Shown here: piece by piece, positions 1 through 64,000 of the stretch
How positions within the stretch are numbered: the first letter of the stretch is position 1
Layout: every line of letters begins with the position of its first letter
Position numbers and translations under genes: made by a program
NCBI GenBank assembly: GCA_028688055.1
Contig: JAQTYZ010000001.1
Coordinates: 39,866 to 103,865, forward strand
Direction of reading: 5' to 3'
Origin: Patescibacteria group bacterium
Lineage (GTDB): Bacteria; Patescibacteriota; Patescibacteriia; Buchananbacterales; UBA6539
Length of the DNA stretch: 64,000 bases
Notes under the pieces: generated by a model
Told to the model about the DNA's origin: nothing
Databases searched by the model: none
Seen by the model: only the letters and a program-made list of their open reading frames with translations

Positions 1-1
1 G

Positions 2-1549
2 CAGCCGGATTTTTTGCCGTCGCTGGGTACCGAAGACTCATGGTTGTTCCCAATGGAGAAAAACGCGTTTTGGGAGCCGAGCTCGCGGACAGCCGATAGT
101 CTATCCGAGGGCGCTGAACGACTAGGTTTCCGTTGTGGTCGCCAAATCACACCGGAGAACAGTTCAATCAAGAAAAACGAACCTTTTACCAGGGCAGTCT
201 TCACTGCCCTTGAGCAGCGGACAGGGGTTCTTTGTCTGCGTACCACCATTGAAGGCGTTGGATTGCATCTGGCTCATTATTTTGAGCGCGCCGCCGATCG
301 AATCCCGTATTGGGTCCATGAAGCGGTCTTTGTGAACGGTGGTGATGGTCGGAAGAATCATCCGACTCAGATCCTGCTGGATGTAGTTTGTTACACGGCA
401 TACCGTCTCGGGATGACGACGTATAACAACGCTGGTATTAAGGCGCTCGAAGTTAAACTCGCCGAAATGTCTGACGACGCTATTGGTGAATTCATCACCG
501 CGACGCTTAATGGGTTGAAAATTGCCATCGTCGGTGACGGGAAGAATAGCCGCGTGACTAACAGTTGGATTGACTTAGGTCGACTGTTTGACATCAAGTT
601 TCTTTTTGTCGCGCCGCAACCATTTCAGGTTGATCAATGGCGACTCGAAGGCGTCAAGTATTCAGTCTCAGACAAGTTGTCTGACGCCAAGGGTTGCCAT
701 ATCGTTTACACGATTCGCACGCAGATTGAACGTTTGGACAGAATTATGAGTGTCGCCGAAGCCGAGGAAGCAATTGCTTCGGTTATGATTACGCCTGAAT
801 TTCTCAGGGGCTTCAATGGCGTGATCATGGATGCCCAGCCCCTTGACGCTGAACGTCCGATTATTCATCCGTCGCTTTGGTCGGATCCTCAAGTGATTAT
901 GGATTTCCAAGCTGGTTGCGGCAGTATCACGCGTTGTGCGGTCTTCGACGAATGTTGGAGTCACCGGCACGATCACATTGAGTTGCCATCAATAGCTCAA
1001 GTCGAACCATCTAGGATCCTTGCCGCCGAATCAATCGCCGCTCATATCGAACGCGTGAAAGACAAGTGGGCTGGCGACCAGCGGAGCGTCAATCCGATCT
1101 ATAACGGAACGGTGCTCGATCGGCTTAAGGCTGGCTCCGGGTCATTGCTCGACTTATTGCTTGAGCGCGCAGGTGTCTATGGCCGTGAAGGCTCTGATTC
1201 GATCATTGCCAATCGTAAGCGTTCGACGACGTTGACTAAGAAAGACATCCTCTTTTTGGAGGATCGGTTCGTGCCATACCAAATGCTCGCGGCATTGACA
1301 ATGCTTGCCAGAGAAATGGTGGTGGTCGAGATGCGTGACGGTCAGTATCGGAAAATGTCTTTTGATTTACCACCGGCAATCGCGCAAATTTTCAACTGCC
1401 CGAATACGAATTGTATCACGCGCAACGATCCGGAAGCGGAAACATTTTTCCGCGTTAACGCTGGTGAAGTGCCGTCCTTTGACTGTGTGTACTGTCGTGA
1501 CCGCTTTAGCGCATCGCAAATGCGGAAGAGTCTCGCGTTGACACATTAG
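2..1549 (+). CDS. pyrB: Aspartate carbamoyltransferase (ATCase), catalytic PyrB domain fused in frame to a regulatory PyrI-like C-terminal domain. The 5' end is cut by the window edge.
   Basis: The catalytic domain carries the ATCase/OTCase motifs SSRTA (a STRTR-like carbamoyl-phosphate site), HPTQILLD, IRTQIERLD (RxQxER) and HPSL (HPLP-like). The C-terminal ~150 aa resemble PyrI: GTVLDRLKAG matches GTVIDHIP, and there are two Cys pairs, CPNTNC...CVYC, in a Zn-ribbon arrangement. The reading frame stays open to position 2, and the track start at 14 is a TTG. GC is about 50-52%, well above the rest of the window. Confidence 0.65.
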   Translation, partial: QPDFLPSLGTEDSWLFPMEKNAFWEPSSRTADSLSEGAERLGFRCGRQITPENSSIKKNEPFTRAVFTALEQRTGVLCLRTTIEGVGLHLAHYFERAADRIPYWVHEAVFVNGGDGRKNHPTQILLDVVCYTAYRLGMTTYNNAGIKALEVKLAEMSDDAIGEFITATLNGLKIAIVGDGKNSRVTNSWIDLGRLFDIKFLFVAPQPFQVDQWRLEGVKYSVSDKLSDAKGCHIVYTIRTQIERLDRIMSVAEAEEAIASVMITPEFLRGFNGVIMDAQPLDAERPIIHPSLWSDPQVIMDFQAGCGSITRCAVFDECWSHRHDHIELPSIAQVEPSRILAAESIAAHIERVKDKWAGDQRSVNPIYNGTVLDRLKAGSGSLLDLLLERAGVYGREGSDSIIANRKRSTTLTKKDILFLEDRFVPYQMLAALTMLAREMVVVEMRDGQYRKMSFDLPPAIAQIFNCPNTNCITRNDPEAETFFRVNAGEVPSFDCVYCRDRFSASQMRKSLALTH

Positions 1550-1571
1550 CAATCCGCACCTTGGTTAATCG

Positions 1572-1614
1572 CCGCTCTATCATCCCTTGGGACTTGAGGA
1601 GCGGTTATTTTTTT
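1572..1614 (+). terminator. Candidate rho-independent terminator after pyrB-pyrI
   Basis: A 6-bp stem ccgctc/gagcgg with a large loop is followed directly by ttattttttt, starting about 23 nt after the stop codon. Coordinates are approximate. Confidence 0.45.
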
Positions 1615-2024
1615 AAAAAAAAGAGAGCGCATCGACGTAATTGGTCTAGCGCTCTTGGTGGCGGATGGAGGGACAGTTGGTCAGGAAAAGATGGGGGAAT
1701 CCCCAACGAAGTTGAAGACGAGAGTCCCGAAAACGGGATGGCTGATGGTGCATTGGGACTTGAAAATCCCGTCTTCATGTCGGTCTTTCCAACCATTGTG
1801 TGCGCTGCTCCTCTCCGCGATTTGAATGTACTCTTCCGCCTCATGAGGCGGGACGGTTATTATGCCACCGGAATGGTGGCAAGCCTGGGCCCAACTCTCA
1901 AAGAGCTGGTCTGGGTTCAACGTCGCCGTTACTTGAGTCATCGGATTCACCTCCTTCCCGATAATTGTGATTTTGACGTTGTGGGAATTAATATACTACC
2001 GTAAAAAATTGAATTTGTCAAGAG

Positions 2025-2053
2025 TTGTCAGAGTGTTTAAAAAATTGTATGAT
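2025..2053 (+). promoter_or_regulatory. Sigma-70-like promoter upstream of aspS
   Basis: The -35 hexamer is TTGTCA, followed by a 17-nt spacer (gagtgtttaaaaaattg) and a -10 TATGAT. The -10 ends about 33 nt upstream of the aspS ATG. Confidence 0.55.
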
Positions 2054-2085
2054 ATAGACATTAATTTCGTAATTTTTTTTGTTTT

Positions 2086-3537
2086 ATGAAACGTACACCG
2101 ATTACAGAAACAGTGTCTAAAGCCGGGGAAAAGGTTCGGGTGGAAGGCTGGGTCCATACCCGTCGCGACCATGGCAAAATTATTTTTATTGATTTACGCG
2201 ATCGTTCTGGTGTCTTACAGATTGTTTTTTCACCGGAGTTCGAAAAAGCGCATATTTTAGCCAATAATTTGCGTTCAGAGTTTGTTATTGCCGTCGAAGG
2301 CACGGTTAATAAGCGCCCGGAAAAAATGGTCAACGACAAAATTGCCACTGGTACCGTTGAGATGGTTGGTGAAAATTTGGAAATATTAAACGAAGCAAAA
2401 ACCCCGCCGTTTGAAATTGATTCGCCAACGGCCGCCGGTGATGAAATTCGGATGAAATATCGTTATTTGGATTTACGCCGTGAGCGCATGAAAAATAATA
2501 TGATGATGCGGCACAAAGTAATTAAATTTGTCCGTGATTATTTCGATGCGAAAAATTTTTGGGAAATTGAAACTCCGGTTTTAACCAAAGGCACACCGGA
2601 AGGTGCGCGCGAATTTATCGTGCCCGCTCGACATTGGCCGGGAAAGTTTTATGTTTTACCGCAGTCGCCGCAACAGTTCAAGCAATTATTGATGGTGTCT
2701 GGTATTGAAAAATATTTTCAAATTGCCCGATGTTTCCGTGATGAAGATCAGCGCGGTGATCGGCAAGCGGAGTTTACGCAAATTGACGTGGAATTGAGTT
2801 TTGTTGATCAGGAAGATATTTTTGTCTTGGTTGAGGAGTTGATGATTGAAATGATTGAGAAGCTGTATCCCAACAAAAAAATTGCTACCAAACCTTTTCC
2901 GCGTTTAACGTATGCGGAAGCGATGGCAAAATATCAATCCGATAAACCGGACCTCAGAACCAACAAAGATGATCCCGACGAACTCGCTTTCTGCTGGGTT
3001 GTTGATATGCCAATGTTTGATCATTCAGCCAGTGAGAAAAAAACGGTCGCCATTCATCATCCGTTCACGATGCCTAATGCCGAAGATATGGCAAAATATC
3101 CTGATGAACCGCTGCAGTGGCGCGCTTATGCTTATGACTTGGCTTTGAATGGCAGCGAAATTTGGGGCGGCTCTCTTAGAATTCATCGCGAGGGTATTCA
3201 GAAAAAAGTTTTTGCCATTTTAGGTTTATCGGAAGACGAAACTCAACGCCGGTTTGGTCATATGCTGGAAGCCTTTACTTACGGCGCTCCGCCTCACGGC
3301 GGCATCGCCGCCGGGCTTGATCGCATTGTGACGATTTTGCAAAACGAACCAAGTATTCGCGAAGTTATTGCTTTTCCAAAAACTGGCGATAATCGCGACT
3401 TAATGATGGGAGCACCAAATATCGTCGGCGTTAAAGCCTTGACCGAGGCTCATATTAAATTAGCCGACGAAGTTATTGCTAAAGCCAAAGAGCAAGGTGA
3501 AACCGTCGCCGGTTCCGATACCAGTTTAGTTGATTGA
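2086..3537 (+). CDS. aspS: Aspartyl-tRNA synthetase, bacterial type but short (483 aa). The GAD insertion domain appears to be missing.
   Basis: It has an N-terminal OB fold, class II motif 2 FRDEDQRGDRQAEFTQIDVELSF, HHPFTMP, GGSLRIHR and motif 3 GGIAAGLDRIV. Motif 2 and motif 3 are only about 180 aa apart, compared with about 320 aa in E. coli AspRS. Confidence 0.85.
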   Translation: MKRTPITETVSKAGEKVRVEGWVHTRRDHGKIIFIDLRDRSGVLQIVFSPEFEKAHILANNLRSEFVIAVEGTVNKRPEKMVNDKIATGTVEMVGENLEILNEAKTPPFEIDSPTAAGDEIRMKYRYLDLRRERMKNNMMMRHKVIKFVRDYFDAKNFWEIETPVLTKGTPEGAREFIVPARHWPGKFYVLPQSPQQFKQLLMVSGIEKYFQIARCFRDEDQRGDRQAEFTQIDVELSFVDQEDIFVLVEELMIEMIEKLYPNKKIATKPFPRLTYAEAMAKYQSDKPDLRTNKDDPDELAFCWVVDMPMFDHSASEKKTVAIHHPFTMPNAEDMAKYPDEPLQWRAYAYDLALNGSEIWGGSLRIHREGIQKKVFAILGLSEDETQRRFGHMLEAFTYGAPPHGGIAAGLDRIVTILQNEPSIREVIAFPKTGDNRDLMMGAPNIVGVKALTEAHIKLADEVIAKAKEQGETVAGSDTSLVD

Positions 3538-3544
3538 TAAAATT

Positions 3545-3859
3545 ATGAAATTATCGCCGCTCCAAAAATATATCCTGATTCAAGGTATTGGGGCCAAAGA
3601 TAAAACGATTTCTAAATCAGTTTTGGAAAAGTTTTATTCAAGTAAAGCCGTAAAGCCAAACGCTAAAGATATTATTAGTATTATTACTAAAAGTGTCGAA
3701 CGATTAATAAAAAAAGAACTCATCATCGGCTATGGCTGGAAGACGCCGCAGAAATGGTATATTCGTCAAGGTAAATTAACCCCCAAAGGCATCAAGGCGG
3801 CCAAAGACCTGTTAGGAATTCAGCAAAAATTGCCCTTAAAAAATAAGTCTAAAAAATAA
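3545..3859 (+). CDS. Hypothetical basic protein
   Basis: This is an ORF from the track. The ATG at 3545 is preferred over the TTG at 3530, which overlaps the aspS stop. The C-terminus is lysine-rich and I recognised no motifs. Confidence 0.4.
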   Translation: MKLSPLQKYILIQGIGAKDKTISKSVLEKFYSSKAVKPNAKDIISIITKSVERLIKKELIIGYGWKTPQKWYIRQGKLTPKGIKAAKDLLGIQQKLPLKNKSKK

Positions 3860-3869
3860 TTTTAAATTT

Positions 3870-4469
3870 ATGGCTGTTCCAAAAAATGTCAAAAAATATT
3901 TGGACACCAAAATGGCCAAGTATGACGAGCTGTCGCATAAAACAGTTTACACGGCTTATGATGCGGCACAAACCCTGCGTCGCGAGTTAAGGGAAATTGC
4001 CAAGAGTTTGTTAATTGCCACTGATAAGGCTTACATTATTGCGGTCGTGCCGGCCCATATGCGTTTAGATTTGGGCAAATTAAAAAAAGCCTTGCAGTCC
4101 AAAAAAATATCAATTCCGGATGAGAAGGTAATGGTTAAGGTTTTTAAAGTTAAAGCCGGTGCCATGACGGCGTTTGGCGGTTTGCATAAAGTCGAAGTTT
4201 GGGTTGACCGAAGTTTGTTAAAAACGAAAGAGGTTATTTTATCGGCGGGAAATTTTACGGATTCGGTTCGGATGAAAGCTAAGGATTTTATTGAACTGGA
4301 ACAAGCGAAATTGGCAAGTTTTACTAAGAGCGGGGGATACAAATTACAAACCAAAGCTGTCACCGCGAAGAAAAAAGTAAAAAAATTAACCACCCGGAAA
4401 AAAGGTGTTAAAAAAATCGGCCAACCGAAAGTGAAAAAATCTCCAGCCGTTAAGCGTAAAAAACGCTAG
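3870..4469 (+). CDS. YbaK/ProX-family aminoacyl-tRNA trans-editing deacylase with a C-terminal polylysine tail
   Basis: AVVPAHMRLDLGKLKKAL, KAGAMTAFGG and ILSAGNFTDSVRM align with E. coli YbaK (AVTPVAGQLDLKKVAKAL, TGYLVGG, YVSGGKRGLDIEL). The last ~45 aa are KKKVKKLTTRKKGVKKIGQPKVKKSPAVKRKKR. Confidence 0.65.
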   Translation: MAVPKNVKKYLDTKMAKYDELSHKTVYTAYDAAQTLRRELREIAKSLLIATDKAYIIAVVPAHMRLDLGKLKKALQSKKISIPDEKVMVKVFKVKAGAMTAFGGLHKVEVWVDRSLLKTKEVILSAGNFTDSVRMKAKDFIELEQAKLASFTKSGGYKLQTKAVTAKKKVKKLTTRKKGVKKIGQPKVKKSPAVKRKKR

Positions 4470-4490
4470 CCATATTTTGTTAATAATATA

Positions 4491-5192
4491 ATGTATAAAG
4501 TTAAAGTCGAATTGTTTGAAGGGCCATTAGATTTATTGCTTCAATTGATTGAAGATCAGAAACTGGAAATCACTAAAGTTTCCTTATCAGTTATTACTGA
4601 GCAATATATCAAAATTTTAAATCAGTCCGAACCTGGGCAGCTCCGAGCAGAGGAGTTGGCTGATTTTTTAGTTATTGCCGCGCGCTTACTGTTAATTAAG
4701 TCAAAAGCACTGCTGCCTTTTTTGCAGTGGGGCGATGAAGATGAGGGTGAAGAATTAACACAGCAGCTAAAAATATACAAGGAATATTTGGAAGCGTCAA
4801 AGGTTATCACTGGTTTAATTAATAAAAAAAAATTTGCCTTTGCCAGACAAAAAATGTTAGTCGACAACGAGATTGAATTTGCCCCGCCGCCGAAACTCAA
4901 AGCATCCGATTTAGCCGTCTCGTTTGCGCAAATAATTCGCGCGCTTGACCCGTTTGTCAACTTGCCGTTAGAAGTCATTCGCAAGACCATCAGTATTCAG
5001 GAAAAAATTGCGTCAATTCGCGCCAAAATTTATAGCAACGCTACCACTAATTTTAGTGAAATTTTAAAAGAAGCCAAAGATCGCACGGAAGTTATTGTGA
5101 GTTTTTTGGCGTTGTTAGAATTGATTAAACAACGCGCTGTTTTTGTCAATCAGTCCAATACGTTTGACGATATTATCATTGAAAAGTTATAG
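4491..5192 (+). CDS. scpA: Segregation and condensation protein A (kleisin)
   Basis: The N-terminal FEGPLDLLLQLIEDQKLEITKVSLSVITEQY is the ScpA signature. Length is 233 aa. Confidence 0.8.
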   Translation: MYKVKVELFEGPLDLLLQLIEDQKLEITKVSLSVITEQYIKILNQSEPGQLRAEELADFLVIAARLLLIKSKALLPFLQWGDEDEGEELTQQLKIYKEYLEASKVITGLINKKKFAFARQKMLVDNEIEFAPPPKLKASDLAVSFAQIIRALDPFVNLPLEVIRKTISIQEKIASIRAKIYSNATTNFSEILKEAKDRTEVIVSFLALLELIKQRAVFVNQSNTFDDIIIEKL

Positions 5193-5208
5193 GTTTATAT
5201 TTAAAAAA

Positions 5209-5232
5209 ATAAACCCGAAATGTCAGGTTTAT
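5209..5232 (-). terminator. Candidate terminator for the minus-strand gene 5234..5794
   Basis: A hairpin ataaacc/ggtttat with loop cgaaatgtca abuts the minus-strand stop at 5234-5236. On the minus strand it is followed by a T-tract, seen as tttaaaaaaat on the plus strand. Confidence 0.45.
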
Positions 5233-5233
5233 C

Positions 5234-5794
5234 CTAGGCGTCATTTTGATCACCGTTTGGGGGTGCCACAAAGTGCAATTTAATCTGTCCGGCCTCTGGT
5301 AAATAACGATAGATCGACGCCACGGTGGCAGCTTCAACTCCGAAGTGCTGCAACCCTGATGGATCGGTGATAATCACCGTTTGTCCAGGCAAAGTCGAAA
5401 CAATGGCGCGTAGGGCAATTCCAATCTCAACCGAAAACGAGTAGTGGTCACGAGGAATCTCAAAGCCACAGGCCATAATTATGGTTTGTGTTTGAGGCTT
5501 GTATACCTCAGCGGTACCGTACACCGGCGAAAAATGGGTTACCTTGTCGCGAAGACATAATAGCTTCGCCATATCAATGTGCCTTTGACCCACGCCGCAA
5601 CGGACATGGTGGATGTTTCTCGGTAAGCACTCCATGAGCCTTACAGTCCGTTTTAATCCGAGCGGTGTTAAAGCGGGATTTGGCTCGTTGGTGGAGATAT
5701 CGGCATGCGTTACAAAATAAATTGTCCTTGACAAAGGGCTGCCCTCCAATTGGTTTTTGTTTGTCCGGCTAAAACTTATCAGCAATTGTACCAT
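5234..5794 (-). CDS. Hypothetical protein in a GC-rich insert, possibly a histidine-phosphatase (SixA-like) fold with a degenerate RHG motif.
   Basis: IYFVTHAD...PLTPLGLKRTVRL resembles the SixA N-terminus (IMRHGDA...PLT.G), but R is replaced by T and G by A. GC is about 52% against a flank of about 38%. The gene sits on the minus strand between scpA and scpB. Confidence 0.3.
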   Translation of the reverse strand: MVQLLISFSRTNKNQLEGSPLSRTIYFVTHADISTNEPNPALTPLGLKRTVRLMECLPRNIHHVRCGVGQRHIDMAKLLCLRDKVTHFSPVYGTAEVYKPQTQTIIMACGFEIPRDHYSFSVEIGIALRAIVSTLPGQTVIITDPSGLQHFGVEAATVASIYRYLPEAGQIKLHFVAPPNGDQNDA

Positions 5795-5841
5795 CAGTCA
5801 ACCCTTTATTTTTTGCTAAATTATTGATATAATCGTTAGGT

Positions 5842-6399
5842 ATGTCAAAGTTAAAATCTAAAATTGAGAGCCTGCTATTTATCACCAACCAGCCATTTTC
5901 TTTTAAAAAATTGGCTGATATTACCAAATCGGAAAAGGCTGATGTTGGGAAGGCAGTTGAAGAGTTAATGACAGAATACAATAATGACGACAAGGGAATT
6001 CAGATTCAGAAAATTGACGATAAGGTTCAGATGGTGACCTCGGGCGAAAATTCAAAGTTGGTTAAAGATTTTATTAAAGAGGAGACCACTGGCGAACTGA
6101 CCCGCGCCTCGCTGGAAACTTTAACCATTATTGCTTATCGCGGGCCGATCAATCGGGCGGAGCTGGAACAAATCAGGGGAGTTAACTGCGCGGTGATTTT
6201 ACGAAATCTTTTAATGCGCGGTTTAGTTGAAGCGGCCGAAGATAAAAAGAAAATGCAAATGTCATATAGTATCACTTTAGATTTTTTGAAATTTTTGGGA
6301 ATTAACCAACAGTCGGAACTGCCCGATTATGCTAAATTGAATTCAAGTGAAAGCTTGTCTAAAATTTTGTCGTCACAAGCTTTACCGACGGCCGAGTAA
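5842..6399 (+). CDS. scpB: Segregation and condensation protein B
   Basis: LETLTIIAYRGPINRAELEQIRGVNCAVILRNLLMRGLV is the ScpB winged-helix signature. An extended -10 (TGaTATAAT) lies 7-13 nt upstream of the ATG, so the mRNA may be leaderless or have a very short leader. Confidence 0.8.
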   Translation: MSKLKSKIESLLFITNQPFSFKKLADITKSEKADVGKAVEELMTEYNNDDKGIQIQKIDDKVQMVTSGENSKLVKDFIKEETTGELTRASLETLTIIAYRGPINRAELEQIRGVNCAVILRNLLMRGLVEAAEDKKKMQMSYSITLDFLKFLGINQQSELPDYAKLNSSESLSKILSSQALPTAE

Positions 6400-6414
6400 A
6401 AGTGGAACTCGTTT

Positions 6415-7329
6415 ATGTTAAAATTAATTACTAGTCTGATTTTAGCCGGTCTGTTTTGGGGCAGCGGCTTTAACTTTTTTAACTCAGCTTCAGTTGATAA
6501 TTCATATTTAGCTGCTGGGTCTGATTTAGTATTGGCACCGACTCGAATTGTTAATGACAGTTTCGGCCTGAAGACGACCGCTAAAAGCATTGTGGTTGTT
6601 GACAAAGCGTCAGGGGCAATTTTGTATCATAAAAATCCCCAGGCGGTTTTGCCTATTGCGTCAATTACCAAGCTCGTTAACGCGCTGGTTTTTTTAGACA
6701 CCAATCCGGATTGGGATAAAGTTGTTGAAATAAACCAAGCTGATTTAGTCGCCGGTAACCGTTGGTATTTTTTTGCGGGCGAAAAAGTCAAACTTAGTGA
6801 GGTATTTAACGTAATGTTAGTTGCTTCCGCCAATGAAGCGGCACTGACGCTGGCTCGCTATTCTGGTGTTGATGATTATGTTACCGCGATGAATAATAAG
6901 GCCGCCGCATTAGGGATGACGGCTAGCCATTTCGCTGATCCCAGTGGACTTAATGTCGAAAATGTTTCGACCGCGACTGATTTAGTTAAGCTCGCGACAA
7001 CGGCTTTTTCGAAAACGGAAATAATTAGCGCGGTCACGGCTGAAAGTTTTGATTATAAAATTATTAATAATAGTCGACGGGGGCATGCCGTTAATACCGA
7101 CAATTTATTGAATAGTTTTCTTAACGCTGACCCTTACAGTTTGGCTGGTGCAAAAACTGGCTATCTTGACGAAGCCGGCTACTGCTTGCTAACGGAAGTT
7201 AAAAATAAAAATAAGGGCACCTTAATGATTGCTATCTTGGGAGCGACCTCGCCAACCGATCGCTGGCAAGAAGCTAAGGGTTTAGTTGACTGGGTTAATA
7301 ATAATTATAACTGGCCGACTGAAAATTAA
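6415..7329 (+). CDS. dacA: D-alanyl-D-alanine carboxypeptidase (PBP5/DacA family serine peptidase)
   Basis: SITK (SxxK), SAN (SxN) and KTG motifs occur in the canonical order. There is an N-terminal membrane or signal segment. Confidence 0.75.
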   Translation: MLKLITSLILAGLFWGSGFNFFNSASVDNSYLAAGSDLVLAPTRIVNDSFGLKTTAKSIVVVDKASGAILYHKNPQAVLPIASITKLVNALVFLDTNPDWDKVVEINQADLVAGNRWYFFAGEKVKLSEVFNVMLVASANEAALTLARYSGVDDYVTAMNNKAAALGMTASHFADPSGLNVENVSTATDLVKLATTAFSKTEIISAVTAESFDYKIINNSRRGHAVNTDNLLNSFLNADPYSLAGAKTGYLDEAGYCLLTEVKNKNKGTLMIAILGATSPTDRWQEAKGLVDWVNNNYNWPTEN

Positions 7330-7393
7330 TTTGAAGTTTGGTGGTTAAAATTGTATAATAATAAAGCTTAAATTGGTTGAAACTTGATCTACT

Positions 7394-8146
7394 ATGACCG
7401 AAAAAATTTTGGTAATTGCTAATTGGAAAATGAAGCTAGGCTTGCAGGAAAGTAAAGACTTGGCTGCTGTTTATAAAAAATTAGTTAAGTCTGAGGCCGA
7501 AGTTATTGTTTGTCCTACCTTTGTCAGCTTAGACGCTGTCGGCAAGGTGTTAGCCGGTAGCGGAATAAAATTAGGCGCTCAAGATTGCTTTTGGGAAAAA
7601 TCAGGTGCCTTCACCGGCGAAGTATCGGTTAGTGAAATTAAAGAAACCGGTGCGGCATTTGTTATTATTGGTCATTCCGAACGCCGCAAGTATCTAAATG
7701 AGACCGATGAAATAGTCCATGAAAAAACGAAGCTGGCAATTTCAGCTGCGCTAACGCCGATTATTTGTGTCGGTGAGACTTTTGACCAGCGACAGCAGGG
7801 CGCCAAGGATTATGTCTTAATTAATCAGACGACTAAGGCGGTTGAAGGTTTAGAAATTGAGGCTGGGCAGCAAGTGATCATTGCCTATGAACCGGTTTGG
7901 GTCATCGGTTCCGGTCAGGCGATTGAGCCTCAAGAAGCCGAGGCCGCTCATCAAGTCATTAGGCAAAGTTTGTTTGATTTATTTAGTGCCGAAACGGTAA
8001 AAAATAATTTTAGAATTGTGTACGGCGGCAGTGTCGACGGGCAAAATGTCCATACCTTTACTTGTCTAAATAATACGTCTGGTGTTTTGGTCGGCGGTGC
8101 CAGTTTGACGATTAATGATTTTGTCGCTATTATCAAAAATGTTTAA
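7394..8146 (+). CDS. tpiA: Triosephosphate isomerase
   Basis: Motifs ANWKM, IIGHSERR and YEPVWVIGSG are present. Confidence 0.9.
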   Translation: MTEKILVIANWKMKLGLQESKDLAAVYKKLVKSEAEVIVCPTFVSLDAVGKVLAGSGIKLGAQDCFWEKSGAFTGEVSVSEIKETGAAFVIIGHSERRKYLNETDEIVHEKTKLAISAALTPIICVGETFDQRQQGAKDYVLINQTTKAVEGLEIEAGQQVIIAYEPVWVIGSGQAIEPQEAEAAHQVIRQSLFDLFSAETVKNNFRIVYGGSVDGQNVHTFTCLNNTSGVLVGGASLTINDFVAIIKNV

Positions 8147-8193
8147 TCAAGCTATTCGTCGGTGGGTGACATTAGCTTTTTAGTTTTATTAAT

Positions 8194-9024
8194 ATGATTT
8201 TGTATCTTATCCCAGCGGTCCTGATTGTCCTGAGCGTTATTGCGCTTGGGTATGTTGTGATCAAGAATTTGCCAAAATTGAAGATTATCAACGTTGAGTC
8301 GATGCCGAAAGAAAAAGAAACAAAGGTGCGAAATAGAATTATGTTGGATCGACTAAGCCGAAAACTTATTAGTGTTAAAAAAACTTCACAAAAATTGGCC
8401 GCACCGATGGTCAAAAAAGTTTCCATTAAAGCCAATAAGTTTTATCAGCGGATGATTGATTTAGAGAAGAAAACGCTTGAGAACCAGCCCTTGAAGAAAA
8501 TTGACGTCACGCAAAAAATAAATGATGATTTGGCGGTTATCGAAAAATTAATTTCGGAAAAAAATTATGATCAAGCCGAAGAAATGTGTATTGACATTTT
8601 GCGCTTAGATGAAAAAAATTTGGATGTTTACGAGCATATGTCAGAAATTTATATTGCCCAAAGAGATTATAAAAAAGCGCGCGAAACTTCCAGATTTTTA
8701 CTGAAATTGTTGCAAAAACATGGCGCCGAAACGGACAAGCATCGCTTGGCTAACTGTTTTACGAATTTGGGGGGGATTTATCAGTTGGAGAACAGAAATA
8801 CCTTTGCCCTGACCAATTATCAGAAGGCGGTTGAGCTTGAACCAAACAACCCAAGATTCCTTGACTTGTTATTAAAAATCAGTATAATATTAAAGAATAA
8901 AAATCTGGCCTCTCAGGTTTTTAATACTTTAAAGGAAGCGGATCCGGATAATCAGAAATTGCCGGAAATTAAAGACGAAATAGATAATATCGCCGATCAG
9001 CCAGCGCCCCCCGCAGGGCAATAG
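8194..9024 (+). CDS. Membrane-anchored TPR-repeat protein
   Basis: It has an N-terminal TM helix followed by TPR-like repeats (YKKARETSRFLLKLL..., ALTNYQKAVELEPNNP). Confidence 0.5.
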   Translation: MILYLIPAVLIVLSVIALGYVVIKNLPKLKIINVESMPKEKETKVRNRIMLDRLSRKLISVKKTSQKLAAPMVKKVSIKANKFYQRMIDLEKKTLENQPLKKIDVTQKINDDLAVIEKLISEKNYDQAEEMCIDILRLDEKNLDVYEHMSEIYIAQRDYKKARETSRFLLKLLQKHGAETDKHRLANCFTNLGGIYQLENRNTFALTNYQKAVELEPNNPRFLDLLLKISIILKNKNLASQVFNTLKEADPDNQKLPEIKDEIDNIADQPAPPAGQ

Positions 9025-9035
9025 GTTGTCAACGC

Positions 9036-9111
9036 GCCGAGATAGCTCAGCTGGTAGAGCGCTTCCTTGGTAAGGAAGAGGTCCCGGGTTCAATTCCCGG
9101 TCTTGGCTCCA
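9036..9111 (+). tRNA. tRNA-Thr (anticodon GGT)
   Basis: The sequence folds into a cloverleaf with acceptor GCCGAGA/TCTTGGC, a TAGCTCAGCTGGTAGAGC D-arm, anticodon loop TTGGTAA and T-arm GGTTCAATTCC. CCA is encoded. Confidence 0.85.
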
Positions 9112-9113
9112 GT

Positions 9114-9199
9114 GGGTCGGTACCGAAGCGGTCAAACGGGGCTGACTGTAAATCAGCTGGCTTTAGCCTTCGGAGGTTCGAATCCTTCCCGGCCCACCA
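9114..9199 (+). tRNA. tRNA-Tyr (anticodon GTA), with a long variable arm
   Basis: The anticodon stem-loop is GCTGA-CTGTAAA-TCAGC, the variable arm is TGGCTTTAGCCTTCGG, the T-arm is GGTTCGAATCC and the acceptor is GGGTCGG/CCGGCCC. CCA is encoded. It starts 2 nt after the preceding tRNA. Confidence 0.8.
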
Positions 9200-9238
9200 T
9201 GCCAGCATCATTCATAAGTATTACCTGCCATTGCCTAA

Positions 9239-9311
9239 GCCAACGTAGCTCAGTTGGTAGAGCAACAGTTTTGTAAACTGTGGGTCGTCGGTTCGAGCCC
9301 GACCGTTGGCT
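9239..9311 (+). tRNA. tRNA-Thr (anticodon TGT)
   Basis: The acceptor is GCCAACG/CGTTGGC, the anticodon stem-loop is ACAGT-TTTGTAA-ACTGT and the T-arm is GGTTCGAGCCC. There is no encoded CCA. Flanks extend the acceptor into a ~22-bp stem. Confidence 0.8.
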
Positions 9312-9414
9312 TAGGTAATGGCAGGTCGAACCATCTCGCTTAGTCGGGATTGGTCGTGGGTAGTTTATTCGGCGCCACTCCCAGCGCTAATTAAATAACT
9401 GAATCGAAAATTTT

Positions 9415-9570
9415 ATGTCTCAGGACAACATGATAAAATTTGAGTGCACCGAATGTAAGAGAGTAAATTATTTTTCTCACAAAAATAAAAAAATTCTCAA
9501 GGACAGATTAGAAATGAAAAAATTCTGTAAGCACTGTTCAAAACATACCTTGCATAAAGAAACAAAATAG
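9415..9570 (+). CDS. rpmG: 50S ribosomal protein L33 (zinc-ribbon type)
   Basis: This is a 51-aa ORF below the track's 60-aa cutoff: [51 protein letters not shown]. The CxxC...CxxC pattern and the KNKK / RLE.KK.C..C..HT.H.ETK motifs match L33. It lies between tRNA genes, the classic tRNA-rpmG-tRNA-Trp context. Confidence 0.85.
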
Positions 9571-9639
9571 CATATGGCGTATGGCAATTGGCGAATGGAT
9601 TTATCTATTGGCTACAAGCTATACGCTATTTGCTAATAT

Positions 9640-9713
9640 GGGGGCGTAGTTCAACAGTAGAACGGCGGTCTCCAAAACCGCAGACGAGGGAGCGTCACCT
9701 TCCGCCCCTGCCA
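9640..9713 (+). tRNA. tRNA-Trp (anticodon CCA) with an atypical T-loop
   Basis: The acceptor is GGGGGCG/CGCCCCT (G1:T72 wobble), the D-arm is GTTC-AACAGTA-GAAC and the anticodon stem-loop is GCGGT-CTCCAAA-ACCGC. The T-stem is GAGGG/CCTTC, but the loop is AGCGTCA and lacks the TTCRA consensus. CCA is encoded and a terminator follows. Confidence 0.6.
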
Positions 9714-9717
9714 AAAA

Positions 9718-9746
9718 ACAGCAGCTGTTAAGCTGCTGTTTTTTTA
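9718..9746 (+). terminator. Rho-independent terminator after tRNA-Trp
   Basis: A 9-bp stem acagcagct-gtta-agctgctgt is followed by ttttttt. Confidence 0.8.
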
Positions 9747-9860
9747 GTTAGCAATTATATTAAGGGACAATGTCTTACACCATCTGACGTGGTTTAGATT
9801 GTTGATTATGTTACTTTTTTAGGATACAATAGGTTCAGCTATGGTAATCTATTTAAATAA

Positions 9861-10556
9861 ATGCCAGGGGATCAGCTGATACAAAAAAAACAATATTATC
9901 TTCCTTATCATTGGTTTTATAATCCCCAGGATTTCGTCGGCCGAGAATATTGGGGTTACTTGGAACTAGCTTTAAAAAATTCTGGGGCCACAAAAGTTGA
10001 TTCAATTTTAGACGCCGGTTGTGGCGACGGGATGTTTTTAAGTATTTTGCATCGTCGCGGTTATGATAATTTGACTGGCTATGATTATACAGAACAAGCT
10101 ATCAGTTTCGCTAAAGCTTTAGCACCAAGCGTCGACTTTGAAATTAAAAATTTGCTGGCACCAATCGAAAAGAGATTTGATTATATTTTTTTAATTGAAA
10201 CACTTGAACATATTGATCCAAAAGATATTGCCGTGATTTTAAAAAATTTGAGGGCGGCACTTAATGACGGGGGCAAACTGGTGATCACGGTACCGTCAAT
10301 TAATAAACCGTTACCAGAAAAACATTACCAACATTTCACTGTTGCTAAATTGAGAGACTATCTTACACCTAGCGGGTTAACGGAAATTGGATTTTTTGGC
10401 CAAGATTATAAACCATTTGTTTATAAATTATTGGACAACCGATTCTATGACCTCAAGCCACTACGTAAATGGTTTAACTTAAAAATCTATCCAAAATATT
10501 TTAACCAAGTGGCAGTTGAAAAAGGGGAGCGGCTTATTGCCATTTACCAAAAGTAA
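9861..10556 (+). CDS. Class I SAM-dependent methyltransferase
   Basis: Motif I is LDAGCGDG. Downstream elements DYIFLIETLEH and GGKLVITVP are consistent with a Methyltransf_11/23-type fold. Confidence 0.7.
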   Translation: MPGDQLIQKKQYYLPYHWFYNPQDFVGREYWGYLELALKNSGATKVDSILDAGCGDGMFLSILHRRGYDNLTGYDYTEQAISFAKALAPSVDFEIKNLLAPIEKRFDYIFLIETLEHIDPKDIAVILKNLRAALNDGGKLVITVPSINKPLPEKHYQHFTVAKLRDYLTPSGLTEIGFFGQDYKPFVYKLLDNRFYDLKPLRKWFNLKIYPKYFNQVAVEKGERLIAIYQK

Positions 10557-10567
10557 TAATTATAATT

Positions 10568-11023
10568 ATGGGTCTGCATGAATTGCAACAAAAAGATACT
10601 TATTATGTGGCCGTTAAAGTTTTTTTAGAGAAAGATGGCCAGTTGTTTATTTTTAAAGATGTTTATGGCCATTGGGATTTACCAGGCGGCCGGATAAAAA
10701 AAGACGAGTTTGAAAAACCATTAACTGATATTATCAAACGAAAAATTATTGAGGAACTAGGAAATGAAGTAACATATCAACTCGGTCAGCCAGTAGTGAT
10801 GATGCGCCATGAGCGCGTTGAATCAGTTGAGGGTGACCCGACCATTAGAATTTTTGCCGTCGGTTATCAGGCGACCTATCTGTCGGGCGAAATAAAAATC
10901 TCGAACAATTTTACCGAGATGAAATGGGTTGATATCAAAAATTTTAAGCCAGCTGATTATTTTGCTGGTGGTTGGCTAAAGGGTGTTGAAGATTATTTAG
11001 AGGGGGTTCATCATATTTTTTAA
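10568..11023 (+). CDS. NUDIX hydrolase
   Basis: The Nudix box GGRIKKDEFEKPLTDIIKRKIIEELG fits GX5EX7REUXEEXGU. Confidence 0.75.
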   Translation: MGLHELQQKDTYYVAVKVFLEKDGQLFIFKDVYGHWDLPGGRIKKDEFEKPLTDIIKRKIIEELGNEVTYQLGQPVVMMRHERVESVEGDPTIRIFAVGYQATYLSGEIKISNNFTEMKWVDIKNFKPADYFAGGWLKGVEDYLEGVHHIF

Positions 11024-11266
11024 GCAGCATCTTTGGTTTAATGGTTGATGCTAAATATATAAAAAATTAGCCGTGGCGCCTAAGCCATTGTTTAGGTTGT
11101 ACCGAAATTCCTTTGGCCATTAATTAAACTCAGACCGACATCAAGCTTTTGACATAAGCGAAATTATTGTTAAATCGGCGGTCAATTTTTCTTTAGCAGA
11201 TTTTTAGAAACGGTAGATCAATTACTGCTCGCTATTAACGATCTTTTTTGCTATAATAATCAAACT

Positions 11267-12064
11267 ATGAATGATTTAATTATCATAGCCGAAAACTTAA
11301 CCAAGACCTTTGGCGATTTCACTGCAGTGAATAACATTTCGTTTGCTGTCAAAACTGGTGAAATTTTTGCGTTTTTAGGGCCAAACGGCGCTGGTAAAAC
11401 TACGACGATCAAAATGTTGACGACTTTATTGTCACCGACCAGCGGTTTTGTGGAAGTCGATGGTCACAGTTCAGTCAAACAGCAAGATGAAGTTCGTCAT
11501 TCTTTTGGTATTGTTTTTCAAGACCCCAGTCTTGACGACGAGTTGACGGCGTTTGAAAATATGGAATTTCATGGTGTGCTTTATAGCGTGCCGAAAGATT
11601 TGCGCCAAAAACGGATTAAGGAAATGTTTGATTTAGTTGATTTATGGGATCGGCGCGATGAACTGGTGAAAAATTATTCGGGTGGAATGAAGCGCCGGTT
11701 GGAAATCGCCAGGGGATTACTGCATCACCCAAAAATTTTGTTTTTAGACGAACCAACGCTTGGCCTTGATCCACAAACCCGAAATCATATCTGGAGTTAT
11801 TTAAAAGAATTAAATAAAAATGAAAAATTGACTATTTTTTTCACTACTCACTATATGGGGGAAGTTGAAAAAACGGCTAATACCGTGGCGATCATTGATC
11901 AAGGTAAAATTATTGTTGCCGCGTCGCCCGAAAAAATTATTGCCGACAACGGGGTGGCAACACTTGAAGAAGCTTTTTTGAAATTAACTGGTAATGTCAT
12001 CCGCGATGAGTCTGTTAGTGGCGTTGACCGCTTACGCAGCCATCGCAAAATGTGGCGGCGCTAA
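11267..12064 (+). CDS. ABC transporter ATP-binding protein (ABC-2/DrrA-like)
   Basis: It has Walker A GPNGAGKTT, signature YSGGMKRRLEIARGL, Walker B ILFLDEPT and an H-loop. Confidence 0.85.
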   Translation: MNDLIIIAENLTKTFGDFTAVNNISFAVKTGEIFAFLGPNGAGKTTTIKMLTTLLSPTSGFVEVDGHSSVKQQDEVRHSFGIVFQDPSLDDELTAFENMEFHGVLYSVPKDLRQKRIKEMFDLVDLWDRRDELVKNYSGGMKRRLEIARGLLHHPKILFLDEPTLGLDPQTRNHIWSYLKELNKNEKLTIFFTTHYMGEVEKTANTVAIIDQGKIIVAASPEKIIADNGVATLEEAFLKLTGNVIRDESVSGVDRLRSHRKMWRR

Positions 12065-12068
12065 ATAT

Positions 12069-12815
12069 ATGAATGCTATTTATATTCTTTGGTTAAGACA
12101 ATTAAAAAGATATAGTCGGTCGCGCGCCCGCATTATCGGCTCGCTAGGGCAGCCCTTACTATTTTTTATCGCTTTTGGTTTTGGTTTTGGTCCGATTTAT
12201 TCCAAAGCCGGTGCCGGTAATTATTTGGAATTTTTAGGTCCGGGGGTTATTACGATGGCCATTGTCTTTACTGCGATGTTTGCCGGTATTGAAGTTATTT
12301 GGGACCGGCAGTTTGGGTTTTTAAAAGAAACCTTAGTGGCGCCGGTGTCGCGCTTTAATATTATGCTTGGTCGAACGATTGGCGGCGCGACGGTCGCCGT
12401 CATTCAGGGCGGCGTCGTTTTTGTTTTGGCCTTGATCATTGGTTTTCGACCGACCAATTTAGCCTATTTGCCATTTGCGTTTATTTTTATGTTTTTGATT
12501 GCGACGTTTTACACCGCCTTTGGCACCGCCATTGCCTCACGGTTGCAGGATATGCAGGCTTTCCCGTTGATAATGAATTTTTTAGTTATGCCAATGGTAT
12601 TTTTATCGAGCGCGTTATTTCCCTTAGCTGGCTTGCCAAAAGCGATTGAAATTATTTCTCGAGCTAACCCCTTGACTTATGGTGTCGACGGATTGCGCTG
12701 GGCACTCGACGGCCAATCATTTTTTTCGCCATTGATTGACTTCTCAGTTTTATCGGTTTTTACTTTAATTGTCTTGGCAATTGGTAGTTATCTGTTTTCC
12801 AAAATTGAAATATAA
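12069..12815 (+). CDS. ABC-2 family transporter permease
   Basis: Six predicted TM helices sit directly downstream of the ATPase. The ATG at about 12069 is preferred over the track start at 11994, which overlaps the ATPase. Confidence 0.7.
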   Translation: MNAIYILWLRQLKRYSRSRARIIGSLGQPLLFFIAFGFGFGPIYSKAGAGNYLEFLGPGVITMAIVFTAMFAGIEVIWDRQFGFLKETLVAPVSRFNIMLGRTIGGATVAVIQGGVVFVLALIIGFRPTNLAYLPFAFIFMFLIATFYTAFGTAIASRLQDMQAFPLIMNFLVMPMVFLSSALFPLAGLPKAIEIISRANPLTYGVDGLRWALDGQSFFSPLIDFSVLSVFTLIVLAIGSYLFSKIEI

Positions 12816-12847
12816 TTTTCCGGTCGTTTTGTCTATAAGTAAAGAAT

Positions 12848-13396
12848 ATGAATAAAAATATTTTTGTTTTGTTGCTGGTAATTTTTTTGTTCACTAGTTT
12901 TTTACTTGGGGTTATTTATGTCATTGGCCAACAAATTTTGCGCGCGGCAGCAAATGATCCGCAAATTCAGCTGTCCGAAGATATTGCGTCGGCTTTAAAT
13001 AGCGGCGCTGATATCAACTCTTTAATCGCCGGGCATATTGATATTGCCTCTAGCTTGGCACCCTATATTATTATTTTTGATAAGTCAGGTCAACCGATCA
13101 ATGGCAACGGTTATTTAAATAATTCTTGGCCTGGGGTGCCAAAGGGGATTCTTGAATTTGTTGATACCAATGGCGAGGATCGAATAACTTGGCAACCGCA
13201 AGCCGGCGTTCGTTCAGCAACGGTTATTAATAAATATAATTCCGGCTATGTTTTGGCCGCGCGATCATTGCGGGAGGTGGAAGTTAGGGAAAACCTTTTA
13301 CTTCAGTCAATTATGATGTTTTGGTTGGCCCTGACCGCCGGTTTTACGTTGTTTTATATATTATTTATTACTAGGGCAAAGAAAATTAATAATTAA
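12848..13396 (+). CDS. Hypothetical membrane protein, possibly a transporter accessory
   Basis: It has N- and C-terminal TM helices with a periplasmic-looking middle. It is adjacent to the ABC pair. Confidence 0.4.
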   Translation: MNKNIFVLLLVIFLFTSFLLGVIYVIGQQILRAAANDPQIQLSEDIASALNSGADINSLIAGHIDIASSLAPYIIIFDKSGQPINGNGYLNNSWPGVPKGILEFVDTNGEDRITWQPQAGVRSATVINKYNSGYVLAARSLREVEVRENLLLQSIMMFWLALTAGFTLFYILFITRAKKINN

Positions 13397-13407
13397 TCGT
13401 TAAATTT

Positions 13408-13803
13408 ATGAATGGTTTCATCGGTAACATTGGTAAAGTGGCACTTGAAAATTTATATTTTCGAAAAGTGCTTTATACCGCTAAGCATTGTCAGTTAGTA
13501 GTGATGAGTCTTAAGCCAGGTGAAGATATTGGTCTGGAGGTACACCAACTTGATCAATTTATTCGAGTTGAAGCCGGGACTGGCACAGCGATTTTAGATG
13601 GCGTGGCCACGGAGCTTGGACCGGAATTCGCCGTGATTGTACCAGCGGGTACAAATCACAATATTATTAATACCGGTGAAAGTGACCTGAAGCTATATAC
13701 GCTGTACTCACCACCGAATCATCGTGATGGTGTGATCCATAAAACTAAGGCCGAAGCCGAGAAGGATGAGGAGCATTTTGATGGTCAGACAACCGGTCAA
13801 TAA
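13408..13803 (+). CDS. Cupin-domain protein
   Basis: Its size and the G(X)5HXH-like region EVHQLDQFIRVEAGTGTA with a later PAGTNHN fit the two-motif cupin pattern. Confidence 0.5.
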   Translation: MNGFIGNIGKVALENLYFRKVLYTAKHCQLVVMSLKPGEDIGLEVHQLDQFIRVEAGTGTAILDGVATELGPEFAVIVPAGTNHNIINTGESDLKLYTLYSPPNHRDGVIHKTKAEAEKDEEHFDGQTTGQ

Positions 13804-13846
13804 ATTTTTGGGGAATAAATTCACCTAAGATTGCGTACTAATAAAC

Positions 13847-14431
13847 ATGGCCGAAACACCAGGTTTTGAAGAAAAATCTGACAATGAATTAGTTGCCTTA
13901 ACTCTGCAAAATCAGGATCATTTTTTACACCTGATGCGGCGATATGAGAGGCGGTTGCTTAGTTATATCATGAGAATTTCCGGTTTGTCTTTTGATGAAG
14001 CCCAGGATGTTTTACAGGATGTTTTTATCAAGGCTTATCAAAATTTAAATAGCTTTAATCAGGAATTAAAGTTTTCCTCTTGGATCTATCGGATTGCCCA
14101 TAATCAGACCATCAGTCAGTTTAGAAAAAATAAAGCGCGACCGCAAAGTATCGGCTTGGAGGTTAATGATCAAGTATTGAATAATTTGTCGGACGGCTTT
14201 GATGTTAATATCCACGTTGACCGCCATTTTTTAAAAGCACACGTCAGCGATGTTTTGGCGTCGCTGGATGAAAAATATCGAGAGATTTTAGTCCTCCGGT
14301 TTTTTGAAGAAAAAGATTATAAGGAAATTTCTGATATTTTAAAAAAACCGATGGGAACAGTTGCCGCTTTGCTTAATCGAGCTAAAACAAAATTTCGTCA
14401 GCAATTGGAAAGTCAAAATGAAATCAAGTAA
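13847..14431 (+). CDS. ECF-type RNA polymerase sigma factor (sigma-70 regions 2 and 4)
   Basis: Region 2 is DVFIKAYQNLNSFNQELKFSSWIYRIAHNQTISQFRK. Region 4 is YREILVLRFFEEKDYKEISDILKKPMGTVAALLNRAKTKFRQQ. Confidence 0.8.
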   Translation: MAETPGFEEKSDNELVALTLQNQDHFLHLMRRYERRLLSYIMRISGLSFDEAQDVLQDVFIKAYQNLNSFNQELKFSSWIYRIAHNQTISQFRKNKARPQSIGLEVNDQVLNNLSDGFDVNIHVDRHFLKAHVSDVLASLDEKYREILVLRFFEEKDYKEISDILKKPMGTVAALLNRAKTKFRQQLESQNEIK

Positions 14432-15170
14432 ATATATGGAACAGTCAGAAAATTTAAGTCAGAAGGTTTTAGAAAAAATAAAAACACAGCATCTCAGCCC
14501 AAAGCCGAGGTGGGAGTTTTTACTTAAAGACTACGTGGTGTGGTCATTCTTTGTGGTGGCTATTTTGGTCGGCAGTTTGGCGACCTCAGTTTTAATTTTT
14601 ATGGTTGACCACAATGATTGGGTCGACGATGACTTTAGAATTGGCTCCGTTCAAAATCTAATCTCAGATTTGCCGATTTTTTGGGCGGCCTTGGTACTTA
14701 TTTTCTTATTTGTTGCCTATTACAATTTCAAACATACGGACAAGGGTTATAAATTTAATCCTTTCAGCGTTGTCGCATCAAGCATCTTAATTAGCTTGGC
14801 GGTTGGTACCGCTGTTTATGCTACCGGCGGTGGCGAAAAATTAGAATCGGTATTTTATAACCGTATTCCATTTTATCGTCAGTTAATTAATAATGGCGGC
14901 TTTAGTTGGGCCGCCACTTCAGATCATCGTCTGGCCGGAACGGTTCAAGCCCAAAGAGACGGGGGTTTTATTCTGAGAGATTTTGGCGGCAAGGTTTGGC
15001 TGGTTTATTGGACCGAAAATGGCCCCGATATTAGATATGGTATCAGAGTAAAAATGATTGGTGATGTGCTATCACCAAATGAATTTAGGGCCGACCAGTT
15101 AAAACTTTATTTTAGGCCCCAGCATTATATTTCTAACACTCGAATTCAGCCACCGCCTGAAAGAAATTAG
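14418..15170 (+). CDS. Putative membrane-anchored anti-sigma factor
   Basis: It overlaps the sigma gene by 14 nt, and the start is taken at the ATG at 14418. A short cytoplasmic N-terminus is followed by several TM helices and a C-terminal extracytoplasmic domain. The anti-sigma assignment rests on genomic context. Confidence 0.4.
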   Translation: MKSSKYMEQSENLSQKVLEKIKTQHLSPKPRWEFLLKDYVVWSFFVVAILVGSLATSVLIFMVDHNDWVDDDFRIGSVQNLISDLPIFWAALVLIFLFVAYYNFKHTDKGYKFNPFSVVASSILISLAVGTAVYATGGGEKLESVFYNRIPFYRQLINNGGFSWAATSDHRLAGTVQAQRDGGFILRDFGGKVWLVYWTENGPDIRYGIRVKMIGDVLSPNEFRADQLKLYFRPQHYISNTRIQPPPERN

Positions 15171-15518
15171 TTGGCGGCGCGTATCATTATCTGTCAACAG
15201 CTTTCATTGCCGCCTAATTAATAAGCGCAAGGCAATGATCATTATCATATACCACTTGTTGGTAGATTTTTTCGGCCGGCTTCAAGGTGGGTCGGAGATA
15301 TCTAATATGGCGCTCGCGGCCGACAGCCCGCTAGCGCCGCCAAAAAACAACTAGTTTATTTCTTCATTGTCTGACTTCCGATATATTTTGTCGGCGTCCA
15401 TGTTCTTTCACTTAGCACCGACTGTTAATGAGTACTAGTTGGTGTGTCTAGGCTAGTTGATAAATCATAGCATATTGATTGGCCGGCCAAAAAATCGCTG
15501 TGATGGCGGTTTTTTGGT

Positions 15519-16373
15519 ATGATAAAGCTGACTATGAAAAAAGTTTTGACGGGTTTAATTATGCTCGCGTCAATACTTGCCGTTACCGATGTCAGCTTGA
15601 CGTTTTATTTTCAAAAGCTGGCTTATTCGGCGGTTCAAGATTTGGGAACAAAAACTGTTGACACCGCCGCTAAGCCGGCACCTGAGTCAAGACAGGCTCA
15701 TTTTCCAATTTTAGTTTTTCACCACATTCGTGACTATCAGCCAAGTGATACTAAAAATGATCGAACTTTTATTATCCCACCAGCGGATTTTGAAAAACAG
15801 TTGAAGTATTTATCGGACAACGATTATTCATTTATTACTATTAGCCAATTAGCCGATTATTTGGCTGGCGGCAACGACTTACCGCCTAAGCCAATTGCCA
15901 TTACTTTTGATGACGGTGATGTCAATCAATACACTAATGCTTTTCTAATTCTGAAAAAATATAATATTATTGCAACTTTTTATATTTTTGTAAATCCAAT
16001 CGGGGTCAGTAAAAATTATTTAACTTGGGAGGAAGTTAAAGCAATGTCTGATGCCGGTATGGAAATAGGCAGTCATGGTTGGTATCATCTTTTTTTAGAT
16101 AAATTGAGCGACGGCCAAGAACTAGCCGAAATTGATCAGGAAATTGTTAAAAGCCAAGCAATTATTGAACAACAACTGGGCCGACCAGTCGTTTCTTTCG
16201 GTTATCCATTTGGAACTTATAATGATGACGTTGTCGCTCGCATCAAGGCGGCTGGTTATAACTCGGCGCGGGGGATTGTCAATGGTAAAACTCATCGCTC
16301 GGACAGCCTTTTTAATTTAAAGGCCTATTTTATTACGGCTGATTTTGATCGTTTTATTAATCTCGTTAAGTGA
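15519..16373 (+). CDS. Polysaccharide deacetylase (NodB-homology, CE4 family) with an N-terminal TM anchor
   Basis: It carries the Asp-Asp motif ITFDDGDVNQ, the His motifs GSHGWYH and FGYPFG, and the LTWEE catalytic region. Confidence 0.75.
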   Translation: MIKLTMKKVLTGLIMLASILAVTDVSLTFYFQKLAYSAVQDLGTKTVDTAAKPAPESRQAHFPILVFHHIRDYQPSDTKNDRTFIIPPADFEKQLKYLSDNDYSFITISQLADYLAGGNDLPPKPIAITFDDGDVNQYTNAFLILKKYNIIATFYIFVNPIGVSKNYLTWEEVKAMSDAGMEIGSHGWYHLFLDKLSDGQELAEIDQEIVKSQAIIEQQLGRPVVSFGYPFGTYNDDVVARIKAAGYNSARGIVNGKTHRSDSLFNLKAYFITADFDRFINLVK

Positions 16374-16411
16374 TTTTAGCGACTTAGCGATTTTTTTGGT
16401 ATAATCTTATT

Positions 16412-17776
16412 ATGAAAATATCATTCCATGGAGCCTGCCGCGAGGTAACTGGCTCTTGTCATTTAGTTGATACCGGGCAAACCCGCTTTTTAGTCGATTG
16501 TGGTCTTTTTCAAGGCGGTGATTTTGCCGCGAAGAAAAATTTTGAAGCTTTTGATTTTGATCCCAAGTCAATTGACTTTGTGATTTTAACTCATGCTCAT
16601 TTGGATCATTGCGGCCGGTTGCCGAAATTATGTCAAGAAGGATTTTCTGGCCCAATTTATTGCACACCGCCGACTGGCGATTTTACGGAAATTATGTTAA
16701 TTGACTCGGCCCGGGTGATTTTTGAAGAGGCCCTCGCTAAAAATGAGCTGCCGCTTTATTTAGATCAAGATGTCAAGAAAATGATCGGGCAGTTTAAAAC
16801 AATTGATTATCATCAAACGACCAAGCTGTCGGCTGATGTTAATTTAACTTTTTTTGACGCGGGTCACATTTTGGGTTCAGCTTTTGTCGGGCTAACGATC
16901 GGTCGTGGCTTGAAGAAAAAAACTATTGTCTTTTCCGGCGACTTAGGCAATCCGCCGGTGCCGCTATTGCCGGCGACTGAATCGATCGGCGGCGCTGATT
17001 TTGTCGTGTTGGAATCGACCTATGGCGGTCGCATTCATGAGCCGGCCAGCCTTCGCCATGATATGTTGCGTGATATTTTTCGGCAAACGATCGGTCGCGG
17101 CGGGATTTTAATGATTCCAGCTTTTTCACTAGAGCGCACGCAGGAGTTGCTTTATGAATTAAATCATCTGGTTGAAAACAAGGAAGTACCATCCGTTCCA
17201 GTTTATGTTGACAGTCCCTTGGCCATTAAAGCCACAGCCGTTTATCGTAAATATAATTCATTATTTAATGCCGAATCAAAAAAATTGATTAAGGCCGGTG
17301 ATGATATATTTGAATTCCCCAAATTGAAATATGTCACCAGCCCAAAACTTTCTAAAGCCTTGAATGATGATAACAAGTCCAAGGTTATTATTGCCGGCAG
17401 CGGTATGTGTAATGGCGGTCGCATTATTTTTCACCTCCAGCATCATTTGGGCAACGCCAAAAATCAACTTTTGATAATTGGCTATCAAGCCGAAGGGACC
17501 ACTGGCCGTCTCTTGCTTGACGGGGCTAGGTCCGTTGATATTCGCCATCAACGCATTAGTGTCAAAGCTAAAATTACGGCGATTGGCGCTTATTCAGCTC
17601 ACGCCGATCAGCCAAAATTATTGCATTGGGTTAAGCAGATCAGTAAGCCAAAGCCAAAACAAGTGTTTTTAGTTCATGGTGAATACAAAGCTACCCTGAT
17701 GGTAGCGGACGGTTTAAAGCAGAAATTAAATATTAAGGCGGTTGTGCCGGAGTACGGCCAAATTTACGAAATATAA
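16412..17776 (+). CDS. Beta-CASP family metallo-beta-lactamase-fold ribonuclease (CPSF/TTHA0252-like)
   Basis: MKISFHGACREVTGSCHLVD, the HxHxDH motif ILTHAHLDHCGRLP and the C-terminal RMMBL-like HGE region are present. Length is 454 aa. Confidence 0.7.
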   Translation: MKISFHGACREVTGSCHLVDTGQTRFLVDCGLFQGGDFAAKKNFEAFDFDPKSIDFVILTHAHLDHCGRLPKLCQEGFSGPIYCTPPTGDFTEIMLIDSARVIFEEALAKNELPLYLDQDVKKMIGQFKTIDYHQTTKLSADVNLTFFDAGHILGSAFVGLTIGRGLKKKTIVFSGDLGNPPVPLLPATESIGGADFVVLESTYGGRIHEPASLRHDMLRDIFRQTIGRGGILMIPAFSLERTQELLYELNHLVENKEVPSVPVYVDSPLAIKATAVYRKYNSLFNAESKKLIKAGDDIFEFPKLKYVTSPKLSKALNDDNKSKVIIAGSGMCNGGRIIFHLQHHLGNAKNQLLIIGYQAEGTTGRLLLDGARSVDIRHQRISVKAKITAIGAYSAHADQPKLLHWVKQISKPKPKQVFLVHGEYKATLMVADGLKQKLNIKAVVPEYGQIYEI

Positions 17777-17789
17777 TTTTTTATTTATT

Positions 17790-18521
17790 ATGGTTAAAAA
17801 AGTTAAGAAAAATAAATCAAGTCATACCAGAGTACTTAATCTACCATCAATTAAGTTGCCAATTAAACCATTGACTCATCGTGATATTGACCGTGATATT
17901 CAAAGTCGGGTTTCTCGAATCGATGTTGAGTTTACTAATGGTTTTAATTTTATCAAAACCATTTCGCAGTCGGTAACTTTTTTTGGATCAGCTCGTTTAC
18001 CTAAAAAAGATCCGTATTACCAAAAAGCTGAACGGCTTGGCAAACGCATCGCGGCGATGGGGTATTCGGTTGTTACTGGTGGTGGGCCGGGAATTATGGA
18101 AGCGGCCAATCGCGGGGCTTTTAAGGAGAATAAAAATTATTCAGTTGGTTTAACGATACGTTTGCCTCGCGAGCAGGTTGTTAATCCATATATCAACAAT
18201 TATTATGAGTTTTATTATTTTTTTACGCGAAAAGTTTGCTTAACTTTTTCAGCTGAAGCCTATGTTTATTTCCCCGGCGGTTTTGGAACTTTAGATGAAT
18301 TTTTCGAAATTTTAACCTTGGTCCAAACTAATAAAATCGTCAAAGTGCCAATCATTTTAGTTGGTAAAGATTTTTGGCAGCCGCTTGATGATTTTATCAA
18401 AAAAACTTTGGCCAAAAAATATCAAACTATCCACGGCCAGGATCGCAATTTGTATATTATTACCGACGACGAAGATAAGATTATGGAGATTGTCAGCCAA
18501 GCGCCGATTAAACAATGGTAG
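17790..18521 (+). CDS. LOG-family protein (cytokinin riboside 5'-monophosphate phosphoribohydrolase-like, TIGR00730)
   Basis: Motifs VTGGGPGIMEAANRGA and PGGFGTLDE are present. The start is taken at the ATG at 17790, just after the upstream stop. Confidence 0.75.
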   Translation: MVKKVKKNKSSHTRVLNLPSIKLPIKPLTHRDIDRDIQSRVSRIDVEFTNGFNFIKTISQSVTFFGSARLPKKDPYYQKAERLGKRIAAMGYSVVTGGGPGIMEAANRGAFKENKNYSVGLTIRLPREQVVNPYINNYYEFYYFFTRKVCLTFSAEAYVYFPGGFGTLDEFFEILTLVQTNKIVKVPIILVGKDFWQPLDDFIKKTLAKKYQTIHGQDRNLYIITDDEDKIMEIVSQAPIKQW

Positions 18522-18531
18522 TTATTTGCCT

Positions 18532-21060
18532 ATGGCCCAACAAGATATTCTAAAGTACAGTGCCAAAAGTATCGCTGAAGTTAGCGCCGATTTTGGCGTT
18601 AATTTTGATACTGGTTTAAGCGAAGTCGAGGCCGAAAAACGACTTGGTCTGAACGGACGCAACGAGTTATCTAATCAAAAGGTTAAGTGGTGGGATATTC
18701 TCTGGCGTCAGTTAGCATCGCCCTTTATCTATTTTTTATTTGGTGCCGGGGTTTTATCATTATCATTACGGGAGTTTATTGATGGTTTAATGATTTTTTT
18801 ATTTTTACTGATTAATACCGCGCTTGGTTTTTATCAGGAATTTCGTTCCGAAAAAACCTTGGAATTATTAAAAACCTTTGTGGCCTCATATTCTAAGGTG
18901 TTTCGAGGGGGTAAGGAAATGGTCATTGCTTCCAGTCTGTTAGTACCGGGTGATTTAATTATTTTAGAAACCGGCGACAAGATTCCCGCTGATGTTAGAT
19001 TTATTGATTGTATTAACACCACGGTTGATGAGTCAATTTTGACCGGCGAATCGATTGCGATAAAAAAAGTTGCCTCGGAATTGTCTAAGCCAGCAACTGA
19101 AATGTTTGAGGCGGTCAATTTTGGTTTTTCGGGAACAGCCCTTGTCAACGGTAAGGCTAAGGCAATTGTCTTGGCAACCGGCAAGGGAACCGCGTTAGGT
19201 CAGGTTAGTAAATTAGTCGCTGAAACAAAGCATGTCAGTAATTTTGAGAAGGGCATTGCCAAGTTTAGTAAATTTATTTTGCAGCTTATTGTCGTCACCT
19301 TAATTTTTATTTTTTTGGCAAATATTTTTATCAAAGGTTCAAGCGCCAATATTATTGAATTAATTATTTTTTCAATCGCGTTGGCGGTTAGTGTTATTCC
19401 TGAAGCGCTGCCGGTCGTTACAACTTTTTCACTTTCCCGCGGCGCGCTCAGATTGGCGAAACAAAAAGTAGTCGTCAAACGGTTGTCAGCTGTTGAAGAT
19501 TTAGGTGGTATTGAAGTTTTATGTACGGATAAGACCGGAACGTTAACGGAAAATAAATTAACCGTGATTGATTTATATGGTCAAGCCGACACAGTATTTT
19601 GGAGTAATCTTGCAACTTCATCACCCCAAGAAAAGAAGTTAGAGCCTTTTGATATTGCCCTTTGGGACCGGCTTTCGGGTAAAGAAAAAAATGATCTTAA
19701 AAAATATCAGCGTTTGGCCGATGTGCCGTTTGATCCGCTTCGCCGCCGTAATAGCGTGCTGGCTAAGGATGCTAATCAGCAAGTATTAATTGTTCGAGGA
19801 GCACCTGAGGCAATAATTAGTTTATGTTCAAACTTTACTTCAGCTCAAAAAAGTAAAGCTTTAAAATGGGTGTCGGAACAAGGTGAAGTCGGCCATCGGG
19901 TTTTAGCCGTGGCCAAACGAGAGCTTCATCTTCGTGACTACTCAACGGTGGTTGATAATGAAAAAGACCTAAAGTTTATTGGCATTATTTCATTTACTGA
20001 CCCGATCAAATCAACAACGACCGCGGCGGTTAAACATTCGCGCGAACTTGGCGTCAGCATTAAAATCATTACTGGTGATAGTCGCGAGGTTGCCGGAGCG
20101 GTGGCGAAACAAATTGGTTTGATTGATGACTGTCATCAAGTAATTAGCGGTGAAGAACTTGACCAGTTGTCGGTTAGCAAACAACTGGCCGCTGTTGAAA
20201 GTTTTTCCGTTTTTGCCAGAATTTCGCCGGAGCAAAAATATAAGATTATCGAGTTACTGCAGAAAAAATTTGCCGTTGGATTTTTAGGCGAAGGCATCAA
20301 TGACGCGCCGGCTCTCAAGATCGCTGGTGTTTCAATGGTGGTCCAAAGTGCGGCGGACATCGCCAGAGAGGCGGCGGACATCGTGTTAATAAATAAAAGT
20401 TTGAAATCAATTGTTGATGGCATCAAAGAGGGAAGAAAAATTTTTGCTAATACTACCAAGTATATCCGGGCCACACTGTCGTCAAATTTCGGAAATTTTT
20501 ATGCAGTGGCTGTAGCCTCGCTGCTGATAAATTATTTACCAATGTTGGCGCTTCAGATCTTATTGGTAAACTTATTATCAGATTTTCCAATGATTGCCAT
20601 TGCTTCAGATAATATTGATTCGGAGGAAATAGAAAACCCCAAGCAGTATAATTTAAAGGAAATTGTTTTGATCGCGACGTTACTTGGTGTTGTCAGTAGT
20701 GTTTTTGATTTTATTTTTTTTGGTATTTATTCGCGTATTTCACCGCACGTGCTGCAAACCAATTGGTTTATTGGTAGTATTTTGACCGAATTAGTTTTTA
20801 TGTTTTCGATTAGAACCAAGCGTCCATTTTTTCGCTCCAAGCGTCCATCGAGTCCGCTTCTCTGGCTAAGCGTTCTCGCCGCGTTTGTAACGGTTGGGTT
20901 GCCTTATACTTATCTTGGCCAACATATATTTTCCTTGACGCCGCCAACCCCGCAATTTTTAGCCATCGACTTAGCTTTAGTCTTAGCATATTTTGTCGTA
21001 ACCGAAACAGTGAAGTTGATGTATTATCGTCGTTTCAGTCCATCGGTGGCTAGTAAATAA
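18532..21060 (+). CDS. Cation-transporting P-type ATPase (P2/P3-type, Ca2+/Mg2+-like)
   Basis: It has the TGES actuator motif, the phosphorylation site CTDKTGTLT, the TGD motif and the GDGINDAPALK hinge, with 8-10 TM helices. The start is taken at the ATG at 18532 (MAQQDILKYS). Confidence 0.85.
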   Translation: MAQQDILKYSAKSIAEVSADFGVNFDTGLSEVEAEKRLGLNGRNELSNQKVKWWDILWRQLASPFIYFLFGAGVLSLSLREFIDGLMIFLFLLINTALGFYQEFRSEKTLELLKTFVASYSKVFRGGKEMVIASSLLVPGDLIILETGDKIPADVRFIDCINTTVDESILTGESIAIKKVASELSKPATEMFEAVNFGFSGTALVNGKAKAIVLATGKGTALGQVSKLVAETKHVSNFEKGIAKFSKFILQLIVVTLIFIFLANIFIKGSSANIIELIIFSIALAVSVIPEALPVVTTFSLSRGALRLAKQKVVVKRLSAVEDLGGIEVLCTDKTGTLTENKLTVIDLYGQADTVFWSNLATSSPQEKKLEPFDIALWDRLSGKEKNDLKKYQRLADVPFDPLRRRNSVLAKDANQQVLIVRGAPEAIISLCSNFTSAQKSKALKWVSEQGEVGHRVLAVAKRELHLRDYSTVVDNEKDLKFIGIISFTDPIKSTTTAAVKHSRELGVSIKIITGDSREVAGAVAKQIGLIDDCHQVISGEELDQLSVSKQLAAVESFSVFARISPEQKYKIIELLQKKFAVGFLGEGINDAPALKIAGVSMVVQSAADIAREAADIVLINKSLKSIVDGIKEGRKIFANTTKYIRATLSSNFGNFYAVAVASLLINYLPMLALQILLVNLLSDFPMIAIASDNIDSEEIENPKQYNLKEIVLIATLLGVVSSVFDFIFFGIYSRISPHVLQTNWFIGSILTELVFMFSIRTKRPFFRSKRPSSPLLWLSVLAAFVTVGLPYTYLGQHIFSLTPPTPQFLAIDLALVLAYFVVTETVKLMYYRRFSPSVASK

Positions 21061-21104
21061 AATGAAATTATAATATAATATAGAGGCATAATAATTTTAA
21101 ACCT

Positions 21105-21845
21105 ATGAAATCAACCTCCACTCGTTTGCAGGGAAAAGTGGCAATTGTCACCGGTGCGGCGTCAGGCCTGGGTAAGGCGAGCGCTGATCTTTTTTTAGCC
21201 AATGGCGCGAAAGTCGTCTACGCCGATGTTAAAAATATTAAGGTCAAATCGGCCAAGGCCTTATTTATCAATTGTGATGTTTCAAGTTCGGCGTCGGTAA
21301 ATAATTTAGTCGCCGCTACGGTCAAAAAATTTGGTCGGCTGGATATTATGTTTAATAATGCTGGCATTGCGACTGGTGGTACAGCCGTCAATACGACTGA
21401 TGAAATTTGGACTAAAACTTTAATGGTTAATTTATCCGGCGCTTTTTATGGCACGCGAGCGGCGGCTAAATATATGCAGCGTGAAAAAATTAATGGGTCA
21501 ATTATTAATACGGCATCAATTGCCGGGCTCGTTGGTTTTCAAGACTCGTTGGCTTACTGCTCCTCGAAGGGAGGAATTATCCAGCTCACGCGCGCGGCCG
21601 CCTTGGATTTGGCAAAATTTGGTATCAGGGTTAATGCGATTGCCCCTGGTGTTATTGATACCAATATGACTAAGCCATACTTGACCGATAAAAATTACGC
21701 CAATTTTTTTAAATTATCAACGCCGCTTGGTCGGATTGGTGTCCCGCTCGATATTGCTAATGCCGCTCTATATCTAGCTTCGGCTGAATCAGGTTTTGTG
21801 ACTGGCAGCGTGTTAACTGTTGACGGCGGCTGGGTGGCTAAATAA
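21105..21845 (+). CDS. SDR-family oxidoreductase (FabG-like)
   Basis: It has the TGAASGLGKA Rossmann motif, NNAG and the catalytic YCSSK (YxxxK). Confidence 0.8.
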   Translation: MKSTSTRLQGKVAIVTGAASGLGKASADLFLANGAKVVYADVKNIKVKSAKALFINCDVSSSASVNNLVAATVKKFGRLDIMFNNAGIATGGTAVNTTDEIWTKTLMVNLSGAFYGTRAAAKYMQREKINGSIINTASIAGLVGFQDSLAYCSSKGGIIQLTRAAALDLAKFGIRVNAIAPGVIDTNMTKPYLTDKNYANFFKLSTPLGRIGVPLDIANAALYLASAESGFVTGSVLTVDGGWVAK

Positions 21846-21852
21846 AAAATAT

Positions 21853-22191
21853 ATGATTTTTTTACTTCGTTGGTTGATTTTAACATTAGCTATTGTCATT
21901 ACCGCTTACTTGTTGTCCGCCGTAGTTATTAATAGTTTAGTAGCTGCTTTAATTGCGGCCCTCGTTTTAGGGTTAATTAACGTGACGATTAAGCCGGTTT
22001 TATTAATTTTGACTTTACCAATAAATATTTTAACGCTGGGACTTCTGACTTTGGTTATTAATGCGTTGATGATTTTACTAACGAGTTGGCTCGTACCTGG
22101 TTTTCAAGTCCACGGGTTTTGGTGGGCAATGCTATTCAGTATTGTATTGTCAATTATTAATTATTTCTTAAGTCAAATCCTAAACGATTAA
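21853..22191 (+). CDS. Small four-TM membrane protein of the phage-holin-4_2 / DUF360 family
   Basis: ALIAALVLGLINVTIKPVLLILTLPINILTLGLLTLVINALMILLTSWLVPGF matches the conserved core of that family. The start is taken at the ATG at 21853. Confidence 0.55.
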   Translation: MIFLLRWLILTLAIVITAYLLSAVVINSLVAALIAALVLGLINVTIKPVLLILTLPINILTLGLLTLVINALMILLTSWLVPGFQVHGFWWAMLFSIVLSIINYFLSQILND

Positions 22192-22272
22192 TTAAACCAA
22201 TCGGTACAAAAGAGGCTTACTTAGCCTCTTTTGACTTTGCTAAAAAAATGTGGGAAAATTAGTAAACGTTAA

Positions 22273-24369
22273 ATGTTTTTAATCAATTTAGTTATGGTGA
22301 AATACGTTCTAAAACCGTTTGAAGCTGCTGGCAAAAATTTACTGATCGATTATCGCTCTGAATTAAATGATGAACAATTTACGGCTGTTACTGACCTTAA
22401 CGGGTCTCTTTTAGTTTTAGCTGGCGCCGGCTCGGGCAAAACCAGAACTTTAGTTTATCGCGTTGCCTATCTGATTGAAAAGGGAATCAAGCCGGATCGA
22501 ATTTTATTGATGACCTTTACCAATAAGGCGTCAAAAGAAATGCTTAACCGCGTTGAGATTTTATTAAAAATTAAACCGCAAGGACTTTGGGGTGGCACTT
22601 TTCATCACGTTGGCAATCGCGTTTTGAGAATATACGGCAAAAAAATTGGTATTAATCCTGATTTTACGATTTTAGATTCAGAGGATGCCAGAGATTTAGC
22701 CAAGGTTTGTTTGAGCGAAGCTGATTTTGTTAGAGATAAATATTTTCCTAAGGCTGATACAATTTTAAAAATCATCAGTTTAAGCGTCAATGTTAATGAA
22801 TCAATTGAAAAAATCGTTGCCGAACGGTTTTCTTATTTAGCTGATGATGTGGTGCCAAAAATTGAAAGCGTCGCTGCACTTTACAAAGTTAAGAAAGCTA
22901 AAGCCAATAGCTTGGATTATGATGATTTATTGAGTAAGTGGTTAGAACTGCTAGAAACTGACCGTGCCACTCAGCAGAAATTAGCTACTAAATTTCAGCA
23001 TATTTTAGTTGATGAATATCAGGACACCAATTATCTGCAGGGAAAAATTATTAAACTCTTGGCCGGGCCTAAAACTTGTGTTTTAGCCGTTGGTGATGAC
23101 TCACAAAGTATCTATTCGTTTCGCGGGGCCACGGTTAAAAATATTTTAAATTTCCCAAAAATTTTCCCGGACGCCAAAATTTACAAACTTGAAACCAATT
23201 ATCGTTCGACGCCGCAAATTTTGCGCTTAGCCAATGATTCAATTAAATTCAATCTTAATCAATTTGACAAGAAGTTGAAAACCAATAAGTCGGATGCTGA
23301 CAAGCCAGTCTTAGCTTCATTCTATGACGCCAATGAGCAAGCCGACTTTGTTTGCCAGCGGATTTTGGAATTGCAAAGTGATCAAAATATCGGTTTGAAT
23401 GAAATGGCGGTATTATTTCGCGCCCATTATCAATCACTGGAAATTGAAATGGCGTTCAGTAAGCGTAATATCCCTTATGATATGCGCGGTGGTTTGCGCT
23501 TTTTTGAACAAGCCCACATTAAAGATGTCGTTGCTCACTTAAAAGCGTTAAATAATCTTAATGATGAAATTGCTTGGCTGAGAATATTGAGGCTACAGCC
23601 GGGGATTGGTGAGGCGATTGCCAGAAGAATCTGGCAACAAATTTCCAGTTTTCCCGATCTTAAAACAGCGTTGTCGGCCAGTTATGCCAACGTCGTGGGT
23701 GGTAAAGCGGCCAGCGGCTGGTCAACACTTGCTCACTTACTTTATGAAATGTCAGCCATTGGGCAAAACAGCGTTTCGCAATTAATGGCCTTGATTCTAA
23801 AGTCTGGTTATGATAAATATATCACCGCAAATTTTGAAAACGCAACTGATCGCATTGATGACTTAAAGGAGTTGGTTGAGTATGCTTCGACTTATGAAAC
23901 CCTCGAGAAATTTTTGTCCGATGTCGCGCTGTCCGAAGGTTTCAAGGGTCAAAGTATCGTCGACTATCAGGCGGCGCCGGCCGAGGCGGTGACGTTATCA
24001 ACTGTTCATCAAGCCAAGGGCCTGGAGTGGAAAGTCGTCTTCATTATTGGCCTAGCTGATGGACAATTTCCTCATGCCAAAGTTTTTGATTTTCCTGATC
24101 AGCTTGAAGAAGAGCGGCGGCTATTTTATGTCGCGGTCACTCGGGCTAAAGATCAGCTTTATATGTCGTATCCGATGATGTCGGTGCGAGGCGATACTTT
24201 CAATCGGGTTTCGCAATTTATTTCCGAAATTTCTGAAGCTAATTATGACAAATGGGATATTGAGTCAGGAGCTAAAACTGATTATACTGATCTAGCCGAT
24301 GGTGACGTAAAGTATGTGGATGAAGATCGGGGGTCAATTTTAGATATTTATTTAAAGAATCGGCGCTAG
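22273..24369 (+). CDS. UvrD/PcrA/Rep-family ATP-dependent DNA helicase
   Basis: It has Walker A LAGAGSGKTRTL (helicase motif I), TFTNKA, the VDEYQDTN motif and a C-terminal UvrD_C region. Length is 698 aa. Confidence 0.85.
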   Translation: MFLINLVMVKYVLKPFEAAGKNLLIDYRSELNDEQFTAVTDLNGSLLVLAGAGSGKTRTLVYRVAYLIEKGIKPDRILLMTFTNKASKEMLNRVEILLKIKPQGLWGGTFHHVGNRVLRIYGKKIGINPDFTILDSEDARDLAKVCLSEADFVRDKYFPKADTILKIISLSVNVNESIEKIVAERFSYLADDVVPKIESVAALYKVKKAKANSLDYDDLLSKWLELLETDRATQQKLATKFQHILVDEYQDTNYLQGKIIKLLAGPKTCVLAVGDDSQSIYSFRGATVKNILNFPKIFPDAKIYKLETNYRSTPQILRLANDSIKFNLNQFDKKLKTNKSDADKPVLASFYDANEQADFVCQRILELQSDQNIGLNEMAVLFRAHYQSLEIEMAFSKRNIPYDMRGGLRFFEQAHIKDVVAHLKALNNLNDEIAWLRILRLQPGIGEAIARRIWQQISSFPDLKTALSASYANVVGGKAASGWSTLAHLLYEMSAIGQNSVSQLMALILKSGYDKYITANFENATDRIDDLKELVEYASTYETLEKFLSDVALSEGFKGQSIVDYQAAPAEAVTLSTVHQAKGLEWKVVFIIGLADGQFPHAKVFDFPDQLEEERRLFYVAVTRAKDQLYMSYPMMSVRGDTFNRVSQFISEISEANYDKWDIESGAKTDYTDLADGDVKYVDEDRGSILDIYLKNRR

Positions 24370-24390
24370 AGATATCCACCGTAACATTTT

Positions 24391-24419
24391 TTGACGCACT
24401 ACATAGAGTAGTGTATACT
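24391..24419 (+). promoter_or_regulatory. Promoter of the dsbA-like gene with an embedded dyad
   Basis: The -35 is TTGACG, the 17-nt spacer is cactacatagagtagtg and the -10 is TATACT. The spacer contains the inverted repeat cactac/gtagtg. The arsR promoter at 26616 uses the same hexamers. Confidence 0.5.
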
Positions 24420-24453
24420 TAAAATAAGTTAATTATTTAATTATTATTTTTTT

Positions 24454-25194
24454 ATGTCGCAAGGTTTTTTTGACAATATGAATGGCAAACAAGGCTTAGT
24501 CTTTGGCTTAATCACTGGTATCGCCATTGTTAGTCTGGTCGGTATGGGGGCTTTATTGGCCAACGGTGGCAGTTTTTTTACCCCTAATAATAGTGGTAAT
24601 AATATTGCCGACGCTAACCCAACACCAACACCAACACCAACACCCTCACCTGATCCTGTTGCCGATGCCAGTAAAATAGCGGCGGTAACTAAAACTGATC
24701 ACGTTCGGGGTAATTTTAATGCCAAGTTGACCCTCGTTGAGTATTCCGATTTTCAGTGTCCGTTTTGCGGTCGACACGAGCCAACAGTCGAGCAAATAAT
24801 GGCGAAGTATGGTGATAAAGTTAGATTGGTTTATCGACATTTCCCGTTAACTTCAATTCATCCCTACGCTCAAAAGGCATCCGAGGCTTCAGAGTGCGCG
24901 TCAGAGCAGGGAAAATTTTGGGAATATCATGATATCCTATTCAAAAATCAGGATGCTTTAACCGTTAGTGACTTAAAAAAATATGCTGGAACGCTTAGCC
25001 TAAAACAAGATCAATTTGATGCTTGCCTCGATTCAGGTAAATACACTCAAAAGGTAAATACCGAGGCTTCAGAGGCGCAGGCGGCTGGTGTGACTGGTAC
25101 GCCGGGAACGTTTGTTGGTGACCAGCTGGTTAGTGGGGCGGTACCATTCGCTCAATTTACGCAGATTATCGATTCTCAGTTAAGTAAGTTGTAA
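24454..25194 (+). CDS. DsbA-like thioredoxin-fold protein (thiol:disulfide oxidoreductase), membrane-anchored
   Basis: It has an N-terminal TM helix, a (PT)n linker and the CPFC active site in DFQCPFCGRHEP. The spacing of the fold is DsbA/BdbD-like. Confidence 0.7.
   Translation: MSQGFFDNMNGKQGLVFGLITGIAIVSLVGMGALLANGGSFFTPNNSGNNIADANPTPTPTPTPSPDPVADASKIAAVTKTDHVRGNFNAKLTLVEYSDFQCPFCGRHEPTVEQIMAKYGDKVRLVYRHFPLTSIHPYAQKASEASECASEQGKFWEYHDILFKNQDALTVSDLKKYAGTLSLKQDQFDACLDSGKYTQKVNTEASEAQAAGVTGTPGTFVGDQLVSGAVPFAQFTQIIDSQLSKL
24621..24644 (+). repeat. (aacacc)4 microsatellite encoding a PTPTPTPT linker
   Basis: It is a direct hexanucleotide tandem repeat inside the dsbA-like ORF. Confidence 0.7.
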
Positions 25195-25202
25195 CCATCA
25201 AA

Positions 25203-25230
25203 GGCCGCTTAAGCTAAGGCTTAAGCGGCC
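25203..25230 (+). promoter_or_regulatory. Perfect 12-bp inverted repeat, either a hairpin or an operator, 13 nt upstream of blaI
   Basis: The sequence is ggccgcttaagc-taag-gcttaagcggcc. No U-tract follows, so it is not a canonical terminator. It may be a BlaI-family operator or an attenuator. Confidence 0.4.
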
Positions 25231-25242
25231 TGGTTAAAAAAA

Positions 25243-25650
25243 ATGAAAAAATTTAAACCGTCAACAATTCATTTGGCCGCGCGCGGGCCGCAAAAAGTTT
25301 TGGGCGAAGTGGAATCCAAAATTATGAATTTGGTTTGGCGCGATACGGAGCTAACCGTGAGACAAGTTCGAGATTTCTTAGCAGCTGAGTATAAAGAGCT
25401 CTCATTTAATGCGGTTATGACAATAATGAACCGTTTAACCGTTAAAAAATTACTCTTAAAAAAAAGCAAAGCGGGAATCAATGTTTACCAGTCACTCGTC
25501 ACTCGGGCGGATTTTTCTAGGTTGATAACCAGAGATATTATCGCATCGCTGCTTGAAGACCCGATGCTGTTTAGTAGCGCCGGATTTTTGGGTATTGCCA
25601 AAGATTTTGACGATAAAGACATTGCCAAACTAAAAAAATTGCTCAGCTAA
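25243..25650 (+). CDS. BlaI/MecI/CopY-family transcriptional repressor
   Basis: The winged-helix N-terminus GEVESKIMNLVW...TVRQV...NAVMTIMNRLTVKKLL matches the Penicillinase_R family. Length is 135 aa. Confidence 0.7.
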   Translation: MKKFKPSTIHLAARGPQKVLGEVESKIMNLVWRDTELTVRQVRDFLAAEYKELSFNAVMTIMNRLTVKKLLLKKSKAGINVYQSLVTRADFSRLITRDIIASLLEDPMLFSSAGFLGIAKDFDDKDIAKLKKLLS

Positions 25651-25654
25651 AATT

Positions 25655-26614
25655 ATGATGAATTTAATCAAATTTCGTCAGCAGTTTTATTTAGGTCTGT
25701 TGGCGATTAGTCTGCCGATATTTTTGTTGGTGGCGTTTTTAGGCGGCTTAAAAAAAATTGTTGGCAACTGGAATATATTTTTTTCGTTCTGTTCAAAAAC
25801 TATTAATTTTTTGTTCGGATTTATATTTTACTATCAAAATTTTTGGCTCATTCTAATTGTTGGCGGTTTTGCCTTTTATTTATTCAAAGGCTTTACTTTT
25901 ATTTTGTTGCAAACTTTTAAATTAAGTCGCATCAAAAACCGCCTCAATAACTCGTTGTCAACTAGTGTGGTGGGTCTCCGTGGTAACTTAATAGTTGAAG
26001 ATTCCAGGGTTTATGCTTTTACGACCGGTTTTTTACAGCCCAAAACCTATCTTTCAACCGGACTACTAAAGAAACTAGCTTATGAAGAATTGGTGGCCGT
26101 AACGACTCATGAAGATTTCCATCGCCATAATTTTCATCCCTTAAGTTTGTTACTGATTAATTCGCTTAGAGCTTTTTTTTCTTTTTTGCCGTTAGTAAAA
26201 GACGTGGCCGATTTTTTGGGTAAACGCTATGAATATCAAGCTGACGTCGCGGCCTTAGCTTTTGTGAGTAAAAGAACTTTAGCGACCGCCTTAGTTAAGG
26301 TTTTGGAAATAGACAACACAATTGATCTCCCGATAGCCGTTGCTTCATTCGCGTCAAATTATCGCGTTGATTTATTGACCTCAAATCAAGCTCCAAAATT
26401 ATTGTTTTCAAAATTTTGGTTGGTCGTAAGTTTAACCGTCTTTATCGGAGCAGTGGCTTTAACCTTTAGTCCGTCAGCCAGTCGGGCATCGACCAAGATC
26501 GTTAACAGTGGTGCTAATAATTTTTATTGTTTTAGCTCGGGCGAATCAATTATGTCACTAGTGAGTTTTGGCCAATCCGAAGCACTGATGACTATTGATT
26601 TTTCTAATAAATAG
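25655..26614 (+). CDS. BlaR1/MecR1-like M56 membrane metallopeptidase lacking the C-terminal sensor domain
   Basis: There are multiple TM helices and an HExxH motif (THEDFH) in a cytoplasmic loop. It lies 4 nt downstream of blaI. At 319 aa it is far shorter than the ~585 aa of sensor-bearing BlaR1. Confidence 0.6.
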   Translation: MMNLIKFRQQFYLGLLAISLPIFLLVAFLGGLKKIVGNWNIFFSFCSKTINFLFGFIFYYQNFWLILIVGGFAFYLFKGFTFILLQTFKLSRIKNRLNNSLSTSVVGLRGNLIVEDSRVYAFTTGFLQPKTYLSTGLLKKLAYEELVAVTTHEDFHRHNFHPLSLLLINSLRAFFSFLPLVKDVADFLGKRYEYQADVAALAFVSKRTLATALVKVLEIDNTIDLPIAVASFASNYRVDLLTSNQAPKLLFSKFWLVVSLTVFIGAVALTFSPSASRASTKIVNSGANNFYCFSSGESIMSLVSFGQSEALMTIDFSNK

Positions 26615-26615
26615 T

Positions 26616-26644
26616 TTGACGCTGATTTTTTTTGATTATATACT
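26616..26644 (+). promoter_or_regulatory. Promoter of the arsR-family gene
   Basis: The -35 TTGACG, a 17-nt spacer and the -10 TATACT are the same hexamers as in the dsbA-like promoter. Confidence 0.45.
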
Positions 26645-26671
26645 TAAGAAGTTGCTTAATTATTTAAAGAT

Positions 26672-26989
26672 ATGATTTCCGCGTCCGAATTATCACAACT
26701 TAAAAAATACGCTTCAAAAGTTGATGAAAAAATGGTTCGTTTATTTGATGCCCTTGGTGATATTAATCGCTATAAAATTTTTAATCTGCTGTTAGAAAAA
26801 AGAGGGGACATCTGCGTTTCTGAGTTTGCCGAGATCCTAAAAATTTCAGTACCGGCCGCATCACAGCAATTAAAAAGTTTAGAGCTCTCTGGGCTAATTA
26901 AAAGAGTCAGAAACGGCCAGTCAATTTGTTATCAAGCTAAAGCGACCGATCCGCGCGTTAAGTCGCTTATTACTTCCATCAAATCATAA
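26672..26989 (+). CDS. ArsR/SmtB-family transcriptional regulator
   Basis: LGDINRYKIFNLLLEKRGDICVSEFAEILKISVPAASQQLKSLELSGLIKRVRNGQSICY is a classic ArsR HTH. Confidence 0.75.
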   Translation: MISASELSQLKKYASKVDEKMVRLFDALGDINRYKIFNLLLEKRGDICVSEFAEILKISVPAASQQLKSLELSGLIKRVRNGQSICYQAKATDPRVKSLITSIKS

Positions 26990-26996
26990 AACGATT

Positions 26997-27761
26997 ATGG
27001 ATTTATCTTTAGTCATCCCGGTATTTATCGCCGGCGTCCTAACTTTTTTGGCCCCCTGCTCATTGCCTTTAGTGCCGGGCTATTTAGCCTTTATCAGTGG
27101 TGTCAGTTTCGGCGACGTCAGAGACGGGGTTTCTGATTCAGCCACGCGCAAGAAAATTTTGCTCAATGGTTCAATGTATGTTATTGGCTTTAGTCTGGTT
27201 TTTGTGGTGCTTGGTTCGATTTTTGGTTTAGCCGGGATGGTTTTAGCGCAGTATCGGTTTTGGCTTTACCGAATTGGCGGTATTTTTATTATTTTTTTTG
27301 GACTTTATCTAATTCATTTTTTTGATTTGTCATTTTTTAAATTTTTAGCCATTGATCGTCACTTTAAGTTCGGTTCAACCTTAACACCAGGTAAACCAAT
27401 TAGCTCGCTTATTTTTGGTATGATTTTTGCCCTGGGCTGGACACCTTGCATCGGCCCGATCCTGGGAACGGTTCTGGTGTTGGTGGCAACCACCGGTACC
27501 TTGATTCAGGGTGCGTTGCTGCTGGCGATATTTTCTTTAGGCTTGGCAGTGCCATATTTATTTTTAAGCTTAGCCTTTGGACAGGCCACTAGGTACCTCA
27601 AAAAAGTATCCAAATTTTTAAATATTACGACGCTGGTCAGTGGTATTTTTTTAATTTTTTTTGGAATTTTAATCGTCACCGATTCGGTTGGACTTTGGAC
27701 GGTCTGGTTTAATAAACTGTTTTATGTTTTTGATTTCAATCAGCTCTTAGACTATCTCTAA
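26997..27761 (+). CDS. ccdA: Cytochrome c biogenesis CcdA / DsbD-beta-type thiol-disulfide transporter
   Basis: The two Cys motifs are LAPCSLPLVPGY and GWTPCIGPILG. There are six TM helices. Confidence 0.75.
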   Translation: MDLSLVIPVFIAGVLTFLAPCSLPLVPGYLAFISGVSFGDVRDGVSDSATRKKILLNGSMYVIGFSLVFVVLGSIFGLAGMVLAQYRFWLYRIGGIFIIFFGLYLIHFFDLSFFKFLAIDRHFKFGSTLTPGKPISSLIFGMIFALGWTPCIGPILGTVLVLVATTGTLIQGALLLAIFSLGLAVPYLFLSLAFGQATRYLKKVSKFLNITTLVSGIFLIFFGILIVTDSVGLWTVWFNKLFYVFDFNQLLDYL

Positions 27762-27825
27762 AAATAAAATTAGCTTTTTTTATCCGGATATCGCCAGTCG
27801 TGATGATATCTGGTAGAATATATTT

Positions 27826-28050
27826 ATGACAAATTCTTGGGTGTCGTCAGTTATTATTTTATTTTTAATGACAGTGTTGTCGTGGACTTTAATTTTTAGC
27901 CGCCGGTGGCGGTTGTTTGTAGCAGCATTTTTTTTATTATTGTGGCTAGCGATTGATTTGATAAATTTTTACGACGCGTTGAACGTTTTATTGGGAACAG
28001 GCATTAAGCTTGGTTCGGAGTTATCATACTTAGTAAACAGCAATGTTTGA
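27826..28050 (+). CDS. Small hypothetical membrane protein
   Basis: This is a 74-aa ORF with two hydrophobic helices. Confidence 0.3.
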   Translation: MTNSWVSSVIILFLMTVLSWTLIFSRRWRLFVAAFFLLLWLAIDLINFYDALNVLLGTGIKLGSELSYLVNSNV

Positions 28051-29452
28051 ATATTTTAAAATCATTTTAGCTCTTTTGCTCATTTGGCCGCGCGGCTATA
28101 TTTTAATATACTTAATTGACCGCAGCAAAAATTTTAGTTTTGGTTTTAAGTTTTTTGCCGGTTGGTTATTAGGGTTGTCAGGCTTTACGATGGATTTATT
28201 TGCCGCCAATGTTTTTGGCGGACAATCATTCGGACCATTAGTTTACGCTTTGTCATCAGTATCACAGATTTTTGGCTTTGGTTTTTTGATTTTTATTGCT
28301 GAACATAAATTGCCATATCCGCACTTTAAAAATTTAAAGCCATTGGTAAAAAAACAGTGGCAAACATTTCAAAAATTTAAGCCAGCTGAAATTTTGGCCT
28401 TTGGTTTGTTACTTATCAGTATTTTTGCCCGCCTCGTGTTTGGTTTTACCTCGATCAATGACAAGTCGACCTATCAATTTGATCCAATCAGTGGTGGCAA
28501 TCTGGACGCGCGGGAAATTTATAATTTGCATGTTATCCCGACTGATTCATCGCAGCCGTATTATTTGGGCGGCCCGGATTCGCAGCCGCTTAATGATACG
28601 ATGGTCAAGGTTTGGCTGTCGGTGGCGGCTGGTAGCTTTGATTATAAATATGTTAATTTAGCGGGCCTGTTTTATTATCTTGTCTTGATGACTGTTTTTT
28701 ATTTTTCACTGCCCGTTCAAGTCAATCGTTTGATAAAATTAATGGCCACCTATCTATTAAGCAGTTTGCCGTTACTGTCGCTGTTTGGTAATTTTGCGCA
28801 GCCTGATATTTTTTTCTCAATCTTTCTTTATTTAACAATTGCGTGCTTATTTTATTATTTGGCTGGCGCCGGATTGTCATTTTATTACTTGTCGGGTATC
28901 ACTTTAGCATTTTCGATTTGGACAAAAAATGAAGGTTTGTCGATTATTTTTCCCTTTATTCTTTCCCTCACCGTTGTTTTATTGCTAATAAAAAAAGTTA
29001 AGTTTAAGGATTTTATGCTCAGTTGGTTTTTTGCCTTTTTAACTGCTTTACCGTGGTTGGCTTTTCTGTTTATCAACCACATCAACGTTATCAGCTCAGA
29101 TTTTAATGCGATAAATTTTGTTGTTAATTATCAACCTTGGTCAGAAATGCTGGCCAGCGGTTTTTGGCTCAATCATTTTAATATTTTGTGGTTTCTGGCC
29201 TTAGCCTTTTTAGTTTTTCGTGGTCGCCAATTATGGCGCGATTGGCCGTTGTGGTTTTTAACCTTTACCTTAATTTTTCTTTTTTCAGTTTATTTAGGGA
29301 TTATTTTATTTACCAATAAGTATAACGATTTAAGTATCCAGACTAGAATTAATTCTCAGTTAGCACCGGTTGCTGTTTTGTTTTTAACATTCTGTTTCCA
29401 CAATTTTTTTGCTAAAATAAAACCATATGCCAGAAAAAAAGCGAAAGCCTAG
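28043..29452 (+). CDS. Polytopic integral membrane protein of unknown function
   Basis: It has at least 10 predicted TM helices and is rich in F, L and W. It lies upstream of the GT28-like glycosyltransferase. Confidence 0.4.
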   Translation: MFEYFKIILALLLIWPRGYILIYLIDRSKNFSFGFKFFAGWLLGLSGFTMDLFAANVFGGQSFGPLVYALSSVSQIFGFGFLIFIAEHKLPYPHFKNLKPLVKKQWQTFQKFKPAEILAFGLLLISIFARLVFGFTSINDKSTYQFDPISGGNLDAREIYNLHVIPTDSSQPYYLGGPDSQPLNDTMVKVWLSVAAGSFDYKYVNLAGLFYYLVLMTVFYFSLPVQVNRLIKLMATYLLSSLPLLSLFGNFAQPDIFFSIFLYLTIACLFYYLAGAGLSFYYLSGITLAFSIWTKNEGLSIIFPFILSLTVVLLLIKKVKFKDFMLSWFFAFLTALPWLAFLFINHINVISSDFNAINFVVNYQPWSEMLASGFWLNHFNILWFLALAFLVFRGRQLWRDWPLWFLTFTLIFLFSVYLGIILFTNKYNDLSIQTRINSQLAPVAVLFLTFCFHNFFAKIKPYARKKAKA

Positions 29453-30785
29453 TCATCAAAAAGCTTGGGTATTATCAGTTGATATGGGTTACGGCCATCA
29501 ACGAGCGGCTTACCCGTTGAATGATTTAGCCTATCAGGGGCAGATTTTGACGGCTAATGCCTATCCTGGCATTCCGGCGTCGGACCGCCGCATTTGGTTT
29601 GAGAGTCGAAAGTTTTATGAGTTTATTTCTCGTTTTAAAAATGTGCCAGTGGTCGGCGCGACGGCGTGGAAAATTTATGACCGGCTGCAAGAAATTCCAA
29701 AATTTTATCCTAAGCGCGATTTATCAAAATTAAGTTTGCAGGTCAAACAAATTTATCAGCTAATTGAAGAACGAAATTGGGGCAAGCATTTGATTGATAA
29801 GCTGGCTAAAGATCCTCGACCCTTGGTCTGTACTTTTTTTATTCCGGCGTTTATGGCTGAAGCTTTCAAATATCCCGGCGAAATTTATTGTTTAACCACT
29901 GATGCTGACATTAATCGAGCGTGGGCACCAAAGTCGCCAGCCTCAAGTAAAATAAAATATTTTGCGCCAACTTATCGAGTAGTGGAACGTTTAAAACTCT
30001 ACGGTGTTTTACCCCAAAATATTTTTTTAACCGGATTTCCGTTGCCCAAAGAAAATACCGGCTCGCCGCAGTTGGAAGTTTTAAAAAAAGATGTGATCCA
30101 GCGCTTGGTTAATTTGGATCCGGAAAAAAAATATTTTCACCTTTATCGCGAAGTTGTCAAAAATCGTTTAGGAATATCAAAATTGCCGTCAGCAAGCAAC
30201 CATCCGTTAACCTTGATGTTTGCCATTGGGGGAGCGGGCGCCCAAAAAGAGATTGGGGCGCAAATCGTCAAAAGTTTAAAAAATAAAATTATTAATAAAA
30301 AAATTAGGATTATTTTGGTCGCGGGCATTCATAATAGCGTCAGCGCTTATTTTCACCAGCTCATAAAATCAATTGGTTTGGAGAAAAAAATCGGCCGTGA
30401 GATCAAAATAATTTTTGCCGCTAATAAGTACGATTATTTTAAAAAATTTAATATCGCCCTCAAAACCACTGATATCTTATGGACTAAGCCGTCGGAATTA
30501 AGTTTTTACTGCGCACTGGGACTGCCGATTATTATCGCGCCGCCGATTGGCTCGCAGGAAGAATTCAATCGTAAATGGTTGCGGACGATCGGTTCGGCTG
30601 TTTCGCAAGAAGATCCGGCCCACGCCGATGAGTGGATTTTCGATTGGGTTGACAGCGGGTGGTTTGCCGAAGCGGCGATGCAGGGATTTGTTGAGGCACC
30701 GCAGTATGGAACATATAATATTGAACATATTATTTTCCACCGCCTGGAAAAAACCAAAACCCCCAAAATGGTCACTCAATTTTAA
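29427..30785 (+). CDS. Glycosyltransferase, MGDG-synthase/UgtP-like (GT28-type)
   Basis: The N-terminal SVDMGYGHQRAA resembles the ANYGNGH motif of diacylglycerol glucosyl/galactosyltransferases. The C-terminal half has a GT-B donor-binding layout (AIGGAGAQ..., LGLPIIIAPPIGSQEEFN). Confidence 0.45.
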   Translation: MPEKKRKPSHQKAWVLSVDMGYGHQRAAYPLNDLAYQGQILTANAYPGIPASDRRIWFESRKFYEFISRFKNVPVVGATAWKIYDRLQEIPKFYPKRDLSKLSLQVKQIYQLIEERNWGKHLIDKLAKDPRPLVCTFFIPAFMAEAFKYPGEIYCLTTDADINRAWAPKSPASSKIKYFAPTYRVVERLKLYGVLPQNIFLTGFPLPKENTGSPQLEVLKKDVIQRLVNLDPEKKYFHLYREVVKNRLGISKLPSASNHPLTLMFAIGGAGAQKEIGAQIVKSLKNKIINKKIRIILVAGIHNSVSAYFHQLIKSIGLEKKIGREIKIIFAANKYDYFKKFNIALKTTDILWTKPSELSFYCALGLPIIIAPPIGSQEEFNRKWLRTIGSAVSQEDPAHADEWIFDWVDSGWFAEAAMQGFVEAPQYGTYNIEHIIFHRLEKTKTPKMVTQF

Positions 30786-30906
30786 TTTAAAGTCTAAACA
30801 TTTAATCCCGATTGGTCTCGGGATTTTTGGTTGCCAATTTTTTGGCTAATTGATAAAGTATAGGCGCTCTTTGGTTTTGTTCCCTACAACTCATAAAGGA
30901 AATGTC

Positions 30907-32199
30907 ATGAACAGAGACGGTCTAACAGTCTTGGTTATCGGCTCTGGTGGCCGAGAGGACGCCGTGTGCTGGAAATTGTCTCAGTCATCGTTGTTGAGAA
31001 AACTCTTTTGCGCTCCCGGTAATGCCGGCACCGCGCGCTGGGCAACCAATGTTGCCATTAAGGCAATCAATATTCAAGACCTGGTAACTTGGGCGATTGC
31101 CAACGGTGTCAATTTTGTTGTCGTCACGCCTGATGATCCGTTGGCGTTAGGCCTGGTTAATGCCTTTAACGAAGTCGGCATTATGGCATTTGGTCCGACG
31201 CTGGCCGCGGCGCAAATTGAAGCCTCAAAAGCTTACGCGGCTGAGGTAGAACAACGGTATCGAATTCCGATGCCGCACACTGTGTCGTTCAATGATTTTC
31301 CGAAAGCCCTTCGCTATTTGGATTTTTTGGCGCAAATCGGCGTGGAACGCTGTGTCGTTAAGGCTAGCGGTTTGGCGCTGGGCAAAGGTGCTTATCCTTG
31401 TCCAAGTCTCGGAGACGCGAGGTTAGTTTTATATCGCGTGATGATTGACAAGGTCAACGGTGCCGCCGGTGATACGGTGGTCATTCAGGAGTACCTTGAT
31501 GGTGCTGAACTTTCGGCTCACGCGTTTTGTGATGGCGAGACTGCAGTAATGATGCCGTGGTCGCGCGATTATAAACGTATCACCGATGAGGGCGGTGACA
31601 TGACTGGCGGTATGGGCTGTGATACTTATTCTGATCATATCACGCCACAACTAGCGGCGACCATCGAAAGTCAAATCGCCAAGCGTCTGTTGCAGGCGCT
31701 GCAAGCCGAAGAACGCCCGTTTAAGGGTGTGCTGTATCCGGGATTGATGCTGACCGAGCAAGGTCCCAAGGTGATTGAATTCAATTGCCGTTTCGGTGAT
31801 CCGGAAACGCAGGTCATTTTGCCGCGCCTTGAATCTGACTTGCTGGAGGTGATGTTCGCCTGTGTTAACGGTTCGTTAAGGAATCAGGAAGTCCGTTGGA
31901 ATGGCAAGCAGGTTGTGGCCGTTGTCCTGGCGTCGGCTGGTTATCCGGCTAGTAGGCAGATTGACGTGCCAATTTACGGAGTCAACGAAGCCGAAGCGCT
32001 TGAAGGTGTAACTATTTTTCATGCCGGTACTAAGCGCGACCATTCTGGTCAGCTGTTGACTAACGGCGGTCGTGTTTTGAATGTCACGGCCGAAGGCGAT
32101 GATTTAGCGCAGGCAACCGAGCGCGCTTATGGCGCCGTTGACTACATTAGTTTTGAAGGTATGCAATACCGAGAAAAAATCGGTAGCCGCTCATTCTAA
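30907..32199 (+). CDS. purD: Phosphoribosylamine--glycine ligase
   Basis: VLVIGSGGREDAVCWKL and the ATP-grasp core match PurD. GC is about 50-52%. The start is taken at the ATG at 30907 (MNRDGLTVLVIGSGGRE). Confidence 0.8.
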   Translation: MNRDGLTVLVIGSGGREDAVCWKLSQSSLLRKLFCAPGNAGTARWATNVAIKAINIQDLVTWAIANGVNFVVVTPDDPLALGLVNAFNEVGIMAFGPTLAAAQIEASKAYAAEVEQRYRIPMPHTVSFNDFPKALRYLDFLAQIGVERCVVKASGLALGKGAYPCPSLGDARLVLYRVMIDKVNGAAGDTVVIQEYLDGAELSAHAFCDGETAVMMPWSRDYKRITDEGGDMTGGMGCDTYSDHITPQLAATIESQIAKRLLQALQAEERPFKGVLYPGLMLTEQGPKVIEFNCRFGDPETQVILPRLESDLLEVMFACVNGSLRNQEVRWNGKQVVAVVLASAGYPASRQIDVPIYGVNEAEALEGVTIFHAGTKRDHSGQLLTNGGRVLNVTAEGDDLAQATERAYGAVDYISFEGMQYREKIGSRSF

Positions 32200-32221
32200 T
32201 GATACCGTTTGGTATCAAAAA

Positions 32222-32257
32222 CCGTAGCACCCCAAGGGGACTACGGCTTTTATTTTA
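32222..32257 (+). terminator. Bidirectional rho-independent terminator between purD and tRNA-Pro
   Basis: A GC-rich hairpin ccgtagcacccc-aa-ggggactacgg is followed by cttttatttta. On the opposite strand the A-tract tcaaaaa precedes it. Confidence 0.7.
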
Positions 32258-32265
32258 TTAATTTT

Positions 32266-32341
32266 TGGTCGGGCTGGCGGGATTTGAACCCACGACCTCA
32301 TCGTCCCGAACGATGCGCGCTACCAGCTGCGCTACAGCCCG
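32266..32341 (-). tRNA. tRNA-Pro (anticodon CGG)
   Basis: The reverse complement TCGGGCTGTAGCGCAGCTGGTAGCGCGCATCGTTCGGGACGATGAGGTCGTGGGTTCAAATCCCGCCAGCCCGACCA folds into a cloverleaf with anticodon loop TCGGGAC and T-arm GGTTCAAATCC. CCA is encoded. Confidence 0.85.
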
Positions 32342-32631
32342 ATACTCGATAATCTTAATAGCTAACTTAAACTATCTTTATAAATTCATTGGTTTCCGCG
32401 ATGAGTCCCGCTAAGTGTGGAGCTACAGCCCGAAGGAATAAAAGGTTAATAAATTTTACGGAGGAGGAGGGTCTTTATATGAGCTTGTAATCCCTGTCTA
32501 CAAGTTGTAACTATATTTTAGTTTAATGAGTTTGTAAAGTAAACGCAAATTGATTATTAAAAAAATTGTGGCCGCCGTCATCCTGGTTGGGAATCAAGCG
32601 GCCGTGGTGTGGAGTAGACGTAGTCAGTAGA

Positions 32632-33060
32632 CTACGTCAAATTGCTTCGCCGACTGAAGCCTGGTAGACGATTGATCGTCCAACCGAGCAAGATCAGTGT
32701 GAAGCTACCGGTGTACCAATACAGTACCTGAACGGTAGGGGTTTCTTGAGCTGGCTCAAAGAGCACACCGATGTAACCAACGAGGGAGAATACGATACCC
32801 CATTGTCGTTTCGGGTGCTCCATTTGCCAGTCAAGCCAGATGGCTAGCTGCTGTAGGAATCGGATGGTCAGATAGCTGATCGGCAGCAAGAGGGCGCCGA
32901 TAAAACTGATCTGACAAATCAGATTTGCCCCGATGACTACGGCGATCATTCCGATGGCGAATAGTGCCAGGCATATCTGGACGAGCCAGAACTGCTTGGA
33001 GTACCAGCCCCAGAATTCTGCCAATGTGCGGTCAATCATTCGACCAAAACGTTCGAACAT
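32632..33060 (-). CDS. Hypothetical membrane protein in a GC-rich block
   Basis: It is 142 aa with three or four TM helices. GC is about 52%. A strong SD (GGAGGAG) lies 7 nt upstream of the ATG, unlike neighbouring genes. Confidence 0.5.
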   Translation of the reverse strand: MFERFGRMIDRTLAEFWGWYSKQFWLVQICLALFAIGMIAVVIGANLICQISFIGALLLPISYLTIRFLQQLAIWLDWQMEHPKRQWGIVFSLVGYIGVLFEPAQETPTVQVLYWYTGSFTLILLGWTINRLPGFSRRSNLT

Positions 33061-33239
33061 GAGCCTTCTCCTCCGTGTTGAGCCGATATTAAATCGGCCT
33101 TAGTGACCCGTATACCCGAGAGTTGATACAAAAGAACATTTTTTAGTATAGCATAATTTTTAATTTTTGTCAATATTTTAGTACTTTGACCATCTTAGCT
33201 GAATAGAGGTAGAATTAAATAGCTTTAAAACGCTCAAAA

Positions 33240-34526
33240 ATGCCTTTTTTTGAGGGGTTTATCGATTATTTGACTATGGACTTGTTTGACCAAAAATTAG
33301 AGGAAAATCTCAGAAAAACCGCCCCTTTAGCTGATCGGATGCGGCCACAGTCTTTTGCTGATTTTGTTGGTCAAAAAGAGATAATTGGCGAAGGCAAGCT
33401 GTTACGCAAGGCCATTGAAAATGATGAGATTCCGTCAATGATTTTTTGGGGTCCGCCAGGTTCGGGCAAAAGCACGCTGGCGCGTATCATTGCCAAAACA
33501 ACCAAGTCTGATTTTATTCAATTGTCCGCGGTTAGCTCCGGCGTTAAAGAGTTTCGGGAAATTATTAAAGTCGCGCAAGATAAGCGCAAGTTTAACAACA
33601 AGCGAACGATTTTATTTATTGATGAGATTCATCGCTGGAATAAAGTCCAGCAAGATGGTCTTTTGCCGTATGTTGAGCAAGGGATTATTACTTTAATCGG
33701 TGCCACTACCGAAAATCCCAGCTTTGAAGTAGTTTCGGCGCTGCTGTCACGTTGCCGCGTTTTTGTCTTAACCCAATTAACCGATCATGATTTGGAAATA
33801 ATTTTAAGCGGCGCGCTTAAAAAAGGTTTTCCTAATTTGAAAATTGATTTGCCCGATGAGGTCTCGCGCTATTTGGCCGGGTTAGCTAATGGCGATGCGC
33901 GCGTCGCCTTGAACGCGCTGGAATTTGCGGTTAACGCCACCGCACCGAACACCCAAGGTAAAATTATTTTAGATAAAGATATTATTAAAGAGTCGTTGCA
34001 AAAATCGCACTATCTTTATGATAAAGCCGGTGACCAGCATTACAATTTAATTTCAGCCCTTCACAAATCGGTGCGCGGTAACGATGACAACGCGGCTTTG
34101 TATTGGTTGGCCAGAATGTTGGAAGCCGGCGAAGAGCCGCTTTATGTCGCCCGACGTTTAATTCGGATGTCGGTTGAAGATATTGGCCTGGCCGACCCAA
34201 AAGCTTTAGAGCAAGCGGTGGCTTGCTATCAAGGCTGTCATTTTTTGGGTATGCCGGAGTGCAACATCATTTTAGGTCAATGCGTTGTTTATTTGGCGCG
34301 AGCCAAAAAGTCCGTCGAAATTTATCAGGCCTACGGTCAAGTGCAAGCCGATGTCAAGGAAACTATGGATGAACCGGTGCCGCTTCATTTGCGCAACGCG
34401 CCAACCAAATTAATGAAAGATTTAAATTACGGTAAAGATTATAAATATTCGCCAAATTATAATTGGCAGGAGGATCAAGAGTATCTGCCTGCTAAACTCA
34501 AGCATAAAAAATATTTAAAAAAATAA
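33240..34526 (+). CDS. rarA: Replication-associated recombination protein A (AAA+ ATPase)
   Basis: [12 protein letters not shown], Walker [10 protein letters not shown] and the MgsA C-terminal domain are present. Confidence 0.85.
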
Positions 34527-34528
34527 TT

Positions 34529-34975
34529 ATGGCTCGAGAAAAAACAATTGGTATCGTCGTTTTTCGCCGCGAAGGCCAGGGGATTAGGTATTTATTACTT
34601 CATCACGGCGGCTCGTACTGGAATTTTCCGAAAGGCCGTCAGGAGGCTGGAGAAACCGAAATTGAATCGGCGTTAAGAGAGTTGCACGAAGAAACTGGTA
34701 TCACAGACATTAAAATTGTTGATGGTTTTAAGGAAGAGTATGATTATGATTTCGACAGTGAAATAATAAACGGCGTGCGGGAAAAAAAATATAAAACTGC
34801 CATTTTCTTTTTGGGCGAGGTTGCCAGCGCCGAAATTACGATTTCGTCTGAGCATATTGATTCTGGTTGGTTTGACTATGATAAAGCGCTCGAACGTTCT
34901 TTTTTTCAGCAAGGACAAAATTTATTAAAGAAAGCCAATCAATTTCTTTTGAATCAGCAAGATTTTGTGTTATAA
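34529..34975 (+). CDS. NUDIX hydrolase (Ap4A-hydrolase-like)
   Basis: The Nudix box is PKGRQEAGETEIESALRELHEETG. Confidence 0.7.
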   Translation: MAREKTIGIVVFRREGQGIRYLLLHHGGSYWNFPKGRQEAGETEIESALRELHEETGITDIKIVDGFKEEYDYDFDSEIINGVREKKYKTAIFFLGEVASAEITISSEHIDSGWFDYDKALERSFFQQGQNLLKKANQFLLNQQDFVL

Positions 34976-34987
34976 TAAAATCCAGCT

Positions 34988-36031
34988 ATGGATATAACAC
35001 AATATTTTGAAGCCGCTTTGCGGAGCAAGGCGTCTGATCTTCATTTAGTATCGGGAAATCGACCAACCTTGCGTATTCAAGGTATTTTAGAGCCGATTAA
35101 TGAGGTCGTTTTGAATCCCGCCGAGCTAGAGGAAGCTGTTAATGCTTTAATGTCACCGGAAGAAATTGATGTTTTTAAAAAAGAAAAAGAGTTGGACTTG
35201 GCACTGGATATTGCGGGTGGTCATTTTCGAGTAAATTTACATCGTCAAGAAGGTCAAATTGGCGTTTCGGCTCGCGTCATTCCGGAAATAATTCCCACGC
35301 CCAAAGAAATTGATTTTGACGAGACGATTTATCAACTCAGTCATTTGAACCAGGGCTTGATTTTGGTGACCGGACCGTCAGGCTCGGGCAAGTCGACGAC
35401 GCTCGCGGTGTTACTCAATTTAATTAACGCCGAGCGACGCGCCCACATTATTACCATTGAAGATCCAATTGAGTTTATTTTTAAAGAAAACCAGAGTATC
35501 ATTGAGCAGCGTGAATTAGGGCGCGACACTCATTCATTCCATGAAGCGCTTAAACGCGCGTTACGGCAAGATCCGAATGTCATTATGGTCGGGGAAATGC
35601 GTGACACCGACACGATCACGGCAACTTTAACCGCGGCGGAAACCGGCCACTTAGTGCTGTCGACGCTTCACACTAATACCGCGTCCGAGACGGTGGAAAG
35701 AATTGTCGATACTTTTCCGTCACATCAGCAGCAGCAAATTTTGCTTCAATTAGGTTCAGTTTTACGAGCGGTTATTTGTCAGCAGATGTTGCCCAAAAAA
35801 GACGGTGGTATTGTCGTGGCCAGAGAAATTATGATTAATACGCCAGCCATTGCCAATTTGATTAGAGAAAACAAGTTAGCTCATATCCCGTCAGCGATGC
35901 AGACGGGGCGCAGTGAAGGGATGGAAACGATGCGGGCTTCGATTAAAAGACTTTATGAGCAGGGGATAATCAGCAAACAAGTTTATGTTAATCGCACCGG
36001 AACGACCGATACTATGAATACTTATTATTAA
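34988..36031 (+). CDS. pilT: Type IV pilus retraction ATPase PilT
   Basis: It has Walker A GPSGSGKSTT, the Asp box, Walker B VIMVGEMRD and His box, and an AIANLIRE motif. Length is 347 aa. Confidence 0.8.
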   Translation: MDITQYFEAALRSKASDLHLVSGNRPTLRIQGILEPINEVVLNPAELEEAVNALMSPEEIDVFKKEKELDLALDIAGGHFRVNLHRQEGQIGVSARVIPEIIPTPKEIDFDETIYQLSHLNQGLILVTGPSGSGKSTTLAVLLNLINAERRAHIITIEDPIEFIFKENQSIIEQRELGRDTHSFHEALKRALRQDPNVIMVGEMRDTDTITATLTAAETGHLVLSTLHTNTASETVERIVDTFPSHQQQQILLQLGSVLRAVICQQMLPKKDGGIVVAREIMINTPAIANLIRENKLAHIPSAMQTGRSEGMETMRASIKRLYEQGIISKQVYVNRTGTTDTMNTYY

Positions 36032-36041
36032 CGAATAAATT

Positions 36042-36383
36042 ATGACTGATGAACGCTGGACAAATATTTTAGGGCACATCAAAGATAATTTTGAAGTGAT
36101 TAGCGAAACCACTGAAGTGATACCCGAAGAAGTTGGGACCGGATCAATTGAAATAATTGAATTTAACGGCCCGGCCGGAAAAATAAAACTTGAACGCACG
36201 ACGCAGCCTTTGGTCATTGATAAAAAAACCTTGGGCTCCAAAAGAATCGGCAGCCAAGCGACCGTTGAATATATTTATTCTGATACGGAGAAGGTTCATA
36301 AGTTTACCGCCTACAAATTTGATGAGGCCACGGCTGATTGGGTTGAATTAAAAATGGAAAAAGGTGACACCGCATTTTTTTAA
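36042..36383 (+). CDS. Hypothetical protein
   Basis: ORF track only. I recognised no motifs. Confidence 0.3.
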   Translation: MTDERWTNILGHIKDNFEVISETTEVIPEEVGTGSIEIIEFNGPAGKIKLERTTQPLVIDKKTLGSKRIGSQATVEYIYSDTEKVHKFTAYKFDEATADWVELKMEKGDTAFF

Positions 36384-36411
36384 AACTAAATAATTTTTAA
36401 AAAACAAAAAT

Positions 36412-36744
36412 ATGGTTAAGAAACAAAAAATCAATGAGTCCGAAGTAATGAAATTTGGTTTTTTGGGTGGCATCGCCGAAGCCGCCTACTGTTTTATTGT
36501 TGTTTTGGTGATGGAGTCTCTAAATCAGGCAATGCCTCAAGGACCGTCCGGGTCTTATGGCTTTTTGATATTTCTCTTAATTTTTGTTTTTTCCGCGGGC
36601 GTATCTGGAATATTAGTCTTTGGCTATCCCGCCTATTTAGCCATCCAAAAGCGTTATATTGAATCATTAATGACGGCCATTACTTCCTTTGTCGCCTTGG
36701 CTATCACTGGCATTCTGGTCTTTATGTTAATTTCTTTGGTTTAA
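36412..36744 (+). CDS. Hypothetical small membrane protein
   Basis: Three predicted TM helices. Confidence 0.3.
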   Translation: MVKKQKINESEVMKFGFLGGIAEAAYCFIVVLVMESLNQAMPQGPSGSYGFLIFLLIFVFSAGVSGILVFGYPAYLAIQKRYIESLMTAITSFVALAITGILVFMLISLV

Positions 36745-37154
36745 TGAAAAGTTTTTTTAAGTCAAAAATCTTAGTCGTCTTATTGCTGACCATAATGCCA
36801 ATTGGTTTAGTCGGCTGTTTTAAAAAAAATACTATTGTCAATAAATCGATTGACAGCATTCCGGCCGTTAATAATAATACTAATATCGCAATTAATCACG
36901 TTGAGCTTGAAACTCAGTATCAGACTAAACTACACGATATTTTGAAGCTTGACCCCGATCATAACAATGTCTCGGATATCAAACAAAAGATTTTAGACTT
37001 AACGGTTCCGACCAAATTTTTAGATTTGCATTTGAAATTGGTTTTAGCGCTCGACAGCCTTGAACAAGGTCAAGCGGCTGCTAACCAAAATAAGGTTGCT
37101 AAGGCTTTAGCTGAGCTTGAAAAATTAAAAACTCAATATCCTTGGCTAAATTAA
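36744..37154 (+). CDS. Putative lipoprotein
   Basis: It has a signal peptide with the lipobox LVGC. Confidence 0.45.
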   Translation: MKSFFKSKILVVLLLTIMPIGLVGCFKKNTIVNKSIDSIPAVNNNTNIAINHVELETQYQTKLHDILKLDPDHNNVSDIKQKILDLTVPTKFLDLHLKLVLALDSLEQGQAAANQNKVAKALAELEKLKTQYPWLN

Positions 37155-37167
37155 TCATTGCAATTTT

Positions 37168-37650
37168 ATGAAAAAAAATCAGGGCTTAACTTTAATTGAA
37201 TTGTTAGTGGTGATTTTAATTATTGCGATGTTGGCAACGTTTGGTGTGGTATCGTATAAAGAAGCGCGTGCTAAGGGACGTGATACCAAACGGGTTTATG
37301 ATGCGGCCCAATATGTCAAAGCCATGGTTTTATATGCTCAGGAAAACAGCGGCAGCTATCCGACCGCTAGCGGATTTTTAGGCCGTGGTGGCGCGATTGA
37401 TTCAGAAATTGCTAAATATTTGCCAACACCCCCTAAGGACCCTTCTGATACAGGCGGCGTAACGGTTGGTAGCTCATACTATTATTATTTAGCCAGCAAT
37501 AACTGTGAGGGCGATAATTTGCCAACAATTCACGTACAAAATATTGAGACATCAAATGCTAGCTATCATCAGAACCCTTGCACACTTGGAGCTAGTGGAA
37601 GTGAAAATGGCTTTGCCAGTCAAGCCGATTATTTGTTGATTGTTCGTTAA
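37168..37650 (+). CDS. Type IV pilin / pseudopilin (class III signal peptide)
   Basis: MKKNQG|LTLIELLVVILIIAMLA shows the prepilin cleavage site G^L, Glu at +5 and a hydrophobic alpha1 helix. Confidence 0.7.
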   Translation: MKKNQGLTLIELLVVILIIAMLATFGVVSYKEARAKGRDTKRVYDAAQYVKAMVLYAQENSGSYPTASGFLGRGGAIDSEIAKYLPTPPKDPSDTGGVTVGSSYYYYLASNNCEGDNLPTIHVQNIETSNASYHQNPCTLGASGSENGFASQADYLLIVR

Positions 37651-38356
37651 TTCTATGCCCCGTGTCGATTTAGATCAGCGTCTATTAGACCGGGATTATT
37701 TGGCAGAACGTATTTTGCAGGTGAAAAAGAAACGGAAAAAAGGTAGCTGGAAATTTAAATTTTGCTGTTTGCCAATTGTTATATTTTTTTTGTCAGCCTT
37801 GATTTTTGGTGTGGTGGTTGTTGCCAAAATTGGTGTTTGGCAGATTCCGATTGCCTCGAAAATTTTTTATACTTTACCGACGCCAAGCCGAATTGTCGTG
37901 GTTAATAATCCGGCCAGCGTCGCCGCGAGTCAATTGAATGTCAGACCGGATGAATCAAACGGAGCGGCGACGCTGAGTATTTCCGAACAGCAGCTGACTT
38001 TTTTAATCAGGCAATCACTGACGGGCAAATCCAGCTCGGTCTTTGCGCCAAGCTTGCAAGCTGTTATTAATCCTGATAATATTGAATTTTTCGGCCTGAT
38101 GGTTAAACCCGCCGCGCTAAATGTTAAGCTAAAAATCTTGCCGTTCGTCGAAAATAATAAATTTAAGTTTCGTATTGTTGAGGCGACCATTGGCAACCTG
38201 TCGTTGCCGGCGGTTTTGGCCCGTTGGTTTATTGATAAGTATTTGCCTTTGCCGTTAGCTAGTATCAGCAATATGTATCCGCAGTTGCCGTTGCGCGACA
38301 TTAAATTGGAACACGGCCAGCTGAATTTTATCTTTTCCTTAAACAATTCACAGTAA
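37640..38356 (+). CDS. Hypothetical membrane-anchored protein
   Basis: A basic N-terminus and one TM helix are followed by a beta-rich domain. It is downstream of the pilin gene. Confidence 0.35.
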   Translation: MFVNSMPRVDLDQRLLDRDYLAERILQVKKKRKKGSWKFKFCCLPIVIFFLSALIFGVVVVAKIGVWQIPIASKIFYTLPTPSRIVVVNNPASVAASQLNVRPDESNGAATLSISEQQLTFLIRQSLTGKSSSVFAPSLQAVINPDNIEFFGLMVKPAALNVKLKILPFVENNKFKFRIVEATIGNLSLPAVLARWFIDKYLPLPLASISNMYPQLPLRDIKLEHGQLNFIFSLNNSQ

Positions 38357-38369
38357 GCTTAGAATAAAA

Positions 38370-39140
38370 ATGCTACAAAAAATTATCAATCGTTTAATCC
38401 CAATGGCTGTACCGGTGTCAATCTTTTTTTTGGTTGAGGAAGTTTATCGCAATCCAAAATGGCTGTATTCAATTGCCGCCATTATTTTAGTCGTCGTTTT
38501 TGTCGGGGTTTGGCAGCTAACTGGCCGCCACCTCATCAGTCAAAAATTTTGGCGTTTTGTCATTACGCCGGTGCTCTTTTCGGCCGGCGCAATCCTTTAT
38601 CTAATTTTTTTAAAAAGCGAATTGTTGAAGCAGCTTTTTTTATTAGGTTTTGTCATTATGAGTTGGATATCGCTGGAAGTGATTTTTTTGCGTTTTAATT
38701 TCAGGCCCAAGTACCAGGTCCATTCGCTGGAAAATATTTTTACTCATCTGGATATTATTACCATTTTTTTAATCACGAGCGGTTTGTATAGCTTCATTGC
38801 TTTTTTGGGTTTTGATTTATGGACCATGTTGGCGATTTTGACAGCGGTGGTTTTGGCCCTTTCTTATCAATTGATTTGGACTAGCGATGCGACCATTGTT
38901 TCCGGGGCCCCATATTCATTAGTTATCACTTTAACGGTGGCTGAAACATTTTTGGCGGTAAGCTATTTACCCACTAGTGTCTATGTCGGCGGAATGATGG
39001 TATCCTTAAGTTATTATTGTATTGGCGGCTTGTCGCGCAATTGGTTATTGGGTAATCGCGAAGCCAAAGTCGTTCGGCGTTATTTGGTGACCGGTGCCAT
39101 TCTCGCCGTTTTAGTTTTAGCCACCGCTAAATGGTTTTAA
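38370..39140 (+). CDS. Hypothetical polytopic membrane protein
   Basis: About eight predicted TM helices. Confidence 0.35.
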   Translation: MLQKIINRLIPMAVPVSIFFLVEEVYRNPKWLYSIAAIILVVVFVGVWQLTGRHLISQKFWRFVITPVLFSAGAILYLIFLKSELLKQLFLLGFVIMSWISLEVIFLRFNFRPKYQVHSLENIFTHLDIITIFLITSGLYSFIAFLGFDLWTMLAILTAVVLALSYQLIWTSDATIVSGAPYSLVITLTVAETFLAVSYLPTSVYVGGMMVSLSYYCIGGLSRNWLLGNREAKVVRRYLVTGAILAVLVLATAKWF

Positions 39141-39141
39141 G

Positions 39142-40302
39142 ATGAAATTTTTAAACAACAAAAAAGGTGATCGGATTTCCGACGTGATAATTCTGGCGTT
39201 GATTTTTGGCTTTGCCGCCGGGGTAGTTGGTGAGATCGTCGCTGATGTTTACATTAACCCGTGGCAAACCGATTTTGCTTTCAACGATGTTAATCAGGTC
39301 GTGCCGGTAAATAACATCCCCGAATTGCGTCGCGTGAAGACATTTTTGGGTATTGAACAAGATTTTCAAGTCAATAGTGCTGTTACTAAGGCCGCGCCCG
39401 CGCTGGCCGGTATTTATCAAAAAAAATCTCTGGCCCCAAGTCCGGTGAATCAAATTTACCTGCCTAAAGATTTATTAGCCTCTTCTTTTATTTTAACTTC
39501 TGACGGCTGGCTGGTTAGCGTCGGCCAAGGTTTAGCTGATTATAAAAGTGATCAGTTGATTGTATCTTTCAATAACATCGTTTATCCAGTTATCAAAAAA
39601 ATAACCGACCCGGTAACAGGAGTAGCCTTCATCAAAATTAATGATAATAATTTACCAGTCGTACTGCTCGGTGACTCTGATGCACTGACACTAGGGCAGG
39701 TTGTCGTGGTGCTTAATTCGCTCAATCAAGTTTCCGTCAGCACCATTAAAGATGCTAATTATTCAAATGTGTTGACTCAGCAAGACTTGGTTCAGTCTTC
39801 AGATGCTTATGCTAAGTCAATTTTGCTTTCCGACGCTATTGCAAAATCAAACATTGGTAGTCCGGTTTTGAATTTAGGGGGCGAAGTAATTGGCCTAATC
39901 AAACCGATTGATAATGATAAAACTTTGACAGAAGTTTTACCCTTGAACAGCTTCAAAAATATTTTGATTAATATCCTCCGCACCGGTTTAGCCAAGCGTC
40001 CGACGCTTGGTGTAAAATATCTTGACTTATCACAGGCAGTTGGCCTTGATCCGGCCGCTTCTAATGGTTTAACTAAAGGGGCGTTGCTTACTGAAAAACC
40101 AGCCAAAAATTCAGCTGCTGCGGCCGCTGGTTTATTGGTTAATGATATTATAACGGCGGTTAATGGCAATCCCGTCGATGAGTCAAATAGCTTGAGTGAT
40201 TTAATTCTAAGTTATAAGCCAGCCGATAAATTGGAGCTAGATCTTATTCGAAATGGTTCGCCAATTCAGGTGGCAGTTACGTTGTTAGAAAATTCAAAGT
40301 AA
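39142..40302 (+). CDS. HtrA/DegP-like trypsin-fold protein with a C-terminal PDZ domain and all three catalytic residues replaced (predicted pseudoprotease)
   Basis: GDSDALTLGQVVVV aligns with DegP ADSDALRVGDYTVA. SDAIAKSNIGSPVLNLGGEVIGLI aligns with [25 protein letters not shown]. In these alignments His aligns to Gln, Asp aligns to Gly (DPVTGVAFIKI against DPRSDIALIQI) and Ser aligns to Ile. There is an N-terminal TM anchor. Confidence 0.6.
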   Translation: MKFLNNKKGDRISDVIILALIFGFAAGVVGEIVADVYINPWQTDFAFNDVNQVVPVNNIPELRRVKTFLGIEQDFQVNSAVTKAAPALAGIYQKKSLAPSPVNQIYLPKDLLASSFILTSDGWLVSVGQGLADYKSDQLIVSFNNIVYPVIKKITDPVTGVAFIKINDNNLPVVLLGDSDALTLGQVVVVLNSLNQVSVSTIKDANYSNVLTQQDLVQSSDAYAKSILLSDAIAKSNIGSPVLNLGGEVIGLIKPIDNDKTLTEVLPLNSFKNILINILRTGLAKRPTLGVKYLDLSQAVGLDPAASNGLTKGALLTEKPAKNSAAAAAGLLVNDIITAVNGNPVDESNSLSDLILSYKPADKLELDLIRNGSPIQVAVTLLENSK

Positions 40303-40375
40303 AAAAAGAAACGCAGGAGTTTTCCCTAACTAGGATAGCCCATGCGTTTTTGTTTTTCTTCAGTCCTCGGCGGTT

Positions 40376-41872
40376 TTACGCCGGAACCTCAATGAAGTCT
40401 GCTTCGGCTGGACCAGTACTGACCCGATCAATCACAATCGGTTCGGTGGCGCCGATGTTGAGTACGCCTTCGACCAGTTTTATGTAGTCTTTGGCCGCCT
40501 TCGGCAATTTCTGCCAGTCAGTCAGGCCGCGAATATCTTCAGTCCAGCCACTACAGGTCAAATAGCTGACGCCGACTTGCCCAATTAGTGTTGAGTCATC
40601 CGTCATGAAAAAGATTTCCCTGCCATTAAGCGTCCAACAACGGCCAACTTTGAGTTCGGGTTCTCCCGAAAGGGCATCGAGCTTAGCCAGCGTGACTTTG
40701 GTCACGCCATTAAGGCGGCAACCGGTTCTGGCAATGACACTGTCAAACCAGCCGATGTTGCGCACCCGTCCGGTGGTTGCGCCTTGCTCGTCGTCGACTC
40801 TTCGTTTGGTTGGATCAGTCGATCCTTGAAGTCGACGTGATAAGTCGTTTTCGAACTGCGTCGGAAATCCACCGGAGCCGACTTTGGACATAAATGCCTT
40901 GGCAACGCCACGGACTTCTCGAACCATCGTCGGTCCGATGCCAATGCCGACGCAAACGCCGCCGGCGGTGGTGTGAGACGAAGTCACATTTGGGTAACTT
41001 CCGAAGTCAATGTCGAGAGCCGAACCTTGGGCACCTTCGAAGAGAATTGCCCCGCCGGACTGTAATGTCCGGTGTGCCAATTCGCAGACGTCGCCAATGA
41101 TGCCTAGTGCGACGATTTGTTGTCGGAGGCTTTCATAGTATTCGACGAGAGCATCGGGCAGAAACTTGACGTAGTCAAGCGGGTGACAGAATCGACTGTA
41201 GTCAAATTCCGTCGCTTTGACGCGACCGCCCTCAATGAGTTTGGCGTTGGCGCGACGATCCTTTTCTTCCAGCTTGCGGAAGATTGCTTTCCAATCGGCA
41301 ACGGCAATGCCGCTCGCGGCAAACAGTCGCGTTTTTTCCTCAAGTTGGCGCCGAAGATGGGCCTCGAATCTTTGCGCGTCAAGCAGTTCGTGCGCATGAA
41401 TTGCCGTCCGGCTAGCCTTGTCGGCGTAAGTCGGGCCAATCCCTTGAGCGGTGGTGCCAACTTGACTGCCGCTCTTAGCCTTGAGCCACTCTTCCACCAT
41501 ATCCTGAATTCGGTGATAAATCATCGTCAGGCAACAACGGCCGTCGAGCATTAGTCGCGGTATCGGGTCAATGCCAAAACTTCGCACCGATTCGATTTCA
41601 TGAAGCAGGGCCGAAGGACTAATAATTGCTCCGGCACCAACAGCGGACAGGACTTCGCCAACCGAAATGGCTGACGGCAGAGCATGAAGCACGAGCGGCT
41701 CAACCTGGCCAGTCAAGAGGTTTAGCGTCATGGTCGTGTGACCCGCATTGTTGCCGCCTTGACCTCGGACCACAAGCTGATACAATCCTGATCTGGCACG
41801 TCGATAAGACTCCGTGCCCTTGCTTTCGTCACCGTACTGAATGCCGGTGAGCACGTCTACTAATCTTGACAC
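40376..41872 (-). CDS. purA: Adenylosuccinate synthetase
   Basis: QYGDESKG, NNAGHT, GTTAQGIGPTYADK, NVTSSHTTAGG and GATTGR are present. It uses a GTG start with the SD AGGAG 8 nt upstream. GC is about 58%. Confidence 0.85.
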   Translation of the reverse strand: MSRLVDVLTGIQYGDESKGTESYRRARSGLYQLVVRGQGGNNAGHTTMTLNLLTGQVEPLVLHALPSAISVGEVLSAVGAGAIISPSALLHEIESVRSFGIDPIPRLMLDGRCCLTMIYHRIQDMVEEWLKAKSGSQVGTTAQGIGPTYADKASRTAIHAHELLDAQRFEAHLRRQLEEKTRLFAASGIAVADWKAIFRKLEEKDRRANAKLIEGGRVKATEFDYSRFCHPLDYVKFLPDALVEYYESLRQQIVALGIIGDVCELAHRTLQSGGAILFEGAQGSALDIDFGSYPNVTSSHTTAGGVCVGIGIGPTMVREVRGVAKAFMSKVGSGGFPTQFENDLSRRLQGSTDPTKRRVDDEQGATTGRVRNIGWFDSVIARTGCRLNGVTKVTLAKLDALSGEPELKVGRCWTLNGREIFFMTDDSTLIGQVGVSYLTCSGWTEDIRGLTDWQKLPKAAKDYIKLVEGVLNIGATEPIVIDRVSTGPAEADFIEVPA

Positions 41873-41986
41873 GATATTTTCTCCTCTGGTTCGGGGGAAT
41901 ACTGATAACTAAATAAAAGGAACGCCTGGTCCCTCCGGCCTAAATAATAAATGACACCGTCGGTGGTGTCAATTATTATTTGTATT

Positions 41987-42265
41987 TTATTTGGTGTCTT
42001 CTAAAATTTTTGGGTTAGGGGAGTAGAGTCGATTTTTGATTTTCCACTTATCCACATACTGCCCAATGCCACTTTTATTAAGTTTATTCTTGGTTGTTGT
42101 TTTGCCCTGTGACCATTCTAATAGGCTGGAAAAGTTTATTTTATATCGACTTTGAACAACGATATATTTTAATTGTTCGGCTTTAATCGCTCGTCGTATC
42201 GTTTTAGTTTCGACGCCAAATAGTCTGGCTGCTTCGGAAACCGATACCCTGATAACATTTCCCAT
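41987..42265 (-). CDS. Small HTH_17 / excisionase-family DNA-binding protein
   Basis: VSVSEAARLFGVETKTIRRAIKAEQLKYIVVQSRYKINFSSLLEW matches the MerR-like Xis/HTH_17 fold. It is followed on its own strand by a hairpin gacacc/ggtgtc plus a T-rich tract. Confidence 0.55.
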   Translation of the reverse strand: MGNVIRVSVSEAARLFGVETKTIRRAIKAEQLKYIVVQSRYKINFSSLLEWSQGKTTTKNKLNKSGIGQYVDKWKIKNRLYSPNPKILEDTK

Positions 42266-42286
42266 ATGTCATTTATTATTAATTAT

Positions 42287-42308
42287 TTGTCTACAATATA
42301 CTAGACAA
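42287..42308 (+). promoter_or_regulatory. Inverted repeat upstream of the HTH_17 gene (candidate operator)
   Basis: The dyad ttgtcta-caatatac-tagacaa is 7 bp. It lies about 20-40 nt upstream of the minus-strand ATG at 42265. Confidence 0.35.
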
Positions 42309-42402
42309 AATACTATATCTATGATAGATTATCTAACTAAGACCGTCAATACAGATGTACTTAATCGGCAGAAAATTAGCTTTAAAATTAGAATTTTTAA
42401 GT

Positions 42403-42431
42403 TTGACTTAGAGTCAATAAATAGTTATAGT
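42403..42431 (+). promoter_or_regulatory. Promoter of the second ECF sigma gene, with a palindrome over the -35
   Basis: The -35 TTGACT, a 17-nt spacer and the -10 TATAGT are present. The -35 is part of the inverted repeat ttgact-tag-agtcaa. Confidence 0.45.
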
Positions 42432-42476
42432 TCCATTTATTACTGTAACGCTTATTTAGCTATTGCGTCTTAATTA

Positions 42477-43040
42477 ATGAAAGCTTCAAAACTGCAGGAC
42501 AAACTATTATTGTTGAGGTTAAAACGGAAAGATCCGGATGCTTTTGCTAAGGTTTATGACACCTATTCGACACCGATTTATCGATTTATTTATTTTAAGG
42601 TATCGAACCAGCAAGATGCCGAAGATTTAACCTCAGAAGTTTTTTTGAAAATTTGGCAATATGTCACCGAGACCGAAGAAGAAGTTGATAATTTGCGGGC
42701 TTTGATCTATCGCTCGGCCCGAAATTTAGTTATTGATTTCTATCGTCGTCGCGCCGCTAAAAGTTTGACGTCCGACATTGATGATATGGAAAATATCGTT
42801 GACGCGAGGCAACAAAGTTTGCTAGTTGGAATTGATACGACGCTGGCGATGACTAATGTTGAAAAAGTTTTGCGTCAACTCAAAGATGAATATCGTGAAG
42901 TAATCATTTTAAAATATCTTGAAGAAATGTCGATTGGTGAAATTGCCAATGTCTTAGGCAAGACCAAGGGCTCGGTCAGAGTATTATTGCACCGAGCGCT
43001 CAAGCTGGTTAAAGAACTATTGAATCAGAATGTCGAATAA
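42477..43040 (+). CDS. ECF-type RNA polymerase sigma factor
   Basis: Region 2 is EVFLKIWQYV...ALIYRSARNLVIDFYRRR. Region 4 is YREVIILKYLEEMSIGEIANVLGKTKGSVRVLLHRALKL. Confidence 0.8.
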   Translation: MKASKLQDKLLLLRLKRKDPDAFAKVYDTYSTPIYRFIYFKVSNQQDAEDLTSEVFLKIWQYVTETEEEVDNLRALIYRSARNLVIDFYRRRAAKSLTSDIDDMENIVDARQQSLLVGIDTTLAMTNVEKVLRQLKDEYREVIILKYLEEMSIGEIANVLGKTKGSVRVLLHRALKLVKELLNQNVE

Positions 43041-43899
43041 CGTCATCAACGAAATAAAAAAATTAAAGTCTGAAATTAAACCCCGACTGGAGTGGCAAAC
43101 TTTGAGCCGGGATGTTTTGTTATCTCAAATTAAAGAAACCGCCGCGCCGGAAAAAGTTTCGCTGGGCGTTTCGGGCTTCTGGTCAATTCTCAATCAAACT
43201 TTCCGCCAGGGCCTATTTGAACCGGTCGTCGTGATGTTTTTAATTTTAGGATCATTTTTAATGAGCAGCTTAACGATTAATGCCGCTTTTTATAGTTTGC
43301 CTGGTGATAATCTTTACCGGGTTAAGTTAGCTTTGGAAAAAACCCACGCGGCGTTTGTAACTGGTGACGAGCAGAAGTTGGAATTAAAAATCGAATATGC
43401 CGCCAAGCGGGTCGCGGAAATTGATAAATTGGTCGCGCAAACTAATGTTGATTCGGCCACCAAAAAACGAAATATTGAAGCAGCGGTCAATGAATTTAAA
43501 AATAATGTTACCGATGTTAACAGTCATTTGGCCAGATTAAATCAGTCAATCAAACAGTCAGACTCAGTTGAAAAAAACCACACCGTCAAAATGGCGCTAT
43601 TGGCCAGTACCAAAACTGAAGAATTAGTTAAAACCATTGATGAAAAAGTAAACCAGTTGACGGTGGATGAACAGCAAGATGTTTCTTCAGTAATTGCTGC
43701 GGCCGCTAAATCAGCCCAGGAAACCAGTATTTCCGTTCAGCAATTAGTCCAAGACGCTAATCAAAGTGGTGGCCCAGTCGAAGGGGTAGCCACTAGTACC
43801 GAATCAACAGTCAATGCTTCGACCACTGTCCCGGTTGGTAAAAGCGGTAATTCAGATTCCGGCCGTTTAGATATTGGAACGGACGTAACGGCAAATTAA
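43030..43899 (+). CDS. Putative anti-sigma factor (single-pass membrane protein with an extracytoplasmic coiled-coil domain)
   Basis: It overlaps the sigma gene by 11 nt. One TM helix (VVVMFLILGSFLMSSL) is followed by a long helical domain and a C-terminus rich in Ser, Thr and Gly. The assignment rests on genomic context. Confidence 0.45.
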   Translation: MSNNVINEIKKLKSEIKPRLEWQTLSRDVLLSQIKETAAPEKVSLGVSGFWSILNQTFRQGLFEPVVVMFLILGSFLMSSLTINAAFYSLPGDNLYRVKLALEKTHAAFVTGDEQKLELKIEYAAKRVAEIDKLVAQTNVDSATKKRNIEAAVNEFKNNVTDVNSHLARLNQSIKQSDSVEKNHTVKMALLASTKTEELVKTIDEKVNQLTVDEQQDVSSVIAAAAKSAQETSISVQQLVQDANQSGGPVEGVATSTESTVNASTTVPVGKSGNSDSGRLDIGTDVTAN

Positions 43900-43910
43900 T
43901 TTGTTATAAT
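43882..43910 (+). promoter_or_regulatory. Candidate extended -10 promoter for the large surface-protein gene
   Basis: TGtTATAAT ends at about 43910. This gives a ~245-nt leader ending in the SD AAAGGAAAA before the ATG at 44158. Confidence 0.4.
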
Positions 43911-44157
43911 TCCCCGGCGTCGCAAGACGTTGGGTAGTTATATTAAAACTCATTGAAGCTCTTTGGAGTAATTAGGTTTTAAGCCCCCTTAACTTTATTA
44001 GGCAAAGGTCGACTGTTAAAACAGTGCCTTGATAAACTAGGGAGTCAGGGTTTAAAAGTCATATTGACCATCAAGATGTTGTTAAGTTCGCCTAGGCGTA
44101 ACAATATTGATGTCTAACCAAATTGATTTAATGGGATTAAGAAAGGAAAATTAAAAA

Positions 44158-47100
44158 ATGCTTAAAAAATTACTAACCTACAGCGTAGTTCTTACTACCA
44201 TGGTTTGGTCCGTTGGTTTGATGGCCATGCCGGTGAGTGTTGGTGCTGCTGTTTCAGGCGATTTAGTTAAGCGAGCTAGCAGTTCCGCGGTTTACTACCT
44301 CGGTGCTGACAGCAAGCTTCACGTCTTTTTCAGTGCTGCTGACTATTACACCTGGTACTCGGATTTTTCTGGTGTTAAAACCATTTCGGAAACCGAGTTC
44401 TCATCATACGGCTTACCAGGGGAAAACGTTTTCCCAAGACCGGGCGTTAAGCTCGTTCAGGCCGTTGAAGGTCAGCCATGGCACACTTATAATGCCAATG
44501 TTTATGCTCTATCAGGAGATGGCATAACCCGAAAGATTGCTAGCGCTGCTGTTGCGGCTGCTATTTTTGGTGCCAATTGGGAAACTCAAATTATCCCAGT
44601 TGACATTACCATCTTTAGCCAGTTTGCTACCGGTGCTGATATCAATTCGGCTTCTGATTACGACAAAGCTTCCGAAATGAACAATGCTAGCTCAATCAAT
44701 GATGTCAAAAATCTAGGTAATGGCAATGTATCAACCGGTACTAGCCTAACCGTTTCTTTGGCTTCAGACACCCCAGCTAGTGGTATCGTTGTTGGAAATA
44801 CCATCAACAACAAATTCACCAAAGTTAATCTTACCGCTTCCGCTGACGGTGACATTGTCATCGACTCGCTAGTTGTAAGACGCGGTGGAACAGTTGCTTC
44901 CGACGGTGCTTTCAGCACCTTGGAAATCTTAGATGGTGCAACCATGATGAGAATTGGTGACACAAAAACCATCAATTCAACTCACATGGCAACCTTCAAT
45001 GAAGACATTAAGATTCCTGCCGGTACCACCAAGTCAATTTACTTGGCTGGTAACATGGGCAGTCTAGCCACTAAGGCTGGTGAAATTCCATCATTGGATC
45101 TATATTCAGTTACTTTAACTGGTAATGCTGCTGTTATCGGCAGTTTGCCAATTGTTGGTAACTACCAGAACCTAAATGGAACCATCACTGTCGGTGCTTT
45201 GACCGTTGCTAACGGAACCAACAATCCATCAGCTTCAACCCAGAAGATTGGTACTACCAAGTACATTGTCTCTGGTATTAAGTTGACTGCTAACTCAGTT
45301 GAAGACTTCAAAGTTTCCAGCTTAACCTTCAATGAAGGTGGAACGGCTGGCGATGCTGATGTTGCTAACTTACAGTTGTTAGCCGATGATGTTGTTGTTG
45401 CGACTGTTGCTAACCCAACCAGTAAGAATGTCGTTTTCAACCTATCGGCTAGCCCGGTCTTGGTTGCTAAAGGCAAGTCAGTTCAGTTTGATGTTCGTTT
45501 AGACATTGCTGACGGTTCAGCTCGAACCATCCGCTTTGATGTTAAGGACGAATCAGACGTCGTCGCTAAGGGCCAGTTATATGGTTCAGAAGTTAAGGCT
45601 TCTGCCGGAACCGGCGCGACCGCTGACGCTGATCCATTCTGGACAGCTCCAATTACCACTGTCTCAACCGGCACCCTAAGAATTGGCCCGGCCACTTTGT
45701 CCGCCGCCAATGTTCCGAATTCATCAACTCAAGTTGTCTTGGGTAAGTTTGAATTCGAAGCTAAGGGTGAGCCTTCAGTAATTACTTCCTTGCCAATCGC
45801 TTTCACCGTTACTACTTCATCAGGTAATTTATCAACCGACTCAACAGTCGACTTGACCAATGTTACCTTGTATGACGAAAACGGTTTGATTGTTGCTGGT
45901 CCGATTGACCCAGTAAGTAAGGGAACCCCTGGCAATAATGCCAAGGAATTGTTAGTTGCTACTTCAACTGACACCTTAACTGTCCCAGTTGGTGTTCACA
46001 CCTACACTGTTAAGGGTGACTTGGATTCAGACTTCGGTTCAAACGATACTATCGTTGCCCGAATCAACCCAGGTCAGGTCACTGATAAAGGCGATACTAC
46101 CGCTGTAACTATTTCAGCTACCCCAACAACCGATCAGAGTTCAGCCACCATGACGGTGCAGTCAGCTCAGTTGTCGGTTTCAGTTCTTAACACCCCAGTT
46201 GCTTCACAAATTGTTGCTGGAACTAAGAATTTGGAATTCGCCAACATCAGCTTAGGTACTCAGTCATCTGGTGAAGACATTAAGGTAACAACCATTAAGG
46301 TTGCTATCCACACCACCGGTGCTGCTTACCCAGCTCAGGTTTCGAACTGGTCAATATATGACGGCGCAACTAAGTTGGCTGTCACTTCAGACCCAGATTC
46401 AAACTTGTCATCGACTGCTGCCGCCGCTTCAACTTCAACATTCACCTTGTCAACTCCATTGGTCTTAACCAAGGGAACCAGCAAGACCTTGACTGTTAAA
46501 GGTGACGTTGCCGCTTCAGCCACTTCCGGCTCCATTAAGGCTGGTATGGCTGATTCAGTTGGTGCTGATAACATTTCAGCTAAGGGCAATGGCTCCGGCA
46601 CTGACGCTTCAATTACAATGAGCGTTAGCGACGGTCAGGCTATGACCCTAAATAGCGTTGGAACTCTAACCTTAACGTTAGACACAAGCTCGCCAAAGAC
46701 TGGCTTAATGCCAGGTGCTCCATCAAGCGGCTTAACCTTCGCTGTCTGGAATGCTTCTGCTCAGTATGAAGCAGTTAACATTGAGAAAATCTACTTGACC
46801 GCAACTGCCGCTAATTCCGGTGGTTGGGATCAAATTGCCAAGGTTTACATTTATGATGGCAGTACTATGTTGGCTTCAGTCGCTCCGACTTCTTCGGACG
46901 GCACTGCTAAAACTGTCTTAATTGATGTAACCAACAGTCCGATCCAGATTCCTAAGGACTCCAGCAAGAAGTTGACCATTAAGGTTGACACCACTGCTGC
47001 CGATGCCCAAAATGGATCAACCGGAACTTCCGGACAAGGATTGGCGATGACCATTACCGCCGCTGGTGATGTTACTGCCAAGGGTGCCCAGTCGGGTACA

Positions 47101-47874
47101 ACTGTCAGCTCAATCACCTTGACCGGTATTGCGTCAAACACCCAGTACTTGTATCGAACTGTCCCAACAATTGCTACTAACGACTTATTGTCGTCAGGTA
47201 AAGTTTCCAGCGGCACCTTAGATAGCGGAACTGCCGTAGGCAAAGACCTATATGCTTTCTCCGTTACCGCGGGTTCAACTGGTGACTTGGCATTGTATGA
47301 TGTAAGCTTCTACGTTGCTACCAACACCGCCACCATTACTAATATGGTGATTTCTGATGGTACTAACAACGTTGCTTACCAGCCAACCGGCGGTGACATT
47401 GCTGGATTCTTCCAGACCCAAGATGTCGGAACTGATGCGTGGAACGGAGCAACTCGATTTGTCTTCGTCAGCGACTTTACAGCTCCTGCTTCTTCAACCG
47501 CTGCAACCGTCGTGCCTTACACGATTGCTGCCAACACCACTAAGACTTTCACCCTACGTGGTGACGTCGCTTGTGTCACTGTTGGTGGTAGCGTCTGTTC
47601 AGGTGCAAGCGGAAGTGGATCACTTAGCGTCCAGTTGATGGGTAATACGGCTGCACCAGCCACTTACCCTGTCGCTATCTACACCTTGTCCAAGAATATT
47701 GGTCAGTTGTATAGCAACAGCTTCATCTGGTCAGATTTGACTGCTACCCACAATGCGGGTATCTCAGATCCAACCGCTACCACTTCATCTCAGTGGACCA
47801 ACGGTGCTTACGTAGCTTTGACCAATGGTGGCAAACTACAGGCAACCTCCACTGCGGTTACCTTCAGCAAGTAA
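44158..47874 (+). CDS. Large secreted surface protein with S-layer-like or adhesin-like composition and repeated beta-domains
   Basis: It is 1238 aa with a signal peptide (MLKKLLTYSVVLTTMVWSVGLMAMPVSVGA). It is extremely rich in Thr, Ser, Ala, Gly, Val and Asn, with few charged or aromatic residues. The domain-end motifs TYTVKGDLDSD, TLTVKGDVAAS and TFTLRGDVACV recur. GC is about 47% with a distinct codon bias, which fits high expression. A strong terminator follows. Confidence 0.55.
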   Translation: MLKKLLTYSVVLTTMVWSVGLMAMPVSVGAAVSGDLVKRASSSAVYYLGADSKLHVFFSAADYYTWYSDFSGVKTISETEFSSYGLPGENVFPRPGVKLVQAVEGQPWHTYNANVYALSGDGITRKIASAAVAAAIFGANWETQIIPVDITIFSQFATGADINSASDYDKASEMNNASSINDVKNLGNGNVSTGTSLTVSLASDTPASGIVVGNTINNKFTKVNLTASADGDIVIDSLVVRRGGTVASDGAFSTLEILDGATMMRIGDTKTINSTHMATFNEDIKIPAGTTKSIYLAGNMGSLATKAGEIPSLDLYSVTLTGNAAVIGSLPIVGNYQNLNGTITVGALTVANGTNNPSASTQKIGTTKYIVSGIKLTANSVEDFKVSSLTFNEGGTAGDADVANLQLLADDVVVATVANPTSKNVVFNLSASPVLVAKGKSVQFDVRLDIADGSARTIRFDVKDESDVVAKGQLYGSEVKASAGTGATADADPFWTAPITTVSTGTLRIGPATLSAANVPNSSTQVVLGKFEFEAKGEPSVITSLPIAFTVTTSSGNLSTDSTVDLTNVTLYDENGLIVAGPIDPVSKGTPGNNAKELLVATSTDTLTVPVGVHTYTVKGDLDSDFGSNDTIVARINPGQVTDKGDTTAVTISATPTTDQSSATMTVQSAQLSVSVLNTPVASQIVAGTKNLEFANISLGTQSSGEDIKVTTIKVAIHTTGAAYPAQVSNWSIYDGATKLAVTSDPDSNLSSTAAAASTSTFTLSTPLVLTKGTSKTLTVKGDVAASATSGSIKAGMADSVGADNISAKGNGSGTDASITMSVSDGQAMTLNSVGTLTLTLDTSSPKTGLMPGAPSSGLTFAVWNASAQYEAVNIEKIYLTATAANSGGWDQIAKVYIYDGSTMLASVAPTSSDGTAKTVLIDVTNSPIQIPKDSSKKLTIKVDTTAADAQNGSTGTSGQGLAMTITAAGDVTAKGAQSGTTVSSITLTGIASNTQYLYRTVPTIATNDLLSSGKVSSGTLDSGTAVGKDLYAFSVTAGSTGDLALYDVSFYVATNTATITNMVISDGTNNVAYQPTGGDIAGFFQTQDVGTDAWNGATRFVFVSDFTAPASSTAATVVPYTIAANTTKTFTLRGDVACVTVGGSVCSGASGSGSLSVQLMGNTAAPATYPVAIYTLSKNIGQLYSNSFIWSDLTATHNAGISDPTATTSSQWTNGAYVALTNGGKLQATSTAVTFSK

Positions 47875-47895
47875 TCAATCCTGATTACTTAAAGA

Positions 47896-47937
47896 CCAAA
47901 AAAGTCCTCGCTAACCGCGGGGACTTTTTGGTTTGTT
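47896..47937 (+). terminator. Strong rho-independent terminator after the surface-protein gene
   Basis: The stem ccaaaaaagtcc...ggactttttgg is about 11 bp and is followed by tttgttg. Confidence 0.75.
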
Positions 47938-48045
47938 GTCATCCTGAATCTGTCAAAGGATTAAAAATGTCATCCTGAACTTGTTTCAGGATCTCTTGTC
48001 ACTAGCCCTTTTTTTTGCTAACTTTATATAAGTTTAGGTATAAAT

Positions 48046-49731
48046 ATGGAGCATTTTTTAGTCAAATACCATAAAATTATTTTAGTGGCTATTATTATTT
48101 TAGCGGCCGGTTTGATTTTTTTTGGCTTAACCCGAGCCGATATTCAGATTGATGATGCGACGTATTCTTTTCGATCACTGGGATATTTAGATTATATGGC
48201 GTCGCAATTGCAGACCACGCCGTTGCAATGGTTTGACAGTTTACCGACTTGGTCGCATTTGTCATTTCACGACTCGCCGCCACTGGTTTTTATTATTCAA
48301 TTTATTTTCTTTAAAATTTTTGGGGCCACCGTTTTGGCCGCTCGTTTGCCTTTTGCCCTGGCCGGACTCGTCAGTATTTATCTAACTTATTTGATTGGTA
48401 AAAAGTTATTTGGTGAAAGCGTTGGATTATTGTCAGCACTTATTTTGACAATTTCCAGTTACCATATTTGGGCGAGTAAAGTTGGCTACCTAGAACCAAT
48501 GGCCTTAGCCTTTATTCTATTGACGCTTTATTTGTTCCTAGTCAGTTTAGATAACCATAAGTTTTTTATTCTGTTGGGTGTTGCCCTTGGCTTAATGTTT
48601 TTGACCAAGTACACTACTTTATTTGTCTTGCCGGCGATTTTGATCTATCTATTGATTGTTAATAAAAAATTATTGGCCAATAAATATTCGATATCAGGCG
48701 CGGTGATTGCTATTTTTCTTTTTTCGCCGGTGATTTATTACAATGTTAAAACTTTCCAGACCAGAGGTCATTTGGATTTGCAACTGACAAAACTGTTTGG
48801 TCAAAGTATGGCTGATTGGCCGGGGTTGGCGGCGGACAGCACCAATCATAATTATTTGAAGCAGGGAATTCAATTTTGGTCCGACCTCATGGTTTCGTCC
48901 TCGCTGCCGTTTTACCTACTTATGATGTTGTCAGTGGTTTATTTATTTTTTATCGCCGCCAAGAAGTATCAGAATAAAAAATATTTATTTCTGCCACTGC
49001 TGATTACCTTTATTACTTTGCAATTTTCCGTCATCGGTTCAGCGGTTAGATTTTCATCAATTATCAATCCATTTTTAGCCATTACTTTAGCCCTGGCAAT
49101 TGTTGAAATTTATCATTGGCTTATCAGGGGAGAGCAAAATAAGCCTTTGGTGCTTGGCTTCACGGCAATTTTATTTATCATTTTTGCCTTTGAATTGTTT
49201 TATAATCTAAACACCAATATTTTTTTAGAGCCCGTCGGGGAAAAAGGTAAATTTTATTCCATTTACCGCTGGGAAAGTTTGGGGTTTAATCAATTGAATC
49301 AATATTTGGTTGATAACGAGGGTTTGAAGTTTTCCTTTGCGCACCCTATCAAAAGTAAAAATGATATTAAATTGGACTTCAGTAATATTCCTAATAGTCA
49401 AATTTTTGTTTTTGATCCTGACTTGAATTGGTTTTCAACGCTTTGGTATTTCACCCGTTACACCGTGTATTCAGGAAATTATTTCCTGTCCGCTTCTGAT
49501 TTAGCGATCTTTTTTAAAGATTCCAACTGGCTTGATTTTTTTAAAAAAATTGGGGTAAAAAACGTCTACTTTATTCGCGGTGTTGACAATAAAACTAAAA
49601 ATGAGCTCAACGAGGCGTCGTCTTCCAAGTTAGAAGCTATATTTTTATCAGCTGGTGCCACCGAGCATGATATTAATAATATCAATCGCAAAGTATCAAT
49701 CAAACTTTATAAATTAACATTTAATCAGTAG
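48046..49731 (+). CDS. GT-C fold membrane glycosyltransferase (PMT/ArnT family, GT39/GT83-like)
   Basis: There are 11-13 TM helices and an N-terminal DD/DE-x-x-Y loop motif (DDATYSFRSLGY). It is a paralog of the 50421 gene and shares LPFALAGL...SSYHIWASKVG. Confidence 0.65.
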   Translation: MEHFLVKYHKIILVAIIILAAGLIFFGLTRADIQIDDATYSFRSLGYLDYMASQLQTTPLQWFDSLPTWSHLSFHDSPPLVFIIQFIFFKIFGATVLAARLPFALAGLVSIYLTYLIGKKLFGESVGLLSALILTISSYHIWASKVGYLEPMALAFILLTLYLFLVSLDNHKFFILLGVALGLMFLTKYTTLFVLPAILIYLLIVNKKLLANKYSISGAVIAIFLFSPVIYYNVKTFQTRGHLDLQLTKLFGQSMADWPGLAADSTNHNYLKQGIQFWSDLMVSSSLPFYLLMMLSVVYLFFIAAKKYQNKKYLFLPLLITFITLQFSVIGSAVRFSSIINPFLAITLALAIVEIYHWLIRGEQNKPLVLGFTAILFIIFAFELFYNLNTNIFLEPVGEKGKFYSIYRWESLGFNQLNQYLVDNEGLKFSFAHPIKSKNDIKLDFSNIPNSQIFVFDPDLNWFSTLWYFTRYTVYSGNYFLSASDLAIFFKDSNWLDFFKKIGVKNVYFIRGVDNKTKNELNEASSSKLEAIFLSAGATEHDINNINRKVSIKLYKLTFNQ

Positions 49732-49733
49732 TT

Positions 49734-50417
49734 ATGAACAAGAAAAAAATCAATCTAATCATTTCCATTGTCGCGGTCGTTATCGTTATTGGCTCATTGG
49801 GTTATTATCTTTATCCGAAGTCGAATGGTATAAAGCCAGCGGCGCCAAATTATTTTGAAATTAAAATTGTCGACCAGACTCTTCCTCAGAAAACAAAGGA
49901 TGCTTATGTGGCACAATTTAATAAAACTAAAGAAGAGTTATTGCAGAATCCGGATTTATTTAATCAATGGATGGACCTAGCGATGATTAAAAAACAATTT
50001 GGCGATTATCAGGGCGCTGAAGAGATTTGGCTTCACGCTAGTGACCTTCGACCTAAAAATAGCTTGTCTTATAGTAATCTAGCCGATCTCTATACAAATT
50101 TCTTAAAAGATTATGATAAGGCGCTGCCAAACTACCAGTCAGCCATTGCTAACTCTATCGGTGAACCTATTAACGTATCTTATGTCCGAAACTTTTTTGA
50201 TTTTTATTATTATAATTTGAATGATCAGGCCAAGGCTGAACAAGTCTTACTCCAAGGTGAAGAAAATAATCCAAAAAATATTGATATGATGATTTTGCTT
50301 GCCAGTTATTATGAAGACGAAGGTAATAAGGCTAAAGCTTTGGAGTATTATCAGAAAGCTCTTGATATTGATTCAAGCGATCAGTCAGTTAAAGCTGCAA
50401 TCAAGAAATTAAAATAA
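49734..50417 (+). CDS. Membrane-anchored TPR-repeat protein
   Basis: It has an N-terminal TM helix and TPR repeats (e.g. KAKALEYYQKALDIDSSD). It is sandwiched between the two GT-C genes. Confidence 0.55.
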   Translation: MNKKKINLIISIVAVVIVIGSLGYYLYPKSNGIKPAAPNYFEIKIVDQTLPQKTKDAYVAQFNKTKEELLQNPDLFNQWMDLAMIKKQFGDYQGAEEIWLHASDLRPKNSLSYSNLADLYTNFLKDYDKALPNYQSAIANSIGEPINVSYVRNFFDFYYYNLNDQAKAEQVLLQGEENNPKNIDMMILLASYYEDEGNKAKALEYYQKALDIDSSDQSVKAAIKKLK

Positions 50418-50420
50418 AAT

Positions 50421-52112
50421 ATGCCAGCTGTAAAATGGAAAAATTGGCTTTTAGTAGTTTTCATTTTATTGTCAGCGGCGTTTCTTCGACTTTATCAGCT
50501 GGGTAGCGCTGATGTTCTTAACGATGAAACTTTAATAGCTTTTAGGTCAGTCGGCTATATTGATTTTTTTTCATCACCCTACCAGACCACTCCTTGGGAG
50601 TGGTCGGCCGATGTGCCGTGGTGGGCTCATCTGTCGTTTCATGACCATCCGCCCGTAGTCTTTGTACTACAACACCTATTATTTCTTTTTTTGGGACCAA
50701 GTGTTTTTGTAATGAGGTTGCCATTGGCCTTGGCTGGTATTGGTTCGGTATTTTTGTTGTTCTTAATTGGGAAATTATTATTTGATAATAAAGTCGGATT
50801 AATTTCGACGGGGCTGTTAGCAGTTTCCAGTTATCATGTGTGGATTAGTCGGATTGGCCTGCAAGAATCAATGGTTATTTTTTTTGTTTTATTAATCATT
50901 TACCTATTTATTAAATCATTGCAATCGGGAGCTCATTGGCAGTGGGGGATTGCCTTTGGTCTAGCGCTGATGACCAAGTATACGGCGGTTGCCGTCGCCC
51001 CAATTATTTTCTTTTGGTTGATTTTTTTTAGACGGGATTTATTTAAAGAAAAAAAATTTTGGTTGGCACCGCTCTTATCGTTGTTAATTTTTAGTCCGGT
51101 TGTTTTGTATAATATTAAATTGTTCCAATCAACCGGTCATTTCGATTTACAATTTTCTTATTTATTCGGGCAAAATGTTGAAGCTTGGAGATATCTACCG
51201 GGAAAAATTCAAGCTGGGAGTTTATTTGATCGATTACGTAATTTAATCCCGTCGCTTTATGATGGCTTATTGGGCCCAATGTTTATCCTGTTTATCCTGT
51301 CAATATTAATTCCCATCGCTTCTTTTTGGCGTCAATTTTATCAAAAGACCTTTGACGCTAACGCGGCTGAATTTCAGGGTTTTTGCTTTGTTTTATTGGG
51401 ATTCAGTTCATTTTTGTTAGAGTTATTGCTGATTGGGCCATCAATCAGATTCACCGTTATGATTGTACCCTTTGTCGTTTTATTAGTAGGCCAGCTGCTG
51501 GCAAAATTAAGCAAAGTTATTTTAATTTCAGTAACATCGCTTCTTCTTGTTATTGAACTTTTTTTTACGTACAATGTCGTTTTTGCTGTTAGTCCAATCG
51601 GAAATCTGCATCAAACTTATTCACTAGCTAGAAACGAAAGCATTGCTTGGGGTTATAATTATCTTAATGATTACGTCGAGAAGTTGGTTGAAGAAAAACA
51701 ACCCGCTCTAAGCTTTTCGACCAAATATCCTTTTACTGAAAGATTAAAACAAGCCGCCATTCAACAAGATAAAGCTGAAAATAAAACGAGCTCAGCGATA
51801 CTAATGATCTATGATAATCGGATGTATGAAACGGCAACTTTTTGGATTTTTCATCGTCAACTTGTTTACGGTGCCTGGCCGATTTTAACAGCCCAAGATT
51901 ATTTAAACCAGGGAGTGGAATTTTGGCGCGCGCAGGGGATTACTGATTTTTATCTTTTCAAAATTTTGGACAATATTTTATTGGTTGATCCAGAGTCAAA
52001 TGCCTCAACGGCCACTGACGAAATTATCTCGACGCTTAGTGATAAAAAACCGTTGGACCTAATAAAAAACCGGAACGATGATCCGGTGTTTGAGGTTTAT
52101 CATTGGCAATAA
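50421..52112 (+). CDS. GT-C fold membrane glycosyltransferase (PMT/ArnT family), second paralog
   Basis: It has a DETLIAFRSVGY loop motif, many TM helices and the same architecture as 48046..49731. Confidence 0.65.
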   Translation: MPAVKWKNWLLVVFILLSAAFLRLYQLGSADVLNDETLIAFRSVGYIDFFSSPYQTTPWEWSADVPWWAHLSFHDHPPVVFVLQHLLFLFLGPSVFVMRLPLALAGIGSVFLLFLIGKLLFDNKVGLISTGLLAVSSYHVWISRIGLQESMVIFFVLLIIYLFIKSLQSGAHWQWGIAFGLALMTKYTAVAVAPIIFFWLIFFRRDLFKEKKFWLAPLLSLLIFSPVVLYNIKLFQSTGHFDLQFSYLFGQNVEAWRYLPGKIQAGSLFDRLRNLIPSLYDGLLGPMFILFILSILIPIASFWRQFYQKTFDANAAEFQGFCFVLLGFSSFLLELLLIGPSIRFTVMIVPFVVLLVGQLLAKLSKVILISVTSLLLVIELFFTYNVVFAVSPIGNLHQTYSLARNESIAWGYNYLNDYVEKLVEEKQPALSFSTKYPFTERLKQAAIQQDKAENKTSSAILMIYDNRMYETATFWIFHRQLVYGAWPILTAQDYLNQGVEFWRAQGITDFYLFKILDNILLVDPESNASTATDEIISTLSDKKPLDLIKNRNDDPVFEVYHWQ

Positions 52113-53240
52113 TTATTCACGATAAACTTTTTCGGTTTTAAAAATCATTTTGTCCAAACTGAATTTATTTTCGAAGTCAATTTTAGCCTGACGGCCTAAA
52201 GTGGCGGCCAGATTTTTATTTTTAATCAATTCAATTATCGCTCCAGCTAAAGCTTGCTTATCTGCCGGTGGTACCATCAGCCCATTGCTCTTATCTTGAA
52301 TCATCTCCGGAATACCGCCGACCTTGGTGGCAACAATTGGCAATCCGGCTTGCATTGCTTCAAGGATGGTATAGGAAAGACCTTCTTTAACCGAAGCAGA
52401 ACAATAAATATCAAACGCTTTTAGAAGTTTATAAAAATCGCTTGGTTGCCTGCCTAAAAGTATAAATGAGTTTTTTAACCCCAGTTCTGATATTTTATTT
52501 TCAAGGCTTGGCCGTAATCGCCCGTCGCCGACCAAAACAAATAAAATATCGGGCCAGTCGGTAATGACGGTTTTACTCGCGTCAATTAGATATGATAAGC
52601 CTTTAGTTAAATAAAAATTTGCCACCGTTCCGACAATAATTTTATTTTCTGGCAAATGGAGCTTTAGTCTGGCTTCATTGGTTGAATTGAAGTCTATTTT
52701 TTGAATGCCATTATTAATGGTAATTAGTTTATTGGCATTGGTAATTTTATTTTGAATGCCTGTCTGTCGATCATATTCTGACACACAAATTAATTTGTTT
52801 TTATAACGGGCGGAAAATTTTTCAGCCCAGACATAAATTATTTTTTTTAATTTCGACATCGGTTCATTAAAAACAAATCCGTGAACCGTGTAAATAATTT
52901 TTTTTATGCCGGTATGCCGACCGGCCATCGCGCCGATAACTCCGGCCTTACTGCTGTTAAGATGTAAAATATCAGGGGCAAAATTCTTAAGCAGTTTTTT
53001 GATTTCAAAATAAGCCGCGATGTCTTTGAGCGGATTAATTTCTCTGACTAAATTTTTTAGTTGGTACGTCTGAATGCCTTGTTGTTTCAATTTATCGAAC
53101 AGTTCTTCATCGCCTCCGGCCGCAATTGCCACCTGATAACCCTTGGCTTTAAATTCATTAGCCAAATCAAAAATATAACGCTGCGCACCGCCCCATTCTG
53201 ACTGGGTTACAATGTATAATATTTTGCTAATTTTAGGCAT
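52113..53240 (-). CDS. Glycosyltransferase family 4 (GT-B)
   Basis: EGLSYTILEAMQAGLPIVATKVGGIPEMI is the EX7E motif. It is convergent with the upstream GT-C gene with no intergenic space. Confidence 0.75.
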   Translation of the reverse strand: MPKISKILYIVTQSEWGGAQRYIFDLANEFKAKGYQVAIAAGGDEELFDKLKQQGIQTYQLKNLVREINPLKDIAAYFEIKKLLKNFAPDILHLNSSKAGVIGAMAGRHTGIKKIIYTVHGFVFNEPMSKLKKIIYVWAEKFSARYKNKLICVSEYDRQTGIQNKITNANKLITINNGIQKIDFNSTNEARLKLHLPENKIIVGTVANFYLTKGLSYLIDASKTVITDWPDILFVLVGDGRLRPSLENKISELGLKNSFILLGRQPSDFYKLLKAFDIYCSASVKEGLSYTILEAMQAGLPIVATKVGGIPEMIQDKSNGLMVPPADKQALAGAIIELIKNKNLAATLGRQAKIDFENKFSLDKMIFKTEKVYRE

Positions 53241-53348
53241 AAAGTAGACCCTTGAAGAGGGTATTTTTTGGCTTGACTGAAAGCAAATTTTATATAATAA
53301 TAATAAGGTATTATTGGTTAATAATCAAGTTATTTTTTTTGCTAAAAT

Positions 53349-54302
53349 ATGATGATTTTGGTGACCGGCGGCGCCGGTTTTATCGGCTCACACTTGTCTA
53401 AGGCTCTACTTGATCGGGGTGATAAAATTGTCATCGTGGACAATTTTAATGATTATTATCAGCCCTCTCTCAAAGAAGATCGGCTCAAAAATTTAATCGG
53501 CGGTCGCGCCGAAATTTTTCGTTTGGATATCGCCACTGATATTGATAAATTAAGAAAAATTTTTAGTGAGCATAACTTTGATAAAGTTGTCCATTTAGCG
53601 GCTCAGGCTGGTGTCAGGTATTCGTTAGAAAATCCTAGCTCCTATATCAAATCCAATATCGTCGGGACGCATAATCTTTTAGAGTTAGTGAAAGAATTTA
53701 AAATTAAAGATTTTATTTTTGCATCATCATCATCAGTTTATAGTGGTAATAAAAAATTGCCTTGGTCGGAAGCTGATCCAGTGGATCGGCCGGTCTCGGT
53801 CTATGCGGCGACCAAAAAAGCCAATGAGGTTGAGGCCTATGTTTACCATCATCTTTACGGCATCAATATTACTGGCTTGAGATTTTTTACCGTTTACGGA
53901 CCATGGGGCCGACCGGATATGGCTTATTTTTTGTTTACTAACGCAATTGTCCAGGGTAAGCCAATCAATGTCTATAATAATGGTAAGATGCGTCGTGATT
54001 TTACTTATATCGACGACATCGTCAGTGGTGCAATTCTAGCGATTGATCATTGCGATGGTTATCAAATTTTTAACTTGGGCCATAACAGTCCGGTTGAACT
54101 TGAAAAATTTATTAGTATTTTAGAAAAAGAAATTGGCCAAGTGGCGCTAAAAAATTATTTGCCAATGCAGCGTGGTGATTTTTTGGAAAATTATGCCGAT
54201 ATCAATTTAGCGAAAACCGTTTTAGGCTGGGAACCAAAAACGGACATTGATTTGGGCTTGGAAAAGTTTGTCGTTTGGTATAAGGACTATTATAAAATTT
54301 AA
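53349..54302 (+). CDS. NAD-dependent nucleotide-sugar epimerase (UDP-glucuronate/UDP-glucose 4-epimerase family)
   Basis: It has the VTGGAGFIGSHL Rossmann motif and the catalytic YAATKKANE (YxxxK). Length is 317 aa. Confidence 0.75.
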   Translation: MMILVTGGAGFIGSHLSKALLDRGDKIVIVDNFNDYYQPSLKEDRLKNLIGGRAEIFRLDIATDIDKLRKIFSEHNFDKVVHLAAQAGVRYSLENPSSYIKSNIVGTHNLLELVKEFKIKDFIFASSSSVYSGNKKLPWSEADPVDRPVSVYAATKKANEVEAYVYHHLYGINITGLRFFTVYGPWGRPDMAYFLFTNAIVQGKPINVYNNGKMRRDFTYIDDIVSGAILAIDHCDGYQIFNLGHNSPVELEKFISILEKEIGQVALKNYLPMQRGDFLENYADINLAKTVLGWEPKTDIDLGLEKFVVWYKDYYKI

Positions 54303-54306
54303 GATT

Positions 54307-55557
54307 ATGCCACAAAAAATTTGCGTTGTTGGTTTGGGTTATGTCGGTTTGCCGCTGGCTTGCTTATTATCAAAAAAATTTGAGGTTGCCGGCTTTGATA
54401 TCAATACCAATAAAATTAATGATTTAAAACAAGGACGAGATGAAACTGGTGAAGTCGATAATTTGGTGCAGTATCAAATAAATTATTCAGCTGACCCAAA
54501 AATAATCTCGGAAGCCAATTTTATAATTGTGGCGGTACCGACCCCAATCACTGATGACAAACGACCCGACTTAGCGCCGTTAATCAGTGCGTCACAAATT
54601 GTCGGTCGGAATTTAACCAGCGGTTCGATTGTCGTTTACGAAAGCACCGTTTATCCTGGGTGTACTGAAGAAGATTGTTTACCAGTTTTAATTAAAGAGT
54701 CAGGTTTAAAATTTGGCACCGATTTTACCATTGGTTATTCACCCGAACGCGTTAATCCGGGGGATCGTGTTCATACCATTGATAAAATTGTCAAAATTGT
54801 TTCGGGCAGTGATGATGAAACCTTAGCAAAAGTGGCGGCGATTTACGGCGCGATTACAACCGTTCATCAGGCACCGAGTATTAAGGTGGCGGAAGCCGCC
54901 AAAGTGATTGAAAATGTTCAGCGCAGTTTGAATATTGCCCTGATGAATGAACTGGCTTTAATTTTTGATCAAGTTGGCATTAGCACTAAGGATGTGATTG
55001 AGGCCGCCGCGACCAAATGGAACTTCCAAAAATTTTCACCGGGCTTAGTTGGTGGACACTGTATCGGTATCGATCCGTATTATTTAACTTATAAAGCTCA
55101 GCAATCAGGTTATGAACCGAAGGTAATTTTGGCTGGTCAAGATGTTAACGAGTCGATGGCCAAATTAGTTGCCGGTAAATTTGTCGGGCGCAAAACTGTT
55201 TTAGTACTCGGTGTTACTTTTAAAGAAAATGTCCCCGACGCCAGAAACACTAAGGCTATAAATGTTATGGCTGAACTAAAAAAACAGGGGGCAGAAGTTT
55301 ATTGGCATGATCCGATTTATTCGGCCAAACATCAGACCCAAGGGTTCGAAAAATATAAGTATGTCGACTCATTGGAAAATTCGACGGTAAAATATGACGG
55401 AATATTAATTTTTAGTCCGCATAGTATATTTAAAAATTATTTATTATCACAACTACAGTCTCATTGTCTAACCAACCAGCCATTAATTTTTGACGTTAAG
55501 GGTTTTTACAATCGGGCCGAAGCGGAAAGGCTCGGCTTTAAATATTTAACACTATAA
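54307..55557 (+). CDS. Nucleotide-sugar dehydrogenase (UDP-glucose/GDP-mannose dehydrogenase family, WbpA/TviB-like)
   Basis: It has the NAD-binding motif VVGLGYVGLPLA and the catalytic Cys in GGHCIGIDPYY. The start is taken at the ATG at 54307. Confidence 0.75.
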   Translation: MPQKICVVGLGYVGLPLACLLSKKFEVAGFDINTNKINDLKQGRDETGEVDNLVQYQINYSADPKIISEANFIIVAVPTPITDDKRPDLAPLISASQIVGRNLTSGSIVVYESTVYPGCTEEDCLPVLIKESGLKFGTDFTIGYSPERVNPGDRVHTIDKIVKIVSGSDDETLAKVAAIYGAITTVHQAPSIKVAEAAKVIENVQRSLNIALMNELALIFDQVGISTKDVIEAAATKWNFQKFSPGLVGGHCIGIDPYYLTYKAQQSGYEPKVILAGQDVNESMAKLVAGKFVGRKTVLVLGVTFKENVPDARNTKAINVMAELKKQGAEVYWHDPIYSAKHQTQGFEKYKYVDSLENSTVKYDGILIFSPHSIFKNYLLSQLQSHCLTNQPLIFDVKGFYNRAEAERLGFKYLTL

Positions 55558-56675
55558 TGAAGATTTTAATTTTTTCTTTAGCTTATTTACCGTTCATCGG
55601 CGGCGCCGAACTGGCGGTTAAGGAAATAACTGATCGGCTGCGGGATATTGATTTTGATCTGTTAACCGTCAATCTCGATGGCAAACAACAGCCAGTTGAG
55701 GAAATCGGCAATATTACTGTTTATCGTTTAGGTTTGGGTAAAAAAGCAAAATATTTTTTCCCTTATTCGGCCTATAATAAAGCCGTTGAACTTCACCAAA
55801 AAAATAATTACGATGTAACCTGGGCGATAATGGCCAATCAGGGCGGTATTGCGGCTTACCGATTTAAAAAACATTTTCCCGACGTTAAATATATTTTAAC
55901 TCTGCAAGAAGGGGATTCGTTGAAGCGAATTTGGAGTCGGACTTTTTTTATGAGATCTTTGTATAAAAAAATTTATGGCTCAGCTGATTTTATTCAACCC
56001 ATTAGTAGTTTCTTAAAATATCGGGCGGAAAAATATGGGTATCAAGGAAATATAAAAATTGTCCCTAACGGCGTTGATCTTGCGAAATTTCAGGATGAAT
56101 TTTCGGACGTCGAACGTAATGAGTTTCGGAGCAAGCTAGGGATATTAGCCACCGATAAAGTTGTTATTACAACATCTCGATTGGTTTATAAAAATGGTAT
56201 TGATAATTTAATCCGCGCGATGCGCAATGTTTCAGCCAAACTATTGATTTGCGGTGACGGCGGGTTGGAGATTAAATTAAAATCTTTAGCGCAAGAAATT
56301 GGGGTAAAAGATAAAATATTATTTTTAGGCCATATTGATCAAACGGATTTGCCAAAATATTTGCGCTCAGCTGATGTCTACGCCCGACCATCGCGTTCTG
56401 AAGGTTTGGGCTCCGCTTTTTTGGAAGCGATGGCGGCCGGGCTGCCAGTTATTGGTACTAAGGTTGGCGGTATCCCTGATTTTTTAATTGATGGTAGCAA
56501 TGGTTTATTTTGTGAGGTTGATAATCCTAGTGATTTGGCCAATAAGATTAATTTGTTGCTAACTGATAGCGCTTTGCGACAACGGCTGATTGAAGCAGGA
56601 CGAGCAATAGTGTTTAAAAATTATGACTGGCAACAAATTACCGATCAAATGAAAGAAATTTTTGAAAAAAAATAA
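55557..56675 (+). CDS. Glycosyltransferase family 4
   Basis: SEGLGSAFLEAMAAGLPVIGTKVGGIPDFL. Confidence 0.75.
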   Translation: MKILIFSLAYLPFIGGAELAVKEITDRLRDIDFDLLTVNLDGKQQPVEEIGNITVYRLGLGKKAKYFFPYSAYNKAVELHQKNNYDVTWAIMANQGGIAAYRFKKHFPDVKYILTLQEGDSLKRIWSRTFFMRSLYKKIYGSADFIQPISSFLKYRAEKYGYQGNIKIVPNGVDLAKFQDEFSDVERNEFRSKLGILATDKVVITTSRLVYKNGIDNLIRAMRNVSAKLLICGDGGLEIKLKSLAQEIGVKDKILFLGHIDQTDLPKYLRSADVYARPSRSEGLGSAFLEAMAAGLPVIGTKVGGIPDFLIDGSNGLFCEVDNPSDLANKINLLLTDSALRQRLIEAGRAIVFKNYDWQQITDQMKEIFEKK

Positions 56676-56677
56676 TT

Positions 56678-57805
56678 ATGAAGCTGGTAATTGCTGCTGA
56701 TATTTTTCCGCCGGACATTGGTGGACCTGCGACCTACAGCTTAAAGTTGGCAGAAAAATTAACTGCATTGGGCTGGCAAGTTAAGTTGGTTTGTTATAGT
56801 GATCAAGAACATCAAGATAATTTTTCATTTGCCGTCGCGCGCATTAATCGTCAGCACCATGTTATTGCTCGATATTGGCGCTATTTTGTAATTTTATTTT
56901 CTTTGTCCGCTGACGCTGATGTCATTTACGCGCAAGGTCCGGTCAGTGCCGGCTTACCGGCAGCCCTGGTCGCCAAACTGTTAAAAAAGAAATTAGTGGT
57001 GAAAATTGTCGGTGATTATGCCTGGGAATATGCGAGGAATTCTAAAAAAAGTACTTTGGGAATTGATGAATTCCAAACTGCAAGATTAACAGGTAAGGTA
57101 AGGCGACTGAAAAAAATTGAGACTTGGGTCTGTCGGCGAGCCGATAAAATAATTACGCCGAGTTTTTATTTGAAAAAAATTGTCTCAGGTTGGGGTATTA
57201 ATGATGGTAAAATTGAAGTGATTTATAATTCGGAACCGACTTCTCGTTATACTATTTCGCCAGCAGCGATTAATAAAAATCAGCTTTTGTCAGTCGGTCG
57301 TCTCGTACCGTGGAAAGGTTTTGAAGTTTTGATCGAGGTGGTTAAGGAATTGAATGACCAAAATGATCATTTTAATCTAATCATCCTTGGCGACGGGCCG
57401 GATAAAAAAAATCTGGTTAAAAAAATTAGCTCCTTCGGTGCTAGTGAGTTTGTCCTAATTAAGACGGCCAGCCAACTCGAGGTTGTTGATGAAATGAGCC
57501 AATCCGGAATTTTTATTCTTAATAGTGGCTATGAAGGTTTATCTCATACTATTTTGGAAGCTTTTTCGGCTGGCGTACCCGTTATCGCCAGCAATATTGG
57601 AGGTAATCCGGAGTTAATTACTGATGGGGAAAATGGCATTTTAGTTGAATATAATAATAAAGAACAGCTGAAGGCTGCCATCATTAAAATCGCCAATGAT
57701 GATGAATTACGAAAAAGTTTTATTGATAAATCTACAACAGTGCTGGAAAATTTTAGTGAGTCTAGGATGTTAGGTCGAATTAAGGAATTATTGGAACAGT
57801 TATGA
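56678..57805 (+). CDS. Glycosyltransferase family 4
   Basis: YEGLSHTILEAFSAGVPVIASNIGGNPELI. Confidence 0.75.
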   Translation: MKLVIAADIFPPDIGGPATYSLKLAEKLTALGWQVKLVCYSDQEHQDNFSFAVARINRQHHVIARYWRYFVILFSLSADADVIYAQGPVSAGLPAALVAKLLKKKLVVKIVGDYAWEYARNSKKSTLGIDEFQTARLTGKVRRLKKIETWVCRRADKIITPSFYLKKIVSGWGINDGKIEVIYNSEPTSRYTISPAAINKNQLLSVGRLVPWKGFEVLIEVVKELNDQNDHFNLIILGDGPDKKNLVKKISSFGASEFVLIKTASQLEVVDEMSQSGIFILNSGYEGLSHTILEAFSAGVPVIASNIGGNPELITDGENGILVEYNNKEQLKAAIIKIANDDELRKSFIDKSTTVLENFSESRMLGRIKELLEQL

Positions 57806-58917
57806 AAGTACTAATGATTTCAATTGATAAGGGGCTGCTGGGTCGCGATCAACTCGGCGATGTTATTAATCGGCACGCGGCGTATGGCAAATATGTTGAT
57901 ATTTTAGATATTTTAGTATTAAGCCCCGTTGGCTTCAACCAAAACAAAATCTCGGATAATGTGACAGCCTATCCGACCAATTCGGCCACTAGGCTCAAAT
58001 ATTATTTTGATGGTTTACGCATAGCTAAAAAAATGTATCAGAAAAAAAAATATGATCTAGTGGTTTGCCAAGAACCGTTTGTCGGAGGTTTAATAGCTGT
58101 CAAGCTCAAAAAAAAGTTTAAGATCAAAATTTTACTGCATTTTCACGGTGATTTTTGGCAAAATCCATCATGGCTCAAAGAAAGTAAATTGAATTTTTTA
58201 TTTTTAGCGATTTCAAAAATAACCGTTAGGAAAGCTGATGGCATCAGAGTGATGAGCGAAGGGCAAAAAACGAAACTTATTTCGGCCGGTATCAATCAAG
58301 AAATTATTAAAGTTATTTCCACGCCGGTTAATTTAGAAAAATATCGCCACCCCGATATTAATCAGGTCGCGATTAATCGCGGCAACGGGATGCCAATTGT
58401 TTTGCACGTTAGTCGAGATGATGTGGTTAAAGACTTTCCAACCTTAATTAAAGTTTTTGATTTAGTCTATCAAAATTTTCCACCGGTTCGATTTTGGCAA
58501 GTCGGAGCGCGCTCGACTATGGAAGAATTGAAAAAAAAGTTTCCACATTTGCCCATAACGCTAACCGGTAAAATTGACCAGAATAGCTTAGTTAATATTT
58601 ACCATGCGGCTGATGTTTTGGTTTTAACTTCAACCTCAGAGAGTTTTGGCAAAGTCTTGGTTGAAGCCAACGCTTGTGGTAAACCGGTTGTAGCGACTCA
58701 AACCACCGGCGCCAAAGAAATTGTGATTGATGGCGAGAACGGCTACTTAGCGCCGGTGGGCGACGCGGAAAAAATTGCGGAAAAGATTATTTACTTATTA
58801 AATAATCCGGCTGTGGCTAAAGCCATGGGGGCAAGAGGTCTAGAGCTAGTGAACAAAAATTTTGGCAATAATACCGAAAAGATTATTAGTTTTTGGCGGG
58901 AGGTGGCGGGGATATGA
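57802..58917 (+). CDS. Glycosyltransferase family 4
   Basis: SESFGKVLVEANACGKPVVATQTTGAKEIV. It overlaps the previous gene by 4 nt (ATGA). Confidence 0.75.
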   Translation: MKVLMISIDKGLLGRDQLGDVINRHAAYGKYVDILDILVLSPVGFNQNKISDNVTAYPTNSATRLKYYFDGLRIAKKMYQKKKYDLVVCQEPFVGGLIAVKLKKKFKIKILLHFHGDFWQNPSWLKESKLNFLFLAISKITVRKADGIRVMSEGQKTKLISAGINQEIIKVISTPVNLEKYRHPDINQVAINRGNGMPIVLHVSRDDVVKDFPTLIKVFDLVYQNFPPVRFWQVGARSTMEELKKKFPHLPITLTGKIDQNSLVNIYHAADVLVLTSTSESFGKVLVEANACGKPVVATQTTGAKEIVIDGENGYLAPVGDAEKIAEKIIYLLNNPAVAKAMGARGLELVNKNFGNNTEKIISFWREVAGI

Positions 58918-59942
58918 AATTAATAATGATCACAAGAAAAGTCGACCGGTCAGAGCACTTAGCTGGCTTTATTTATAATTGGGTTAACAAAATTAGCCGT
59001 CACGTCAATCAGCTAATCGTTATTAGTTGGCAGGAAGGCGATGCTAGTGGTTTACCTGGTAACGTTAAAGTTATTTTTTTACCAACTAACGCCAATAAGC
59101 TGGTTAAGGTTATTAAATTCGCCGCGGCGCTGCGCCACTATATCAAAGATGTTGACGGTATCTTTTGTCATCAGATGCCACTGTACACAATTCTAGCCGC
59201 GCCATTTTCCAAGTTATATCATAAGAAAATTGTGAGTTGGTATATGCATCGACAGGTAGATTTTAAAATGAAAGTTATGGAAAAATTATCCGATGTTGTG
59301 TTGTCAGCTTCGGCGGAGAGTTTTCGTCTGCCGACAAAAAAATTAGTGCTTACTGGCCACGGCATTGATGTTAATATTTTTCAGCCCGCCAAGATGGAGG
59401 TTGGCAGTAAGTCATTATTAACCGTTGGCCGTATTTCCCCCACGAAAGATTATGAGTCAATGATCAAGGCCGTTGATATTTTACATAAGAGTGGTGACAA
59501 TTTTAATCTATCAATTATCGGCAATATCGGCTTAAAGGATCAAGCCGTATATTTGGCGAGTCTCAAGGGTATGGTTGACGCCATGAAACTCAAAAATCAA
59601 GTATCATTTCTCGGACCGCGGTCTAACACCCAAATCCCGTCCTACCTCCAAAAAACGTCGATTTTTATTAATTTAAGCGGTACGGGCAGCGTTGATAAAG
59701 CAGTCCTTGAGGCGATGGCTTGTGGTTGTTTAGTCCTAACCAGCAACGAAGCTTTTAAGCCGATTTTACCGGAGGAATTAATGGTTGAGCAAAACAACCC
59801 GAAGCAATTGGCCGAGAAAATAAAATGGTTGACATCACTTGATTACTCAAAAATTAATGACCTGCGGTTAGTACTCAGGGAAATCGTTGTTAATAATCAT
59901 AACCTTGATAATTTAGTTAAAAAAATTATTTCACAATTTTAA
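58914..59942 (+). CDS. Glycosyltransferase family 4-like
   Basis: TGSVDKAVLEAMACGCLVLTSNEAF. The start is taken at the ATG at 58914, which overlaps the upstream stop (ATGA). Confidence 0.6.
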   Translation: MKLIMITRKVDRSEHLAGFIYNWVNKISRHVNQLIVISWQEGDASGLPGNVKVIFLPTNANKLVKVIKFAAALRHYIKDVDGIFCHQMPLYTILAAPFSKLYHKKIVSWYMHRQVDFKMKVMEKLSDVVLSASAESFRLPTKKLVLTGHGIDVNIFQPAKMEVGSKSLLTVGRISPTKDYESMIKAVDILHKSGDNFNLSIIGNIGLKDQAVYLASLKGMVDAMKLKNQVSFLGPRSNTQIPSYLQKTSIFINLSGTGSVDKAVLEAMACGCLVLTSNEAFKPILPEELMVEQNNPKQLAEKIKWLTSLDYSKINDLRLVLREIVVNNHNLDNLVKKIISQF

Positions 59943-60859
59943 TGATGAATTTCCGGCGACTTAAAAAAGAATTATACTACTTGCGCAAATCATTTTTTGA
60001 GTTTCATCGCCCAGTTCAATATACAATGTTGAGATTTTTTTATGCCAAAAAAATTCTTAAGTCGGCCACCCCTCTTGATCGAGCGGCCGACCGAACTGAT
60101 TTGTCAATTCATCTTTTAGTTTGCAGTCGCGATATTTTGATGATGTGCTGGTCACTGGCGAGTTATTACGCGGTCAGTAAATCAGTTGGTAAACTATATA
60201 TTCATAATGACGGAAGCTTGACGAAAAATGATATCACTATTATTACAAAATTATTTCCCCAGGCGACCATTGTCAAGACGGAATTGTTTGTTAAACAGTA
60301 TGAGTCGGAATTGTCAGTATATCCGCAAATTTATCGCTGTCGGTTAGACAAGCGGTATGTTTATTATAAAAAATTAATTGATCAATATTTTGTTTCTTCA
60401 GCGCCAATTCATCTTATTATTGATAGTGATTTGTTGTGGTTTTTACCGCCGACTGAGTTAGAGCGTGCTTATGATGAGGCAAAATCAAAATCATTAATGA
60501 TGCCAAATCTGTCAACGGCCGATGTCTATTTTAAGGGCGGCGAAGCCATGCCGAAAAATTTTGCGATGTATAATTCCGGCATTGTGATGTTTCATCGTAA
60601 CAATTTTAATTTGACGAGATTGGAAGATTTTTTGTCTCGGGTTGACGGCGATGACCCGCGTAATCATTTTATTGAGCAGGGCGCCTTTGCTTATTGTCTT
60701 GATTTTCTTTTACCATTACCGCTTGATCGGTATCATATTAAGGGAGAAATTAATAATGAAACAGTTGTGAAACATTACACCAGCCCGCGGCGACCACTAT
60801 TTTATATTGAAGGAGTTAAATTGTTAAAAAATAAATTAATTAAATATGCAACGAACTGA
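59942..60859 (+). CDS. Hypothetical protein, possibly a nucleotide-diphospho-sugar transferase with a DxD motif
   Basis: It contains IIDSDLLWF, a DSD stretch. I found no other recognisable motifs. It sits inside the glycosylation locus. Confidence 0.3.
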   Translation: MMNFRRLKKELYYLRKSFFEFHRPVQYTMLRFFYAKKILKSATPLDRAADRTDLSIHLLVCSRDILMMCWSLASYYAVSKSVGKLYIHNDGSLTKNDITIITKLFPQATIVKTELFVKQYESELSVYPQIYRCRLDKRYVYYKKLIDQYFVSSAPIHLIIDSDLLWFLPPTELERAYDEAKSKSLMMPNLSTADVYFKGGEAMPKNFAMYNSGIVMFHRNNFNLTRLEDFLSRVDGDDPRNHFIEQGAFAYCLDFLLPLPLDRYHIKGEINNETVVKHYTSPRRPLFYIEGVKLLKNKLIKYATN

Positions 60860-61439
60860 TTTTTTGTTTCAGCATCTCCAGACCGGTAAAATTTTAGATG
60901 TCGGTAATTTAGGAATGGATGCTGAAATTCATGACTTATTAATTAAGAAATATTCCGATAGTCAGATTTATGGTTTAGACGTTGAGAATCAAGCCAAATA
61001 CGGAAAAAATTACTCTAATCAATTAGTTGGTAACGCCGAAGCCATGCCCTATGAAGACAACCTTTTTGACACGATTTATTTAGGTGAAGTCTTGGAACAC
61101 ACTTGGCAACCCAAAGTTTTGATTGGTGAGTGTTTCAGAGTTTTGAAGCCGGGCGGTGTTTTAATTTTAGATACGCCAAATGTTTATGCTCTTTCAAGAT
61201 TAATTAGATATTTCATTATTGGGCAAGATATAATTCTAGGTAACCCCGACCATAAAATATTTTTTTCTCGCGCGATGCTAGATAATTTATTTAAAAAAGT
61301 CGGCTTTAATGTTATTACGACAATGGCTGATAATAAATTTACACTTAAAAGCAAAAATTTTTCTTTGCCCCGTTTTGGCGCTTTAAAATTTCAGGGTGAA
61401 CATTTACTTGGAGCGGCTAGAAAACCTCATGGAAATTGA
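60846..61439 (+). CDS. Class I SAM-dependent methyltransferase
   Basis: ILDVGNLGMD is a motif-I-like sequence, and LKPGGVLILDTPN is also present. Confidence 0.6.
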   Translation: MQRTDFLFQHLQTGKILDVGNLGMDAEIHDLLIKKYSDSQIYGLDVENQAKYGKNYSNQLVGNAEAMPYEDNLFDTIYLGEVLEHTWQPKVLIGECFRVLKPGGVLILDTPNVYALSRLIRYFIIGQDIILGNPDHKIFFSRAMLDNLFKKVGFNVITTMADNKFTLKSKNFSLPRFGALKFQGEHLLGAARKPHGN

Positions 61440-62493
61440 TCGGATAAAATTTAAATTATTTGCTTTCCCGTTGGCTTTAAAAGCCCCTAACGCTTATTGG
61501 GACAATTTATATGGTGAAATTGCAAAGTCCGGGGAGGTTAAAATTTATAATAATGATTTTTGGAAATTATTATTTTCCTTTAATCGACCGCAGATTGTTC
61601 ATCTCCATTGGCCGACGATTTTGTACGCTAGTCGTTATTCAATTATTCGTCCAATTAAATTATTAATTAGACTAAAAATTTTATTACTTTCAAAACTTCG
61701 TGGTGATATTTTAGTCTGGACCATGCATAATTATAAAAGTCATGAGTCTGGTGATAAAATTTTGGACAAAATTGCTATGACTTTTTTAGTTAAATTTTCT
61801 GATTCAATTATTGTCCATACGGAAGCTGGTAAAATTTTTTTAGCTCAAAAATATAAAAGGCTTAAAAATGTCTATATCATTGAGCATGGAAATTATGTTA
61901 ATTTTCACGGCCCAATTAAGGATCGTCCGGACGATAATTTATTGCGTCGGTTGGGCTTGACGGAAAATGATAAAGTTTATTTAAGTTTAGGATCCATAAA
62001 AAGATATAAGGGTTTAGAAAAAATTATTAAGGTTTTTAACCAATTGCCTCGTAACAATAAATTACTTATCGCTGGCAAATCGTTTGATCAAAGTTACCTT
62101 GATGATTTGAAAGCTTTGGCTAAAAATCAAAATATTATTTTTTCCATTGGCACCATCCCCGGTGATGATTTACCGAGCTATTTTTCACTTGCTCGCGCTT
62201 CACTTTTTTCTTTTAATGAAGTGTTGACGTCTGGCTCAGTTATTCTTTCACTATCATATGCGGTGCCAGTCTTAGTGCCAGCCGAGGGAGACTTGCCTTA
62301 CATAATCAAAGATGATTTTAATGGTTTTCTTTATCATTCTGAAGCAGAATTTAGAGATAAACTTAGTAATTTTATTTTAATGTCTGATGATAAATTAACC
62401 CAACTTAAAAAAGGCAGTTTTGGTTTTGCTAACAATTTAAGTTATAATAAAATTGCCAAAAAAACTTTAGTGGCATATAAAATTTTAAAATAA
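61396..62493 (+). CDS. Putative glycosyltransferase (GT-B-like)
   Basis: The N-terminal IVHLHWP resembles a GT4 N-terminal domain. The assignment rests mainly on context and is weak. The true start may be the ATG at about 61430. Confidence 0.35.
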   Translation: MNIYLERLENLMEIDRIKFKLFAFPLALKAPNAYWDNLYGEIAKSGEVKIYNNDFWKLLFSFNRPQIVHLHWPTILYASRYSIIRPIKLLIRLKILLLSKLRGDILVWTMHNYKSHESGDKILDKIAMTFLVKFSDSIIVHTEAGKIFLAQKYKRLKNVYIIEHGNYVNFHGPIKDRPDDNLLRRLGLTENDKVYLSLGSIKRYKGLEKIIKVFNQLPRNNKLLIAGKSFDQSYLDDLKALAKNQNIIFSIGTIPGDDLPSYFSLARASLFSFNEVLTSGSVILSLSYAVPVLVPAEGDLPYIIKDDFNGFLYHSEAEFRDKLSNFILMSDDKLTQLKKGSFGFANNLSYNKIAKKTLVAYKILK

Positions 62494-62496
62494 ATT

Positions 62497-63198
62497 ATGA
62501 TGGAAAAGACAAATTTTTACGATGAGTTGTATTCAAAAAAAGGTAAAGCAGCAATGCGTCCTTATTGGGTTTATGACAATTGGTTTAAGCTGTTAGGGCC
62601 GGTGGAACGTGGTCAAAGTCTGCTCGATGTTGGATGCGGTACGGGGTTGCTTTTAAAAGCGGCCGAACATAGGGGATTAAAGACGTTTGGTTTAGAACTT
62701 TCCATTGAAGCGATTAAGCTGGCGGCGGAAAACTCACCAAATTCTGAAATAACTCAAGGCGAAGGTGAACATTTACCTTTTGCCGATTCACAATTCGATT
62801 ATGTGTGTTGTCTGGGAACTTTAGAGCATATGTCCGATGTCCCAAAGGGACTAAATGAGCTTGTTCGGGTTGGTAGGCAAACTGCTAAATTTTTGATCGT
62901 GCTCCCTAATGATAATTATTTTTTTTGGAAATTAAAAAAAATTAATAAAGGCACCGCTCAAAGGGATTTTGAAGAATTAAAAACTCTAGCTGAATGGAAA
63001 AAAATGTTAGCTAATGCTGGGCTGGAAATAATTGGTAAAATTAGGCAAGACAAGTATCCCAGTCAGGAGCTCAAGATTTTTGCTTTTAAAAATCCGTATA
63101 AGGTTATCCGACGAATGATGTATAAATTTATTTGGTTGTTTATGCCGTTAAAATATACTTATCAGTTTGTTTTTATTTTAAAGAAAAAAACTCAATGA
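62497..63198 (+). CDS. Class I SAM-dependent methyltransferase
   Basis: LLDVGCGTGLLL is motif I. EHLPFADSQFDYVCCLGTLEHM is also present. Confidence 0.7.
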   Translation: MMEKTNFYDELYSKKGKAAMRPYWVYDNWFKLLGPVERGQSLLDVGCGTGLLLKAAEHRGLKTFGLELSIEAIKLAAENSPNSEITQGEGEHLPFADSQFDYVCCLGTLEHMSDVPKGLNELVRVGRQTAKFLIVLPNDNYFFWKLKKINKGTAQRDFEELKTLAEWKKMLANAGLEIIGKIRQDKYPSQELKIFAFKNPYKVIRRMMYKFIWLFMPLKYTYQFVFILKKKTQ

Positions 63199-64000
63199 AA
63201 ATAGTCTATATTGCCAACATTAGAATTCCAACGTCGAAAGCGCACGGGTTGCAGGTCGCCAAGATGAGTGAAAGTTTTTCCGCAAACGGTGCTGAAGTTG
63301 AGCTAGTTGTGCCCAGTCGAAAAAATCGAGAGCTACTTGGCGTCAATCTATTTTCTTACTATGGAATAAAGAAAAATTTTACTTTTAAAAAAATATGGTG
63401 CCTTGACCCGCTTTTTTTAATTGGTTTTAAAAACGGAATTTATATTAAAATTCAATCGTTGTTGTTCAGTGTTAGTTTATTTTTTTATTTAGCTTTCAAG
63501 AATAAAACTAGCTCGGATGTTGGTTATGTCCGCGATGAGTATCTACTGCCAATTGTTTTAAGGTTTTTCCCAAATGTGGTTTGGGAGGCTCATAATTTGC
63601 CTAACCATCGCCAGTACTACGTTAAGTACTTTAAGCGCTGTCAAAAAATCGTAACGATAACTTCTGGTTTAAAACAAGATTTAATAACCTTAGGGGTTAG
63701 CGCTGATAATATATACGTCGCCCCTGATGGAGTTGATTTGGATCAGTTTGCGGTTAAAGAAGATAAAAACTATTGTCGCAAGCAATTAAATTTAGTCAAA
63801 GACCAAAAATTGATAATATATACTGGCCAGCTTTTTGAATGGAAGGGGGTATTTACCTTAGCCGACTGTGGGCAATATCTAACGGGCGCCACAATTATTT
63901 TTGTTGGGGGCACTGCCACTGATCAAACAATTTTAAAAAAATATATCGAGGGTAAAAAAATTATTAATACCGTTTTAATTAATCAGCAGCCGCATGATAA
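63195..64000 (+). CDS. Glycosyltransferase family 4, cut at its 3' end by the window edge
   Basis: It overlaps the previous gene with ATGA at 63195 and is not in the ORF track because no stop is reached. MKIVYIANIRIPTSKAHGLQVAKMSE... and VGGTATDQ look like a GT4 N-terminal domain. The reading frame stays open to position 64000. Confidence 0.55.
   Translation, partial: MKIVYIANIRIPTSKAHGLQVAKMSESFSANGAEVELVVPSRKNRELLGVNLFSYYGIKKNFTFKKIWCLDPLFLIGFKNGIYIKIQSLLFSVSLFFYLAFKNKTSSDVGYVRDEYLLPIVLRFFPNVVWEAHNLPNHRQYYVKYFKRCQKIVTITSGLKQDLITLGVSADNIYVAPDGVDLDQFAVKEDKNYCRKQLNLVKDQKLIIYTGQLFEWKGVFTLADCGQYLTGATIIFVGGTATDQTILKKYIEGKKIINTVLINQQPHD

What the first reader, a model, noticed from the sequence alone, without database searches (positions are those of the whole stretch)
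39142..40302. Membrane-anchored HtrA/DegP-PDZ homolog with His, Asp and Ser all substituted (pseudoprotease)
The fold-defining blocks align well with DegP, but the catalytic triad positions read Gln, Gly and Ile (SNIGSP instead of GNSGGP). A conserved but dead HtrA with an intact PDZ domain would be a non-catalytic binder, chaperone or regulator. It sits directly downstream of the type IV pilin and membrane-protein genes, which may point to pilus or envelope assembly.
Basis: partly seen in the sequence, partly recalled or inferred. Interest (0 to 1): 0.5.

Follow-up and report, generated by a model that had tools for sequence, protein, structure and literature searches.

The report
Dead HtrA protease paired with membrane protein
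This gene encodes a membrane-anchored relative of the HtrA/DegP quality-control proteases that has lost all three catalytic residues yet is conserved across many Patescibacteria, always directly after an uncharacterised nine-helix membrane protein, so it is most likely a non-cutting binding subunit and is wrongly annotated as a protease.

Summary
ORF 39142..40302 (+, 386 aa) has an N-terminal membrane helix, an HtrA-type protease fold and one PDZ domain. The triad positions read Gln129, Gly160 and Ile238 (SNIGSP instead of GNSGGP). The protein has no His or Cys, so no triad can lie elsewhere.

The loss is clade-wide. None of 149 top representatives (50% identity clusters) and none of 44 species-level homologs has an intact triad. 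The gene is under purifying selection (dN/dS 0.09 and 0.18), and the PDZ peptide-binding loop is essentially invariant.

The pilus idea is not supported: a pilin gene lies within the fetched flanks in 7 of 40 relatives. The constant neighbour is the upstream DUF5656-like 9-helix membrane protein (38370..39140), present in 41 of 41 loci and in 33 of 34 in the reverse test. The dead HtrA's membrane helix is its most conserved part.

In Moranbacteria-type genomes an active HtrA, a PrsA-like foldase and sometimes ClpB lie next to the DUF5656 and dead-HtrA pair.

Best reading: a non-catalytic, PDZ-bearing subunit of a DUF5656 membrane complex in envelope protein quality control. It is a new variant of a known kind (compare MamO and DEG7). 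Interest is moderate.

The parts
39142..40302 (+). Gene for the membrane-anchored HtrA-family pseudoprotease (386 aa)
   Evidence: ORF; Trypsin_2 + PDZ_2; identical to NCBI MAG protein P0001, annotated 'S1C family serine protease'; AF2 pLDDT 84; Foldseek to AlgW/DegP/MucD/DegS
39181..39252 (+). Transmembrane anchor, residues 14-37 (DVIILALIFGFAAGVVGEIVADVY), with a G23-x3-G27-x2-G30 motif
   Evidence: Hydropathy peak; AF2 helix 8-37; among the most conserved regions of the protein (mean 0.83, with F22, G23 and G27 invariant); G23/G27/G30 are kept in the broad clade
39316..39375 (+). Conserved juxtamembrane motif, residues 59-78 (IPELRRVKTFLGIEQDFQVN)
   Evidence: Mean conservation 0.84, with 10 of 20 positions at 90% or more; low AF2 confidence for 42-69
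39376..39987 (+). Catalytically dead chymotrypsin-fold (HtrA protease-like) domain, residues 79-282, including the LTSDGW motif (39493-39510)
   Evidence: Pfam Trypsin_2; Foldseek; mean conservation 0.61
39526..39528 (+). Gln129 at the catalytic His position
   Evidence: Alignments: no His among the 47 close family members or the 44 species-level homologs, and His in only 2 of 149 broad-clade representatives
39619..39621 (+). Gly160 at the catalytic Asp position
   Evidence: Gly in 81 of 149 representatives, Asp in only 16 of 149
39847..39864 (+). SNIGSP replacing the GNSGGP nucleophile and oxyanion-hole motif; Ile238 (39853-39855) sits at the Ser position
   Evidence: mostly L/I/V in the close family; Ser in 11 of 149 representatives, never together with His and Asp
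39988..40284 (+). PDZ domain, residues 283-381, with the carboxylate-binding loop RPTLGV (39997-40014)
   Evidence: Pfam PDZ_2; R286 and G290 invariant and L289 in 44 of 46; kept at 0.83-0.98 in the broad clade
38370..39140 (+). Partner gene: DUF5656-like 9-helix integral membrane protein (256 aa). Its stop codon lies 1 nt before the pseudoprotease start codon
   Evidence: Junction TAA-G-ATG; weak Pfam DUF5656 match (E = 0.0088), with precomputed PF18900 on the identical protein P0121; AF2 pLDDT 91 and pTM 0.89 with 9 helices; directly upstream in 41 of 41 loci
39120..39137 (+). Conserved C-terminal tail of the partner (ATAKWF-COOH), predicted to be extracytoplasmic
   Evidence: Trp at the penultimate position in 42 of 44 loci; positive-inside rule gives N-in/C-out (K+R 12.7 in versus 3.2 out)
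36744..37154 (+). 136-aa protein with a lipobox-like N-terminus (LVGC); a frequent but not constant neighbour
   Evidence: Homolog present in 27 of 40 loci; sequence
36042..36383 (+). 113-aa soluble protein of unknown function; a frequent neighbour
   Evidence: Homolog present in 25 of 40 loci; no Pfam hit
37640..38356 (+). 238-aa single-pass membrane protein; a neighbour in about half of relatives
   Evidence: Homolog in 19 of 40 loci; one TM peak

Best explanation
The gene encodes a non-catalytic descendant of an HtrA protease. It is a single-pass membrane protein with its N-terminus in the cytoplasm. Its extracytoplasmic part keeps the HtrA protease fold and a functional-looking PDZ domain, but it cannot cut peptide bonds. 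It is expressed from the same operon as the 9-helix DUF5656 membrane protein encoded 1 nt upstream. It most likely forms a stable membrane complex with that protein through its unusually conserved transmembrane helix (GxxxGxxG) and juxtamembrane motif. In that complex it would serve as the peptide- or protein-binding subunit. The PDZ groove, and perhaps the remnant substrate cleft, would bind a C-terminus or an unfolded strand, either from envelope client proteins or from the partner's own extracytoplasmic tail. The pair would then act in envelope protein quality control or biogenesis as a holdase, adaptor or sensor rather than a degrader.

Shown: loss of the triad, clade-wide conservation under purifying selection, the invariant gene pairing, and the predicted topology.

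Inferred: the physical complex, the identity of the PDZ ligand, and the quality-control role.
For: Triad loss: Q129/G160/I238, with 0 of 149 representatives intact and 0 of 44 species-level homologs intact; the protein has no His or Cys. The fold is retained: AF2 pLDDT 84 and Foldseek E about 1e-22 to AlgW, DegP, MucD and DegS. Selection: dN/dS 0.18 and 0.09. The PDZ loop R-x-x-L-G-[VI] is conserved. The TM helix (0.83) and juxtamembrane motif (0.84) are more conserved than the protease-like (0.61) and PDZ (0.65) domains. Pairing: the DUF5656-like gene is directly upstream on the same strand in 41 of 41 species-level loci, with a median gap of about 9 nt. A DUF5656-seeded search finds the dead HtrA directly downstream in 33 of 34 loci. 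The pairing survives where the rest of the synteny is lost. Topology places the partner's C-terminus and the PDZ domain on the same side of the membrane. Quality-control neighbourhood: in 4 of 4 Moranbacteria-type loci the pair lies within about 5 kb of an intact HtrA and a PrsA-like rotamase, and in 2 of the 4 ClpB lies between them.
Confidence: 0.5

Rival explanations
1. The dead copy is a regulatory paralog of an active HtrA. It would form mixed oligomers with, or otherwise activate or restrain, a catalytically active HtrA encoded elsewhere in the genome, as the pseudoprotease MamO promotes MamE-dependent proteolysis.
For: Active and dead copies lie in one locus in 4 of 4 Moranbacteria-type genomes. 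HtrAs oligomerise through their protease domains (PMC3194040 abstract). The MamO precedent is documented in PMC4794232.
Against: No intact HtrA was found in the 64-kb window or within 4-10 kb of the dead copy in any of the 83 loci L001-L083. The strongest conservation lies in the TM helix and in the pairing with DUF5656, not in adjacency to an active HtrA. The two ideas do not exclude each other.
Confidence: 0.15
2. It is a component of type IV pilus assembly, for example a GspC/PilP-like PDZ-bearing inner-membrane accessory protein.
For: In the window and its closest relatives the gene follows PilT, three small genes and a pilin gene. GspC models give weak PDZ-only hits (E = 0.015-0.049).
Against: A pilin gene lies within the fetched flanks in only 7 of 40 species-level loci, and PilT in 17 of 40. 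P0044, P0045 and the Falkowbacteria-type loci keep the DUF5656 and dead-HtrA pair without an adjacent pilin gene. The Moranbacteria-type loci have no pilus genes nearby.
Confidence: 0.05
3. It is a DegS-like envelope-stress sensor for the neighbouring ECF sigma factor, acting without proteolysis, for example by sequestering the DUF5667 membrane protein.
For: It has the DegS architecture of a TM anchor, a protease fold and one PDZ domain. An ECF sigma gene (42477..43040) and a DUF5667 membrane-protein gene (43030..43899) lie 2 kb downstream, and this is conserved in Buchananbacteria-like loci.
Against: The sigma/DUF5667 pair is present in only 15 of 40 loci, and is separated from the gene by an oppositely oriented HTH gene and sometimes by purA.
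Confidence: 0.05
4. It is still a peptidase that uses an unconventional catalytic apparatus such as a Ser/Lys dyad, or it is a decaying pseudogene.
For: Several Ser and Lys residues are conserved (S120, S179, K95, K165).
Against: S179 and K165 are also conserved in canonical HtrAs, so they look structural. To my knowledge no Ser/Lys dyad has been described on the chymotrypsin fold. The oxyanion-hole Gly is lost. Decay is excluded by full-length conservation in at least 149 clusters and by dN/dS of 0.09-0.18.
Confidence: 0.03

Closest known systems
MamO of magnetotactic bacteria (HtrA-derived pseudoprotease; PMC4794232)
   Same: It is a trypsin/HtrA-fold domain with a degenerate triad and a non-Gly residue at the oxyanion-hole position. 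It is retained under selection, associated with a polytopic membrane module (a fused TauE domain in MamO), and coexists with an active HtrA paralog (MamE). Here, coexistence with an active HtrA is seen in Moranbacteria-type loci.
   Different: MamO binds metal through a surface di-His motif, whereas this protein has no His at all. MamO has no PDZ-centred conservation. Its membrane module is fused to it and is TauE-like, whereas here the module is a separate DUF5656 gene. There is no magnetosome context, and the origin is independent, within Patescibacteria.
DegS / AlgW (membrane-anchored, single-PDZ HtrA stress-sensor proteases)
   Same: Same architecture of an N-terminal TM anchor, an HtrA protease fold and one PDZ domain; these are among the best structural matches (7co7 AlgW, 6ew9 DegS). 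The PDZ carboxylate-binding loop is conserved. From established knowledge, DegS and AlgW PDZ domains bind C-terminal aromatic motifs (YxF, WVF).
   Different: DegS and AlgW are active proteases whose PDZ-bound peptides switch on cleavage of an anti-sigma factor. Here His, Asp, Ser and the oxyanion hole are all gone. NCBIfam DegS models score 56-70 bits against cut-offs of 408-423.
Degenerate Deg/HtrA domains of plants and algae (second protease domain of DEG7, AtDeg16; PMC3194040, PMC3473262)
   Same: These are HtrA-family protease domains with mutated triads that are retained and, in DEG7, specialised for protein-protein interaction and oligomerisation.
   Different: They are eukaryotic, soluble, multi-domain proteins with no membrane anchor and no dedicated membrane-protein partner.
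Human HTRA3 PDZ domain ligand preference
   Same: The best experimental ligands are FGRWV (0.6 uM), FARWV (1.1 uM) and FGRWI (1.0 uM) (PMC9361347 Table 4). These resemble the partner's tail T-A-[K/R]-W-[F/I/V]-COOH, and 'ARWV' occurs exactly in L023 and L078.
   Different: The HTRA3 PDZ is only distantly related to this one (2p3w, E = 0.0058). FGRWF binds about 13-fold more weakly than FGRWV. The Moranbacteria-type partner tails do not fit the pattern. This is an analogy, not a test.

Membership tests
HtrA/DegP (MEROPS S1C) serine endopeptidases | Chymotrypsin-fold protease domain | tested here: met
   Pfam Trypsin_2 E = 1.9e-8; Foldseek E about 1e-22, with TM-score normalised to the target up to 0.82, to MucD, AlgW, DegP and DegS
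HtrA/DegP (MEROPS S1C) serine endopeptidases | One or more C-terminal PDZ domains | tested here: met
   PDZ_2 E = 1.8e-11 at residues 319-381; carboxylate-binding loop R286/L289/G290 conserved
HtrA/DegP (MEROPS S1C) serine endopeptidases | His-Asp-Ser catalytic triad | tested here: not met
   Q129/G160/I238; no His anywhere in the protein; 0 of 149 clade representatives intact
HtrA/DegP (MEROPS S1C) serine endopeptidases | GNSGGP nucleophile and oxyanion-hole motif | tested here: not met
   SNIGSP in the query and x-Y-L-G-S-P in the close family
HtrA/DegP (MEROPS S1C) serine endopeptidases | Curated NCBIfam score cut-offs for Do/HtrA/DegS/DegP/DegQ models | tested here: not met
   Best score 93.2 bits against a cut-off of 416.2 (TIGR02037); all other models are also far below their cut-offs
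HtrA/DegP (MEROPS S1C) serine endopeptidases | Trimer-based oligomer | not testable with these tools
   Only monomer prediction was available
DegS-type site-1 protease of ECF sigma signalling | TM anchor, single PDZ domain, and proteolysis of an anti-sigma factor encoded with an ECF sigma factor | tested here: not met
   The architecture matches, but catalysis is impossible, and the ECF sigma/DUF5667 pair is nearby in only 15 of 40 loci
MamO-type HtrA pseudoprotease | Degenerate triad on an HtrA/trypsin fold | tested here: met
   definition from PMC4794232
MamO-type HtrA pseudoprotease | Surface di-His metal-binding motif, fused TauE domain and magnetosome-island context | tested here: not met
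   0 His; no fused transporter domain; the context is Patescibacteria housekeeping genes
GspC/PilP-like secretion or pilus PDZ accessory protein | Conserved linkage to T2SS or type IV pilus genes, and an HR domain rather than a protease fold | tested here: not met
   Pilin within the fetched flanks in 7 of 40 loci and PilT in 17 of 40; GspC models match only the PDZ domain at E = 0.015 or weaker
DUF5656 (PF18900), for the partner gene 38370..39140 | Pfam gathering score | tested here: inconclusive
   hmmscan gives 15.8 bits against a cut-off of 23.3 (E = 0.0088). However, the identical protein P0121 and most homologs carry a precomputed PF18900 hit

The most novel reading that the evidence does not exclude
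The DUF5656 protein and the dead HtrA form a previously undescribed two-protein envelope machine specific to Patescibacteria (CPR). An HtrA protease, duplicated next to its active parent, was disarmed and became the extracytoplasmic, PDZ-bearing client- or tail-binding cap of a 9-helix membrane protein whose fold has no match among solved structures. This would define both a function for DUF5656 and a new way in which these minimal, host-dependent bacteria handle envelope proteins.
Probability: 0.35. Interest if true: 0.65.

Novelty: new variant of a known kind. Interest (0 to 1): 0.5.

Why it matters
Three reasons.

1. Annotation. This clade contains at least 149 clusters at 50% identity. Public records label its members 'S1C family serine protease', 'serine protease Do' or simply 'PDZ domain-containing protein'. 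It cannot be a serine protease, so protease inventories and metabolic or proteostasis reconstructions of Patescibacteria are inflated.

2. Evolution. The clade adds a large, independently evolved bacterial example of a disarmed HtrA to the precedents of MamO and plant DEG7. Moranbacteria-type genomes still carry the intact-triad HtrA gene beside it, which fits an origin by local duplication.

3. A handle on an unknown family. It gives DUF5656 its first concrete, testable functional association: an obligate partner with a peptide-binding PDZ domain on the same face of the membrane. This lies in a group of organisms whose envelope biology is almost entirely uncharacterised.

Tried and rejected
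- Relocated triad: rejected, because the protein has no His or Cys.
- Second HtrA gene in the window or in any locus flank, searched with a canonical-HtrA HMM on six-frame translations: none found.
- Covariation between the partner's last residue and the HtrA columns: the top columns are spread in proportion to domain size, which indicates phylogenetic confounding.
- Pairing of a basic residue at -2 of the tail with an acidic residue 295 on the PDZ beta-2 strand: no association (21:9 versus 8:1).
- Broad DUF5656 alignments (A3, A4, A5) were too divergent to seed the metagenome scan, so the close-family alignment A2 was used instead.
- The promoter and terminator scan of 32000-44500 gave nothing decisive about operon boundaries.
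- Literature: no paper mentions DUF5656, and no relevant paper links the candidate phyla radiation with HtrA.
- PrsA-like rotamase or DivIC homologs near the pair outside Moranbacteria-type loci: none.
Full report
**1. The observation**

The ORF lies exactly where stated: 39142..40302 on the + strand, ATG start, 386 aa. Pfam detects a Trypsin_2 domain at residues 114-252 (E = 1.9e-8) and a PDZ domain at 319-381 (E = 1.8e-11). The NCBIfam models for Do/HtrA/DegS/DegP/DegQ all match, but at 42-93 bits against curated cut-offs of 408-800 bits. The best solved-structure sequence matches are DegP-like, MucD, DegQ, DegP and DegS.

Three separate MAFFT alignments with 40-70 intact HtrAs all place Gln129, Gly160 and Ile238 in the His, Asp and Ser columns. 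SNIGSP stands where GNSGGP should be (coordinates checked). The protein contains no histidine and no cysteine.

A hydrophobic N-terminal helix spans about residues 14-37 and is preceded by a basic N-terminus (MKFLNNKKGDR). This predicts a membrane anchor with the N-terminus inside, so the rest of the protein lies outside the cytoplasm.

An AlphaFold2 model built on 46 family sequences is confident over both domains (mean pLDDT 84, above 90 across most of residues 80-380). Its best Foldseek matches are AlgW, DegP, MucD and DegS (E about 1e-22, TM-score normalised to the target up to 0.82).

**2. The loss of catalysis is clade-wide**

The protein is identical to an NCBI MAG protein from a Patescibacteria bacterium (309-kb contig), annotated 'S1C family serine protease'. 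About 47 close cluster representatives share its length and 33-73% identity, and many are labelled Candidatus Buchananbacteria. Below them the scores drop sharply to canonical HtrAs. In this family:
- the His column never holds His;
- the Asp column is Gly in 37 of 47;
- the Ser column is Leu, Ile or Val in 43 of 47.

A scan of species-representative genomes returned 41 loci, labelled Buchananbacteria, Falkowbacteria, Uhrbacteria, Parcubacteria and unclassified Patescibacteria. None of the 44 homologs examined has His at the triad position, and only one has Ser at the nucleophile position.

An exhaustive profile search of 1.84 billion cluster representatives gave 150 top hits, all at E = 1e-59 or better. 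Of the 149 aligned, none has an intact triad.

The two homolog pairs close enough for unsaturated estimates give dN/dS of 0.18 and 0.09. These are maintained, functional genes that have been disarmed, not pseudogenes.

**3. What is conserved instead**

Within the close family, conservation by region (mean frequency of the commonest residue) is as follows:

| Region | Mean conservation |
|---|---|
| Transmembrane helix | 0.83 |
| Juxtamembrane motif IPELRRVKxFLGIEQDF | 0.84 |
| Protease-like domain | 0.61 |
| PDZ domain | 0.65 |

In the transmembrane helix F22, G23 and G27 are invariant, G30 is nearly so, and the polar residues Q/E31 and D35 are conserved.

Across the broad clade the surviving positions are G23/G27/G30, the LTxDGW motif, D156, and the PDZ peptide-binding elements R286, L289, G290, G313, D335 and R370. 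Y293 and D295 on the PDZ beta-2 strand are conserved in the dead clade but differ from canonical HtrAs.

So the peptide-binding PDZ loop and a sequence-specific membrane helix are under constraint, while the active-site positions drift. That is the pattern expected of a binding subunit held in a membrane complex.

**4. Genomic context**

In the window the gene order is: MgsA, NUDIX, a PilT-like ATPase, a 113-aa protein, a 110-aa membrane protein, a 136-aa lipobox protein, a type IV pilin, a 238-aa single-pass protein, a 256-aa polytopic protein, and then the dead HtrA. After it come a convergent purA, an HTH gene, an ECF sigma factor, a DUF5667 protein and a 1238-aa protein.

Relatives at 45-47% identity keep this order. 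More distant ones lose the pilin and PilT genes from the neighbourhood. Among 40 species-level loci, the window's neighbours have homologs within the fetched flanks as follows:

| Neighbour | Loci with a homolog (of 40) |
|---|---|
| 136-aa protein | 27 |
| 113-aa protein | 25 |
| PilT | 17 |
| ECF sigma and DUF5667 | 15 |
| Pilin | 7 |

The 256-aa membrane protein is different. It lies directly upstream on the same strand in 39 of 40 loci by phmmer, and in 41 of 41 once a profile is used. The median intergenic gap is about 9 nt, and it is 1 nt in the window (TAA-G-ATG). Pfam calls its homologs DUF5656.

In the reverse test, a metagenome scan seeded with the DUF5656 family found the dead HtrA directly downstream in 33 of 34 loci that had room for it. 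The exception is a 67-aa truncated remnant at a contig edge.

The real unit is the DUF5656 and dead-HtrA gene pair.

**5. The partner protein**

The positive-inside rule across 47 homologs supports a topology with the N-terminus inside and the C-terminus outside (K+R 12.7 on predicted inside loops versus 3.2 outside). Its C-terminus would therefore lie on the same face of the membrane as the dead HtrA's PDZ domain.

The partner ends in [T/S]-[A/S]-[K/R/Q]-W-x-COOH, with Trp penultimate in 42 of 44 loci and a hydrophobic last residue in 33. This resembles the best experimental ligands of the human HTRA3 PDZ domain: FGRWV at 0.6 uM, FARWV at 1.1 uM and FGRWI at 1.0 uM (PMC9361347 Table 4). It suggests that the PDZ domain may clamp the partner's tail.

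The support for that idea is only circumstantial:
- two covariation tests were uninformative or negative;
- Moranbacteria-type partners end in ...SPW-RMRA or ...SPW-RILV, so the Trp is kept but is not penultimate.

The Trp could simply be an interfacial anchor for the last membrane helix.

**6. Origin and functional neighbourhood**

The closest intact-triad HtrA, P0049, belongs to a Moranbacteria clade within Patescibacteria. In all four of its relatives whose loci were examined, one of them on a 1.2-Mb contig (CP064975.1), the gene order is: DivIC, a PrsA-like rotamase, an intact HtrA (His/Asp/Ser and GNSGGP), then either one small gene or ClpB, then DUF5656, then a second HtrA-like gene. The triad positions of that second gene read D/H/I, N/N/T, G/G/V and Q/N/V.

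This shows three things:
- active and dead copies can coexist in one genome;
- their adjacency fits an origin of the dead copy by local duplication;
- the pair sits among protein-folding and quality-control genes.

No rotamase, DivIC or intact HtrA was found in the window or in the flanks of the other loci. Whether the window's organism keeps an active HtrA remains unresolved.

**7. Most likely mechanism**

The protein cannot be a serine protease. The best-supported reading (confidence about 0.5) is a non-catalytic extracytoplasmic subunit, tethered by a specific transmembrane helix to the DUF5656 protein and probably co-translated with it. Its PDZ groove, and possibly the remnant substrate cleft, would bind C-termini or unfolded strands of envelope proteins, or the partner's own tail. 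The pair would then work as a holdase, adaptor or sensor in envelope protein quality control.

Rival readings:
- a MamO-like regulator of an active HtrA paralog (0.15; it does not exclude the main reading);
- a pilus accessory protein (0.05);
- a non-proteolytic DegS-like sensor for the nearby ECF sigma factor (0.05);
- residual unconventional catalysis, or a decaying pseudogene (0.03).

**8. Comparison with what is known**

HtrA-derived pseudoproteases are already established:
- MamO and independently degenerated MamE paralogs in magnetotactic bacteria (PMC4794232);
- the degenerate domain of plant DEG7, which mediates trimerisation (PMC3194040);
- predicted inactive Deg proteins of plants and algae (PMC3473262).

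This clade shares the principle with them. It differs in lineage, in lacking any His-based metal site, in keeping a conserved PDZ domain and a conserved TM helix, and in its obligate pairing with a separate DUF5656 membrane protein.

It is homologous to S1C peptidases but fails their defining catalytic features, so it should be filed as a non-peptidase homolog. No paper in the searchable library mentions DUF5656 or links HtrA with the candidate phyla radiation in a relevant way.

**9. Verdict**

The pilus link is not supported, and the gene pairing with DUF5656 is the new and solid result. I rate it a new variant of a known kind, of moderate interest (0.5). It matters mainly for three reasons: it corrects a widespread annotation error, it gives DUF5656 its first functional handle, and it is a clear case of an intact-triad HtrA gene still lying beside its disarmed relative.

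Noticed in passing
window 40376..41872 (-): The adenylosuccinate synthetase ORF (498 aa, GTG start) sits in a 2-kb bin of about 51% GC, against about 39-41% in the flanking bins. Its Pfam match is split into two stretches, which suggests an insertion or extension of about 60 aa relative to the 430-434-aa versions in relatives. The gene occupies this position only in some relatives (for example L003, L005, L014, L016, L022) and is absent there in others (L001, L006). It may be a mobile or horizontally acquired insertion between the dead HtrA and the HTH gene.
   Followed up: partly
window 42477..43040 and 43030..43899 (+); 44158..47874 (+): An ECF sigma factor gene overlaps by 11 nt a gene for a DUF5667 single-pass membrane protein, a likely anti-sigma factor. 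A gene for a 1238-aa protein with no Pfam hit follows. This trio is conserved downstream of the dead HtrA in Buchananbacteria-like loci.
   Followed up: partly
L084 4927-9973; L085 4918-9433; L086 4773-13002; L087 4671-12756: Moranbacteria-type genomes carry a conserved cluster: DivIC, a PrsA-like rotamase, an intact HtrA, then one small gene or ClpB, then DUF5656 and a dead HtrA. In L086 the ClpB gene is called as two ORFs (430 and 463 aa), whereas L087 has one of 883 aa. This could be a frameshift or a genuinely split gene.
   Followed up: partly
L009, L013, L017, L024, L027, L029, L033, L034, L037, L041, L043 (titled 'uncultured Gammaproteobacteria'); L039 (titled 'archaeon'): Several public MAG records that carry this Patescibacteria-type locus, with the same neighbours such as MgsA, NUDIX and the 113-aa gene, are titled as Gammaproteobacteria or archaeon. 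These are probably taxonomic mislabels or placeholders.
   Followed up: no
window 36042..36383 and 36744..37154 (+): Two small proteins of unknown function accompany the DUF5656 and dead-HtrA pair in 25 and 27 of 40 loci, including distant ones. One is a 113-aa soluble protein. The other is a 136-aa protein with a lipobox-like LVGC. They may be further components of the same module.
   Followed up: partly
window 9036..9713 (+): There is a cluster of four tRNA genes (Thr-GGT, Tyr-GTA, Thr-TGT, Trp-CCA). A lone tRNA-Pro (CGG) lies at 32266..32341 on the minus strand.
   Followed up: no
L083 2-202: A 67-aa remnant of a DUF5656-like gene lies at a contig edge with no dead HtrA downstream. It is the only exception to the pairing and may be a degraded copy or an assembly artefact.
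   Followed up: partly
L019 4924-6084: This is the only species-level homolog with Ser at the nucleophile position (DY[S]GGP). It still has Lys at the His position and Asn at the Asp position. It also has an unusually long 296-nt gap after its DUF5656 gene.
   Followed up: no

Follow-up and report, generated by a model that had tools for sequence, protein, structure and literature searches.

In a Patescibacteria genome related to Candidatus Buchananbacteria, a region extending from ∼41987 to ∼64346 pairs a probable S-layer protein with sugar-transfer enzymes, some in the membrane and some soluble, an arrangement that is common to many ultra-small Patescibacteria. Positions are those of the window, the whole 64,000-nucleotide stretch of DNA that was analyzed, and the end of the region lies just beyond it. 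In the initial annotation, the locus had been started at 44158, the first position of the S-layer gene. The best explanation for the region as a whole, to which we assign a probability of about 0.5, is that it is the S-layer module of the cell and that the downstream genes would decorate the S-layer protein with sugar. A sugar-decorated cell coat is most likely the product of this neighborhood, and glycosylation of the S-layer protein itself is putative. The earlier interpretation of the region as a surface-protein O-glycosylation locus was thus partly supported: the S-layer architecture and the conserved linkage of the genes speak for it, and the proposed identity of the membrane enzymes and their proposed en bloc transfer of a glycan do not.

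The candidate S-layer protein

The gene at 44158 to 47874 (plus strand) encodes a 1238-amino-acid protein with a signal peptide (residues ∼1 to 30), an N-terminal module (residues 32 to 185; positions 44251 to 44712), and six Ig-like domains (residues ∼193 to 1238). It had no match in Pfam or NCBIfam, and its more than 300 homologues were all ∼1200 amino acids long and all from Patescibacteria. Structure prediction, by which the initial annotation had proposed to look for Ig-like or S-layer domains, yielded an all-beta AF2 model (pLDDT, 88.4) in which Ig-like domains were found, and comparison of internal repeats delimited six mutually homologous domains of ∼150 amino acids. The 154-amino-acid N-terminal module was found in 3266 protein clusters, where it is N- or C-terminal in extracellular proteins of 157 to 2348 amino acids with Big_1, CBM, fn3, or SdrD_B domains, and in some of the S-layer homologues PG_binding_1 replaces it. 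These features strongly indicate that the protein is exported via Sec and combines a wall anchor at its N terminus with six Ig-like domains of the S-layer-lattice type. A swappable N-terminal anchor followed by six Ig-like domains is the architecture of Gram-positive-type S-layers, in agreement with the S-layer-like character first ascribed to the protein. Serine and threonine account for 24.6% of its residues, about twice the background and compared to 8 to 18% for 19 further proteins encoded in the window, and are evenly spread with no mucin-like tract.

For Patescibacteria, a 2024 preprint predicted a class of S-layer proteins that have six Ig-like domains, a length of 1131 to 1274 amino acids, and a predicted hexagonal lattice and that were reported to rank in the top five of secreted proteins by expression. 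The 1238-amino-acid protein appears to fit this class by its length and domain plan. Fold searches returned only generic Ig-like, cohesin-like, and adhesin-like domains, as might be expected if the protein were an adhesin or host-attachment protein and the sugar genes were an unrelated general surface-polysaccharide cluster. We consider this highly improbable, because the protein is present in one copy per locus with its length and domain number conserved across classes, its gene is equipped with a conserved leader of its own, a strong ribosome-binding site, and a strong terminator, and the lattice predictions and expression data of the preprint cover what is apparently the same class. Furthermore, linkage to the gene for a TPR protein is nearly universal and linkage to glycosylation genes is frequent.

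Membrane enzymes and the TPR protein

Two genes downstream of the S-layer gene encode GT-C glycosyltransferases of the PMT_2 type, GT-C 1 (561 amino acids; 48046 to 49731, plus strand; Pfam PMT_2, 5e-27, and PMT, 7e-11) and GT-C 2 (563 amino acids; 50421 to 52112, plus strand; PMT_2, 1e-23, and PMT, 2e-9). Between them is the gene for a membrane-anchored protein of 227 amino acids (49734 to 50417, plus strand) that matched TPR families in Pfam. The two GT-C proteins are 31% identical. In GT-C 1, a DD motif lies behind the first transmembrane helix and the C terminus forms an alpha/beta domain, and GT-C 2 has a DE motif. A family alignment identified D36, R43, D49, H75, D76, K188, H242, and D244 as invariant residues of GT-C 1, and the catalytic-loop aspartate and other invariant residues are kept in both paralogues. 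The AF2 model of GT-C 1 (pLDDT, 89.7) matched GT-C folds. ArnT, PMT, AglB, and STT3 all matched the two proteins equally weakly, so that neither ArnT, PMT, nor the oligosaccharyltransferases are any closer to them than the others, and they are not specifically PMT-like as had been claimed. Neither was classified with confidence as ArnT or as a polymerase, assignments that had been regarded as incompatible with the original proposal.

The gene neighborhoods of 84 species-level loci were surveyed, with denominators that vary by gene (67, 56, or 70 loci). Of 67 loci, 66 have the TPR gene after the S-layer gene, to which it is tied rather than to the GT-C genes. An outward orientation is predicted for the TPR domain, and 68 of 72 TPR homologues have an N-terminal transmembrane segment. 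A GT-C (PMT_2) gene and/or a gene for a TPR-bearing Wzy_C protein was detected within 10 kb in 43 of 56 loci, of which 16 have both, 13 have GT-C alone, and 14 have Wzy_C alone, and GT4 genes were near the S-layer gene in 39 of 56. The remaining 13/56 loci had the S-layer and TPR genes with no GT-C or Wzy_C gene detected nearby, and some of these also had no GT4 gene. The linked arrangement that the initial annotation had proposed is kept across relatives, as S-layer and TPR genes accompanied by GT-C and/or Wzy_C genes and a GT4/sugar-nucleotide cluster. Because it recurs in dozens of species-level genomes, the arrangement is not due to chance.

The order of S-layer, TPR, GT-C/Wzy_C, and GT4 genes in Patescibacteria mirrors that of the S-layer glycosylation cluster of Geobacillus, in which sgsE is followed by wsaA (TPR), wsaB (a Wzy_C O-oligosaccharyltransferase), and then transferases with a terminating methyltransferase. 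A separate TPR protein together with a TPR-bearing Wzy_C protein has been reported for S-layer and pilin O-oligosaccharyltransferases, and TPR motifs are present in WsfB and PglL. The window has no Wzy_C gene.

In one related locus (L089) an AglJ/PpgS/ArnC-like GT2 gene overlaps the GT-C gene, in another (L048) GT2 and PMT_2 are fused, and GT2 genes are also present in L015, L024, L061, and L088. Since relatives pair or fuse the GT-C enzyme with a polyprenyl-phosphate-sugar synthase (GT2), the GT-C enzymes probably transfer sugars singly at the outside of the membrane and not as an entire glycan. It is therefore unlikely that a PMT_2 enzyme transfers a GT4-built glycan en bloc, as had been suggested; in relatives, that role belongs more plausibly to Wzy_C, whose gene is missing from the window.

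Soluble transferases, sugar supply, and the proposed glycan

All of the open reading frames in the initial annotation were found where it had placed them, and the gene content that it described is real except for the number of methyltransferases. Among the soluble transferases of the locus, the most conserved is encoded by a GT4 gene on the minus strand (52113 to 53240; Pfam), whose position and orientation are unchanged in most related loci. It is followed on the plus strand by genes for a nucleotide-sugar 4-epimerase of the SDR family (53349 to 54302) and a nucleotide-sugar 6-dehydrogenase of the TviB/Cap5O (UDP-N-acetylhexosamine) type (54307 to 55557). PDB matches of the epimerase were 5u4q (352 bits), 6zl6 and related entries (183 bits), and MoeE5 (142 bits), and its NCBIfam matches were under the cutoffs. 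It is closest to UDP-glucuronate 4-epimerases, which include 6zl6/6zla and MoeE5. The dehydrogenase exceeded the cutoff of the general NDP-sugar dehydrogenase model (370 bits), scored below the cutoff of the NCBIfam TviB model (376 bits; cutoff, 592), and matched Cap5O in the PDB (141 bits).

Four consecutive GT4 genes (55557 to 56675, 56678 to 57805, 57802 to 58917, and 58893 to 59942; Glycos_transf_1, 3e-22 to 6e-46), none of which reached an NCBIfam equivalog cutoff, are followed by a gene for a 305-amino-acid protein (59942 to 60859) with a DxD-like IIDSD motif read in the sequence. This protein, with no match in Pfam or NCBIfam, is possibly a GT-A-type transferase. The remaining plus-strand genes encode a SAM-dependent methyltransferase of 197 amino acids (60846 to 61439; Methyltransf_11, 1.7e-14), a divergent GT4-type glycosyltransferase (61396 to 62493; Glycos_transf_1, 8.6e-15) for which the public gene call starts at ∼61429 (L008), a second SAM-dependent methyltransferase (62497 to 63198; Methyltransf_11, 4.6e-20), and the seventh GT4-type protein of the region (383 amino acids; Glyco_transf_4). 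The gene for the last starts at 63195, crosses the window end at 64000, and continues to ∼64346; it is complete in L008, where a minus-strand gene marks the end of the cluster. Three SAM methyltransferases had been counted, of which two are in the region and the third (9861 to 10556) is far outside it.

If the S-layer protein is glycosylated, the dehydrogenase and 4-epimerase would supply UDP-(N-acetyl)hexuronic acid, and the eight soluble transferases (seven GT4 enzymes and the DxD protein) and two methyltransferases would work at the inner membrane face, building on a lipid carrier a glycan that is methylated and contains uronic acid, with priming and flipping by genes elsewhere in the genome. 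On the outside, the two GT-C enzymes of the PMT_2 type would use polyprenyl-phosphate-linked single sugars, either to glycosylate serine and threonine residues of the S-layer protein as it emerges or to lengthen its glycan, and the membrane-anchored TPR protein may hold their protein substrate. In many relatives, the TPR-bearing Wzy_C at the same position would transfer the preassembled glycan; in this genome, the Wzy_C gene may have been lost from the locus or replaced by the second GT-C gene.

Genes for a priming phosphoglycosyltransferase, a Wzx/ABC flippase, or Wzy_C were not found in the cluster, so that the cluster itself offers the GT4-built glycan no way to the outside; this was counted against glycosylation of the S-layer protein. 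The sole ABC-2 transporter of the window is DrrB-like and 32 kb away. The missing priming enzyme and flippase would be accounted for if the GT4 enzymes glycosylated the serine/threonine-rich protein directly in the cytoplasm before export, in the manner of staphylococcal SdgA/SdgB and of GtfA/GtfB of serine-rich-repeat adhesins, with the GT-C enzymes serving another substrate. The GT4 proteins have weak similarity to SdgA/SdgB and GtfA (50 to 84 bits). However, these scores are far under the family cutoffs of 575 to 800 bits and reflect generic GT4 similarity, the locus has no accessory SecA2/SecY2 system, and the serine and threonine residues are spread across folded Ig-like domains rather than packed in repeat tracts. 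The conserved extracytoplasmic partners (TPR, GT-C, and Wzy_C) also point to modification outside the membrane, and cytoplasmic glycosylation is therefore highly improbable.

A less probable but plausible alternative to glycosylation of the S-layer protein is that the sugar genes make an envelope glycopolymer, such as a teichuronic-acid-like secondary wall polymer or a membrane-anchored lipoglycan, instead of a protein-linked glycan. The cytoplasmic GT4 enzymes would then build a lipid-linked core, which the GT-C enzymes (with polyprenyl-phosphate sugars) and/or Wzy_C would extend or polymerize outside the cell, as in mycobacterial lipomannan or streptococcal rhamnan decoration, and the S-layer gene would be adjacent because the N-terminal module binds the polymer. 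A uronic acid supply and many GT4 genes are typical for anionic wall polymers, and in relatives a GT-C enzyme is paired with a GT2 polyprenyl-phosphate-sugar synthase, which is the logic of three-component glycan-decorating systems. S-layer genes adjoin wall-polymer loci in Bacillus anthracis and Clostridioides difficile, and occurrence of the N-terminal module in thousands of surface proteins is as expected of a wall-polymer anchor. The glycosylation cluster was also more common in loci whose S-layer protein has the module (30/33) than in those without it (8/18), a correlation that would also fit a polymer bound by the module but is confounded by phylogeny. On the other hand, eight loci have the cluster despite a different N-terminal domain on the S-layer protein, no LCP-type ligase, Wzx flippase, or chain-length regulator was found in the loci, and the separate TPR protein and TPR-bearing Wzy_C are features of O-oligosaccharyltransferases that act on S-layer proteins and pilins.

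Transcription of the S-layer gene

The S-layer gene is strongly indicated to be its own transcription unit, between a conserved structured leader RNA of roughly 215 nucleotides (43944 to 44160, plus strand) and a strong intrinsic terminator (47899 to 47929, plus strand), which had been recognized previously and consists of a 13-bp stem and a T run. Searches with nhmmer and a covariance model matched the leader solely directly 5′ of the large gene (24 matches in 1.47 Mb). It comprises a long-range helix (43977 to 43986 with 44048 to 44057) in which 10/10 pairs are compensatory (RNAalifold), an invariant AAAGGTCG (44004 to 44011) followed by a hairpin (44012 to 44025) that was present in ∼21 of 22 leader sequences, a long hairpin (44069 to 44112), and the ribosome-binding site AAGAAAGGAAAA. 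The leader had no match in Rfam and is a new element. A leader of ∼245 nucleotides had been proposed; the space in question is a 258-nucleotide intergenic region that also holds an upstream terminator-like hairpin (43913 to 43934, plus strand; 9-bp stem with six G-C pairs) closing a sigma/anti-sigma unit.

The first gene of the region encodes a 92-amino-acid HTH protein (41987 to 42265, minus strand), divergent from the sigma gene, with HTH_17 counterparts at the same position in L001, L003, L005, and L006. Between the two genes is a palindrome, TTTGTCTAcaatatacTAGACAAA (42286 to 42309), which is a candidate operator in a block conserved in a 14-locus alignment. Upstream of the sigma gene, a consensus scan found a sigma-70-like promoter match (TTGACT, 17 nucleotides, TATAGT; 42403 to 42431, plus strand), a consensus match only, of which TTGACT and TATA.T are kept in relatives. 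An ECF-type promoter motif, GTAAC-N16-CGTC (42445 to 42469, plus strand), ends 8 nucleotides before the sigma start codon and is a candidate autoregulatory element. Because this sole match in the window is within chance expectation, its weight comes from its position and its conservation in at least seven relatives.

The ECF-type sigma factor (187 amino acids; 42477 to 43040, plus strand; Sigma70_r2, 1.5e-12, and Sigma70_r4_2, 6.5e-15) is encoded upstream of the large gene in 50/70 loci. Its gene overlaps by 11 nucleotides that of a 289-amino-acid protein (43030 to 43899, plus strand; DUF5667, 4e-11), a putative anti-sigma factor on the basis of gene position, which has one transmembrane segment with the DUF5667 domain facing outward and was present in 44/70 loci.

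The candidate S-layer protein and its conserved neighborhood

The gene at 44158-47874 (plus strand) encodes a 1238-aa protein that matched no known family. A homologue search returned more than 300 relatives, all from Patescibacteria and nearly all 1130 to 1300 aa long; the hosts were Buchanan-, Komeili-, Falkow-, Portnoy-, Doudna-, Sung-, Ryan-, and Lloydbacteria, and the nearest relatives were from Candidatus Buchananbacteria. As the initial annotation had stated, the protein is rich in Thr and Ser (24.6% Ser plus Thr, compared to 8 to 18% in 19 other proteins of the window), and a strong terminator with a 13-bp stem lies 3′ of its gene. Structure prediction with AlphaFold from a 70-sequence alignment (pLDDT 88.4) gave a mixed N-terminal domain followed by an all-beta body. 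After the signal peptide and this domain, the body consists of six tandem Ig-like domains of ∼150 aa, with detectable homology among all six. Fold searches with the model gave no match beyond generic Ig-like, cohesin-like, and adhesin-like folds. An adhesin with no tie to the sugar genes is a less likely reading of this protein. Its architecture is of the S-layer type, and its gene is located directly upstream of genes for sugar transfer.

A 2024 preprint (bioRxiv 10.1101/2024.05.28.596244) used lattice modeling to predict a six-Ig-domain class of patescibacterial S-layer proteins, 1131 to 1274 aa in length with a signal peptide, with examples in Nealson-, Doudna-, and Kaiserbacteria and with A0A1G2EN61 and A0A1F5NRV7 among the listed members. 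The preprint reports the class to be widely distributed in Patescibacteria, including Doudnabacteria and Parcubacteria, with a predicted hexagonal spiral-pyramid lattice like that of Haloferax volcanii and with homologues that metatranscriptomes place in the top five secreted proteins by expression. The 1238-aa protein fits this class in length and domain plan and would on that basis belong to the same family. That proteins of this class are S-layer proteins has probably already been predicted in print. The main text of the preprint does not mention glycosylation, and no account of the gene neighborhood, a TPR partner, or a leader RNA was met in the text and supplement, which were not searched specifically for these terms.

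The N-terminal domain (residues 32 to 185; window positions 44251-44712) is a 154-aa module for which there is no Pfam model. An exhaustive search detected it in the representatives of 3266 protein clusters, compared to only 7 proteins with a word-indexed search. In proteins of 157 to 2348 aa, it either occupies the C-terminal end or comes immediately behind the signal peptide, and those proteins that could be annotated carry extracellular domains (Big_1, CBM_4_9, fn3, and SdrD_B). In some homologues of the large protein, PG_binding_1 is found in its place. The module is mobile and behaves as wall-anchor modules do, and on this distribution it is a candidate for a new patescibacterial wall-anchor domain. 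At the opposite end of the protein, the C-terminal ∼30 residues (47781-47871; F-x-W-S-D-L ... Q-W-x-N-G-Y ... A-T-S-T) are among the best-conserved parts of the family. It can be speculated that this tail is a recognition site for the TPR partner described below or a contact at the lattice tip.

Every open reading frame listed in the initial annotation of a surface-protein O-glycosylation locus (44158-64000) was present, and the family assignments held. An ECF-type sigma factor (42477-43040) and a DUF5667 membrane protein (43030-43899) precede the S-layer gene, which is followed by two PMT_2/PMT-type GT-C genes (48046-49731 and 50421-52112) whose products share 31% identity, with a gene for a 227-aa TPR protein (49734-50417) between them. 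The remainder of the cluster comprises seven GT4-type genes, genes for an SDR epimerase, a nucleotide-sugar dehydrogenase, and a 305-aa protein with a DxD-like motif, and two methyltransferase genes. A third methyltransferase had been counted in the locus, but it is encoded at 9861-10556, outside it. The cluster ends ∼350 nt past the window (∼64346), after one more GT4 gene and before a gene on the opposite strand.

In order to compare this neighborhood with that of relatives, 84 nonredundant loci, mostly one per species, were assembled, and their open reading frames were labeled by similarity to genes of the window and to three Wzy_C proteins from relatives. The 70-sequence alignment was too divergent for the locus scan; an 18-sequence alignment worked. 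A gene for a TPR protein of ∼235 aa followed the large gene in 66 of 67 assessable loci. Within 10 kb, 43 of 56 assessable loci had a GT-C gene and/or a gene for a ∼770-aa, often TPR-tailed, Wzy_C protein: both were found in 16 loci, GT-C without Wzy_C in 13, and Wzy_C without GT-C in 14. GT4 genes were present in 39/56 loci, and upstream of the large gene the ECF sigma factor was found in 50/70 and the DUF5667 gene in 44/70. In the clade to which the window belongs, the order is GT-C, TPR, GT-C, without Wzy_C. A neighborhood of S-layer protein, TPR protein, membrane transferase, and GT4 enzymes recurs.

An N-terminal membrane anchor was predicted in 68 of 72 homologues of the TPR protein, and because the N terminus is positively charged, the TPR part is expected to face outward. 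One lineage keeps the S-layer and TPR genes together with no sugar genes nearby; hence, the TPR protein is the partner of the large protein itself.

Two further features of these loci were recorded. Type IV pilus genes (a PilT-like ATPase and pilin-like proteins with an N-terminal methylation motif) are located at 34988-38356, a few kilobases upstream of the S-layer locus, and pilus genes are likewise upstream of it in three related loci (L001, L003, and L005) and directly upstream in a fourth (L007). The contigs of several related loci (L014, L018, L020, L054, L078, and others) are publicly titled Gammaproteobacteria, Thermoplasmatales, Nanoarchaeota, "archaeon," or Saccharibacteria, probably as a result of binning or taxonomy-labeling errors.

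GT-C enzymes and sugar supply

Both GT-C proteins scored above the curated cut-offs of the PMT_2 profile (95.5 and 84.3 bits; cut-off, 26.1) and the PMT profile (42.5 and 37.9 bits; cut-off, 22.7). The outward-facing loop that follows the first transmembrane helix opens with an acidic pair, DD in the first enzyme and DE in the second; its first Asp is invariant across 34 sequences and aligns with the DE of Pmt1 and Pmt4. R43, D49, an S-F-H-D-x-P-P motif, K188, H242, and D244 are also invariant in the family alignment. However, the searches did not single out these enzymes as PMT-like: the similarity of the family profile to PMT sequences in the PDB (Pmt4, 21.4 bits; Pmt1, 20.8 bits) was no better than that to ArnT (21.7 bits). 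The predicted structure (pLDDT 89.7) had TM scores of ∼0.5 to AglB, ArnT, STT3, ALG12, Pmt4, and PglB in Foldseek, with AglB, ArnT, and STT3 ranked ahead of Pmt4, and for such a model this degree of similarity is generic to the GT-C fold.

Other assignments fared no better. The best single-sequence match among solved structures was ArnT (5ezm), with a marginal E value of 1e-3. No arnA, arnB, or arnD-like genes were found in the window, and lipid A synthesis genes have been reported as absent in a published Parcubacterium genome, so the ArnT acceptor should be absent. Pfam detected no MIR domain in either protein, in place of which the model has a C-terminal alpha/beta domain. Neither sequence contains WWD, and hence the WWDxG motif is missing; therefore, these are not oligosaccharyltransferases of the STT3/AglB type. 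Sequence, profile, NCBIfam, and Foldseek searches gave equally weak matches to the ArnT, PMT, AglB/STT3, ALG, and Emb/Aft classes, and neither ArnT nor a polymerase was confidently assigned. The two proteins have the GT-C fold and belong to the PMT_2 family, which is as fine an assignment as is possible.

Related loci provided information on the probable sugar donor. In L089, a patescibacterial locus with a homologue of the 1238-aa gene, a 227-aa GT2 gene overlaps the start of the GT-C gene (7318-9695) inside the S-layer-linked cluster. The best matches of this GT2 protein were AglJ, PpgS, dolichyl-phosphate-hexose transferase, and ArnC, and its score against the AglJ model was 133 bits, under the cut-off of 325. 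In a second such cluster (L048; 16152-18596, minus strand), GT2 and PMT_2 are fused in one 815-aa protein. GT2 genes were found in at least 4 further related loci, and a relative has a more distant GT-C paralogue elsewhere in its own genome. With a GT2 beside or fused to the GT-C, the donor is indicated to be a polyprenyl-monophosphate sugar, and the sugars would therefore be transferred one at a time at the outer face. These gene arrangements argue that the GT-C subfamily uses polyprenyl-phosphate sugars.

Another membrane protein in the window has a motif reminiscent of GT-C enzymes (WTKNEG). This 469-aa polytopic protein has no family match, and its gene overlaps that of a 452-aa DUF6938 protein with weak similarity to diglucosyl-diacylglycerol synthase (both genes within 28043-30785). 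The two may be a glycolipid-related pair.

The epimerase of the cluster had its best PDB matches with 5u4q (352 bits), 6zl6 and related entries (183 bits), and MoeE5, which are UDP-glucuronate 4-epimerases. The dehydrogenase was closest to TviB and Cap5O. Given these affinities, the product is likely to contain a hexuronic or N-acetylhexosaminuronic acid. No curated equivalog was matched by the GT4 genes. Glycosylation of the large protein by these GT4 enzymes in the cytoplasm is another, less likely, route.

Among the open reading frames scanned with Pfam between 42 and 64 kb there was no Wzy_C match, compared to 30 of 56 related loci with Wzy_C. Neither an initiating phosphoglycosyltransferase nor a Wzx or Wzm/Wzt exporter is encoded between 42477 and ∼64346, and no flippase-like polytopic open reading frames were found in the related loci either. 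The sole ABC-2 transporter in the window (11267-12815) was rejected as a Wzm/Wzt exporter: it scores as DrrB-type and is 32 kb from the cluster.

The main alternative, less likely but plausible, is that the cluster makes a wall polymer or lipoglycan and adjoins the S-layer gene because the N-terminal module binds the cluster product. The cluster is more common in loci with the N-terminal module (30/33) than in those without it (8/18), a count confounded by phylogeny, and pairing of GT2 with GT-C is also the logic of glycan-decorating systems. However, no LCP ligase, flippase, or chain-length regulator was found in the loci, and TPR-bearing transferases are present.

The sigma unit and a structured leader RNA

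The sigma factor has regions 2 and 4 only, and its gene is overlapped for 11 nt by that of the DUF5667 membrane protein. No recognized anti-sigma domain was found in this partner, which from its position is presumably the anti-sigma factor. A conserved ECF-type motif, GTAAC-N16-CGTC, starts at 42445 and ends 8 nt before the sigma start codon; it is a candidate autoregulatory promoter of the AAC...CGT type. As the sequence from this motif to the start codon (42445-42476) shows no ribosome-binding site, the sigma mRNA from this promoter may be leaderless. The sigma/anti-sigma unit also has a sigma-70-like promoter match and a terminator at 43913-43934. Divergent from the sigma gene is a small HTH gene (41987-42265), beside which is a conserved 24-nt palindrome (TTTGTCTA...TAGACAAA; 42286-42309) that recurs in related loci. 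The pair looks like a repressor and its operator. The ECF-type motif is found only before the sigma gene and is absent from the leader, which gives no support to direct control of the S-layer gene by the neighboring ECF sigma factor. A second ECF-type sigma factor is encoded at 13847-14431, followed by an overlapping open reading frame for 269 aa (to 15170) with no family match; the two may form a further sigma/anti-sigma pair.

Directly upstream of the S-layer gene is a structured leader RNA of ∼215 nt (43944-44160). It is conserved in at least 22 species-level loci and was found nowhere else in 1.47 Mb of related DNA. In a MAFFT alignment the hairpins did not line up, and RNAalifold predicted no structure from it for that reason; realignment with a covariance model recovered one helix cleanly, and the element has several covarying helices. 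In the covariance-model alignment, 71% of cells were paired, compared to 60.2% in shuffles, and the covariation score of 0.318 (shuffles, 0.173) was reached by 0 of 500 shuffles and fell to 0.087 to 0.149 when the partners were slid. The long-range helix (43977-43986 with 44048-44057) was 91% paired, with compensatory changes at 10 of 10 pairs, and was independently recovered by RNAalifold. An invariant AAAGG(U/C)CG is followed by a hairpin of differing sequence in ∼21 of 22 sequences. The terminal hairpin aligns poorly (39.8% of cells paired), so its support comes from folding each sequence separately. The leader RNA is real. No Rfam match was obtained, even at a permissive threshold, and as far as searches of Rfam and the literature show, it is undescribed. 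Possible roles are mRNA stabilization, translational control, or feedback.

Comparison with known systems and proposed function

S-layer glycosylation clusters are already a known kind of system. A review of the subject describes the Geobacillus stearothermophilus cluster, in which the gene after the S-layer gene sgsE is wsaA, whose 168-aa TPR product has no known role; next is wsaB, which encodes a Wzy_C-type O-oligosaccharyltransferase, and then come rhamnosyltransferase genes, one with a chain-terminating methyltransferase domain; in WsfB and PglL, TPR motifs are on the transferases themselves. The clusters also encode a priming enzyme, an ABC-2 exporter, and a sugar-nucleotide pathway. The patescibacterial locus has in common with those of G. 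stearothermophilus NRS 2004/3a (sgsE-wsaA-wsaB) and Paenibacillus alvei (spaA/wsfB) an S-layer gene, a small TPR protein, a membrane transferase, and soluble glycosyltransferases, as well as nucleotide-sugar genes and methyltransferase activity after the transferases. The separate 227-aa TPR protein parallels WsaA, and the Wzy_C proteins of many patescibacterial relatives have a TPR tail, like WsfB and PglL. In contrast, the membrane transferases of the window are a pair of PMT_2-type GT-C enzymes, with no Wzy_C; the cluster lacks a WsaP-like priming enzyme, a Wzm/Wzt exporter, and rml genes, so that only the sugar-nucleotide pathway is represented among those three accessory parts; GT4 enzymes make up nearly all of the transferases; the S-layer protein is of an unrelated family; and the locus additionally has a structured leader RNA and an ECF sigma/anti-sigma pair. 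By analogy, the strongest argument that the locus serves surface-protein O-glycosylation is this shared order, with the S-layer gene first, then TPR, then Wzy_C and/or GT-C, and then transferases and methyltransferases. On the whole, the initial interpretation is supported in part: the S-layer-linked gene order speaks for it, and the searches did not single out the GT-C enzymes as PMT-like.

Other systems resemble individual components. The window GT-C enzymes share with the PMT family (GT39 of Actinobacteria; eukaryotic PMT and TMTC) the GT-C fold, Pfam PMT and PMT_2 matches, the acidic pair (DE/DD), an HD(H/S)PP motif that resembles the PMT loop-1 motif, a GT2 polyprenyl-phosphate-sugar synthase partner (here in relatives), and the association of TPR modules with the transferase. 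The Pmt of Actinobacteria works with the polyprenyl-phosphate-mannose synthase Ppm1, TMTC transferases carry TPR modules, and MIR domains in a luminal loop are the hallmark of eukaryotic PMTs. The window enzymes, however, have a C-terminal alpha/beta domain and no MIR, and their fold is nearest to AglB, ArnT, and STT3. Synteny with the Ser/Thr-rich protein makes that protein a candidate acceptor. ArnT (GT83) is of similar length and has a comparable outward-facing C-terminal domain, but the similarity is marginal and no arn genes are near the GT-C genes. The six-Ig-domain architecture is that of the H. volcanii S-layer glycoprotein, according to the preprint (bioRxiv 10.1101/2024.05.28.596244). 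Of the Agl pathway of this archaeon, AglJ, the dolichyl-phosphate-hexose synthase of S-layer glycosylation, is the best-scoring match of the GT2 of L089, and no structure fits the GT-C model better than AglB does. The differences are the missing WWDxG motif, the bacterial host, and the expectation of O-linkage rather than N-linkage.

On the observed anatomy and synteny, we infer, with a probability of about one-half, that the locus is an S-layer glycoprotein module in which each chemical step would proceed as follows. Soluble enzymes would assemble a methylated, uronic-acid-containing glycan on a lipid carrier, with the genes for priming and flipping located elsewhere in the genome. Outside the membrane, the GT-C enzymes would add polyprenyl-phosphate-borne sugars to the protein or its glycan, with the TPR protein presenting the substrate. 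In relatives, Wzy_C would carry out en-bloc transfer.

A more specific version of this proposal is unlikely to hold in every part. It would have the patescibacterial S-layer protein O-glycosylated by a previously unrecognized PMT_2-type GT-C subfamily, fed by a GT2 polyprenyl-phosphate-sugar synthase (fused to it in one genome) and replacing or joining TPR-bearing Wzy_C oligosaccharyltransferases. The membrane-anchored TPR protein beside virtually every copy of the S-layer gene would present the substrate, and structured leader RNAs of a new class, in which the AAAGGUCG loop is invariant, would govern synthesis of the coat protein. No account was found in the literature of the conserved TPR partner, the exchange of GT-C and Wzy_C at one position, the coupling of GT2 and GT-C seen here, or the leader RNA, and nothing relevant was found on DUF5667, on GT39 in the Candidate Phyla Radiation, or on cryo-tomography of patescibacterial surface layers.

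Published genome papers describe the envelope structure of Patescibacteria (Candidate Phyla Radiation) as unclear, and a glycosylated S-layer has only been guessed at. The locus supplies a concrete, widely conserved gene set for a patescibacterial coat protein, with a dedicated TPR partner, probable decorating membrane enzymes, and a candidate regulatory RNA upstream. Because hosts and phages encounter these host-attached cells through their surface, knowledge of the coat and its sugars would bear on how the cells attach, which hosts they use, and how they can be cultivated. If the S-layer protein is indeed glycosylated by PMT_2-type GT-C enzymes, and if these and Wzy_C can replace each other, bacteria would have a broader set of protein O-glycosylation machineries than is now recognized.

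Two regions of the window outside the locus have a high G+C content (0.51). In the first, where this value is noted as unusual, the open reading frame at 14-1549 (511 aa) has weak matches to the catalytic domains of aspartate carbamoyltransferase, together with matches to the regulatory-chain (PyrI) domains, and may be a PyrB-PyrI fusion. The other, at 40376-41872 on the minus strand, encodes an adenylosuccinate synthetase of 498 aa from a GTG codon, compared to 430 to 434 aa in relatives, and the start as listed is probably too far upstream.
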